Assembly (NCBI GenBank): GCA_965235115.1
Contig: OZ249436.1
Location: forward strand, 2,730,001 to 2,794,000
DNA length: 64,000 nt
Source: Laetmonice hystrix
Taxonomy: Eukaryota
Direction of reading: 5' to 3'
The position numbers and the translations under genes are program-made. The notes beneath the pieces are model-generated. The model had not been told where the DNA came from. It saw nothing but the letters and a program-made list of their open reading frames with translations, and ran no database searches. Shown piece by piece: positions 1 to 64,000 of the stretch (position 1 is its first letter; each line of letters begins with the position of its first letter).

Positions 1-197
1 ACCGAGATAGAGCCATTTCCTATGGTGTGGCGTGTCAGGGTCTCCACAGGCCTTCTGAGAGAGCCCCATTTGTGCCGTTATCCATGAAAAATTTTGATTT
101 CCTTTGTTGTGAATCTATTTCCATGATAGGTGGGATCACATATACGTCAACAAAATTAAAAATAAAAAAATTAAACTTTTTTCCACGAATAGCACCT
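1..197. mobile_element. Right part of a Kolobok-type non-autonomous element (same family as 51768-52079)
   Basis: Near-identical to ~51890-52079; ends ...ACGAATAGCACCT followed by TTAA (198-201). Confidence 0.75.
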
Positions 198-346
198 TTA
201 ATACTTCCAAATGATAGATGAAATGTATGAAGAAACGTTTACTGAAGTCAAATCATTTTATAATGTAATATATTAAGTTGGCATAGCTAAGTATACAAGA
301 ATCGAAATATTAGAAGATTTTCGTTCATAATGGTGAAAGCATATGA

Positions 347-562
<216 letters not shown>

Positions 563-864
563 ACTCTTCATCTCCGAGCCCATTTCATCATCCATCAGCC
601 ATCATCGCGACAAGTTCAATCAGACAAAAAAAAAACATCTCCTGGTTAGGTTACGTCAAGCTGACTGAGCCACGTATCCCTGCCTCATTATGTACCGTTT
701 GGCGACAAGTTACTCATAGGCTGGTGCCCCCCCCCCCCCTGCTAAAAATGTCCTTCCATCTGGTTAGATGCAGTTGGATGATTGTATAGGGTGTATATAT
801 ACAGAGAGATAATTGCCGAATTCTGTATGGTGGAGTTGTAGTTGTTTGGGTTTGCTGACTGCAG

Positions 865-1690
865 GTGTTCGTGAAACAGGAATACAAACACAGTATGAGT
901 GGAGGTAGACAAACTCTGATGTTCATGAAACAGGAATACAAACACAGTATGAGTGGAGGTAGACAAACTCTGGTGTTCATGAAACAGGAATACAAACACA
1001 GTATGAGTGGAGGTAGACAAACTCTGGTGTTCATGAAACAGGAATACAAACACAGTATGAGTGGAGGTAGACAAACTCTGGTGTTCATGAAACAGGAATA
1101 CAAACACAGTATGAGTGGAGGTAGACAAACTCTGGTGTTCATGAAACAGAAATATCAGAACACAGTATGAGTGGAGGTAGACAAACTCTGGTGTTCATGA
1201 AACAGAAATATAAACACAGTATGAGTGGAGGTAGACAAACTCTGGTGTTCATGAAACAGAAATATCAGAATACAGTATGAGTGGAGGTAGACAAACTCTG
1301 GTGTTCATGAAACAGAAATATAAACACAGTATGAGTGGAGGTAGACAAACTCTGGTGTTCATGAAACAGGAATATCAGAACACAGTATGAGTGGAGGTAG
1401 ACAAACTCTGGTGTTCATGAAACAGGAATATCAGAACACAGTATGAGTGGAGGTAGACAAACTCTGGTGTTCATGAAACAGGAATATCAGAACACAGTAT
1501 GAGTGGAGGTAGACAAACTCTGGTGTTCATGAAACAGGAATACAAACACAGTATGAGTGGAGGTAGACAAACTCTGGTGTTCATGAAACAGAAATTTCAG
1601 AACACAGTCTGAGTGGAGGTAGACTAACTCTGGTGTTCATGAAACAGAAATATCAGAACACAGTATGAGTGGATGTAGATAAACTCTGGT
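865..1690. repeat. Minisatellite, 54-56 bp unit, ~15 copies
   Basis: Unit gtgttcatgaaacaggaatacaaacacagtatgagtggaggtagacaaactctg. Confidence 0.95.
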
Positions 1691-1902
1691 ATATTTCTCT
1701 GTTAACCACATGGAGGGTGTTTGAGGGAAAGTGGCATCCAAATGTGGAATATTAAACCGTATATGCATTTATTTCATGTGAGCAGTGGTAAAGGAGTTGA
1801 AACAACACTTTCATTTAGAGGTTAGAATCTTTTGGTTCTGTACATTTCATTCTTGTGGTAATTCTTCACCGTACGCCATACTGAATCCATTTATGCAAGG
1901 TA

Positions 1903-3160
1903 GGTGTAAGTTTACATTTGGTGATCTACCAGTGTTGCAGAGAATTACCGTAGTCTTACTAAGGTATATGAGACTGTGGGCACAGTCAACTGGTCACTGA
2001 CATGGTGTAAGTTTACATTTGGTGATCTACCAGTGTGGCAGAGAATTACCGTAGTCTTACTAAGGTATATGACACTGTGGGCACAGTCAACTGGTCACTG
2101 ACATGGTGTAAGTTTACATTTGGTGATCTACCAGTGTGGCAGAGAATTACCCTAAGGTATATGAGACTGTGGGCACAGTCAACTGGTCACTGACATGGTG
2201 TAAGTTTACATTTGGTGATCTACACGTGTGGCAGAGAATTACCGTAGTCTTACTAAGGTATATGAGACTGTGGGCACAGTCAACTGGTCACTGACATGGT
2301 GTAAGTTTACATTTGGTGATCTACACGTGTGGCAGAGAATTACCGTAGTCTTACTAAGGTATATGACACTGTGGGCACAGTCAACTAGTCACTGACATGG
2401 TGTAAGTTTACATTTGGTGATCTACCAGTGTGGCAGAGAATTACCGTAGTCTTACTAAGGTTTATGACACTGTGGGCACAGTCAACTGGTCAATGGTGTA
2501 AGTTTACACTTGGTGATCTACCAGTGTGGCAGAGAATTACCGTAGTCTTACTAAGGTTTATGACACTGTGGGCACAGTCAACTGGTCACTGACATGGTGT
2601 AAGTTTACATTTGGTGATCTACCAGTGTGGCAGAGAATTACCGTAGTCTTACTAAGGTATATGACACTGTGGGCACAGTCAACTGGTCACTGACATGGTG
2701 TAAGTTTACATTTGGTGATCTACCAGTGTGGCAGAGAATTACCGTAGTCTTACTAAGGTTTATGACACTGTGGGCACAGTCAACTGGTCACTGACATGGT
2801 GTAAGTTTACATTTGGTGATCTACCAGTGTGGCAGAGAATTACCGTAGTCTTACTAAGGTATATGAGACTGTGGGCGCAGTCAACTGGTCACTGACATGG
2901 TGTAAGTTTACATTTGGTGATCTACCAGTGTGGCAGAGAATTACCGTAGTCTTACTAAGGTATATGACACTGTGGGCACAGTCAACTGGTCACTGACATG
3001 GTGTAAGTTTACATTTGGTGATCTACCAGTGTGGCAGAGAATTACCCTAAGGTATATGACACTGTGGGCACAGTCAACTGGTCACTGACATGGTGTAAGT
3101 TTACATTTGGTGATCTACCAGTGTGGCAGAGAATTACCCTAAGGTATATGACACTGTGGG
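1903..3160. repeat. Tandem repeat, ~102 bp unit (some shorter variants), ~12 copies
   Basis: Unit ggtgtaagtttacatttggtgatctaccagtgtggcagagaattaccgtagtcttactaaggtatatgacactgtgggcacagtcaactggtcactgacat. Confidence 0.95.
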
Positions 3161-3700
3161 GACAGACCACATGCGGGAATAAAATTATCATATCTGACAT
3201 ATAAGCCCTTTGGGCCGGGTGTATTTTTACACAATGTCAATAAAGATTTTCTGTCTGTCAACTGGTCACTGACATTGGGGTTAGTAAAAAGCCAGGGTTA
3301 CTTTCTTTCATATTACATTAAGTGCACTCCTGAATTACATCGGGTTTGGTGATGTTTGGTAATTGTGCAAAACCAATTACAATTTGTTTCACAATGATGT
3401 AATATCGCTATTTTATGAAATTTCTCGTGGACGTGAAGAAATGTTGAAAGAGAGAGAGAGTTAGAAATGGTACTGTCAATCTAGTCCTAATGCAAGGTAG
3501 ACTTTACTTATATTCTAGAAGCACTCAATTTATTGAAATATATGCTGGAAGGCAATTATCAGAAAAGTTTAACTAATTGATTATACTGCACAAGTTTGTG
3601 GGCAAACAAAAGCTAATATAACCAGTAGGCTAATATTATTAGGTCACGTAGATATAAAATATCACGTTGCATACATTGATGGTTTGTAGTTTACATATAT

Positions 3701-4345
3701 AATGTATTGGATAGTCTATGGAATGATGAATGAGATGGTTGACAAATGGTATACAATGTATTGGATAGTCTATGGAATGATGAATGAGATGGTTGACAAA
3801 TGGTATACAATGTATTGGATAGTCTATGGAATGATGAATGAGATGGTTGACAAATGGTATACAATGTATTGGATAGTCTATGGAATGATGAATGAGATGG
3901 TTGACAAATGGTATACAATGTATTGGATAGTCTATGGAATGAGGAATGAGATGGTTGACAAATGGTATACAATGTATTGGATAGTCTATGGAATGATGAA
4001 TGAGATGGTTGACAAATGGTATACAATGTATTGGATAGTCTATGGAATGATGAATGAGATGGTTGACAAATGGTATACAATGTATTGGATAGTCTATGGA
4101 ATGAGGAATGAGATGGTTGACAAATGGTTTACAATGTATTGGATAGTCTATGGAATGATGAATGAGATGGTTGACAAATGGTATACAATGTATTGGATAG
4201 TCTATGGAATGATGAATGAGATGGTTGACAAATGGTATACAATGTATTGGATAGTCTATGGAATGAGGAATGAGATGGTTGACAAATGGTATACAATGTA
4301 TTGGATAGTCTATGGAATGATGAATGAGATGGTTGACAAATGGTT
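3701..4345. repeat. Minisatellite, 54 bp unit, ~12 copies
   Basis: Unit aatgtattggatagtctatggaatgatgaatgagatggttgacaaatggtatac; produces spurious ORF 3702..4430. Confidence 0.95.
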
Positions 4346-4599
4346 CACCTACAGAAATCAGATTGTAGAGTACCTTCGTGTGGTAATATCAGTTAGTCGC
4401 TGCTGGTTGATGGAGTACAGTAGCGTATGAGGACATTGGTCCTTGACTGTGAGAAAACTTTGGCAGGTTAATATTGGCACCTCCTGGGTTGGAAACTTCA
4501 CACTTTATTAAATATTCACCTAAATTCGAAAAATTATAAGAAAATTCAAGAAATAAGGAATTTGTGCAGAGCTTGAGTCTGAGAAGAAAAAGTTTAACC

Positions 4600-5400
4600 C
4601 ACTTCTAAAATTTAAGCATTGCTATCATGGCTGGGTGGAAAGTTGTTAAACCGCCTCCCTCAGTCGCAGATAGGAGAGAGACGAAAGAAAATCAAGACTC
4701 TGAAATGGTCAATGAGAATTTCCGATTTGTTTGATGAACGCCATTCAACAAACCACCCGGGGGGTTCATAATGTATCCTGTATGAGTTGGGGCCTTTCAG
4801 GGACCAAAACGGCCAATATCATGCTGTGAGACTTTGTTAACGGCATAGAGAGGGGAACCTATAATTGTTAAATTATTCAGCCAGCTGTAGTTTGTATATC
4901 TAGTGACAAATGTATGGATAGTTGAGGTAATGGCTTACCTTATAAAGGTTGTCCCGGTAACTGGTTCTAGTGTGAAGATACATGTGGCCAACGCCTTGCT
5001 GTTCCAGGATGAAAGAGGTAGCGAGTATCTGACAGAACAAAATCTAAAGGATTTACCACAGTTCTTGGTCTTTATGAGTTGACTTTTTGTGTGAATGAAG
5101 GTTATCATGGGGAAAACGGTTGGGAATTACTAGTTTTAGATCAATGGGGATTTCATGTTTGCTATCTGTTGAAGGTTCTCAGTCTCAAGCACTGAGGTAG
5201 TACTTGATGTCACCATTATCAAATGGGAATTGACAGACTTTGAGCTAGTTCTTGCTTCAATACGTTAGACGATTGGAATCAATGTCAGGTTCTGATGAAG
5301 GCAAACAAACCAGAGAATGGGTTGCTCCGTTATTTGGCGAGGTCTGAAAGGCCATAGAGCAGTTGAAAATGGTCATGGAAGGGAGGTGAGAATTAAAGAT
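4600..5400 (-). mobile_element. Highly decayed LINE (CR1/L2-like) reverse transcriptase remnant
   Basis: The minus strand has broken segments in the order expected for RT: ELAQSLS.P-like, Q.G...TQL-like, A.NKVS (AFDKV-like), YRI/YGI-like, W....ID..S. Many frameshifts; boundaries approximate. Confidence 0.4.
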
Positions 5401-6393
5401 GCTGTGAACGGTGTACACTTGGTAAGTTATGATCAGGTAAATGGTGAATTCTAAAACATAAATAAATTTAGAGTAGAAAAGCTGTTTGTGAAACGCCCAA
5501 CGGAAATGGTGGACGTACTGTGAAAAATAACTTGGTAAGGGTATGTATGATATAAAGTCAGACTCATTGTTGTATGGTCATATCAAATAGAACCACTTCC
5601 ATTTTGAAACTTTTAGAAAGTTCGTGGTAACATAAAGATAGTTCTAAACATCGTGTGTAATCGGCACATGGAACTATCTCAGGTGAAACCGAATTTCTGG
5701 TACCTGCAACTTCTACTTGACCTGTCTGCCTGTGATTCAGTGAACTGTGGCAGCTGAGAGATTTCTGAGTGATCAACCTGGCTAAATCACAGAGGGCAGT
5801 CGGACACCGAATATCAGGTTTTGAGATGTGCTGGTTCCATTGCTGGCATAGTGTGTTTCTACCAATAGCTGCTGTCCTTGACTGTGTCCTTGCATGCTAA
5901 CATAGCTGTCTCAGGGTTGAACCTGGTCAAATCAAAGTGATATTATATGGTCCTGTCTGTACGTAGTGCTCCTTCAGGCCTTTCCTGCTCAGTATCTTCC
6001 AACATCAGCCAAGCTAAATATGCAGCCATTTAATTTGTCCACGCGTAGCACCACAGTAAACTGTCTTAGACCTGTACGAGAATTGCCTTATCTTGAGTTG
6101 CATATGGTGAAAATATACTATATTTTAAAGTTTTGTTTTAATTTTGAAATAACATTATGTGGGCTTTTTCTAGTTTTGGGCATTTACATAGAGTGTGATA
6201 TTAAAGGGAGCAGAAATTAATTGTTTGGTCAGCTCTCGAAAAAAAAACATAAATCGGTCTGAAATTATTTAGTCCCCATGTGTCTAATTACTACATGTAC
6301 TTTTTGTGTGTGTACCACAGTAATTAGGACGATTGTAGGCTGATTGTCATGTTCCTTGTGTCTCTTGAGTGAAGAGCACTTGTTAAATCTTGT

Positions 6394-7810
6394 TAATCTA
6401 ACCTCGATCCCGACACATCCCACAAAACTTGTCCCGATCCCTTGCTTCTAATCTAACCTCAATCCTGACACATCCCACAAAACTTGTCCCAATCCCTTGC
6501 TACTAAACTAACCTCGATCTCGACACATCCCACAAAACTTGTCCCGATCACTTGCTCCTAATCTAACCTCGATCCCGACACATCCCACAAAACTTGTCCC
6601 GATCCCTTGCTCCTAATCTAACCTCGATCCCGACACATCCCACAAAACTTGTCCCGATCTCTTGCTCCTAATCTAACCTCAATCCCGACACATCCCACAA
6701 ACTTGTCCCGATCCCTTGCTACTAAACTAACCTCGATCCCGACACATCCCACAAAGATCCCGACACATCCCACAAAACTTGTTCCGATCCCTTGCTACTA
6801 AACTAACCTCGATCCCGACACATCCCACAAAACTTGTCCCGATCACTTGCTCCTAATCTAACCTCAATCCCGACACACCCCGCAAAACTTGTCCCAATCC
6901 CTTGCTCCTAATCTAACCTCGATCCCGACACATCCCACAAAACTTGTCCCGATCCCTTGCTCCTAATCTAACCTCGATCCCGACACATCCCACAAAACTT
7001 GTCCCGATCCCTTGCTCCTGATCTAACCTCAATCCCGACACATCCCACAAAACTTGTCCCAATCCCTTGCTACTAAACTAACCTCGATCCCGACACATCC
7101 CACAAAACTTGTCCCAATCCCTTGCTCCTAATCTAACCTTGATCCCGACACATCCCACAAAACTTGTCCCAATCCCTTGCTCCTAAAACTAACCTCGATC
7201 CCGACACATCCCACAAAACTTGTCCCAATCCCTTGCTCCTAATCTAACCTCGATCCCGACACATCCCACAAAACTTGTCCCGATCCCTTGCTCCTAATCT
7301 AACCTCGATCCCGACACATCCCACAAAACTTGTCCCGATCCCTTGCTCCTAATCTAACCTCGATCCCGACACATTCCACAAAACTTGTCCCGATCCCTTG
7401 CTCCTAATCTAACCTCGATCCCGACACATCCCACAAAACTTGTCCCGATCCCTTGCTCCTAATCTAACCTCGATCCCGACACATCCCACAAAACTTGTCC
7501 CGATCCCTTGCTCCTAATCTAACCTCGATCCCGACACATCCCACAAAACTTGTCCCGACCCCCTGCTCCTGATCTAACCTCGATCCCGACACATCCCACA
7601 AAACTTGTCCCGATCCTGACACATCCCACAAAACTTGTCCCGATCCTGACACATCCCACAAAACTTGTCCCGATCCCTTGCTTCTAATCTAACCTCGATC
7701 CCGACACATCCCACAAAACTTGTCCCGATCCTGACACATCCCACAAAACTTGTACCGATCCTGACACATCCCACAAAACTTGTCCCGATCCCTTGCTCCT
7801 AATCTAACCT
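6394..7810. repeat. Minisatellite, 55 bp unit with 30 bp internal sub-repeat, ~25 units
   Basis: Unit taatctaacctcgatcccgacacatcccacaaaacttgtcccgatcccttgctcc. Confidence 0.95.
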
Positions 7811-8889
7811 TCCTCATTCCTAGTAGGAATGTGAGTGTGAATGTGACCATGGGTATAAACTTGGAGGATTGCGTGTTGTGCTCACTAACTAGGAGCGTGA
7901 TGCCTTTACCTGTGACAGATGTAGTGAATGCTCTAATTAAATGGCATAACATTTATGTATGACCATTAAAATTATACCTGTTATAAAGACAGGTATAAAG
8001 TCGCCTTGTATGAACCGGTTTATAGTAACAAATGTTGCCTTGTTATAAATATGGTTAAGATAACGTTTCTGAATTTATTGTACCTATTCGCTTACATTTC
8101 TTCCATTTCACCAATTAATTAGAATTATATTCTGTAGGTGCCATATTATATATCAAACATGTCGGTCCAACATTACCAGGCGTAATGTACAATCTAGCAG
8201 GTATATTATAGAGAATGGTGTACGAAGCAAAAGGTAGACCAGAATAACGTGTGTACATGGACCTTAAATCAAAATTACATTATAAAAAAAAACTAGATTT
8301 ATTACAGAGACAACATATTTGTCGGAGTTTAGTTAGGGGTGTATAAATTATGTTGAAATTATTGATAGTCATAGTTTCAAACTTCAAACTGAAGTGAACT
8401 AATGGGAACATGTTGGCAAACCTTATAAAGTGTAATCATCATGTTCGGTCAAATTGTATTAAACTTTACACAATGATCTGGAATGGATTGGGAATGATGC
8501 ATGTCAAATAGATTTCTGATATCATTCAAAATGGCTGCTTGACAGCCATCTTGGAAACACGTTCGAAAACGATCCCAGTTTCTTTAGATGTACATGTACA
8601 TGTATCCAATATGGCGACATGGTGGCCATAAGAAGGATATTATGATCTGTCGTTTGATACAATTGTCTCTGATGTAGCATGACGTAAAATGGTCATGACA
8701 TCATCAACAGATATATGGCTATATCTTGAAAATACTAGAAGAAAAGGCTATAGTTACCATTAAGCATAATATAGGAAGTCGTATGCCCTTTCGTTTCACA
8801 CCATTAATGATAACATAGGAGGACGTATTCTTCATGCATCAACTACCCCGGTACTCTTTGTGATGGATAGAAAGACGTTTCATTTGGGA

Positions 8890-9093
8890 TTATGTTCACC
8901 TTGAATCACCTTCCAATACATAGTTTTTTATTTTTCAACCTTGAGTCACCTTCCAGTACATAGCGACAATCATATGTTCAACCTTGAGTCACCTATCAAT
9001 ACATAGTGACAATCATATGTTCACCTTGAGTCACCTTCCAATACATAGCGACAATCATATGTTCAACCTTGAGTCGCGACACTCATATGTTCA
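8890..9093. repeat. Short tandem repeat ~42-43 bp
   Basis: tatgttcaaccttgagtcaccttccaatacatagcgacaatca repeated ~4-5 times. Confidence 0.8.
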
Positions 9094-9410
9094 AGAGGTC
9101 TTGTTGTTGGGGACTGTAAATTTCACAAGCTTGTAACCTGTGTTTCGATCAGGGTGTTCCTCAGTATTCACTTCAGTTATACTCACACTGATGACATAGT
9201 GCACCGAGGTGAAGCGTATTTTAGGATTCATTCCTGTTGTGAATTCAAGAATTTGATTCCAGTGCACATTGAATCGCTTCAATGCATGTTGGACCTCTCG
9301 TCTGAAATGGTACGAATTCTGGAATGTACATTCGGAGTCTAGCGTGAAAAGTGTATTGATTTAATGATGGCTCTTGGGCCTGCGTTCATGTGTCTTGTGT
9401 TAGCAGATCT

Positions 9411-9516
9411 GGGGTGCGTTTCACAACCTGTCATAAGCTTGTATCGTAAACACCAATGCATTTTCAATGGGGATTTTTACCCAAGACAGGGTTACGATTG
9501 TTGTGAAAGGCACCCC
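9411..9516. mobile_element. Small MITE-like inverted-repeat element
   Basis: ggggtgcgtttcacaa ... ttgtgaaaggcacccc terminal inverted repeats; TSD not clear. Confidence 0.5.
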
Positions 9517-10436
9517 AATATTGTCGATATGGCTTGTGTTTGAAACACTGATTATCGAGGAAATCGTTATTTTTCAGAACTTTAGTGTATATATATATTA
9601 TGTATGATTTATGTCGCACAATATCATGTAGAAATGTGATGTGGTGCCAAAAACAAAACGGACCACCTGTTGACCTGCCGATTTTTTAGTCTGGTGAAAT
9701 AGCACGAGGTGGTCGAGTATACCTATGGCATAATTCGATAACTTTACTGCAACAGATTTTTTAAACATTTTTTCTTGGTAATGTACCACAGCAGGTGTAG
9801 CTTTTTGTTTTTGTTTTGTTTGGGTATGGGTGGGATTTCATGCATTGTATAATGTAATTACCGGTAGTAAAAATGGCGGTAGCTGAATGCACAAATTGGG
9901 TTGTATCTTATAGTGGTAGTTGATACGTTATTACCGTTTGTTTGCAATGATGGGAGATAGTTGAAGTGTGTGTTCCGTTGACGACGGAGGTGAAAAGAAG
10001 ATACAGTAGAAAACGTATGAAAAGTGACCCAATGGAAGCATACTATTACATGTATAATACAGATTGATACATTACTAAATGCACATATGTGCCTACTGCA
10101 AGCATAGGGAAAACCTGCACGCACCAGATGCTAATGTTTTTCGTTTTGTATCGGGAATATTGAATGAATGATTGAGAAACACATGTTATAATGCGGGATA
10201 ACAATAAAGTTTATGTTTACATTACAACTTTTCTGTGATGTTTTAGAGATACCGACCATGATTATCCAAATTTTGACATAGTGATATTGTTAGAGAGCTT
10301 CCCACAGGATTACTGCACTAGATTTCGTTACATTTATATTTTCATAGATCCCCAAACGATGCCAAATCAAGATTTAGTCACAATCGTATTGTACAGAGCT
10401 CCCCGCATGACCATTTCGTCACAGGCATATGGTTAG

Positions 10437-10949
10437 TACGGAAACGTATTGCTGCCTTATGAAGAAAAAAAAATTCGATGACTTAGTAAGTCGTACGTAC
10501 GACTTAGTAAGTCGTACGTACGACTTAGTATCTCGTACGTACGACTTAGTATCTCGTACGTACGACTTAGTATCTCGTACGTACGACTTAGTAAGTCGTA
10601 TGTAAGACTTACTAAGTCGTACGTAGTAAGTCGTACGTACGACTTAGTAACTCGTACGTACGACTTAGTAACTCGTATGTACGACTGAAGAACGCATGCG
10701 CACGTCACTCGCACTGCTCATCAACATGGCAGCGGCTGAGGCAGTCTGCCTTCATTTTATAATGGGCCTCAAGCACGCTGACATTTTAGAATGTCTTGCC
10801 CATATCTATGGAAGCGTATTGCTGCCACATGAAGAAAAAATAATAATTGTAAAAATAATAATAAGTCGTACGTACGAGATACTAAGTCGTACGTTACTAA
10901 GTCGTACAAACAATTTTTGTTCTTCATGAGGCAGCAATACGCTTCCGTA
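10437..10949. mobile_element. Non-autonomous TIR element with TACGG...CCGTA ends (IS3EU-like) and internal 21-bp palindromic repeats
   Basis: ~30 bp TIRs (tacggaaacgtattgctgccttatgaagaa / ttcttcatgaggcagcaatacgcttccgta); second left TIR at 10807; repeats with a gtcgtacgtacgac core; short ORF MAAAEAVCLHFIMGLKHADILECLAHI. Confidence 0.7.
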
Positions 10950-12677
10950 GTACTCCACATGATGCCTATACAACATTTTGTGACGATAATATTGTTAGAG
11001 CTGTCCACATGATGACGATACAAGATTTTGTGACGATAATATTGTTAGAGCTGTCCACATGATGACCATACAAGATTTTGTTATATTTTGAGAGATCCTT
11101 GAAATTCCCACTCGATGATTTCGTTACAGAGTAACACTGTTGGAGGTCCCCAAGATGACTATTTTTAAAAATGTTGGCACAGCTATTTTGTTGCATAATG
11201 AGTGCCCAATACTTCAGGACAGTAACATTGTATTACAGAATCTCCTCTGCCTTGCTATGTACAGTCAGGCGATTCTTTGGATCTGGGATTCATTTTAATA
11301 AGGCTTACCTAAAAATGACGAGGCCGTTCTATTTATAATGTGAAATAGGCTGAAGCATCAGGGGCAATTTTATTTTTACTACAAGTCCAAAACGAGTTTT
11401 TTTTTAACGAGTGCAAAATAGTCGACACATTTCTTTATTCTGTGATTGTGAAAGTGCGAGTTCTAAGAGTTCATTGTGCAATCTGTGTTTCGGCCATTCA
11501 CGCGGCAATTCTTTTCAATCGTACCCTTCTTAAATGACAGCTATACAAGGAATAAGACTTCTGTATTCAGGGCTTTTATTAACTATTTTCCCTACCTAGG
11601 TCATGACTTCCATGATTTTCATTTGGAAGTTCATTTTGGAAAACACTGGGGTCTTTGGACTTCCAACAATATTTTTTCAGGACCCGTCTCCTTAGTCGCT
11701 TTTGGTGCTATCACCATTCAAAATAAATGATCTTCAATTTGACAGAAAAGGCAGGGAACTGTAGGGGGCATCTGACTGCATTCTAGTGTGATATAGAGTC
11801 CCAAGTCAGCAGGAGTCCTACTGGCGTAAATGGAGTCGGATGATACAGATCAGGACGCTTTTTTCACGCTTTTTCTGTCTGCATATATAATTGAATTTAC
11901 AGGCGTTTTTCACTCTATTTCAATGGTTTCCATACGTAATAGACGCTGTACTCGGGCTTTAATAATGAAAGTACTGGCGTTTATTCACAATCAAATTATA
12001 ATACATTATGCTAAACAACATTATGTTGACTGAGAATGAATGAACTCATACATAATAAGTAGTCTTATTCTGCAATCCCCATACACGTCTTACCATGCAA
12101 TATGGTGTGTATTGTACCAATTTTTGGTTTGACTTTGCAGTTACTTGGCTTCTCACACACAACGACAGAGGCAATGTTTTGCACAAAACCAAAGGAACAG
12201 ACCCTGTTTCATCATATAAACAGTTCTGGCAAACATTAAACCATGCAACCAATGCCTGACCTGGCAAACATGAAACCATGCAACCAATGCCTGACCTGGC
12301 AAACATGAAACCATGCAACCAATGCCTGACCTGACAAATATTAAACCATGCAAGCAATGCCTGACTTATTAAACATAGTGTGGAAGATATCTGGCATCGT
12401 GTGCTGATCTCAACACTAATAATCTGAATACAAGGGTGCCATTAGATTGATTCAACCCAGAACATGTATCAGGACCATCGTTTTCTTCTTGGGTTTTTAA
12501 ATCAAACTTTTAATACAACTGCAGGATCTTTTTTTCTTTCAATATTTACAAAATGACTATACAATATCAGTAACAAGAAAGCAATATCCTTCTCAATACC
12601 CAGTTATCTGGAATGTCTGTCTTGTTCTTGTATCTTGAGCACCTCATACAATTCTAATCACCTGGTCACAGAACGTG

Positions 12678-15508
12678 TCATCGCTTCTCTAGCTGGCGAA
12701 ATTTGCTTTCTGAAAGGAGTTCAAAAAGGAAAGTTATACCTTAATAACAAATGAGGTTAGGGCGAAAAAACATTTGCTGACAACTCAGTTGTCTTGATTT
12801 ATGACTGTGCAGGTAATTTAGTGTTATCCTCTGCACTTGGTATTTTTAGTAGAATCTGACAAAATCATGATAAGCAATCGAGTACTTATATAAGTAATTA
12901 AAAATATACTTCTTTTCTCTTCCTGTATGTTCTAGAAATAATCTACTAGAGGTCACATGCTTACCAAGCCTTTTGGAGTAGGCATCTAATTTATATGCAG
13001 CCTGTTCTAGACTTGCCACACTCTCTTCAACCTGATCAATTTGATCAAGGTATGGTTGTAGACTTGCATCTAGGAATTCAAGAAATAGTACTTGACATGT
13101 AAAACTGATAATTTGTTTATGATCTTTTTCTTTTACTGCCTCATATTACCAGGGGTGGAAAAATCCGGTAATCCGACACCAGGGACTAGCTTTTTTTCTG
13201 GTCGACCTACCTCCAAGAGCCAAGCAAATGCATTAGACTAGTCCGATGTAATGCCCTTTTTGCCCACAACACGACTCTGGGCAAGTGGCCAAAAGTTGGA
13301 TTTTTCTACCCCTGATTACCACAACATTACCACTCTCACAAATATTTTACTATGCCAATAGTTGACTTGTTGTTCCGCGTTTTCTCCTGGTGCTTTTATG
13401 CAATTCAAAAATAACAAATAGTTGACAAGCTTTCTCACGTTAGGCAGGATGGCGATTGAACTTCATGAGGAGAAATAGAGAATTCTATGCTGCAGAGGGC
13501 AATTTATGCCAGAAGAATACAGTAACCCCTTGAAATAAACTGCTTTACCTTTCTACAAGAGTCCTAACTAGAAGGAAAATGTATTCTTTATGAAATGCTC
13601 CTATCTCAGTACTCACACTTGTCATTGAGGTCAACCATTGCCTTGTGGATATTAACTCAGTACTCACACTTGTCATTGAGGTCAACTATTGCTTTGTGGA
13701 TATTAACTCAGTACTCACACTTGTCATTGAGGTCAACCATTGCCTTGTGGATATTAACTCAGTACTCACACTTGTCATTGAGGTCAACCATTGCCTTGTG
13801 GATATTAACTCAGTACTCACACTTGTCATTGAGGTCAACCATTGCCTTGTGGATATTAACTCAGTACTCACACTTGTCATTGAGGTCAACCATTGCTTTG
13901 TGGATATTAACTCAGTACTCACACTTGTCATTGAGGTCAACCATTGCCTTGTGGATATTAACTCAGTACTCACACTTGTCATTGAGGTCAACCATTGCCT
14001 TGTGGATATTAACAGCAATTTGTTTCATCTCGCTGTACTTTGTAATTGTCGTCCGGTTCATCTGTTCCAGCAGTTTGTAGTCCTCTGCTGTGCCTGAGGA
14101 GAATCAACACAAGTTGTCATGACGAGTATCATTCCTTATAATCCAAGCTTGGAGATCAATTTAACAATCATGCTTATAGATAAAGAATCCTTGCATATAT
14201 CTTAATGTAGAAAATTTTAACGACACCCTGAAAAATTAATATTTTTAAATGATTCCGACTACTTTGTTCTTTCAAAGGCCTTTTGTAATTTCCAGTGTTG
14301 TCGCCAGCTTTTTTTTGGCATTGCGGGCTGCTAAGCTGTGTATTTAGGCTGCTACGCTGTCTTTTAGGCCACTTCACTGTCTTTTGAACAGCGTAGTGGC
14401 AAAAACTTGTCTAAATTCAACAGAACCCACAGGAATACCAGTAAAATGCCGATCAGCTTGTGGCTGCAGGGAAAATATTATCAGAACTCTTCTGTATACA
14501 TGTGAAAACAATAAATAAAAGTCTCTTGACATGTTTTCCGTTTTCCAGAAATAATGAAAGATACCGTTTTAGTTACCCAATCCTCCCCAATCTACTAATC
14601 CACCTTCAAAATGATCTCATTGACCTCAACAATATTATACATTATCATGGCACCTACTGGCAAGTTCTCCTTGAAGGTATTCTCCTGTTTTCTGAAAAGT
14701 TTCATGACAGAGCTCAGTGACATCAGGTGGAGGAGGTTCCTTGGCCTCTGCTGCCGGTTCAACTACTTCAACTGATGCCGGGGTTGGTGGCTCTGACGAA
14801 GACATTTAAATCCTTGAATTCAACTTCAAAACTGACAAACATTAATAATTTGTTTCAAGAAAGGACATCTGGTAAAAATAAGTAAATTTGTATCATCATT
14901 AAATGAAGGCCTTATTCAGGACCTTACCCCAAACTCAGACTTATTTAGCCATTGCCAGCTAATATTTATAATGTTTTAATGGTTAATTCTGGCTTGATTT
15001 GTCCACAATAGCAATAGGCACAGTGACCAATAATAATTTTTTTTTAATGTGGTAATTTATGCCTAAATTAAATCCACCAGAATGCATCATTTTATGGAAA
15101 ATTTTAAAAAAAATTCCAGGGGAACGTGTCCCCGGACACCCCCCCCCCCCCCCTCCCTAGCATTGCTTCGCGCCGTCGGCGCTCACCATCACCCGCAAGC
15201 CTTTCACAAAAACTTGGCAGCCCTGCAGTTGCTGCACTTCCTGTGCCATTCATCATGATCATCCATCATGATCATGCCATTTCATCGGGGAGGGGAGGGG
15301 TGTATCTGTAGACTCTATCTCCGGTCGAAAAGTATTGCAATTAATGAGTTAAATATCGAATTAATCCTAATCACGCCGAGTGATAATAATGGTAGATCTT
15401 TTTGATGGTCCAGGCATATTAAACCATCACGTACTGTTTGTGTAGAAGGAAGCTAAATTACAAACCTGATGTTTCGCCACTTTGAGAAGTGTCTGCTGTA
15501 TCCGCCAT
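12678..15508 (-). CDS. BLOC1S2: BLOC-1 subunit 2 (BLOS2), 5 coding exons, ~144 aa
   Basis: Exons 15508-15466, 14792-14658, 14093-13974, 13069-12965, 12709-12678 with consistent phases: [17 protein letters not shown]...[43 protein letters not shown]...[45 protein letters not shown], matching BLOS2. Exon-2 acceptor choice is inferred. Confidence 0.92.
13150..13314. mobile_element. MITE, CAGGG termini, 5-bp TSD (attac)
   Basis: caggggtggaaaaatcc / ggatttttctacccctg; attac on both sides. Confidence 0.7.
13605..14013. repeat. 51-bp minisatellite x8 duplicating the BLOC1S2 exon-3 end and splice donor
   Basis: Minus-strand unit GTTAATATCCACAAGGCAATGGTTGACCTCAATGACAAGT|gtgagtactga; the first copy is the real exon end. 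Confidence 0.95.
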
Positions 15509-15842
15509 CTTGGTCTTGGACTGACGGAAAGGTCCCTTGTGAATTGAATAATAAAAATCTGCGAAGATTCCAAGTCGTGATACTGTTTACCGGAATTTCT
15601 ATAAAGAAATGTTCCCCCAAAAGTAGCCAGAAATATATTTTTCATAATAGAAAACACTTGTAATTGTTTTTGTCTGATATAAATTGATATTTGATATAAG
15701 CGGTCAAAGCGATCTCCGAAAAGGATCCGGAAATCAAAGGGGACCAAATAAACAAACGTGACTGTGTAGTTTATTTAATCTGTGTAGCCCTAGACGATTA
15801 TTTTGACCACACAGAAGTCAGTGCAGATATACATGTACCAAG
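15509..15842. promoter_or_regulatory. Bidirectional promoter BLOC1S2/RNF181
   Basis: Divergent ATGs at 15508 (-) and 15843 (+), 334 bp apart; ccggaa ETS-like cores near 15591 and 15727. Confidence 0.7.
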
Positions 15843-18800
15843 ATGTCTTCATATTTTGATGAACATGATTGTCAGCCTCTTGGTGAAGGTGAACAACCAA
15901 ATCATTTGCTCCATCTTGCCAGGTACGGTCTAGTTAGTGCCTTACTAGGCTTAGTTAGAGAGCCTTAGTCGTTCATTTACCGGTACCCGGTACTGCCATT
16001 CCGGGTACTAACTGTCTATATTAGATCGTTCTGCTAGACTAAGGCTGTCATTGAGTTGCTCATCCCTGGTAATGATAATCTCACCAGTCAACTTGTTACA
16101 GGACTGTCGCTTTAAATTTAATGTAATTGATACATTTCAATCACTTCTATTATACTATATTTATAGAATGGAACCTGTTTGTACACGGAATACTTAACTC
16201 TGTGTATTATTATCGTTCATGTACTCATACAGAGCCTTACTCTAATGCCCGCCACACACTGTACGATTCCCAGTCGGCAGCAAAACACACGGCGCCGCAC
16301 ACTATACGACTCAAGTCATAAGCCCCCGCACACTTTAAGATCCGACTGTGATCCGATTCAAAATTGGAATCGGCTGTCTGGGGCCTTGCGACCCTTCCGA
16401 TCGTCATAGGAGAGTCATATGTGAGTCATAAGCAAATCATAAGCGAGTCATAAGCCCCGAATGCAATCGGATCATAAGAAAATCGTATAGTGTGCGGTGG
16501 GCATTAGTCTTGAATTCGACCCAATCACAATGGATTCAGTGTTAAGTTCTTAAACAGGAACCGTCATTGATGTGTTAAAATGTGGAATAGTGGCATACAC
16601 AGGTCTTATTTAATGCACATAATACATTCCAGGCTGCTCACGGGGAAAAAAAATTTCCACAAGCACTTTATAGCCTTTTTTTTGCAAAATGGACACAGAA
16701 AGGTTCAAATTGCGCGCGAATTATGTTAATGAGATTTTGACGTCAAATCGAGAACACAACCGAGAGGAAAATGGCGGCCACAGTGGTAAACACGAGTGAG
16801 GACAGTGCACTCCTCCTCCTCGTTTAGGTCCTTGTCTAACTTTGAAGATTTTGTGCTACCGTACCAGAGTAGCAGGATAAGACTGAAGCCAGTAAAGATT
16901 ATCACCAACAGGCAGAACCACTGCAGTTTGGGCCGTACATCACGGTTCGAACCTGTGATCGAGGCCGGTAGATGGGGCAGTGTCACTGGCTGACGGGGGA
17001 GGGGGAGGGGGCATGGCCGGACTAGTCTGTCAACTGCATGCAGTAACTGTTGCTGACGGGCCCTGCCCACCAAGTCCACCAAATAGCGGAAATTACACAC
17101 ATTCTGATTGCTCTTTCGATCAAATAACAAGTTTAAGAATTGTCACCAGTCGAAATCATCGCCGATGACGATGCGTTTCCATGCTTTAAGTTTAAGTTTG
17201 TTTACAAACACCGACCGATCCGTGGCCACACACACACTGAGTCTGAGTGAAACGGGAATGGCAGGGTGGAAACAGACCACTAACTAATGCCAAACTTGGC
17301 CGAAATTGATGTAAATCGAGATTTAATTGATATCCATGGCCCATAGAGTAGGCTCCTAGGCCCCTATAGACGAGATCTAGGCTTTTCGTGACAACTAGAT
17401 CTAGGCCCGGTTTCTCGAAAATACTTAAGTCTGAGTTTTACTCAACTTTACTCAACTCAGGAAATGAAGGATTCGCATTGGCTAAAAACGTTCTTTTGAG
17501 TAGATTTAAGTGAAACTTAGACTTAAGTATACTTAAGTATGTTCGAGAAATCGGGCCCTAGGCCTATAGTTAGTATAGGTAAACGGTGGCGGATCCTGAC
17601 TGTCACTCAGTCTCAGGTCTTCTGACCGTCACCCTCACAGTCACAGCTACACTGCCGTTACAGTCAGGCATGAGCTACAGTCAGGCTGCCATGGTGAGTT
17701 TGTCTTGACTTTGGGTCCGCCCCTCCTAGGCTACAAACCTATAAAGATTAGGCTAAACCCAACTTGTATTTTGCCCAGTTGTCGGAACAATCGGCAGCAC
17801 AACGTACAGCAGGCTTGTGCCAAGTTGTGGGCGGTGGCTCCCAGACCCAGTGGCAGAGCGCTCTCTAGTCTAGACAAAATTTTCGGATGCTGCTGAGTGC
17901 TGATTACTCCAAGGAAACTAAAAAAAATTGTTGTCCTGGTGGTCACAGAACATAGCTACACACCGTCGGGACATTTTTCTAACTTAAAATTTATTTTTTA
18001 AAATGAATATCACTTAAGATCACAGGCTACATAACGGCTCGAGCAATGGCACACACAGGGGAATCCCGAAACGTCACAAAGATCGTTCTCGATTTGACGT
18101 CACTATCTGGTGCGGGTTTTCAATAGCATTTCGTTTCTAGGGCCGTTGCTATGGGCCGTTCTAATTAACGGGTGGACATAATAAAACGCAATTAACGAAT
18201 TTTATTCCTCTATCGTATTACATTCAGTACATATCATGAGATGCCTTCTAAATGACAGTAGACGGTACATCTTTAATGATTGAATAATATATAATAGGGA
18301 CGTAGACAAGTGGTAAAATCTGGGGGAGCTATGGATGGTTGTTAACTTGAAGACTGTGCTAGAAAACAACCTGGGGCACAAAGGTCTCTGCTGTCCTTTA
18401 AAAATCGGGGGGGGGGGCCCACCTTGTCTACGCCCTTGTATAATATATATGCGGTGGATATTTTGCCAGAAAACTGCAAGAGTCTTGAATGGCTATTCTG
18501 CCAGAACGATACCTCTACTTCAGTCTGGTGCACTTATTGCAGTTGTGGACATAGAAATGTTTTCTTCATAGACCTGCATGCCAGCAAGCATTCAATGAAC
18601 GCTATTGAGTATTGTGCCAGCATTACGGTCAATCAGGGGGTCAGTTGGGGGGGGGGTCAGCTGACTGACTGACCCCACCGACTGAGGCCCCCCTCCCCTG
18701 ACTGATCCTCCCAACGAAGCCCCTAAGCTGACTGGCCCCCAACTGAACCCCCTCCCGACTGCTGACTGAGCCCCCAGACTGACCCACACCCCCAACTGAC

Positions 18801-20353
18801 CATGATGCTGGCATCCATTGAGCATGCCACCAAATCTGTGAAGGAAACATTCTTCAGTCTACAACTAGAATAAGTGCACATGTGCATTGGAAGTAGAGGG
18901 ATCTTTCCAGCAGAATAGTCATTAAACAATCTTGCCATCTTCCAGCAAACCCAAGACCTCCTGTAAAACATGCACCCATTGACTAAATTAACTAATTATT
19001 AATTAACTAATTGTCAGCAAACTCTTCTTTCAAGACTACTGCTAGATACTGGGCTTGCACGTGAATGGGACCTTGAATTTGAAAGGTACAGTTATAAACA
19101 GCTTATTGGCTTAGACAGCAATGTGCAACACTGATAAAAGTAACCATACGATATGCTGTTGGCATATTATACGTTGAATAATGCTTTTAAAAGGAAAAAG
19201 TCTGAATTAAGATTTCATACTCTGACTTTCAACTCAAAGGGGGAGAAATTCTATGTTATATTTCCAAAATACCCCTTTCCAAGAAATTATTTTGCTTTCA
19301 GCATATTTAATGGTGAAAGACCAGCACCTGCAGCATCCAAAAAAGTGGTTGAGGAGCTTCCCACCTTGATAGTCACAGCTGCTCAAGAGGGTGAGCATAG
19401 CTATATTCATTTAACATTCATTTACTTTAGATCTATGAATAATATTTGCTTAGACTTTGCTTGTACATGTATTAGTAATGTATTTGAATGACTATTCTAA
19501 AAATCTAAATATTCTCTTGCAATGACTTACCGGGGGGTATCTTTCTTTTTTTTAGATTCCGCAGGTCAAGTCACATCCTTTCATTGCGTTTAAAATTTTG
19601 TTTCCATAGCACAATGTTTGAAGTGCCCTGTGTGCCTCGGTGAATACAGTGAAGGCGATTCTATTCACGTGTTGCCATGTAAACACAACTTTCATCCCGG
19701 GTGTATACGACCATGGCTACAGAAGGTAGGTTAGATTTACCCACACCCACCCATCTCTGACCCTGCTGGAGGCTTGCAGATTTAATATACAGGAGAAAGA
19801 AGATCTCATTGTCATCTGAACTCTACACTTGAAACTTATCAGGATGATATTAACTAAACAAATTAAAATAATATTCATCAACTTTTAGACCAATTCCTGT
19901 CCTGTTTGCCGGCATGAACTTCCAACGGATGACCCTGACTATGAGGAATTAAAGAAGCAGAAGGTAAGAGGACTAAGTAACAAAACCCATCTGTTCACTA
20001 TCAGTATCACTGTGAACGTATACTGAGATCATCTCATTTCAACGAAATTGTTTCAAGTCCAGTTGACAAAATGTTTTGGCTCACCCGAACTTGCATTCAC
20101 TCAAAACCAGTTAATTAACCTTTTATATTTTTTTAAAGGAGGAAAATAATTAACAAATTTTATGCATAAAATGGACTGTACTTACTGAACTATGGTAATG
20201 GCTTTAGGTTGGTCCATCTGAAAGTGCCAATCTTGTTTGTCCAAGTCCAAGGATCTAGGTTTTCTAAAGAACATACTTTTTGTTTTCTTTCAGGCTCGAA
20301 AAAAGCAGCGGGAGTTTGAACAGCAAAGTTTGCAAGATTCAATGTTTGGGTAA
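15843..20353 (+). CDS. RNF181: E3 ubiquitin ligase RNF181 (RING-H2), 6 exons, ~156 aa
   Basis: Exons 15843-15922, 19035-19085, 19302-19390, 19610-19725, 19889-19963, 20294-20353: [13 protein letters not shown]...[14 protein letters not shown]...KCPVCLGEY...[49 protein letters not shown]...SMFG*. Confidence 0.95.
16243..16506. mobile_element. MITE with ~26 bp TIRs (TA/TAA-type flanks)
   Basis: taatgcccgccacacactgtacgatt / aatcgtatagtgtgcggtgggcatta. Confidence 0.7.
16554..18272. mobile_element. Kolobok-like deletion-derivative DNA transposon in RNF181 intron 1
   Basis: TTAA on both sides (16550-53, 18273-76); imperfect TIR acaggaaccgtc / gacggtacatct; perfect 18-bp subterminal inverted repeat 16738-16755 / 18085-18102; decayed THAP start on - strand at 17974 ([20 protein letters not shown]...FV*TR). 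Confidence 0.65.
17404..17557. mobile_element. PIF/Harbinger-like MITE nested in the Kolobok-like element
   Basis: ggcccggtttctcgaaaatacttaagt / acttaagtatgttcgagaaatcgggcc; 3-bp TSD cta. Confidence 0.75.
18295..18438. mobile_element. Small MITE
   Basis: tagggacgtagacaag ... cttgtctacgcccttg inverted ends, poly-G near right end. Confidence 0.55.
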
Positions 20354-20521
20354 CAAAAATAATTTTGACCTTGATTTTATTAACCTACGCTGTTGTAGGT
20401 TAGATCAAGGGTATCACCCGCTGGCTTGGCTGTCAGAGCTCAAGTAGTGTAAAGATTCTTATCATGTTATCGATTGCATCATCACCAAGTTGACAAAGCC
20501 GGATTACAGCCATGACTCTAC

Positions 20522-20715
20522 CACACGTGACCTAGGGGTCTAATAAAATGTACAACTACACGTGACCTAGGGGCCTAATAAAATGTATGGCTACATGTCA
20601 CATGTGACCTAGGGGTCTAATAAAATGTAGGACTACATGTCACATGTGACCGAGGGGTCTAATTAAATGTACGGCTACATGTCACATGTGACCCAGGGGT
20701 CTAATAAAATGTATG
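20522..20715 (+). repeat. 35-42 bp tandem repeat x5 in RNF181 3' region, each unit with a polyA hexamer
   Basis: AATAAA at 20542, 20577, 20619, 20703; ATTAAA at 20662. Confidence 0.85.
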
Positions 20716-23411
20716 GCCTTTTAAACTGGTGTACAGTATTATTCATTCCATTATAAAGTTTCTATTCAAATAACAATAGCATGGATGCCACCTGGGATTT
20801 GAAACAAAACATTTCCCTTCTGAGGCACCCTGAGTTTTTTCCGTGATTTTTTATGTCCCCCCCCCCCCCCCCCCCCATTCCCTTACTGGAAAAATGGAAC
20901 CTCATTTTCAAGGTTTTCCCTGATTTCCAGAGTGGATTGGAACCCTGAATGGTGTATTTGGGGCATTTTGTCTGAGCATCGATTTCTCGGATTTCGTTCC
21001 TCAAATCGGCCATTATGGGCTCTTCACTTAGCGGCGTCTCATTCTAACACGTAAAACTATGAACGCTTAGTCCGAGAGCCGTATTCGTCTTCGATTTAAT
21101 CAGTGTTTTGGTGAATATCTGAATTTAGCATGCTTGCGTGAGATGGACGCTGAATGTGGAAGTCACACGCTTAGGTCTGGGGTCTCGAGTATGATGACCT
21201 TCCGAGGATCAGCGTGTTCAGCTTCAGACATGTTGTAAAATGTAATTTACACGTATATATATACAGTAATTGTATACGAGGATGATAGGGATGGTAAGAA
21301 TATCAATTAAGGATTATAGGAGTGCATGCATTATCTTATGAATAATTATAACAATGTTACATTAAAGAGTACATTACCGCTCCACATATATTCGCATTGA
21401 ATATGGTAGAAAATGAACTTTTTGCACACGATACCATTAATGGTTAGTATTGGTAAATAATACGCCAGCGGATAGAAATGGTCAGGCTGAGCTGGTATAT
21501 TATATAGCCGCGATGAGGTGCCCGTTCCAGCCTCGGTATTAAGTCACTATTTGGTGCATGCATCTCACAAATTTATAACCTTCCAATGATGGGGAATACT
21601 GTGTATTTTATCTAGATAAGGTGAGGGGCTTTATTCACAAAGCAGATGCAAGAATTGTGTATGTACTACATGTATTACACGTTATAGGGAAGCTATTGAA
21701 ATTAAGTCAATAAAATGAAGTCCACGGTAATATGTTTACAGTGGCCAATTCTAGCAATGCTACAATTCGGGGACCACCAAAAAGAAGGGATGCCAATTCC
21801 AAGTGATTATCAACTACATATTTTTTTTTATTGCATTTTTTGGTATTTTACATCCGAACTTTACAATTTTCCACAGCCCTTTGCCACAGTTCAAAAAACC
21901 GCAGGACTGTACAAACACCAAATGAGAAAAGCGCTGATTCTGTTAACATCCTTGGTTCTTTGGATCAGATGCAAACTCTCAGGTTTCCGTGGGGTTTCCA
22001 ATCTTATGCCTCTTCCAAGTATACGGGTGGCACAAAACACGACCACCCACGAATAAATCACGTGCTACATCAGTTTAATGAATTGTATGGACACGTGGAC
22101 ATCCGACTCATTCCACTTAGAAATGGGAACCTGCCATTTCCTGCATATCTTAGGATGCAATGTGCAAGACGGTATGGCAAACTGTAGGATAAATGACTTA
22201 CATTTCCAGGTCATGATTTAAAGAAAGTTAAAAATGCAATGAATAGAAAATCCAATAGGATCTGCAAGCGTTCCTTGTTTATAGTCAAGATGCTTCTGCC
22301 ATCTGTTAAATTCAAAAAGGAATGCCTTCATCAAAGCTGTGAAGTCCGCCTTTGCCACTAATACCCCCCCCCCCCCCTTAGGTTACGAACAAAACGACAT
22401 CTTTCCGATAAAAAGTACACATACACTTTTATTTACGAGTTTCAACTTTCACAGGACTCACACCTTTCCGTTCTCCTCGACCAGTCCCGACAAACGACTG
22501 AGACATAATTATATAAAAAATAAAACCTCTGCTCTAACATTGATCGGATGGTCACAAACCCCACATAAAATGCAATGAAGAGTGCAGCACAATGTCACAC
22601 ATGATAAACGTCATCTTCGGGCGTCCTTGATCACCCGTCCTTGTATCATGCATGTCAAAAGACGTGAACTATATTACACAATACCATTGTCCATCACCAG
22701 GACTCGCACAGCACGGACTGGGGGAATCCAGTCCAGTGTGACAATCAAATATTAGGCCTGTCACACAACTTCAAGGTTGCCTTATGTTCTTGCTTTTGAA
22801 GTGATCTACCACCGCTGCTGTGTTAACCAAGGAACTACCAATGGGTAGAGATGATCAATGCGGGAACTACGACGCAGTGGCAAGCTCCTCAGCAGAAACC
22901 TCCTGAAACAGAACAGGTGAACTGGTAAGTGAACTAGTGACGATTCAACTCAAAAACATACATCAAAATATATCTTCAGAAATTTTGACAGTTGGAAATG
23001 CATCTCTTCACTGAACAAATGCTATTCGATAGATCCAATTTATCTCCAGATGCATTCAAACGGCACAAAATATATCCACATGCAGCACTAAAAATAAAAA
23101 GAGGCAGGGAGGCTACAATAAAAGCCCTTACTTTTTTCCCAGATTAACCAAAACTTTACTTGAAAGTCCTGCCAAGAAGAAAGCATGTCTAGCGTGTCAC
23201 GTCAACTGTACCTTGTTGCTTCCCTGACGAACAAGTTATTTAAATTCCCTGCTTTGTCTTTGCCATGTCACCAGTCACTTATTTATACTTTTGCTACAGG
23301 AGGGGATGGGGCCATTGAATTGTTAGTGCTGCCTTTCCTATTTCCCTACTCGTAAATATGAGGCACTAGTCCCTCACCTTGAGAGAAGAGAATGCTACGT
23401 GTCAAAGATGT

Positions 23412-26400
23412 TTAGCGACTGTAGGGATGGTATCCATGTCCGCCTCCGCGCTTGGCCTTGTATCCACCTTGTTGACCTAGAACAATAGAGAATTCAACAT
23501 GATAGCCATGTTAAGACCCACAATGCTGCGTGCTCAAAACCTATGATCTTTCAAAACAGATCACAATATTTATACACAGCATCTGAGCTGTGGAGAGCAC
23601 CTCTAGTCCCACGGGTCAGCAATGTTTTGCATCTTGCATAGTGGCTCTGCAGCATGAGCACATAGCTTGCTTGACTGGCGAATCAGAACTGCAGAAATTT
23701 CTAAGATTGGAGACAGCAACGGGTCTCATCAGCTGATCTTCCACAGTTTGACACAGTTTGCCAACTTGGGCTGAGCCAAACACTATTTTATCCTGTCCAC
23801 GCAGGCAACTTTTTGGAGTGTGAACAAATGGCAACACCAATATGTCCGGAGGCAGATACACATGCACAGGACTTGTTCGACCTAGGAACCGCAATCCTAG
23901 GTGTACGAATTGAGAACAGAAGTCTTGCGGGATACTTGCATTTCAGGTCTTTTCTGATGTATGAAAAAGTTTCCCGAACTAACACATCCATAGATGAAGG
24001 GAAGTGAACTGAAACAAAGCGTCCAAACACTTCCAGCATTTCTTCTCTCACTGTCTAACTTGTTGGCCTTGAAATTGCTTGTATACCACAAAACCCCCTT
24101 GATTTCAAAGGATGTTGGGACAAAAGAAACATTTTACAGTGGTGCAGGTTGTCGTCGATACTCTACATTTTCACAACACAACTAGGTGACATGAACACCC
24201 ATGGCCATGTATATACTATGTATATACGACTTGCATACATGGCACTGGAATGCAGTGCTTGACTGAGTAAGCATGGTAGACCTGCAAACAGCAGGCCAAA
24301 GCATCTGAAGGTGGCACCTGTCCTACCTACTACCCTATCTGTTACAATAAGTGTACAAGTTGACATGGAAACAACGCTAGAGCACACAACGGCTATACAT
24401 TAACACATAATGGGCCAGATAAACAGCACACAAAACCGCATCCATCATTGCACAGTACATCTCAGTTTTATAGTTTCAATAAATTACTGCATGCACAATA
24501 GTACACAGCCAACCACTACTGAAATACACTGCTCAGATACATACCAAAGTGTCATGCAAACCCTTCCTTACATATGTCCCTAAACCCCAATAAAGTAATA
24601 GCCAGACAAAGCGAAAATAAAGTTCATTTCTGACCCCAAAAAAACACACACTTGTGTATTTATCACAGTGTGGACAGTTTGTATTGGCCAAATTGCAGGT
24701 GAGACCGCCTACTACTAGCGTCTCCCCCCCCCCCCCCCGTTTTTTTTTTTCTGGGCCTGTGTACTCAGCCCCCTCTTGAGGACAAAACATTGTCGTGACC
24801 GTTAGCCATCCAAGCTTTGTTTCTGGTAGAAAAACAATTTTGCAATGAATTTTGTTCACCAATAATAACAAAGACTAACAATAAGATTTGTCATGTCATG
24901 GATGTGTGCCTTGTGTTGAGAATCTGGCCCCCCAGGGATATGTATGTGAAGGGGTGTGGCGACTCACCTCCTTGATTGTTGTTGCCATAGCCCCATCCAC
25001 TGTAATCATAACCTTGTACAAAAACAACAAAACACATGTCAGCGCCACCATAGCCCTTGTACTTCTTCACTCATATAAGTACAGCAAAACCTCATTAATT
25101 CAACCCACTGCGATTCATAAATATCAGAACCAGGGAGTATGCTTATTAGTGGCCATGCTGACAGGAAAATACTCACAATTTCTTAGGCAGGTAATTCTTT
25201 TCATTTTAATCATTTCTATTTCTGTTAGGCTGAGTCCATATTGCAGGACATGAGCCACCAAAGTAATAACTATTTCTGACTAGCCTACTCCCTGAGAACT
25301 TGCCAAATCATTTTCAACCAACATAAATCAAATCAATTCCCTATCGATGGTAGATAAAATTAATGAAGTTTCACTGTACGGATCCTGTTAATATGGGCGA
25401 AAAGGGTACAGGTACACACCTCGGGTTAAGCATCTGCCTGCTGACTTTTTCACTAATGCCCCTGTTCATAGTAAGCACCATTTTTAACTTCCCTCAAATT
25501 CCACTTCATAGACTTTATCTTGAACGACTCGCATGAATAATATCATGCCTTTCCGTTTCTCAGAATGGTAACCCAAATCTCAGTGAAATATATGCAACCA
25601 CCCTGTAATTTAAGTAAGAATATCTCAAATGAGATTCTCATCACTTCATGCCCAAGCTATGAATGCAAAACAGATGCAGCTCCTAGCATAAAATTTCTGA
25701 TCCAATTATTTTTTCTTATTTCAAATATCTAGATGTTGTCCCTCACTTGTTCACACATGCCTCCGTGACCATATGTGACCATGGTATCAAGGCACGAACG
25801 CTTTGCCAAAGGCCCTTTTTTCTACAAGAACTAAAAACCTTTTGACTTGAAATTTCTGAAATATCTAAACACTTTTGAAAAACCGCTTCAAGAATTCTGC
25901 GCTCTTGGTAGCCATTTACTTAATTACCAGGCATACAATTATTTGAGAATAAAACATGCAAGTAAGAAGAAACCAAATATAACAAGATGTGAAAAAGTGT
26001 ATTGTAAAGTCGAGTTTCATATCTTTCATGTTAAAAACATTGATATGAACTTAAATCCAAGACCATCTCCATCCTGAAATTGAAGTACTAAGCCTAGATG
26101 CTAACATTTTATACATGGATAAAAGACACCACCCTAATGCTGGCATTGCCTATGAAAAGTCATTTTGTTTTATACCTCCTTCTGGTTCATGCATTTTACA
26201 CTATACATCAGAATTGAATCATGCATGCTCATTGCACAAATACTCCTGAAAACATGTCAAATATATTGATGGGTGGTGGAGCTGTAGGTTTTGTTCTACC
26301 AATTACTATGATGAAATAAAATATCTTGTACACTGAGACATTTGATAACTCGTATACAAGCCATCCCATCAATTTCTTTTTAGTTAAAAGTTACATATCA

Positions 26401-29400
26401 CCCATTCTTATTTGTGCATGATCTTTGTTCTGCATAATCCATTCCCAGTATATATGTCAAACTAGAGAATGTAACCTTGCTGCAACAACTGGTAAATGCA
26501 GACTTTAAATAAACCTGATAGTTTAAATTTACCTTGATCTGCAGTACTAGATGCCGTATTGCTTGTACTCATATCAGTGCCATCTACCGAAAAATAAGAA
26601 GAATCTGTAAGGGCGGAGTAAGGAGGTAGTTTTATTACTCTGGAAGTGCAATTATTGTAGTGCAATTTCGATTTCAACAAAACATTTTATCTTCCCTACA
26701 GCTTAGTGAGTGACATGTATGCCTTCACTGCTCAGATAGGATGACTTGCTTACAATTTTATATTTGCATACATTTTGTAATTCTCATTCCCATTCGTCTT
26801 CAATAATTTTGAGAAAAAAATAAAATGCAACCTGCAAAGTTTCTGAGAAATTGTGCCAGTATTTTCCCTCCAAACTCTTTGATTACAACTTGTAATGCAT
26901 CCTTAAATAGAATTTGACTTGTGAACCCAAGGGGCTTTGGCAATAACATTGGTGTTGTTGTATGTTGCCAATGATCAGTGTTGATAAATTACTGAAGGGT
27001 TTCATGCACCTTTCAACTACACTGGCCAATACAAGACAAAAAGCAGAACAATAACGTTAGGGGTGAAAAATTCATTCTTCCTACCTCCATATCCTCCGCC
27101 ATATCCACTTCCATAGTTGCCATATCCTCCTTGGTTGCCCCAGCCTTGGTTGTAGTAGCTGTTGTAGTCGTAGTTTCCGTAGTAGTTGTTATCATAACCT
27201 CCATAACCCCCGTATCCGCTGTAGTCATAGCCGCCATAACCACCACCGTTGTTGTAGCCTTGGTTTCCTCCCCAGCCTTGGTCGTAGCCACCTGCGGGAT
27301 ATCAAAGGATAATGAAGATGGCAATCGTTTATAGCTGCATAACGTCCAATCATACATGGATCCTTATTACTTTCATTTCCACCCAAAATTCTCAGAAGGC
27401 TATACAGGTTTCTGGGCAGCATTTTGTGGAAATCAAAATCCCTGAGAATTTTCCAAACATCAATGATGAGAAAAACGTTTATTAAGTTATCAGGATAAAG
27501 TTCCTTACAATTTTCATAATTTGGGCTATTCTAATGACCGGCCAACCAGAAATTTTACCCAAGCAATCGACACAATTAGAAGAATTACAATCTCGCCAAA
27601 ATTTACCTCGTCCACGACCCCGTCCACGGCCGCGTCCTTCATAACCTCCACGACCTCTGCCATATCCACCGTACCCTCCATATCCACCGCCATATCCATA
27701 ACCTTGCTCATTCTTTGGTGTTGCCTTTTTCACGTCAACCTATTAATATGCAGAAAGCAGAAATCCATCAATTTGCACCCCTTAAACCTTTACCGACAGT
27801 AATCCAACAGCAGACATTTAAGTCTTAGTCAAATACTTGTAGGGACCAAGTGCTGTTACGAGAAAAGTCCAAAATACAATATATGATAATGTACAATAAT
27901 AATACAGAACTGGGTACATTCTATCTTCGATCATTGTTTGCTGCCCATTATGTTGTAGCAATCAATACAGTAAAATGACAAGCCAGGCTTTAGCTTGGCA
28001 CTGCTTTGAGCAAAGGTTTAGTCTGTAAAAAATAAGGAAAAGTAAAACAAACCTTAAACATTAATACAGCTATAGTTAAGATTTATATTTTGAGTGAAAC
28101 GTTATACAATGAGTACACTTTTTTTCTTCACTTTAAATAAGAAAGCTAAGCATAATGGGCACTTAGTGTACCCATCACAAGATTATGAGCATTAGGAGCA
28201 TTTACTTTGCTCATAATGGTCATAAAGTAAATTATGGTAATATTGGTATAGAGATAGGAACCATATGGGGAAAAAAAATTGGCTGGTTATGTAATGGTAA
28301 CCGTAATGATCAAAAGCTTTTTTTTATTCTGGGTATGAATGCAAGGTAACATCGCATGAAGATGTAACCTTTGTTTGACAATCGGTCGATTGTGTTGGGG
28401 TCTCCCATGCTCATGTACCTCAATTGAGTTCCCTTTGTCACCACTGAAAGAGGGTCCGGCTGTAAAGTGGAACAAAAGGAAACATCATTGGTATGTGATC
28501 AATAGACAACAGAAGAAAAGCATGGCAAAGACGATGCTTTACTTCCAACATCCACTGTACTTTACCTTTAGTCTTGGAATATATTTTACTGCAAAACAGA
28601 ACCAAGGGGGCTCGACGGTTATACCTTATAGAAGATATGGTGTATGATGGTTTAACGTCTACGAGACATGGGCCATACACAAACTACTTGATTATCTGAA
28701 AAGGAATTACATGAAATTCGAAAAGGGATGGGAAGTCTGATGGACTGAAGATGGACCATTATAAGCAACGATGGTAGTACGACATTACTCCAACGGGAAT
28801 GATGTATTAACGCCTTAAGTGGGGGATAACCTGTAAAAGAGAAAGAAAATACATTCTAGTAGATTGAGACCTTAAGACTCACTAACCCAGACACATTAGC
28901 TTCCCGTGACAGGGTCCATGCAGGCAAGGTCTATACATACCCTCTTTCCGCCAATGTCTTGTTTTGGTTGTTCGCACACTTTGTCAACAACTTCTTCTGT
29001 TTCAAATGTGACGAAGCAGAACGCCCGACGCTGGTTCTTTTGTTTGTCAAATGGGAGATCAAGATCGACCACCTGAAAAATCATCAGAGATTCACATTAA
29101 TGGTTTGCTGTCACAGAAAGTAATCTTTCAATCACACTAAACGTCACAATCTACACAAATAGTTTTCCATATACATACCTTTCCATATTTTTCGAAGTAT
29201 TCCTTGATCTCACTCTCTGGCACACTTGGGTCCAGACCACCCACAAAGACCTTAAGGATTGGTTCTCTGCCTCCCCGTGCCTTGGCTCTCTTTGGGTCAA
29301 TGTTTCTGCCATGCAGAAGATGCGACTTCTCTGCCAAGACCTGAAAGCAACAAGCAGAAATTCCCTGTAAATTTCAGACCTTTGTGTAACAAACTTTCAC

Positions 29401-32400
29401 CCTATTGAAAACAAAGTCAATGTTTACATTGTGCCGCACAGCTAGACATTTTTAATAGAACTATGTAATCAATAAAAATCAGCAGCAAATTCATGAATAA
29501 TTCTGCGTTAACTGCAGGGCTTTTAAATTTCTCTGCCCGACATCCCAGGCAATATTATTGGGCAACTCTTCCTCACTTAAAAGTAGGCAAATGTTTTCAA
29601 CCAAATTTAGTAACTTGCCATCTATAGGCCAATTTCTTCTACAAATTCTGCAACCCAGAACTTTTGAACAATGATTCCACTTTGCAATTTTACATGCTTT
29701 AGTAGAGCATCTTGTCAATACAAACAGGTGGTACACATCAAATACATTCAGCTAATTACTCTTTACAACTTGGCACTTCACAGTAGGAAATCTAGATTCA
29801 AATCTTTGCCTACTCTCTCATTTCTACCAGCATAAAAACCAAACAAGGCCTTCAAAAGGTCAACTATGCCTGCAAAAGAGTAGAGGGAATCCCATTTCAA
29901 AAATGCAATATCATTCCAAGAGGAATGAGTCCACAGCAATTCACGTTGGGTGTAGGAAACACATGAAGCAAAAATCTGTTACTAAAAGGCTATGGAGGAG
30001 AAAAAGTGGCATGAATCACAGCAGCAAACAACGATACAAACACAAATGGGAGTAGCAGCAGCTGACAAGAATCTGGCTCCAAGTTGTACAATCTTACCTT
30101 GTCAACTGTGCCCTCCTCAGAGAAAAGAACAAACCCAAAGCCACGGGACCTTCCAGTTGAAGGGTCCTGTTTGATCACACAGTCCAGAACTGTGCCAAAC
30201 TTGGAGAAGTACTCCTTAACGTCCTCTGCAAGAGAGTTGGGTTAGTTATGAAAGCATAACCAGTCTCACCTTTTCAACACTTTCTGCCTCTCCAAATAGA
30301 ACAAATCCAAAGCCCCTTGATCGGCCTGTGGAGGGATCTGTCTTTAATGTGCAATCTAGAACTGATCCATACTTCGCAAAATACTCTTTAAGGTCCTCTG
30401 CAATGGCAAGGAAAATTTTCACATGCAACAGTCGCAATGGCAAAGAACATCAAAATAACATTTAGTGTACTATCATACTTTAGCTTTTTAACTAGTACAT
30501 CGTTGCTACATAGCACAATTTCAGGTTACTCTGCAAGTAATGGTGTAGACAACTGATAATAGAACCTGATTTCACCCATTTTTTCATTTACTTACTGACT
30601 GTGGTCTCCCAACTCAATCCTCCAACGAAGATTTTCCTGCAGGGGAAACAAAATAAATGTTACGAGACCACTTCAACGTTCTTTTTGAACAATTCTGTAC
30701 ATAGCCAAAGAGCTCATGATGGGGTTAGAAGTTGATGGTCTCCCCTCCATTTAAATTCATTAGGTGCAACCAACAGATTGTTACATTGTCACTTAAAGGT
30801 GTTGCAGTAACTTAAAAAGGGTGCTCTCTGATGCAACTTTCCATTTTTTTTATTAAATCTGTTGTGCAAGTGTGCCATTTATAACTTTGTTATGGTGTGC
30901 CCTTATCACAAACAAGCTTTTTACATCTCATGGGGAGAGAGGACCTATCCATCAAATTCAATGGATTACATTAGACAGCATTTTTTTCATGTAATGTAAA
31001 TAAATATATGACATGCTTTCCACTTCAATGTACATGGTTCCATGTTGCTGGTCGCTATTTCAACAACTGCTACTACAGTCACTTGCCTTATTTTTAAAAA
31101 TCTCATACCAATTACAGATCTAGCAAGCAATATTTTATAATATTGCCACTACTTGACCAACTGAACATCACATATTTAATCAGCAACCAGGTACATTGTT
31201 CAGTGTACTGCACACGAAAGGCTAACCTTTTACCAAAAGCACTACATTAGCTTCATTTATAAGGGTGCCTTTCATATGTGAAAGCCACTAGTCAAGATCC
31301 TATATCCTATGGATATTGAACACATTTGTACTGGAGCGCATAATACTATTACAGATTAGTCACTTTAATGTGTACACCTTTCCACACAAGTTTGAATTCA
31401 AGTAATTCTGATGTATAATTACATTAAAACAAGTATCCAAAAGAGGGCAAAAAGGATTGCAATACCGGCACTGTTGCATTTTGTTCCAGGTTTTTTAAAC
31501 AAGAGTGTGTGCATTATAGTGATTTTTTGGTGTGATGCAAGAGTTCCTAACTGAATGGAACAGTTATACAGATGAAATCCTGCGCTCTACATAAAGTGGT
31601 TGCACGGCATCAGTGTGAAATGGTACAAACGAGTCGTTTCAGATCCATTGGATATAGCCTCCATATACTAGCAACCTGAATTTGTAATCCCAAAGTATTT
31701 TTGGTGATGAAATAGTCACATACCATTCATTTTTTTCATTACTCTGCATCTGCGAACCTTCAGGTCTGTAAAACAAATGGCAAGAGTTGGACCATTTCAA
31801 CTGTTTTCCCTTCTAAAAAATACTACACATCTCCTTCAACCCCTTCATGAGCGCTACGGACAATTTAATCTCCAGCCGCTTTTAATATTACCTTAAATCT
31901 TACTCCTAATGTCTCCTCCGAAACATTTTGAAAGAAAAAACCGATTAATGATTTTAAAAAACTCATTGAGGGCACATCTTACATGTGCCAAAACCCGAGT
32001 ACATTGAATGATTCTACGCGCTTCGCAAATAACGCGGCCAGACAAGAACATTCCCGATTTTCTTTGTCTCCACTACTCTCCTCGCTCACACTACGTACAT
32101 GTGCCGACTCGCGAACGCAGGGAAGCCGAAGCGACCCTCTGCCAAAATTGGTAATTTACAGTAACAACGATCACGGCTTCCATAACCTAACTCACACAAA
32201 TATCTTACAGTACAATTAACGGCGTCATCAGTTGGCAAGAAATATCAGAAAATGGTCCGTGTTAAACGCACACAACACGTGACCCGCACTTGGCATTGCC
32301 TGCCCCCCGCGTTTCCCCTGCACTGCCACTGTGCACAACCGCTTCTTTTCCTCAGTCGGCCTAGTTAATAGGGCCGTTTCTAGTCCCACCACAGTCGATA

Positions 32401-32981
32401 AAAATCTAAAAATAAACACAAAACATTCGTCTCCGTCCGCTACAGGTCGTTTGCAATGCATAGGCCAGTAGATAACCGTGGTCTTTTCGTCTCAAAAGAG
32501 CAGAATTTTTAAAACGTCACTGCGCCATCAGAGGTCATTGTCTAGGATAAAGCGCCGGTACAGACGCCTCCACTGTCGCCGATCTACATAGCCAGTCCGT
32601 CGGGCCAAATCGTTGTACTGAAATTCCAGTCAACCTTTCTAGAATTTCGACACTCGCACTTTGTCTTTTTCTGCCAAAAGCAATAATGTACGCACAGTCG
32701 TTACACTAGCTACAGCTAATTATTCAAAGCATGCCAAATTGGTGTCCACATTTTGCGATTTCCGCAAATGCGTCAAATTCAAAATGGCGGACCAAACGGC
32801 TCTACCGACCACGCGGACTTTACCTATCGTCTTCGTCGTTCTTTGACGCGTTGATTTTGTCACCCGGGTTTGCTGAAGAATTGTCTGCCCCTCCCTGTTC
32901 GTACTCTGCCTGTTCGGTGTTTTCGGTGCTCTCCATGTACTGTTCTTCGCCGTTGGCGCCCGCAAATTCGATGTCTGCCAT
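23412..32981 (-). CDS. hnRNP A/B/D-family RNA-binding protein (squid-like): 2 RRMs, RGG/Gly-Tyr tail, PY-NLS; ~356 aa
   Basis: Exons 32981-32824, 30636-30596, [30397-30270 or 30225-30098], 29340-29179, 29072-28941, 27739-27607, 27291-27085, 25012-24968, 23476-23412; [39 protein letters not shown]-terminal [12 protein letters not shown]. Confidence 0.93.
30098..30225 (-). CDS. hnRNP RRM1 alternative exon 3b
   Basis: 128 bp, ag/gt flanks, [43 protein letters not shown]. Confidence 0.9.
30270..30397 (-). CDS. hnRNP RRM1 alternative exon 3a
   Basis: 128 bp, ag/gt flanks, [43 protein letters not shown]. Confidence 0.9.
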
Positions 32982-33059
32982 GGTTATTACGTGTTGTGTG
33001 CTGCGCTTCTTCGCCGTGAGAGAACGAAATATATTGCCGCAGTGAGGAAGGAGCTTGTC

Positions 33060-33130
33060 GGCTATCACGTGACGACTCGGTTCTGTTTTGTGATTGGTCA
33101 GCAGCGCTGACGTCACGGGGGCGGGCGGCA
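33060..33130 (-). promoter_or_regulatory. Core promoter of the hnRNP gene
   Basis: E-box TCACGTGA (33065), CCAAT (attgg 33093), CRE TGACGTCA (33108), GC box (33117), ~85-145 bp upstream of the ATG. Confidence 0.7.
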
Positions 33131-33752
33131 GACGCCGCTAGTACCCGGATTCGCTGCTCGGCGTGGGTTGCAGCGTTGTAAAAATAGGAATGGAAATGAT
33201 GGACACGGAGCCCGCACTAACAAAGACTGACTTGCATTGTTATGCTTAGTGTGTGTGTTGCCATTTTCACGCCACTATGAACCTGTAGGCCTAGAAAAGA
33301 GGATAATAAATTATGTAGGGCCTATAGCCTAGCCTAACTCAGCACATTAAAACAATAATTATAGGGAAGTGACAACAGTAGTTACTGACTACCCACACAG
33401 TCACAGGAATATGGCGGGGGTGGGGGTGGGGGGGGGGCTACTGAGGCCAACTCTATGATGGTGGGGGCCGGGGTGGGGAGAGGCAGTGACGGATCCAGCT
33501 TTGGGGGGTTGGGCCGAATCCCCCACCAGAGCTGACTGACCACAACAATAATTATAGATAGGGGTACGGTACTATCATTTTGTCATTTTGCAGAAAGCTC
33601 GTGTTGCATGTCGGAATTAATGAAACGGGGGGGGGGGGGCAAGCGCACGTGCCTACATATTTTTTAAAACTACAAAATTCACCACCAGTTGATTGTAATG
33701 TCTATGACCTAGAGTCTATGATTTGAAGAGCTAAGAACATTATATCTAGATA

Positions 33753-33994
33753 CAGGGCCGGATCCAGGATTCTTTTCAAGGGGGGGGGGGGGGGACTTGA
33801 CAGTTGAAAAAAAACACTTTATTACCAAGATATAGGCTACATTTATATATTTTGCTCCTTTGCCAACTAAAATAGCATTGTGCACTGTGCATTGGGGCAA
33901 TCTGGTGGAAATCTGGCTTTAGCATGTTCAGATAGAATTCTAAGACGAAGGGGGGTTGCAACCCCCCACCCCCACCCCTCTGGATCCGGCCCTG
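33753..33994. mobile_element. MITE with CAGGG termini
   Basis: cagggccggatccag / ctggatccggccctg, internal poly-G/poly-C tracts. Confidence 0.65.
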
Positions 33995-34224
33995 TACTGT
34001 AGATATAGGCATAGACTGATAATAGGCATGGTAGGCTATATGCAGAGATGGCGCAGGCAATTAAAACAAGAACAAAACTACAGTATTAGTTCATCCCCTG
34101 CAAAAAGCCCCTACACAGTTTAGCGACGCCCCTGTCGGCCTGGGTGTGGGCGCATGTGAGTGGACGGAAAGAAGCGGGAAAACAGCATCTCTGGCCTGAC
34201 CCCTGGCGTGCAGTTGAGGAACCT

Positions 34225-34357
34225 TACGGAAGTGTGTTGCGCATGTGCTGTTGCTAAGTTACGATGATACTACGGGCCTCGGGGCTGTCAAAATACAGGT
34301 CGACCTACCGTGTCTTTGCTTTATTCAGTGCAAGTAACTACCACACCACGAAACAAA
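34225..34357 (+). promoter_or_regulatory. Promoter and probable non-coding first exon of the EF-hand gene, with RFX X-box
   Basis: ETS cggaagt (34227), tgcgcatg, X-box GTTGCTAAGTTAC (34250-34262; reverse GTAACT-T-AGCAAC), donor aaa|gtaagt at ~34357. Confidence 0.55.
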
Positions 34358-35276
34358 GTAAGTGCTTTATTACTGAGAATTATTTATAAGGTTTAGGGTT
34401 CAGGTTCAGAATCATTTCCCAATGTATTATTGTCATTTTTCTTCGGAGAGCTACATCTATCTATGGCGTAACGTGAACGTTAGGCTTTTTAGCCTCGTCT
34501 TTATTTTTCTTTACACAGTCACGGTGACAGTCATAACATAACCTACCGACCTGCGACAAGTTAACTTTTAAGTTACACTCCATAAAAAGAGACACTTTGC
34601 CTCTGTGATAGGCCTCGCCTACGCCACGAGCACGATTTAGTAGAGCGATCGAAGCCCTCGAAGGCCAGGGATAGATCCAGGTATAACGTTAACGTTATAG
34701 ATCTAACGTTAGTGTGTTAACGTTATAGACTAGACTGCCTAGAGTCTAGAGGAGGCTGCAGTGGCGAACCAACACAATATGTGGGGAAGGGGTGGGAGGG
34801 CAGGGGGGAGGCGGGCGCTCACCCATCCAAGTCAAGCATGGCCATGGCGTCGTGTGTGTGTGACCCAATCAGAATCTCATAAACTAAAAAAATAACTAAT
34901 TAGCAAACATGTACTATGTAGCATGTAACTTCATTCAGAAAAGGTAACGTGTTACAGTAACTTACACAAATGAAATGAAAAGTTCCTCATCCAGTTGGAC
35001 TGTCTGTCGCTGTGTATACTGAAATGCAGAAAAACCTAGTCTCCTACTAGACCTAGATCAGCCCGTGAGTGGCTGTAAGTATAAACTGTAACGTTAACTG
35101 TAAAACTAAAAGTGTAATATAATAAATTACATGTAATTCTAACGTTATTATAGCCAGAGTTCCCATCATCATTGTCATTAATCATTAAATTTGCACCGTA
35201 AGAGTAAGAGTAAGCAATCGCAGTATTTCTCATGGTGTATTTATTTCTTTATCTTGGTCAGATCTGCATTGTCATA

Positions 35277-38200
35277 ATGACGGCAGTAGCACAAAACGTT
35301 GAAACCCAAATAAGGACTACAGCATTAACTAAGCGGATACGTCCATCAGAGTTCTTTCTTGATTTCGATCGACTACGGTCGGGATTTGTGACAGGTATGT
35401 GATAACTTGACTCTTTAGCTCTACTCATTTTTTATATGTTATATTGTGTACAAGATTACCAAGAACAAAGTTTAAAATTAATCTCCCAGCCTGATTAACC
35501 AGGATAAAAAATGCTCCAATTTTGCTCCATTATTTTCATGATAATGCTGCTTTGGAAGCTGCCATATATAGAAATTGTCTATCTCCTTCCCTTTAAGTTT
35601 AACTCCGATGATCTGGGACTGTACTGACAATCACTTACAACGCTTCTAGTGATGAGGGTAATTTACATAAAAAAGTAAAGTAAAATGAAAAACTTTCTCT
35701 TTCAGAAACACAGTTCTTCCGTGTATTGTGGGAAAATCTTGGGATTAAGCTCAGCGATGACCAGATACAGATGTTACGTTCAAAATATGACCTCAAAAAG
35801 GATGGTCGCATGAATTATCGCATGTTTTGTAATGTTATCAACCAGCCATTTGATCCCAGGAATCTCAATGAAGATCCATCAAAACAACATATTGTGCCAC
35901 CAGAGTTGTAAGTTACACTAATGATTCATCATACTAAAGTACTTTAAATATTGGGTACAATTTCCAAGATATGACATGTGTATATTGCCATTGATACATA
36001 TTTAACTTAGTTTTATCAGTTCTAAGTCCTTATAACTAAATGGTCATTGAATAGCATACATGCAGCTTGACAATATTTGCAAGGTTTTTTTCCTGATACA
36101 GACTTGGCACAGTAAGGTCCCTGCGCCCTGTCAGCCCAGCCTCTGAAGAGCAGATACAAGACCTGTTGAGACAGCTGCAGTCCCATTACACATATCGTGG
36201 CGTCAATCTGCGTACATGCTGTGAAGATTTTGACAGACACCACATTGGTGTCATTCAAGAAAGTCAGGTAGATATCATCCAGATCTGCCTCAACATGTGA
36301 ATAAAAGAAATTTATTTTCTGGAAAAGACTAAAGCAGTGTCTACACATAATGGATGTATCATTCACCTTGAAGTGTATTTTTCAATGTTTATTGTAGTTC
36401 TACAGGAGCTTTCCCCGGCCACCTGAAGTGACCGAGGCCCATGTTGAGTTGTTGGTGAGAAAGTACAGTGACCCTGATCGACCTGGTCTTCTCAACTACC
36501 TTAACCTCCACCATGACTTGCTTGCCATTGGCCAGCAGATGGCAACAGAGTCTGCACCTGCACTCCCTCCAGTTGCAAACCTTCAAGACTTTCTTCCCCC
36601 TCAGGTGAGATTGTAGCAACCATCGTAAATTGTATGGCCAGAAAATTATTTCCCCCAGTACACTGTCTAAAACACTAAATTACTAGAATTATAAGGATCA
36701 AAATTCTTTATGTTTTTAAAGCCTGGTGCAGACATAACCCTACAAGAGATCTTTGATCGCATCCGCATTGCTGTATACAAGAACCGGGTACGCGTATTGG
36801 AATTCTTCAAAGATTATGACAAGCTGAGAAGTGGAATCATCACAGAAAACCAGTTTATCTGTGGTCTCTCTCTAGCAATTGGAAAGGAGGCCCAACTCTC
36901 ACGGGCCGAGATCCAAAAAATTGTGGAGTTTTACACTGTTGAAGTTGGCCGAGTACAGTACAAGGAGTTCTGTGATATGATGGAAAATGGTAAGATTTTG
37001 TTTAGATTTAAAGATTTAGTGAGAAGGTCTGTGGGGGGGTCTGGGGTCTCTTTCTGATGAAAATGTTGATCCCTTAAATTATATTTCAAATGTAGACCAA
37101 TATTGTCACGAAACTTGAAAATAATATTAACTGGTGTTGCCTGTACATGTAAATGTTTGATCCCTGTAACATATATTACATTAAATTTCTATTGCAGCTT
37201 TTAACATTCTAGACTTGGAAAAAAAACCAACATTAAATGTGGTGCGTCCACCCGAGGGAGCTCTTGGCAGGGTAAGCATGGTGACCTGCAATGCTAATAT
37301 TAATGGTCGGATTCCTTAAAAAAAACTTACAAATTCATGATGTGCAGTTAGACTGGAGGTTTGGCACTTTCAGAACCTGCCAAGTATGACTGACGGAGAA
37401 GAGGCACGTGTAGATGAAGTACTTAAACAGATGTCAGACCAGGTGAACAAACGGAGACTGATGATATATCAATACTTCAAGGATTATGACAGGGTGAGTC
37501 TGCCTTTCATACATACAACTATGTAACTATGGCAACTACAACTTAATTAGCCAGGTCTGAAAACTTATGATTCATATTTGATATCTTAACCCGAATTATC
37601 ATCATATAATATCAATTAACCACAGCCATTGCTGTATCAAGTATCAAGTCTCTAGAACTTAAACAGGAAAAACCAACATTAACATTTTCTCTACTTGATA
37701 CAGAATTGTCTCGATACACAATGTCCATGTCAAAACTAGGGAATGTTATTTGACTTTGCCATGATTTGGAACTGTTCGTACAGAGCAAGGGTTATAGTCG
37801 GGTAATTACACCCACCCAGTTTGGCCGCATTCTACACTTCCTCAGTCTCAATGTAGCACTAGAGGACTTCAAATTGCTGTGCTGCAAATTTAAGGACCCC
37901 ACCACAGGCGACGTCAACTACCCAGCATTTGTTCAGTGTGTGGATAAAGGCAGGTTTTTAAAAACTTCATCTATGGCTGTAGTAATTTTATATTCTTTGC
38001 CAAAATTAAGTTCCAAATATATCTTCTAATAAGGTACCTCCGGTAGATCACGTAATGTTGTATAGATGAGAAATTTCTACGATTTCTCTTGGCACTTTGA
38101 TTACAGAATTCGTAAACTACACACAGGACTCTTGGAATACAGAGAAGCGAGTGAAGTCGCCTGTTGCTAAGACTGAAGGTCCCATCGATATGAGCTCTGT

Positions 38201-41200
38201 TGACTACAATGACCTGATGGCCCGTGTGCGCCACCACGTCCTCACAACCAGATGCAGGGTATGGTAATCTGTTCACCTCGCATCATTGTAAAAAACCATC
38301 AGAGTCGTACCCCCTACCCCATCAGGGTTGGACAAATCCACTAGCCCGAGGTCCGGGACCTGCCTATTATTGCTTCGGACTTGTGAAAATATATCAATGG
38401 TAGTCCGACTCTTGCCCAGTCGTGGTTAAACCTACTGTCATTGACAGGTAGTATCTGTCAGGACCTGGTGCCAGGCATGTAGCAGGTCACAAACCTCCAC
38501 AGATAAGATATTCATCTAAATTAGGTACAAATATCGTTTTCCTGTGACCAAAAAAAAAACTATCAGATTTTACCTGCAAATTTCACAAGGAAATATTAAC
38601 CATTCTATAGCTAAGGACTCCAGCCAACATACAAATGTTTTCTATAGCTAAGGACTTCAGCCAACATACAAATGTTTTCTATAGCTAAGGACTCCAGCCA
38701 ACATACAAATGTTTTCTATAGCTAAGGACTCCAGCCAACATACAAATGTTTTCTATAGCTAAGGACTCCAGCCAACATACAAATGTTTTCTATAGCTAAG
38801 GACTCCAGCCAACATACAAATGTTTTCTATAGCTAAGGACTCCAGCCAACATACAAATGTTTTTAATAATTCAATTTTAGATTTTTTTTGTCAGTTTAAA
38901 TTCACTTTCATGGTACATGCTGTTTGGTTGCGTAAGGCTTTGTTTCATTTCTTCTTTGTCATTCATAGTCACCCTAGCACATTGGTAAAGACAACTAAAA
39001 GATTCTGCATCTTTTTGATATCTAAGTTTTGACACTTACAACAATGGCATCTTGGTGTCATTAGCATACAATGTGGGTTTGTTTGAACCATATCAAAAGC
39101 GACTGCCAGCGAGGCACAGCTAGTTGCTAACTTTAAGATTGTATAACAGTGACAGAGACAATGTGGGTTTGTTTGAACCATATCAAAAGCGACTGCCAGC
39201 GAGGCACAGCGAGATGCTAACTTTAAGATTGTATAACAGTGACAGATACAATGTGGGTTTGTTTGAACCATATCAAAAGCAACTGCCAGCGAGGCACAGC
39301 GAGATGCTAATTTTAAGATTGTATAAGTGACAACAGGACAGTTAGGGTTTCCTAGACAAAGGAGATGTTGCCTAATGCTATTTTCAGTAGCCTAATTATC
39401 ACACTGCACTGCCACATCCCAAGTCAAAGCTTTCTACATGAAAGGTTTGTGGTTGTGGCAGGGGTGGTGCACTCAAAGGGGAATGAAGTTAACATGAAAA
39501 GAGAAGATTACGATTTGTAATCTAATACAATATCCTTTTCTGTTGTTAAATAAGATGGCATTCTTTGTGTGTACAGTCATTAGACAGGGTGACTACAGCA
39601 CAGGGAAAACAGGGAAAATGATAAAAATAAATCCCCAGCAGGGAAAACACAGGGCATTTAGCCAAGGATAAAAATTAGCAAAAGAAAAAAGTCAGTGAAA
39701 AGGCAGAATTGTTGAATATTGAAGTTTATTTGAAGAGCTCCTGACTCAATACTATTAATGCCTAAGGGGGGAAAATCCCACTTGCAAATTGATGATGATG
39801 ATGGTAATCTTATTCAAAACGGCTGCCATATTTGATAAAATCACTGAATAGCAGCCATGTCGGATAATAGGACACAGTTTGAAGTTTGAAATTGAACTTT
39901 TTGTGGTCACCCTGATTAGAACAAGGGACATTCACAATAGGTAGAGTTCTGAGTAACAATCGTATGAAATTTCTTTTCTAACATAGATAGGTTTGACATC
40001 TTGTGTATTTTAGGTTCAAACCAGAATTAGAATAAGAATTCATTTAGAAAAATTAATAAATTAAAAATTATGGTATACTTCCTGGAGTCCTGGATCAGAA
40101 ACCCGAAGTATGCGATAAGTAACCATAAAATAATTCCTTCAGTCTGTGTATCCTTTGTATTCCGCAGGTTAATTCTTCCAAGACTTTAATTCCTTCAGTC
40201 TGCGTATCCTTTGTATCACGCAGGTTAATTCTTCCAAGACTTTAATCCCTTCAGTCTGCATATCCTTTGTATTCCGCAGGTTAATTCTTCCAAGACTTTA
40301 ATTCCTTCAGTCTGCGTATCCTTTGTATCACGCAGGTTAATTCTTCCAAGACTTTAATCCCTTCAGTCTGCATATCCTTTGTATCCCGCAGATTAATTCT
40401 TCCAAGACTTTAATTCCTTCAGTCTGTGTATCCTTTGTATCACGCAGGTTAATTCTTCCAAGACTTTAATCCCTTCAGTCTGCATATCCTTTGTATTCCG
40501 CAGGTTAATTCTTCCAAGACTTTAATTCCTTCAGTCTGCGTATCCTTTGTATCACGCAGGTTAATTCTTCCAAGACTTTAATCCCTTCAGTCTGCATATC
40601 CTTTGTATCCCGCAGATTAATTCTTCCAAGACTTTAATTCCTTCAGTCTGTGTATCCTTTGTATCCCACAGGTCAATTATTCCAACACTTTAATTCCTTC
40701 AGTCTGCGTATCCTTTGTATCCCACAGGTCAATTATTCCAACACTTTAATTCCTTCAGTCTGCGTATCCTTTGTATTCTGCAGGTTAATTCTTCCAAGAC
40801 TTTAATTCCTTCAGTCTGCGTATCCTTTGTATCCCACAGGTTAATTCTTCCAAGACTTTAATTCCTTCAGTCTGGGTATCCTTTGTATCCCGCAGGTTAA
40901 TTCTTCCAAGACTTTAATCCCTTCAGTCTGGGTATCCTTTGTATCACGCAGGTTAATCCAAGACTTTAATTCCTTCAGTCTGGGTATCCTTTGTATCACG
41001 CAGGTTAATCCAAGACTTTAATTCCTTCAGTCTGTGTATCCTTTGTATCCTGCAGGTTTGTGAATTCTTCCAAGACTTTGACTCATTGCGCAGTGGATCC
41101 ATCACCAGGGCTCAGTTCCGCCGAGGCCTCAGTGATCTTGGGCTTAGTGCCCTTGGCAATCATAACCTCACAGACAAACAGTTCCAAGTTCTTTGTGAAG

Positions 41201-44200
41201 CCTATGTTGAACCCACAATGCCAGACAAAGTTCATTGGACCAAATTTACTGAAGATGTTGAAAGTGGTAAGGTTCTTTTTCTTAGGAGAGTATTTAATAT
41301 CTTAAAAAGAAAATTTTTTTTATATGTGCATTTTTTTTTAGAGTTTGAGCATAAATTTATACCTAAATCTATACAAACCCCTGTATTGCTAATGTGCAAT
41401 ACTAAATGGAAAACGGGGAAATCAGAATAATTTTCCATTCATTTATTTTTCAGTGGTGACACAGCGTAACCTGGAGAAGAACCCATCCCATCAGGTTCCA
41501 CCATCAGAGATATTCCTGGTGCCGAAACCAGGCACCATGGACTGGAGGAATGCATCTCAGGACCACATAGAGAAGGTGGACCGAATCATGCAGCGTCTAC
41601 GTCAACGAGCCAATCAGAGACGGGTCCTACTGAAACCTACCTTTCAGGATTTTGATAGGTAACACCCTCATTACATCCTGGATATTAACTTTGACAGGTA
41701 ACACCCTCATTACATCCTCCACATTAACTTTGACAGGTAACATCCTCATTACATCCTCCACATTAACTTTGACAGGTAACATCCTCATTACATCCTCCAC
41801 ATTAACTTTGACAGGTAACACCATCATTACATCCTCCACATTAACTTTGACAGGTAACACCATCATTACATCCTCCACATTAACTTTGACAGGTAACACC
41901 ATCATTACATCCTCCACATTAATTTTGATAGGTAACACCATCATTACATCCTGCACATTAACTTTGACAGGTAACACCATCATTACATCCTGCACATTAA
42001 CTTTGACAGGTAACACCCTCATTACATCCTGCACATTAACTTTGACAGGTAACACCATCATTACATCCTGCACATTAACTTTGACAGGTAAAACCTGCAG
42101 TATATCCTGCACATTAACTTTGACAGGTAACATCCACGTTATACCCCCCCCCCCCCCCCCCCCATCCCCACCAACTGGAATTTAATTACTAGCTGTGGGT
42201 GGGCCTGTAGCTGTGCCAACAAATCGGACCACCCCACCATGCCAGTACCGGTACACAGTAAACCATAAATAACCCTTTGACCAGTAAACCAAAGAGAAAA
42301 GATTAGCTCGATATCTAGACCATATAAAAGAACAACTGACGTAATTTGATACCCTAAGTAGTTTATGTTAATGTGGTGGCAGAAGCATTTCTGGAGGACT
42401 TAGAATTAAGTTGTAAATTTGAGATATTGAGATTGTGGCTGCACTTATTGTTAGCCTATGGTAATAAGGAAAGCCCTGATGCCAAACTGTTTGAGACATG
42501 CAGACTGTATACCTAGGCCTACACAGCTGATGGTGTTGATGGCTATTGTCTGTACCAGCATTGAATATAGTCATGTAATGGCAGCAAACTTGGTCATCAC
42601 TGGTTGAACAATGACTACCAGTCAGACGCCCTGATTGGAGCCCTCAGTGGTGCTGCAGGCATGGTCTACATGAAGGTCATCACTGGTTGAACAATGACTA
42701 CCAGTCAGACGCCCTGATTGGAGCCCTCAGTGGTGCTGCAGGCATGGTCTACATGAAGGTCATCACTGGTTGAACAATGACTACCAGTCAGACGCCCTGA
42801 TTGGAGCCCTCAGTGGTGCTGCAGACATGGTCTACATGAAGGTCATCACTGGTTGAACAATGACTACCAGTCAGACGCCCTGATTGGAGCCCTCAGTGGT
42901 GCTGCAGACATGGTCTACATGAAGGTCATCACTGGTTGAACAATGACTACCAGTCAGACGCCCTGATTGGAGCCCTCAGTGGTGCTGCAGGCATGGTCTA
43001 CATGAAGGTCATCACTGGTTGAACAATGACTACCAGTCAGACGCCCTGATTGCAGCCCTCAGTGGTGCTGCAGGCATGGTCTACATGAAGGTCATCACTG
43101 GTTGAACAATGACTACCAGTCAGACGCCCTGATTGGAGCATGCAGCATGAAGGCAGTCCGCATGGAGCACTGCTGGAGTACCGGCTGTAGCTGTCATGTG
43201 AGGGTTGGGGTGGGGGGGTGGGGGGGTTTGTACAATGCAAGGTAGTTACTGTCTATAAGTAATGGAAGTTAAATATTACAGAGTTCTAAAATTATTGCCT
43301 GAGATTCCATGTTGACATAGTGGAGTGTGACTGATAAAGGGACCTAGCGTGAATAATAACTCCCAAGAAAAATGATGGCTTTCTCTTTCTGTGTTGTTTT
43401 TCATTTTTACACAAATCATACATGTGATGTTTTATTTTCTTTCATTTAAATGTGTAAAAGAAAGAAGAGTTGTGGACACGAAAATAAAATAAGGGGGGAA
43501 AAAAAAATAAGCATTATAAGCTAGTTTTTTTCTATGTTCCCTAATCAGGTTTTCCCTGTTCAGCGTCATTTTGAGATGTTCTGCTTGAATCCTGATGCAG
43601 ACACAACAACGGCCACGTGACAAGGCCGCAGTTCCGGCAGTGTATGACGATGCTGGAACTTCTCCTTACCGAGTGTGAAATGGAAACCCTGGAGGCGAAG
43701 TTCTGTAATGACACTGGTTTCAACTACCTGGCCTTCTTGTCTGAGCTCCAGCCCACTGATCCAACCAAGATGATGTACCCGGAGCTGAGGCAGCAACAGG
43801 CTACCATGAACAAACGGAGACCTGAGGTTAACGTGTCAACTGACCTTGAGAGTATCTTGGTGAAGATTAAAACAAAGGTGAGCATGACATTGATCTGGGA
43901 TACGGTGGGAACACATCAGTTTGGATGTGTTCAAAGATCAACTGATGATATTGTAGAGGTTAGATTAAGGGAGAAACAAGAGAACGATGCCTTGATTTGA
44001 TTTAACTACCAATATGACATCCAGAATCTGATGGTATTTCTTTAGCGATAAAAGAGATCACATATTCGTTATCACTAAAACCGACCACCAATTTCATGGA
44101 AATGGTGTCCAGATATCCATGTATACCGGGGTACATTACCAGATCATATGACGTACAATGTGATTGCCGGTACCTATTTTATTGTTCTTTCCACTTCATT

Positions 44201-46235
44201 ATCTACAGAGAGGTATTCCTACATGATTTGTGTGTGTATTGTAGGTTTTTAAAAACCGAGTGCGCGTACATGAATGGATGAGGGACTATGATAAACTTCG
44301 CTCAGGACGTATTGCTAAGAGCAACTTTCGACGGGCCTTGGATTCCTGTCTATTTGAGTTGGCCGAGTCAGAGTTAGCTATCCTGGAACATCAGTATGTA
44401 TTTGATATCTACTTTTTGTCACAAAACTTGAGCTAACCAGTGAAGTTATTTTTTCACCAATAAGGAGTCTATAGATCCACTATATTGCTAGTAAAAACGT
44501 CATTATAAAGCTGTAGAGGTCGTAGAAATATAGGTTGTATTTGTAAGAATTAGATATAACAGAAGAAGAAATGAATGAAATGAGAATAATGTGATAAGTT
44601 GAATTATTTCTATTCGACAGTTACCAGAGTCTAGAGGACCCAGATTTTGTCAACTGGTGCACTTTCTCCGACGAGATCGAGTCAATGTTCACTGTGAAGA
44701 ACCTAGAGAAGGCGCCGTTACTGGTCGTCGACCAGTTCAAACCTCCTGAGGAATGGAAACAAAACAATCTGTCTCCTGACATGGAGCAAATCCTCACCAA
44801 CTGTATGGAACGACTGGCTCAGAAGGTGAGACAACTCACTGCTAGCTCCTATATGTCCTATAGTGTGCTCCACTGAAATAAGTACTTAGTTTACATTGAC
44901 GTTACATGGAGCAAATCCTCACCAACTGTATGGAACGACTGGCCCAGAAGGTAAGACAACTCACTGCTAGCTCCTATATGTCCTATAGACAATAATAGTG
45001 TGCTCCACTGAAATAAGTACTTAGTTTACATTGTACGTTACATGGAGCAAATCCTCGACAACTGTATGGAACGACTGACCCAGAAGGTGAGACAACTCAC
45101 TGCTATAGTGTGCTCCACTGAAATAAGTACCAGTAGTTTACATTGTACGTTACATGGAGTAAATCCTCACCAACTGTATGGAGTGACTGACCCAGAAGGT
45201 GAGACAACTCACTGCTAGCTCCTATATGTCCTATAGACAATAATAGTGTGCTCCACTGAAATAAGTACCAGTAGTTTACATTGTACGTTACATGGAGCAA
45301 ATCCTCACCAACTGTATGGAGCAACTGGCCCAGAAGGTGAGACAACTCACTGCTATAGTGTGCTCCACTGAAATAAGTACCAGTAGTTTACATTGTACGT
45401 TACATGGAGATCCTCACCAACTGTATGGAGCAACTGACCCAGAAGGTGAGACAACTGACTGCTATAGTGTGCTCCACTGAAATAAGTACCAGTAGTTTAC
45501 ATTGACGTTACATGGAGCAAATCCTCACCAACTGTATGGAGCAACTGACCCAGAAGGTGAGACAACTGACTGCTAGCTCCTATATGTCCTATAGACAATA
45601 ATAGTGTGCTCCACTGAAATAAGTACCAGTAGGTTACATTGTACGTTACATGGAGCAAATCCTCACCAACTGTATGGAGCAACTGACCCAGAAGGTGAGA
45701 CAACTCACTGCTAGCTCCTATATGTCCTATAGACAATAATAGTGTGCTCCACTGAAATAAGTACCAGTAGTTTACATTGACATTACATGGAGCAAATCCT
45801 CACCAACTGTATGGAGCAACTGACCCAGAAGGTGAGACAACTCACTGCTGACTCCAGTTGTCATGTCCTCTAGCAGGGGCATAGCCAGGATTTTCTGAGG
45901 GGGGGGGGGGAGATCTGCGACACACTTTATTTTTCCATGATCAAAGCGTCCGCTGTGTCTGATGAAGATATTGTTTACAGGTGAGGAAGAATCGTATACA
46001 ACTCTACCCACTGTTTGAGGACTACGACCGAGTTCACAACGGTACGGTATCTCGGTCCCAGTTCCGGCGTGTCCTCAGTGAGCTCGACTTGGCCAGTCTG
46101 GTGGCCACAGAACAAGAGTGGGTTTGTATGTGGGAGAAGTTTGATGTCAAGGTGGGCGGCAAGGATGATGTTAATTATATCGGCTTCTGTGATCTCATCT
46201 ACAACCTGGCCCACTTTGAATGGAGGAAACCCTAA
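35277..46235 (+). CDS. Large four-repeat EF-hand protein (~924 aa), probably ciliary/axonemal
   Basis: 15 phase-consistent exons: 35277-35394, 35706-35907, 36102-36267, 36398-36604, 36722-36989, 37198-37271, 37374-37493, 37784-37949, 38107-38258, 41056-41266, 41454-41658, 43601-43877, 44245-44393, 44621-44825, 45981-46235. Eight recurrent F.D(F/Y)D....G.(I/V)...QF units followed by VNY..F motifs. Confidence 0.88.
38603..38862. repeat. 37-bp minisatellite x7
   Basis: ttctatagctaaggactccagccaacatacaaatgtt. Confidence 0.95.
39068..39330. repeat. 90-bp tandem repeat x3
   Basis: acaatgtgggtttgtttgaaccatatcaaaagcgactgccagc... at 39068, 39158, 39248. Confidence 0.9.
39585..39914. mobile_element. 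MITE, CAGGG termini, 6-bp TSD (attaga)
   Basis: cagggtgactaca / tgtggtcaccctg; attaga on both sides. Confidence 0.7.
40131..41080 (+). repeat. 56-bp minisatellite (~16 copies) duplicating the exon-10 splice acceptor
   Basis: Unit ttccttcagtctgcgtatcctttgtatcacgcag|GTTAATTCTTCCAAGACTTTAA; the last copy is the true acceptor of exon 41056. Confidence 0.95.
41650..42132 (+). repeat. 39-bp minisatellite (~12 copies) duplicating the exon-11 splice donor
   Basis: Unit tttgacag|gtaacaccctcattacatcctccacattaac. Confidence 0.95.
42592..43140. repeat. 83-bp tandem repeat, ~6.5 copies
   Basis: ggtcatcactggttgaacaatgactaccagtcagacgccctgattggagccctcagtggtgctgcaggcatggtctacatgaa. Confidence 0.95.
44779..45850 (+). 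repeat. ~110-138 bp tandem repeat x9 duplicating the exon-14 end and donor
   Basis: catggagcaaatcctcaccaactgtatgga...cagaag|gtgagacaac at ~44780, 44905, 45041, 45153, 45291, 45403, 45511, 45648, 45786. Confidence 0.95.
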
Positions 46236-47772
46236 TCAGCCATGGTCGACCCTAATCAGCCATGGTCGACCCTAATCAGCCATGGTCGATCGCTGCCCAG
46301 TCTTGGCTTGTGTAAACTTTATCTTGTAAAGTGGTCAATCATAAAGATGAAGACGCATGGGAGAATTGCTACCATTGAAAAACAAAAAATGTTTTAATAT
46401 GAAAGACAGCAGCAAACTATATTGAATGGAAACATTTATATTTTGTATCCAAAAGCTGAAAATATGGGTGTTTCCTGATAGCATTGTTATAAATCAGCAT
46501 GATTATAAATACTTATAGTTGGGTGGGGTGGGGGTGGACTTTGTTAGAATTAGATGACAGAAACTTTGTTTTTCAGCTGCTTGTGTTTTACAGGTAGATA
46601 ATCTGGATTTGAAATATGTGATAAGAGTAGTGTTAAAAACCCCAAACTCTATGCCACAAGTTAGACCTTAGTGCCCGACGTACCCAAGGAAGCATTATGT
46701 CACCTCGTATGACGTACTATACACTGTGCAGATTTTATTGACCATCCAACTGGTAGCTTTTACAAATCAGTTATGGATGTACTATGTTTGCAGCATTGTT
46801 TATAGGAGATAGTTTCCAAATCCTTTGGGGGTTATCGGCACATTACTCGGTAATTGTTATTAACTTATTAGTATTGAGCCAAGTTATCGAAGAGACTCGT
46901 CGAAAATTGTCAAGGCAAAATGACAAACAAGCAAAGTAGCATTAATCAATATGTATTAAGCCAAGGACTCGTACCACTAGGAGGTACATATCACCTAGTG
47001 TCACCCAAAGTAAAAAAAATATTTGTAACTCGTTTAGTGCGCGGTTTCCATCTGTGATATATGATATATGCCGGTTCTCGTGTTTTAAAGAACCTGGCAG
47101 AAAGGTTTTTATCCCAGCATTAAACATAAATATGATCTATGTTGGATGTTGGTGTACTGTTGGTTAATAAACACTAGATGACGAGTATTGTACACATCTG
47201 TGCTAAAGTTCACTAACATTTTATGTTTTACCTATTGTACAGCCTTCACAGACTTAAAGCAATGCCGGCTGGCGGCCACCTTTCAAATTCCAGCTACGAC
47301 TGGATCGGGTGGTAACATCAATAAAAGATTATTAATATTTTCTTTTTAAGAAAAAGGTTGAAAACTAAATCTTCAGCAACGAACACCCAAAATAAAATGT
47401 ATTTTGCTGGGGTGTGTGTATGTATATACTCGTCCTAATGTTATGCAAGCTGTGATTACTTGTCGAAAAGCTAGGAATCAAACCCGAATAAAGTTTGGAT
47501 CAACTGAACCTCTTTCTGCGTTTTTGTTTTTGAACGTTTTTGAAGTGTGCGACAGTTGTGCGGGGTTGTGAACGGTTTTAAGGGCTTTAGCCACTAAGCC
47601 GACAGATCAGCCGATTCCGTAAATGCATGGTGTGGTTGGTCCCATTACAAGTACGCTACTATAGACATAACTTGGGTATCGAAATTGTAAGCACAAATAA
47701 TATATATCGCAAAAGGTATTCCAATTTTATTATGGCCTACCGTCAACTTACGCTTGGAGTGTCGCATTTCTG

Positions 47773-48031
47773 CCACTAGCCTGGCGGCTAACTTGGAGAA
47801 TACGTACAGCCCATCAGTCCACACTGCCCGTTACGGGCGCCCACAACGCCACCCTGCCCAGTGGTCCGTCAAACAGGTGCACAGGGAGTCCATGCATACC
47901 ACTAGATGGCGGTAGTTTCGATTTGTCACCAATGCATGCTTTTGCAGTAGGCTGGACCGCTGGCGCCACCTGCCAGTCAAGTTTTCAACACGGACTTCAT
48001 GACCATAATTAAGCAGCCGCCATCTAGTGCC
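47773..48031. promoter_or_regulatory. Cluster of CTCF-like motifs
   Basis: ccactagatggcgg (47899,+), ctggcaggtggcgcc (47962-76,-), gcactagatggcggc (48016-31,-), weaker ccactagcctggcggc (47773). Confidence 0.55.
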
Positions 48032-48984
48032 AGGCATGTACACTAACATTTCACCCTTTGAGAGAGAGACAGATAGACAGACAGACAGGCCGAGGCAGAG
48101 ACACAGACAGAGAGCGAGAGAGAGATAGAGACAGGGACAGAGAGTTGGAAGTGGGAAATAATTAGCCAGTCACAATGTCCTATAGCGCCTACGCATGGCG
48201 TTTCTCCCATTCTCCGACTTTTTCTCATTTGTGAAAATATATATTATAGGGCTACTACAGTAAGGAAAGTAGCACCAACTGCGTCAGTCGTTTCTAATAA
48301 AGATAGGCAATGGGGTGGGGTGCGAGAGCCCCCACTAAGCTAGATCGTACCAGAATCCAGACTTCAGCCCCCTCCCCCCTTAAAATCTGGATGATATACA
48401 TTTATTAGGCCTAGGTCTACGAATAACATAGAGAGAGAGCCTATAGATGTCTCGAGCCCCGGGCGCCTTGCACAGTGATTAACCCCCCCAACCCTAGCCC
48501 CCCCCCCCAACCCCCAATCCCAAAATTCCTGGATCACCCCTTGGAACTATCAGGCATTAGACCAAAGCCTGTAGTCCTAGTGTCCGACTCTGCCTTCTCT
48601 GGTTCTTGAAATTCTTGTTCTTGAAAAGGCCCTGGACCAACAACGGTCATTATACCATTTAATTCCCATCGTGTTTGCAGATTTATACTAGATTAAAACG
48701 TCACCCCCTCTCCTGTGCCCCCCCCCCACCCCACCCCGACCGAGTGCTCCCGTTTGGTCAGGCCTGCCCCCCCCCCCCCCCGATCAAGTACTCCCGTTTG
48801 GTCAGGCCATGCTCTCCCGAGCTGCTTTGAGTGACCAGGTGGAGTACTGGCTCAATCCAAACGCTGTGACGTCACTTACACGGAAATCCAATCAGTGAAA
48901 TTGGTGACAAACCGAGGCAAAGTGCCGCCGACCCTTTCTGACAGAAGGTTTGCCAGGACTACAATGCAAATGGAGACCGCCAAA

Positions 48985-51900
48985 ATGTCGACGAATTTTC
49001 CTCGGAGACGGTCGGTAAGTTGATTTTATAACTAACGAGTACATGATATATACACCGACATCGTCATGGATAGGTAGGGTAGTTTCCCAGGATATTACAC
49101 CCGTCATTTACAGCCTGTTTGTCTGCTGGTCTTTTCGGACACGCAGACTCGCCACGTGTGAGGTCAGACTGCCTGTCTTTGAAATCTGCCAAGGCTTGAA
49201 CCTGTATAACGTCTGCACTTGTTATACCATAGGGTCTAAATGTGAACAAATTCAGTAAAGGAAAGTTCGGTAAAGAAAACAACCTCAACAATGAGAACTC
49301 GAATACATTATATTGAAAAGTGAACCGACATTCACCAAAACATTTTGAGTATTTATAGTTCTCTTGGATACACCTCGGACGCCCGGTGAAGGCGTCAAGG
49401 CCACTGGCCGCTCGTATAGGTGTTCGTTACATCATGGACTTTGATTCACTTCTCTGTTTGCTCTGCTGAATAACTTGAGGCGGGTTCTCGGACGGTTAAA
49501 GCTGGCACGGCCCATATTTGAATTTCGTATACCTGTCTCGGCGGTATCGCCGTGTCGGGGATCCTATAACGTTCATCAATCTGTGGCGAATAGTGCGGGG
49601 CAATAAAATAAGATACCATCAGCAAGAACAGCTAGGGAACAGAAAGCCGTGTGTAAGATAACATAAGATACAATCGGCAAGAACAGCTAGGGAAAAGAAA
49701 GCCGTGTATAAGAAACTAAATTAGAAGAAACGGTTTCAGGATTCTGAAAAGGCTGATATGTGTTCATATGTATAAAAATGACATCAGATCACAGAGTCCT
49801 CCTTATGGACGTGTTCTTCCCCTGCAGAAGGACAATCGGATTTGTCGGTTTTTCATCAGTTGGCGTGGATGCCGGGAGGGCAATGAGTGTAACTTTCTCC
49901 ACCCGTTGGATGCTCCGAGATGCAAGTTCTTTGGGTAAGGATGAGGGGGAAATGTACGTGTACCCTGAACGAGTCTCTATGGCTCTCATGTAAAAGGTTA
50001 CCATGGTTATATCATTGTTAAAAAAATATAAGGTTCACAAATCTGTTATCATATACACACGAAGAAACATGATAAGATAAGTTTCCCGCCAGAAGATGTG
50101 ATACACTGTAGTTGTATGTAATGGTCACCGTCTGGCTACAGGACCAAGCGTGGTTGCCGCAGTGGCCATTGGTGTCGCTACCTACACGGCAGCCCAGGCT
50201 CTGGCCCTCCTGATGCGGCCTCGTCTTTCTTCAAGAAGCTTGACCAGGCTCTAGGGCCGAAGACAAGCAAGGTACTGAAAAATACTCTTTTTTCCACATT
50301 TTTTCGAGCTACAGCAGTGCGATAACGTGACGGTGTGATGCCATAATCAGGGTTCACAAAGGGTCTGGAAAACATAATTTTCTGGAAAGTCATGGAAAAG
50401 TCATGGAACTTTGCAAAACTTCCAAGTCCTGGAGAATTCATGGAATTTTAACACTCTTGACATCGATTCTTTCTTTTTTTTTGTCGTTAATAAATATGAC
50501 TACTCTCTTATATATTGGTTTTGTAAGAAATACTTTCTTATAGAAACTTAGATATTCCTTTTGGTTAAAATTCTATTTTATATTTGTCAGGAATTATAAT
50601 GGTAGTTTTAAGGTACCCAAAATATCGATAGTCATGTTCCTTCTGTCTGGAAATTTAGCTTTTGTTCTAGAAAAGTCATGAAACTTTTTTCTCAGATTTT
50701 ATTGGGAACTCTGATAGTATGCCCTCGGTTACGCTTCGAGTATATTATCACGTTATATTGACAATGTCTCGATCTCACGGCGTCATGCACTATCTATTAC
50801 ATCTGCCCGAGGTGCCGTTGTTATAGTCTATTATAGAAGACTGTTTTCTGGAGAGGGTGGACGAGACTGCTGACGATGAAGATGTCGAGTACCATGGTAC
50901 TGACCGGCGGTCAAGGGGCACACAGACCGACAGACAACCCGAGTTCATCTACTGTGGTATGAACCTGAAACAGGGAGAGTGGGGTGCGAGGGAATGTGAA
51001 CGAGAGAGGGGTGGGGGAGGTAGGGTGGGGAAGGAGAAAGCGGGAGAGGGGTGGAGAGAGAGATAGAGAGGGAGTGCGGGGTCGGGGGGGGGGGTCGGGA
51101 TGGGTGGATGGAGGGAGGGGAAGGGGAAAGCGAGAGAGGGAAAAGTTTAACAAAGAATTGGATCGTGTGTGAGTGAGAATAGAAGACCAGCATATTGAAT
51201 GTCAACTTACATCCTAATAAGTTCATAACATGTCAGTTTCTGGTCTGCTAAACGTCTGGATCTAGCACCAAGTTTCCTATTATCATATTTCCTATTTCAC
51301 CAGAACCAAGACCAAAAACTTGGTGGATGTCGGTATATTTCAGGGGAGTGTGGGGAGGAGTTTAAATACGGAAGGACCGTGTACCAGAGCCTACAGCGAC
51401 ACTACATTGACAAGCTGGCCGGGGCCGACTACCAGCATCTCCGATTCTTCAAGTGTAACTCACAGCTACGTCGGAATGATGCATACTGCACTGCTTGTGG
51501 AGAGGTACAGACACAAATGGTCTGGTGCTATTGGTGCGATAGCCCGATATCGCACGGTCTTTGACATTGTATTCATGAAGTCAATCTGGTTAGATTCCCA
51601 ATACTTGTGTTAAAGCTCAAGTTGAGGGAATATGGCGAGCGATCTCAGACAGACAATGCTCTGGTTTTCTGGGCATGGGGAGGGCGGGGGGGTTGTGAAA
51701 GAGATAGCGTAGAGGATATGATACCCGTTCTCGAAGGGCCTGAGAGGCCTCTCCCAATCAGGTTTAAAGGTGCTATTCGTCTCGCACAGAATGGCATTTC
51801 TCCTATCATACATTGTGCACATAGTACTAGAAAAAATTCCTACCGATACCATTGGCCTGATGAACCTTCTATTAGTCTGTGAGCAGCATTTGAGCCATTT

Positions 51901-54900
51901 CCTATGGTGGGGTGTGTTAGGGTCTCCCCAGGCCTTCTGAGAGAGCCCCATTTGTGCCGTTATCCATGAAAAATTTTGATTTCCTTTGTTGTGAATCTAT
52001 TTCCATGATAGGTGGGATCACATAAACGTCAACAAAATAAAAAATAAAAAAATTGAACTTTTTTCCACGAATAGCACCTTTAATATAATAGGATTCATCA
52101 TTTTTGATGACAAATGTTGGGTCCCGAAATGATGGCAGATGTCCCTCCCCGTTCCCATTGTACTTGTACACGTGTATGTGATGTGTTTGTGACAGTGGTT
52201 TCGGTCCGTGGAAGGACTCCTGCAGCACATGGGTAGTCGTGTGGCCGGAATCTCGGTATCAAGTCTGCAGGTCGAACACCAGAACTTCTTTAAGAAACTC
52301 ACGGAGCCTTTTGTCGGTAGGTGTGGGTTCCATTCACCCACGTATCGTTTAGCCCACCTTCTTGTGGCTCCATATTGATCAATTGTGCAACTTTATCTGC
52401 TGTATGTGTGTAAAATGTCAGTAAAATGTCTAGTGGTTTTGTGTAGTGTAATAACCAACATTTATGTCGTTAAGATCGCGACTTGTCGCTGTCTGGGGCC
52501 GAGTTTGATACCATTGGAATCATTCGAGAACTCTACTTCGTGGAGAGAGACGAAGTGCCGGTGGGGGAGGTAGAAAAAGAGGTTTGTGTTCATGAAAATA
52601 ATCAAATATTGGTAATCCGGAGCAGATTATGCCAAATAGTAGGCGTACGTGTCAAAGCATCACAAGATCCGGACCTCGCTAAGTAGGAAATACATTTACG
52701 GTACTACAAATCTCTTTTGATGTACAATTTATTTGAATCTGTAATGTTTTCTTATTAAGGGGGCTACATCAAAGGTTAAGGTCGCCCAGAAGAAGGAAGG
52801 AACAACTGATGCTAACAACAATGAGATGAAAGCGGTCAACATCAAGTGTGGTAAGGACGGTCATTTTCTATGTTAACGTACTTACGAGATTGAGGGGCGA
52901 GAACAGGGATAAGATGAGGATTAGGTGTGGGGTATAGGATTAGGTGCAGGGCTATATTACTTATGGGGCTATAGGAGCAGGTGTGGGGCTATAGCAGTAG
53001 GTGCGGGGCTATATTAGTTATGGGGCTATAGGAGCAGGTGTGGGGCTATAGCAGTAGGTGCGGGGCTATATTAGTTACCTTAACGTTTCTTTTGCCTGTC
53101 GGTAGGCCTCTACATGAGAGTTGATTCCTGCCTTTAAGCGAAGAAGTTAAGGAAATCTCCGTTTGTTTTGCTCTGTGGGACTTGAGTTGGTAATCTCGCT
53201 GTTACTCCCTGCCTCAGTCGGACTCTGTCTGCTCCAGGTGAATGTGGCCAGGATTTCTCCGAACCCAATCTCTATGACAACCTCCAGCGTCACTACATGG
53301 ACCAATTCGGACGAGCTTGTTATGACCATATCAGTATTTTCAAACGGAATAAAGACTTGCAGGGAGAGGTGTCTTGTGCTGCCTGCGGTAGGGTAAGTGT
53401 ACACAGTGTCTTGTGCCGCCTGCGGTAGGGTAGGTGTACACAGTCCTTGCATACGCCCAAGCCAGCTGATTTTAATCCTGTATTGTCGATATGTCAGAGA
53501 CAGAGAAGCGTGGGAAGGGGAGGCCAATTGCTTTATAATTTTACATTTTCCTCTGCTCGCCAGTTGTTCGCGTCAGCCGTCGGCCTTCTGCAGCATCTTG
53601 GCAGCAAGCTAGATTCGCTCCAGCCGCACTCAGTTGAGTCCCACAGGACAATCTTCTGGATCATCACTGACCCCTTTGTTGGTAAGCAAGAACTAAACCT
53701 TCGAATATTACTGCTATACATGTAAATATCACTTTTTTTAAATCAAGTTTCCATATCACTTAAACAACATAACAGAAGTTTAAAATACGATACTACAGAG
53801 GGCAGTCAAGACCGTCAGAAACGGAGTGTTCACGAGAGAATTCAGTCCTCTACCTGATTGAAAATATGTTAAAATGTATAAAATGCTATTTGGCGTTCAC
53901 AGAGCGTGACATTGGCCTCATCACGGGAAAGGAGTCGGTGATCGTTCAGCCGTTGCTCCCCATCCTACACCGCCACCTGGTGGACTCGCCCAACAAGAAG
54001 CCGTCTACAGTCGTTGATTACAGCGTCGACTACAAGGAGAGTGACGATGAATCCCTGCACATGGCTGAGTACTTCAGGTAGACCTACACTCAGCTAGAGT
54101 CCCAGTACGCATACACACAGAGTCACAGTACCCATACACTCAGCTAGAGTCCCAGTACACATACACTCGGCTACAGTCCCAGTACACATACACTCAGCTA
54201 CAGTCCCAGTACACATACACTCAGCTAGAGTCCCAGTACACATACACTCAGCTAGAGTCCCAGTACGCATACACACAGAGTCCCAGTAGGCATACACTCA
54301 GCTAGAGTCCCAGTACGCATACACTCAGCTAGAGTCCCAGTACCCATACACTCAGCTAGAGTCCCAGTACCCATACACTCAGAGAGTCCCAGTACACCTA
54401 CACTCAGCTAGAGTCCCAGTACGGTAGAGTCCCAGTACGCATACACTCAGAGAGTCCCAGTACACACACACATAGTCCCAGTACGCATACACTCAGCTAG
54501 AGTCCCAGTATGCATACACTCAGAGTCCCAGTACACATACACTCGGCTGGAGTCCCAGTACCCATACACTCAGCTAGAGTCCCAGTACCCATACACTCAG
54601 CTAGAGTCCCAGTACCCATTCACTCAGAGAGTCCCAGTACCCATACACTCAGCTAGAGTCCCAGTACCCATACACTCAGCTAGAGTCCCAGTATGCATAC
54701 ACTCAGAGTCCCAGTACACATACACTCGGCTGGAGTCCCAGTACCCATACACTCAGCTAGAGTCCCAGTACCCATACACTCAGCTAGAGTCCCAGTACCC
54801 ATACACTCAGCTAGAGTCCCAGTACGCTAGAGTCCCAGTACGCATACACTCAGAGTCCCAGTACGCATACACACAGAGTCCCAATACCCATACACTCAGA

Positions 54901-57826
54901 GACTTCAGGCTTGCTCCCCCCCCCCATCCAGGTATCCTTTGACACCCCTGTTAACAAGGAGGGATAATGATAAACATACTTCCTAATATACTTAGCCACC
55001 ACAGTGCAGTAGGCTTCGTACCACTCCACGCAGTTACCATGTACCTGTGTTCACTGTAAAACGTTTTACTTTGTTCTAACCCACTGAAATGACGTCCAAT
55101 GGACATGTAAGACAGATCCTTGCAATTTCTACTGCGAATAAACGTACACCACGTACACACTACGTACTAGGAACGTAGGTTGTGCAGGCGTGATGCGTAA
55201 TGCGTATTCATCAAAATCAATGAAAATAAGTTGCAGTGATCCCATATGTGCGTAATGCGTTGTTTTGATTACGCACTACGAAATCCGCACTTTCGGACAC
55301 ATGGATTCTTGGCTTTTGACCTTTATTCTTACGGACCACCAGTAATTTTGATGGTTTTGTTCCGTTTCCAGCAAGGTAAACGCCCATCGGGCTAAGATGT
55401 CGAAGAAAGAGTATGATGACGACGAGAGAGAGCGGTCTCTCCACGAGGGGTTTACGAAGGCTGAAGTTGACCAGCTTCATAGTAGGGGTATGGAACCCCA
55501 CAGCCCAGGAGCGTTCGAGACTCTAAACGTCCTTACCAGCAGCAGCGGCGACGGCGATGAGAACACACGCGCAGCCAAGAACCACAGACGGAAGACCAGC
55601 AAGACGTCATCATGGTTACGATCGCCTCAAGCGAGGAAGGACAGTCTCGTTTTGTATGAATCCCAATCTCCCGGGAAACAATCGACCCCTCAAAAGAAGC
55701 CGCTCTTCCCCGACACCAGTATCAATGAGGCGGACACAGAAGGCGAGAAGAAGGACGACATGGGGGAAGCTCGGGTGAGGAGGAACAAGAAGAAGAGACC
55801 ACGAAAGAGAAAGGGCTCCAAGGGTGACGTCAGCCAAACAAGTGCTGACGAGGTCAAGGAGGACGGATCTTCAGAGCCGGAGAAAAAACAAGGGTCAGAA
55901 GTGGCTGAGCAAAATACTACTGGGCAAAGGTCAATTGACGACACAGCTGAACCAACTGTGAAACCTAAAGTAGGAACCAGTAAGCCAGAACCTGAATCAC
56001 CTGGAAAAAGTAAAGATCGAACTGGGTCCCCTAGAAAGAGTGACAAACCAAAATCAAAGGATCAAAAGCCTGCCCATGCGGCAGCCATAAAGGCTAGTAA
56101 GGGGGACCAACCCGGACAACACATGAAGGCTAAGAAGGATGATATCACAGAACAAAGTCCAAAACCAAAAAAGGGTGACCGAGTCAAGGTCACTCCAAAG
56201 CTCAAAAAAGGCGGTCAGGCAGAAAAACCGACTGAGGATAACAAGGGCACGAAAGCTGCTCAAGGGCAACAGGTGAAGCAATCCCCAAAGCCTGGTCCAG
56301 CTACTGCTGAATTAGAAAAACCAAAAACCAAAAGAGAAAAGAAAGGCCCAAGGCGTGGTAGAAGAAGAAGTAGTACAGATGGTAAAACCGATAAAAATAA
56401 CGTGACTGGAAGCCCAGGGTTCGAACCCAGTACGTCACAATCTGAACGTAACAGCCCGGCCATAACTGTCACGGAACCGGATGCTAGCGTTGCGTGCGCA
56501 GATCCGGATTCAAAGAGTGATGAGGTAAGGAAGAGTCCTGACTCCGAGACGGTCAGTGAGCCTACACCTACCGATCAAACAGGTACCGAGGTAGGAGAGT
56601 CGGCCCAACCAGAGGATTCCATCAAACCAAACAATGAGGATGATCACACAGCAGGTGAAGTGAAGGCAGATGTCATAGTTGACAACCAGGAAGAGAAAAT
56701 CGAAGCCTCAAAAGCAACCACTTTGGAAACTATTGAGGAAGCGCATCAGTCCGAGAAATGCGTGGTATTCAGTGTTTATGGAAAGTTCGATAGCAGTAAT
56801 TCAGAGAGAGATCCTGAGGATGTTGTGAAAGATGTCAAAGACAAGTCTCATGATGACACAACACCTGCTCCAAGTAGTATGGCAGCTGGGGTTGATCTGG
56901 GCACACCAGAATGTCATCCCTCGGCTTCCCAAACGATGCAATCAGCAGTAGAGTCAGGGGATTGTCAGATGACCGCCACAAACGATGACTCGGCAGCAGC
57001 CATGAAGAAGGAACAAACAGCCACAAAAAGTGACTTAGCAATGCCCAAGGAGGATGACCAAGCAGTGGCTGAAAATCCGAACGAAAGCAGAAGTTATGCA
57101 GACGCGGTAACCAAAGGCCCCGGATGTTCGGATGATGGAAGCTCAGCACACACAAAATCTGGTCCTCACTGTCAGGACTCTGTGAAAGTAACAGTAGCTG
57201 ACTCCCTCACTAAACAGGCATCGCCTACAGCTGACGGTGGTGAAGTGCCAGGTGAGTCTAAATCTATGTCAGAAAACGCCTGTAAGCAAGAAGATCCCCC
57301 AAACTCGGCCAAAGATGGGGAAAGCCCCTCCGATAAGAAACATAGCACCCCACAGGAGGTCACCAGACCGTCTGTCCAAACTGAACCGCTCGTTTCAACA
57401 ACAGAATCGTTAGAGGAGGTTATACCCAACCAGTCGATGGCAAAGATCGACCAGGTTGAAGACAGGAAACGGAAGTCAGATGAAGAGCAGACCTACGGCT
57501 CCGTCACAAATGGAGGGGGCTCTCTGAAAGAAGAACCCACAACTGATGACGACCAGAAAGCCGATGCTTGGACACTTGTTGGTAAAACAAAAAGACGTGC
57601 AAAAGACCGAGGGGTCAAAAGTTCAGCTGACACAACGGACCAAGAGGTTGAGCGTTCACTGGAGCCGTGCAGCTCCCCGGACATGGACGAGGAAGCCCAG
57701 CCCACGGCCACGTGTACACAGGAGGAACACGTGGAGACACTGACCGAGGTCAAAAGTCAAGAGGAGCCAGGAAAGGCGGACCACCAGGATACTGGAGGAG
57801 AGGAAGCAGCGTGTGAACTGGCCTGA
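48985..57826 (+). CDS. Uncharacterised zinc-finger protein: 2x CCCH, duplicated Cys/His (C2H2-like) module, long charged low-complexity tail; ~1259 aa
   Basis: Phase-consistent exons 48985-49014 (in-frame ATGs also at 48964/48970), 49828-49934, 50142-50271, 50827-50956, 51344-51504, 52196-52316, 52475-52581, 52760-52850, 53238-53392, 53564-53681, 53903-54077, 55372-57826; CRFFISWRGCREGNECNFLH and CKFFGTKRGCRSGHWCRYLH; CRE/CCAAT at 48867-48892. Confidence 0.82.
50349..50714. mobile_element. MITE, CAGGG termini, degenerate 5-bp TSD
   Basis: cagggttcaca / tgggaactctg; ataat vs atagt flanks; internal gtcatggaa repeats. Confidence 0.6.
51768..52079. mobile_element. Kolobok-type MITE (312 bp), TTAA TSD
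   Basis: TTAA-AGGTGCTATTCGT ... ACGAATAGCACCT-TTAA; second copy at window start. Confidence 0.85.
54083..54900. repeat. ~28-bp minisatellite starting just after a splice donor
   Basis: catacactcagctagagtcccagtaccc and variants. Confidence 0.95.
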
Positions 57827-58125
57827 TGGAAGGTCGCTTACAATGTGATGCTGCGGTGTGAACTGGCCTGATGGAAAGGTCGCTTACAATGTGCTGCAGA
57901 ACCAGTTAGAAAGTCTGTGAACTGGCCTTACAGAAAGATCGCTTTCAATGTGTTGCTGCAGTACAAACTGGCCTAATGGAAAGATCGCTTACAATGTGAT
58001 GCTGCAGAACCAGTTAGGAAGTCTGCGAACTGACCTGATGGAAAGTCGCTTACAATGTGATGCTGCGGTGTGAACTGGCCTGATGGAAAGGTCGCTTACA
58101 ATGTGATGTCGCAGAACCAGTTAGC
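57811..58125 (+). repeat. Degenerate ~46-60 bp tandem repeat spanning the zinc-finger gene stop codon
   Basis: gtgtgaactggccTGAtggaaaggtcgcttacaatgtgatgctgc repeated ~6 times. Confidence 0.85.
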
Positions 58126-59415
58126 AAGTTGTGGGATTCCCACCCTGAGTATGTTAAGTTTATAGCTGAGAGACCACAGGTTAACAGGGTTAAAATGTAG
58201 ATTTGGCGGCTTTGTGATTCTTTCTTTTCCGAAGGGTGATAAAACAAAGAGGACGGAAGATTTTCTTTGGAACCTCTCGTTGAATTACTCGTAGTTTGTA
58301 CATTATTTCATAATATTTGTTGCACATATTCTTTTTAAAACCGAAACTAATTAAATGCACAGACAAGTTACCAATTTCTTTCATGAGGGACAAAAAGCTG
58401 TATCATGGTGTAATCCTTGCACATGCTACCTCAATTTGATTTCAGGTTGTTTATTTGCCATTTGATAAGATACTCCAGAGTGCGTTTTGAGTGTTATAAG
58501 AATATTATTTAGTGAATGTTAAAACATGACATTATTCTGTCGACTTTATGTTGCCACTGTAAATATTTTCGAATTAATTTGTGGGGTCTACATGCATCAC
58601 TGACTTTATATCTGTTGACGCCATAATGTTCTTTGTTGATGTGAGGCTTATATTGATCTTTATATATTGATCTTTGTCATTGTTTACTGGTGTCCTATTA
58701 TTAAGATTACGTACTAACGAGGGCAGTCGTGCCTGTTGACGTTAATGTTGTGCCTGAGCACCTGTTGTAGCCATAAAATGGAATAAATACTCTATTGTAG
58801 GCCTAATGTTAGTATCATGTTTCATTATTCAGGTCTTTTGCACGTATTTGAACAAGGTTAAAGATTTAATCTTTGGAGAACATTTTTAATCCCTGGTAAT
58901 ATCAATGCCTTGCCCCGAAGCCTTTCAATCCAATGCAACTCCTGTCGCTCCTCGGAAGAGAATAGGGCCGAATATCCCCACCGAAATTGGCACAGATCTA
59001 CATGTACATTTAAGAATTGGAAATATGGTTGGGTCCTTAGAAATTCTAGGCCTAAATCTTAGCGTCCCCCCCCCCCCCCCGAACCACCATTGACTTCTTA
59101 TAGCACAGTAGGACCTATAATAGGGGCCTACATAGGTCTATTAAAACGCCAATGTGAGAATTCCCGCTCAAGTCGGTGAACTGCCGTGACGTCACGGGTC
59201 AGAATATAGAATCCCCCCAGTCGTATCACTCCCACACCATAGCGTTACGAAAACGGAAGTCCTTCCACCGGACTATTTGGTAGCCTACTGACTTGTGCCA
59301 AAAATCCTGATGGAGGCATTTGGTAAGAGGTCGCTCTCGGTCAGTCGGAGCCTTCACAGGTTGAAATTTTACCACAAGAATATATGACCTACGATATGCA
59401 GACGGAACAATGTTC

Positions 59416-59487
59416 CTCCCCGACGGGGAATTGAACCCCGGTCTCCCGCGTGACAGGCGGGGATACTAACCACTATACTATCGAGGA
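59416..59487 (-). tRNA. tRNA-Asp(GTC)
   Basis: Reverse complement TCCTCGATAGTATAGTGGTTAGTATCCCCGCCTGTCACGCGGGAGACCGGGGTTCAATTCCCCGTCGGGGAG, 72 nt, canonical cloverleaf. Confidence 0.97.
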
Positions 59488-60058
59488 TGCGATTAAACGA
59501 TAAGAATGTTAAACATGATAATTTGCCGAAATATAGTGAAAAATACTTCTACCTCTGCCATCATTGGCCAGTATATTACAGATAAGATATTCAATTAGTA
59601 AATTGAGTACAAATGTCATCGTGTTTCTCTGACTAATGACCAAAGACCCCAAAACAACCCGTGTAACAGACGTCGTCTTTTTCAATTCAATGCACATGGC
59701 AAGTATTCTATTTTGGCAGCAAATTTCGCAAGGAAATATAAACAAAATGAAGTAATTAGAACAATATCAGAGCCCTATCTGTATCTGTCACATTTTGAAT
59801 AGGACATGCTGAGCTGTTTGAAATTTGAAATTTTATGCGCTAGGGAATAGGACCGGTAGGCCTAAGTGGGGGATTAAGTAGACGCTATGGCCCGAATCAT
59901 AATTACGACATTATGAGACATCGTTTTGCATTATTCAATGTAAATTGCAGGCCTACTGATATGAGACTCTTAATTTTCTAAAACATAAGTTTCCAATGTC
60001 AGGAATCCAGTGCAAAAATGTATGTATTAACATACGATATGCAGATGGAAAACTATTC

Positions 60059-60130
60059 CTCCCCGACGGGGAATTGAACCCCGGTCTCCCGCGTGACAGG
60101 CGGGGATACTAACCACTATACTATCGAGGA
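60059..60130 (-). tRNA. tRNA-Asp(GTC)
   Basis: Identical 72-nt sequence; T4 terminator 6 nt downstream. Confidence 0.97.
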
Positions 60131-60305
60131 CTGGATATAATATTAACTTTATATTCACCAATGGATACGATTAATATCCAGGTGTTGTTGTTTTACCCGA
60201 TTTGTTTTGTCGTCAGTCACAGGAACACGATAACATTTGTAACTAATGTACTAATTGAATATCTTATCTCTTGTATGTATGACCAAACAAAAAACAAGTA
60301 AAAGA

Positions 60306-60564
60306 CAGGGTTTCCGCAAGAAAAAAATTCGGGTACGGACCAGAGGAGGGGTTAGGGTTAGGGTTAGGGTTAGCCTAACCCTAACCCTAACTGCTGTTAC
60401 AGATATGTGAATTAATCAAATAAAGACTGCATATACTGTACAACATTATATTTGATTCCTTCAAGTTGCTCAAGGCATCACCAGGAGATTTTTATCACTT
60501 CATGGAAAAATGGTTACCCAAGGGTACGGAATTTTACCCATTTTACCCTCTGGCGGAAACCCTG
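60306..60564. mobile_element. MITE with CAGGG termini carrying opposed TTAGGG/CCCTAA repeats
   Basis: cagggtttccgc / gcggaaaccctg; aaaga/gaaga flanks; absent from the paralogous flank near 59640-59680. Confidence 0.7.
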
Positions 60565-60836
60565 GAAGAGGGTCGTCTTTTTCAATTCAATGGCAAATAC
60601 TAGGCCTATGTTTTAAAATTTCGCGAGAAAATATAGGCCTAAACAAAATGAAGAAATTAGTGTCAGTATTCTAGAGTTAAGGCCTCCGAGAGTATCATAC
60701 CAATGAGTTTTAAGATTTTTACAGTTTTAGAGTTTTTGCCAGTTGACCTTGACTTTAACTCAGTCACCACAATATGGTACAACAGCTGAATATTAATCGT
60801 ATTCGTTTGTGAATATAAATCTATGAACATATCCAG

Positions 60837-60908
60837 TCCTCGATAGTATAGTGGTTAGTATCCCCGCCTGTCACGCGGGAGACCGGGGTTCAATTCCCCG
60901 TCGGGGAG
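60837..60908 (+). tRNA. tRNA-Asp(GTC)
   Basis: Identical 72-nt sequence on + strand; followed by gaagagtttt. Confidence 0.97.
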
Positions 60909-61817
60909 GAAGAGTTTTCTGTCTGCATATCGTATGTCATATATTTTTTAAATGGATTCCTGACATTGTAAACTTGTCTTTTAAAAAATTAAAAGTTTCA
61001 TATCAGTAGGCCTGTTGACATTGAATAATGCAAAACGATGTCTCACCACTACACTATCGAGGATTAGACATACTGATTTATTTATATTCTCGGATATCCT
61101 ATAGCCTATAGGCCTACTTGGCTACATATAGGCCTATAGTATTAGATCTATATTATTGTCGTATCATATTATGGAAACCTATTCCAAGCTATCCATGCCG
61201 ATCGTCACAAAGGTCTAGGCCCTGTGGCCTGTTAAGAGTGAGTGAGTGAGTCAATGAGTGAGTACCCCCCTCCCCCTGCCCCCCCTGCCCCCCTCCCCCT
61301 CCCCCTCCCCCACCCCACCCGGCGCTCCCTCCTTCCCCGCCGGCCCGTCCCAACTCCTCTTACATCAAACATGGCCCCACCGGCTCAGGCCCCTCACTGC
61401 ATGCTGTCACTAGGTTTCTCCTCACAATACACTCCTCATCATGTGTAGATGACTTTCCACCCATCCTTACCCCCCCCCCCCCCCCCCCCCTCTCTCCCGT
61501 CCCTGGTCGCCAGCTTTGGACTAATGGCAAGCCAGAATGGGGATAACACACAGTCACGGCCTTTAAAATTATTGGGTCCTTAGGGTCTATTGAGACTTCT
61601 GTATGGTTACTTTACCGATCCTAACAGTCCAACAAGGAGCAATGGTCCCTGAATAAATGCTTAACACTTTGTCAGTGCGTTTAGACAAAATATTTGTCAT
61701 TGGAAAATAACACCTTCACTGTTATTAGAAAAGAGCACCGCGCGAGCCGAGATACCGAAATGGCTTATTGAAGTAGCAACTCGATCTCATACGAGTCGCG
61801 CCCATGGTTTTGAAATT

Positions 61818-62490
61818 TACCGTTAAAAGCTGTACTTGTCAAGTTACCGTTTAAGCTGTACTTGTCAAGTTACTGTTAAAAGATGTACTTGTCAAGTTAC
61901 CGTTAAAAGCTGTACTTGTCAAGTTACCGTTAAAAGCTGTAATTGTCAAGTTACCGTTAAAAGATGTACTTGTCAAGTTACCGTTAAAAGCTGTACTTGT
62001 CAAGTTACCGTTAAAAGCTGTAATTGTCAAGTTACCGTTAAAAGCTGTACTTGTCCTTAGAAGATGTTCTTGTCACGTTACCGTTAAAAGCTGTATTTGT
62101 CCTTACATGTACTTGTCAAGTTACCGTTAAAAGCTGTACTTGTCAAGTTACCGTTAAAAGCTGTATTTGTCCTTACATGTACTTGTCAAGTTACCGTTAA
62201 AAGCTGTACTTGTCAAGTTACCGTTAAAAGCTGTATTTGTCCTTACATGTACTTGTCAAGTTACCGTTAAAAGCTGTACTTGTCAAGTTACCGTTAAAAG
62301 CTGTATTTGTCCTTACATGTACTTGTCAAGTTATCGTTAAAAGATGTACTTGTCAAGTTACCGTTAGAAGCTGTACTTGTCAAGTTACCGTTAAAAGCTG
62401 TACTTGTCAAGTTACCGTTAAAAGCTGTAATTGTCAAGTTACCGTTAAAAGATGTACTTGTCAAGTTACCGTTAAAAGATGTACTTGTCG
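61818..62490. repeat. 27-bp minisatellite
   Basis: gttaccgttaaaagctgtacttgtcaa, with periodic ccttacatgt insert variants. Confidence 0.95.
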
Positions 62491-63029
62491 TGTCACTATA
62501 CAGACAATTATTTCCAAGCTTCAGGCGGAGAGGGAGTTTTATTTTTAGTGCTACAGATTGGGATAGTATAATAGCTAGCTGTAAGCCTCTAGGTTGGATC
62601 CCCATTCCATGAACGATCCATGACAAAGAGCCTATAGGTCACACAACCCTTGGGTCACTGAACTTGGGGTAAGCAGGTACACACTGATGATTCATTGGCC
62701 AATCGGTTCTAGATCTAAACGTAATGATACAATCCTGGTGTAATATGCCATGACTATCGCTGCATGTAGTCAGATGGGAACAGACGGTGAAAGCAGAGAT
62801 TCATTCTGAGCGTTGCTCACTGGAGCATGTAATGTCTGTAACGTTGATTGGGTGCGGTAATTGAGCGTTGATGCAACCACACAGCGTGACCGGAGCATCA
62901 CTTGTCGGAAATACAGATCATTTCATCCCACAATTAATCTGAAATAATTACTCAAAAAGTTATGATAATTATTATGATTCTACTCGATTAGCTCGAAATG
63001 AATGCATTTCCGACATGTTTCCGTCGTAA

Positions 63030-63116
63030 CGCCTCTCTCCGTCTCTGTCTCTCTCTGCCTCTCTCTCTGTCTCCCTGTCTCTCGCTGTCTCTATGTCTCT
63101 CTGCCTCTCTCTCTTT

Positions 63117-63157
<41 letters not shown>

Positions 63158-63266
63158 CTGTCTCTCGCTGTCTCTATGTCTCTCTGCCTCTCTCTCTCTC
63201 TTTCCCCTCTCTCTCTCTCTCTATCTCTCTAGCTCTCTCTTCCCCTTCTCTCTCTCTATCTCTCTC
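63030..63266. repeat. Imperfect (CT)n microsatellite
   Basis: Long ct-rich tract. Confidence 0.95.
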
Positions 63267-63433
63267 ATATAAACATCTACATAGACTGTATATCATTACT
63301 TTTACATTTACACTGAAAATCAGCATAATTTTGATTACTATAATCCTAAGTATTTCGAAATGTTTTTATAATTTCTTTGACCCCTATAGTTATTTTTCGA
63401 TGACGGATCTCATGCACTTTCTCTTTGTCATGC

Positions 63434-64000
63434 AGTTGAGTCTAGTCTCGTTTGTTGAGGTGACCCCTGTCTCATCATAGAACTGTCTCATGTCTCATGT
63501 CTACACAAGACTCTTGCAATCAGTTGAGTCTAGTCTCGTTCGTTGAGGTGACCCCTGTCTCATCATAGAACTGTCTCATGTCTCATGTCTACACAAGACT
63601 CTTGCAATCAGTTGAGTCTAGTCTCGTTCGTTGAGGTGACCCCTGTCTCATCATAGAACTGTCTCATGTCTCATGTCTACACAAGACTCTTGCAATCAAT
63701 TGAGTCTAGTCTCGTTCGTTGAGGTGACCCCTGTCTCATCATAGAACTGTCTCATGTCTCATGTCTACACAAGACTCTTGCAATCAGTTGAGTCTAGTCT
63801 CGTTCGTTGAGGTGACCCCTGTCTCATCATAGAACTGTCTCATGTCTCATGTCTACACAAGACTATTGCAATCAGTTGAGTCTAGTCTCGTTCGTTGAGG
63901 TGACCCCTGTCTCATCATAGAACTGTCTCATGTCTCATGTCTACACAAGACTCTTGCAATCAGTTGAGTCTAGTCTCGTTCGTTGAGGTGACCCCTGTCT
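63434..64000. repeat. 88-bp tandem repeat (>=6 copies, runs off window)
   Basis: agttgagtctagtctcgttcgttgaggtgacccctgtctcatcatagaactgtctcatgtctcatgtctacacaagactcttgcaatc. Confidence 0.95.

Follow-up and report, generated by a model that had tools for sequence, protein, structure and literature searches.

The window, by which is meant the whole 64-kb stretch of DNA that was analyzed, is animal DNA with a GC content of ~41% and contains six protein genes. Gene models were built by hand, and coding boundaries were taken as those with open frames and GT/GC-AG ends. The models for BLOC1S2, a conserved multi-EF-hand gene, and a CCCH/C2H2-like zinc-finger gene are open throughout and have GT-AG ends, with one GC-AG exception. 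The other three genes are a RING-finger gene, a macroH2A-like gene, and an hnRNP-like gene, which we take from their translations to be RNF181, macroH2A, and hnRNP A/B, respectively. The first two of these models are partial, and one acceptor was corrected in the third. Coordinates of the principal genes and arrays are given in Table 1.

Table 1. Principal genes and tandem arrays of the window (window positions).
Feature	Position	Strand	Description
BLOC1S2 gene	12678..14805	-	4 coding exons, 134 aa; open model; exons 2 and 3 match Pfam BLOC1_2
Multi-EF-hand gene, conserved	35277..46235	+	15 exons, 924 aa; contains four arrays at boundaries and three confined to introns
CCCH/C2H2-like zinc-finger gene	48964..57826	+	12 exons, 1266 aa; long low-complexity last exon; reading frame only
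51-bp x 8 array, BLOC1S2 exon 2 donor	13605..14013	-	Unit of 39 exon and 12 intron bases; true donor follows 13974, with 7 extra donors
35/42-bp array, ~4.7 units	20522..20717	+	AATAAA in 4 units; 169 bases past RING-finger gene stop
56-bp x 17 array, EF-hand exon 10 acceptor	40131..41079	+	17 acceptors, the last real; exon starts at 41056
39-bp x 12.4 array, EF-hand exon 11 donor	41651..42132	+	Includes 8 exon bases; true donor follows 41658, with 12 extra donors
109-138-bp-unit array, EF-hand exon 14 donor	44779..45849	+	Includes 47 exon bases; true donor follows 44825, with 8 extra donors
20-bp x 3 array, EF-hand gene stop codon	46229..46289	+	Stop 46233-46235; inside the part covered by an RNA-like contig
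37-bp x 2 duplication, zinc-finger exon 9 donor	53369..53444	+	Donor after 53392; second after 53429
27-bp array, near miss, uncounted	54085..54827	+	Begins 8 bases into the intron past the donor at 54077
Composite 46/61-bp array, zinc-finger predicted stop codon	57811..58129	+	Stop 57824-57826

Genes of the Window

Pfam confirmed the BLOC1_2 and RING domains, and the EF-hand and CCCH matches fell below curated cut-offs. In BLOC1S2, the exons that flank the array at 13605 match consecutive parts of the BLOC1_2 domain. A search with one exon of the EF-hand gene yielded 96 homologs among 131 candidates. The spliced protein shares 69% identity with its best matches and 62-64% with the proteins of Owenia, Lingula, and Capitella. 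Its 14 junctions and its C-terminus are all colinear in each of the six homologs displayed. A quick tree built from 28 of the 96 homologs places it with proteins of Capitella, Ridgeia, and Dimorphilus (SH-aLRT 96), which makes an annelid the probable source of the window. The GC-AG intron lies after exon 8 of this gene (37949-37951), at a junction colinear with homologs. For the zinc-finger gene, the donor and stop codon are predicted from the reading frame alone. The last unit of its array at 57811 is open in another frame for ~30 codons (58073-58165), and the gene's true C-terminus is therefore uncertain.

The hnRNP A/B-like gene, on the minus strand, contains two homologous 128-base RRM exons (30098-30225 and 30270-30397) separated by 44 bases. 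The two exons look mutually exclusive, since inclusion of both would shift the frame. The same gene has an apparent 3′ UTR intron and a small exon-like extra piece, at 23380-22900 and 26530-26580; a 3′ UTR intron together with a small extra exon is the arrangement of RNA-binding genes that are autoregulated through nonsense-mediated decay (NMD).

Other features of the window include three copies of tRNA-Asp(GTC) with shared flanks, two in minus and one in plus orientation (59416-59487, 60059-60130, and 60837-60908), and a telomere-like short inverted repeat at 60349-60390, in which four copies of GGGTTA precede their complement. A MITE-like, high-copy element with terminal inverted repeats and TTAA flanks is located at 51763-52083, and a second, cut copy occupies window positions 1-200. 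The summed contig depth of the element is 250,000-400,000, as compared to ~60 for single-copy DNA.

Tandem Arrays and Their Positions

Tandem Repeats Finder (TRF) returned 66 rows, which were merged into 32 distinct arrays with a period of at least 11 bases, simple repeats being excluded. Together, these arrays occupy 12,070 bases (12.1 of 64 kb). A coding boundary lies inside seven of them (four donors, one acceptor, and two stop codons), and the remaining 25 touch none. The seven boundary arrays are found in three genes, namely BLOC1S2, the EF-hand gene, and the zinc-finger gene. A second array finder run over the window produced no additional boundary case. The window is array-rich except for 17.9 kb at 20718-38602, over which TRF gave no array; this interval holds the hnRNP-like gene along with the EF-hand gene's first half. 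CpG depletion did not separate the array-rich from the array-free genes of the window.

Eight arrays, all said to straddle an mRNA-processing boundary, formed the core of the original prediction. Each was recovered to within a few bases, and seven do straddle such a boundary. The eighth, at 20522, had been included for its polyA hexamer, which shows no enrichment among the arrays: those with AATAAA on either strand number 2 of 32 against 2.5 expected, which is chance level. The hexamers in this array are nevertheless the first of their kind past the RING gene's stop codon and plausibly provide a putative polyA signal. It was also claimed that the gene-side copy is intact and that the extra copies extend into the non-coding side. 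This is true but dictated by geometry, since tandem duplication of any segment that spans a boundary gives this arrangement, and the polarity does not constitute independent evidence.

The five splice-site arrays consist of 2-17 head-to-tail copies of units 37-138 bp in length. They display three features of a "mirage" (head-to-tail units, an exon-intron boundary spanned by the unit, and duplicated splice signals), that at 53369 by reading frame only. The arrays at 46229, 57811, and 20522 are situated within last exons or shortly past them and span no exon-intron boundary; they share the geometry of mirages, yet are not mirages by definition. At the unit junctions of the arrays at 13605, 40131, 46229, and 53369, the overhang is 1, 1, 1, and 2 bases, respectively. 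In the other three boundary arrays, partial units are long or the ends are ill-defined.

Frequency of Arrays at Coding Boundaries

To obtain expected numbers, each array was collapsed to one unit and re-placed under 11 null variants. Across these variants, 1.8-3.5 boundary arrays were expected in the one window, as compared to the seven seen (P 0.0015-0.036). When arrays were placed window-wide or within gene bodies, 1.8-2.7 were expected (P 0.0015-0.013), and confining arrays to their own gene raised the expectation to 2.9-3.5 (P 0.01-0.036). A stricter, intron-by-intron null is less favorable: 5 of 13 intronic arrays straddle a boundary against 2.5 expected (P 0.053). With respect to the enrichment over randomised positions that the original prediction set as a test, the data hint at, but do not establish, boundary overlap of 2-3 times expectation, with P from 0.002 to 0.05 depending on the null, in one selected window. 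All of the enrichment statistics are post hoc and, since this single window was picked for its boundary pattern, the P values are optimistic.

Boundary types differ in their contribution. Donors (4 seen, 1.0 expected) and stop codons (2 seen, 0.15 expected) give a pooled count of 6 against 1.15 expected (P 0.001), and acceptors match expectation (1 seen, 1.0 expected). Taken alone, the presence of four donors among five splice arrays is not significant (P 0.19). An array occurs at most 320 bases downstream of the stop codon for five of six stops (P 0.002; threshold-free P 0.004). Arrays at 864-1690, 1903-3138, and 12226-12365, shortly past the stops of the macroH2A-like gene and BLOC1S2, are part of this clustering. 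Intronic arrays tend to lie nearer the donor end, with a mean relative position of 0.33 (P ~0.02 under a simple, too generous null). Finally, arrays lying wholly within coding sequence number zero, as compared to ~4 expected.

A selective filter can only remove arrays, so an excess at boundaries is not explained by the filter. One way to account for such an excess is that duplications are born preferentially at the 3′ ends of exons and in the first few hundred bases past stop codons, and are then tolerated. Mirages would then mark a mutational process linked to transcription or RNA processing, for instance DNA damage or slippage, and would be more than survivors of duplication at random places. 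In favor of this proposal are the pooled excess of donors and stops, the clustering of arrays past five of six stops, the lean of intronic arrays toward the donor (under its generous null), and the further array that begins just past the donor at 54077. The same counts, however, come from a single pattern-selected window and from statistics picked after the data were seen, the intron-conditioned null and the share of donors among splice arrays both fall short of significance, one of the two stop codons is predicted from frame alone, and the hnRNP gene is free of arrays over 9.6 kb. On balance, a bias in origin is doubtful. If true, the mirage class would widen, through the stop-codon arrays, to take in 3′ ends and, if the lean toward donors and stops held genome-wide, the birth of minisatellites would be tied to gene structure.

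Splice Sites in the Extra Copies

Splice sites were scored with matrices derived from the 40 donors and 42 acceptors of the window itself, and by this measure the extra sites score like real ones. GT is kept in 28 of 28 extra donors and AG in 16 of 16 extra acceptors. With ~0.14 substitutions per position and 10 positions, intact dinucleotides in all 44 sites are not statistically significant. If used, every one of the 44 would lead to an in-frame premature stop, such that the resulting transcripts would be lost and no new protein made.

Conservation of the splice motifs above background was not found in the five arrays: there are 5 distinct substitutions in 40 motif positions (5.7 expected) and 39 in 273 positions elsewhere (P 0.49), the latter including a few false substitutions from two misaligned rows of the 44779 alignment. 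The motifs mutate at the rate of the rest of the unit and hence bear no sign of selection. The exon-derived parts of the extra copies have also drifted. For example, 4 exon bases are lost in all 16 extra acceptor units of the 40131 array, and distal units of the 44779 array alter codons that are kept in the first unit. The units of the arrays carry variants in patterns, among them a repeated block of units at 40131.

Several other consequences of the extra sites were considered and rejected. In-frame extension of the protein by the 51- and 39-bp units is prevented, since reading into the intron meets a stop after 8 and 1 bases, respectively. Recursive or ratchet splicing through AG-GT units is disfavored because the donors regenerated by the acceptor array are all weak, scoring -2.7 to 3.9 where the median is 8.2, and because AG-GT is frequent at ordinary junctions of the window (20 of 40 donors and 10 of 40 acceptors). 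Intron gain by the Rogers model is countered by the premature stop that follows every extra site and by the 41651 units, whose acceptor scores are poor (-1.5 to 3.0, where the median is 6.9).

Evidence from Read Contigs

Contigs from four runs (X1-X4) of one sample, none recorded as RNA, were compared over 45860-54080. Those of X1-X3 cover 30 of 30 bins, introns included, and are DNA-like. In contrast, X4 covers 9 of 30, corresponding to 45979-47376 (the last EF-hand exon and 3′ UTR) and the high-copy repeat, with a trace in one more bin. Exons of the zinc-finger gene within the compared region are not covered by X4, which carries no information on expression. The loose end of the X4 contig before 45979 contains an 18-mer whose one occurrence in the window is at 44806, within the first unit of the donor array at 44779. 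We read this contig, a single one from a run of unrecorded kind, as a spliced transcript in which the gene-side donor was used and eight copies were skipped. A putative transcript junction can thereby be assigned to an individual unit, as the original prediction had envisaged, for this array. Here, the second donor outscores the first (11.1 and 9.7, respectively), such that use of the most upstream donor over a better downstream copy is seen in the 44779 array alone. Contigs drop rare forms, and minor use of the other donors could be missed. An RNA-like contig attests to normal splicing for one of the five splice arrays.

These observations bear on the second proposal of the original prediction, in which the extra sites are functional decoys that send a copy-number-dependent share of transcripts into NMD, thereby tuning expression. 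Site scores equal to those of real sites, intact dinucleotides, and universal premature stops are compatible with such a role, and use of the two nearest pseudo-sites is reported for human 6-16 and CBS (PMC1557585). Premature stops, however, are expected from any intron-derived extension, motif conservation does not exceed background, and the RNA-like contig employs the first donor. Moreover, the mechanism is impossible for the stop-codon arrays, and the host genes have no evident theme in common. The proposal has therefore gained no support, and a decoy function is very improbable.

That the assembler created or inflated the arrays is scarcely credible: the arrays at 13605, 20522, 40131, 41651, 44779, and 57811 do lie outside the region of contig comparison, and the four runs, being of one sample, may be the assembly's own, but the patterned unit variants (including the repeated block at 40131) argue otherwise, contigs end at 46258 in X2, X3, and X4 and restart at 46260 in all four runs, a break that fits a real 20-bp array in the reads, and a 37-base skip, as from loss of a unit at 53369-53444, was found in none of the 10 joints shown. 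Within the latter array, at 53386-53409, X1-X3 yield a half-depth variant contig with three base differences and a 2-base gap.

Interpretation

The arrays are probably "mirage"-type minisatellites, a by-product of frequent, short, local duplication that is purged from coding sequence and tolerated at exon edges. A local-duplication process filtered by selection was the first of the two proposals in the original prediction, and it fits the absence of wholly coding arrays, the 25 arrays that lie off boundaries, and the drift of the extra exon parts.

Such arrays would arise as follows. A single-copy segment of 20-140 bp would be duplicated head-to-tail and then expanded by slippage or unequal exchange. 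Copies falling wholly within coding sequence would be eliminated, consistent with their absence from the window, where intronic, UTR, and intergenic ones are common. If the duplicated segment spanned an exon edge, its geometry would leave the exon whole on the gene side, with further copies pushed into the intron or 3′ UTR. The spliceosome would stay with the exon-adjacent site, as the X4 contig indicates for one array and as is presumed for the other four, and the array would be spliced out or reside in the UTR. The advantage of the exon-adjacent site would be the reason that arrays are tolerated at exon edges. Extra copies would then drift, as those of the window have done without visible constraint. 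In the acceptor array, the last site must beat 16 upstream sites; the likely reason is exon definition, an established basis for acceptor choice.

The window is a dense example of a described type of repeat in another phylum, and in practice it calls for caution when genes are predicted and reads are mapped. In addition, the genome holds many natural cases in which the choice of a splice site among near-identical ones could be tested.

Comparison with Known Systems

Mirages were reportedly first described in amphioxus by Canestro et al. in 2002. According to two later papers, they duplicate either exon boundary in tandem, leave splicing undisturbed, and have an origin that is called unclear, and they are hosted by Adh3, troponin C, the globins BflGb6 and BflGb9, and PGBD5 (PMC3087553, PMC3902484). 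The arrays of the window resemble these amphioxus elements in that units span a donor or acceptor, many splice signals are intact, and several arrays occur per locus, and unit lengths fall within the 10-160 bp range given there. Normal splicing is reported for the amphioxus mirages, whereas the RNA-like contig represents one array alone. Further differences are the host, a probable annelid, and the occurrence of mirage geometry at two stop codons. A literature search, with most subscription journals outside its reach, found no genome-wide test of boundary enrichment, no report of annelid mirages, and no stop-codon version.

Human genes provide parallels for the donor arrays. At a 37-bp VNTR in intron 7 of human F7, the choice of donor is oriented, with only or mainly the most upstream site used, and other donor cases include 6-16, CBS, lamin B2, and PDGF (PMC1557585). 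As in F7, the first unit supplies the real donor, and F7 likewise has identical pseudo-donors downstream. The human cases given there are single loci, whereas 64 kb here contain five such arrays, four at donors and one at an acceptor, and the scanning mechanism proposed for F7 is described as tested in mammalian cells only.

Internal tandem repeats at the exon-intron boundaries of human duplicated genes, along with the Rogers model of intron gain, are treated in PMC2812944 and PMC3087553. As in those human repeats, the minisatellites of the window multiply splice signals; unlike in the Rogers model as set out there, they produce no new intron or protein extension. With respect to origin, microhomology-mediated tandem duplication is described as the copying and expansion of single-copy segments, mostly neutral and depleted from coding regions (PMC13167724). 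The arrays share this coding depletion; the overlap at the junctions of four boundary arrays, however, is only 1-2 bases, which does not demonstrate dependence on microhomology. Set against these systems, the stop-codon arrays and the lean toward the 3′ ends of exons are the only fresh points, the rest being already known.
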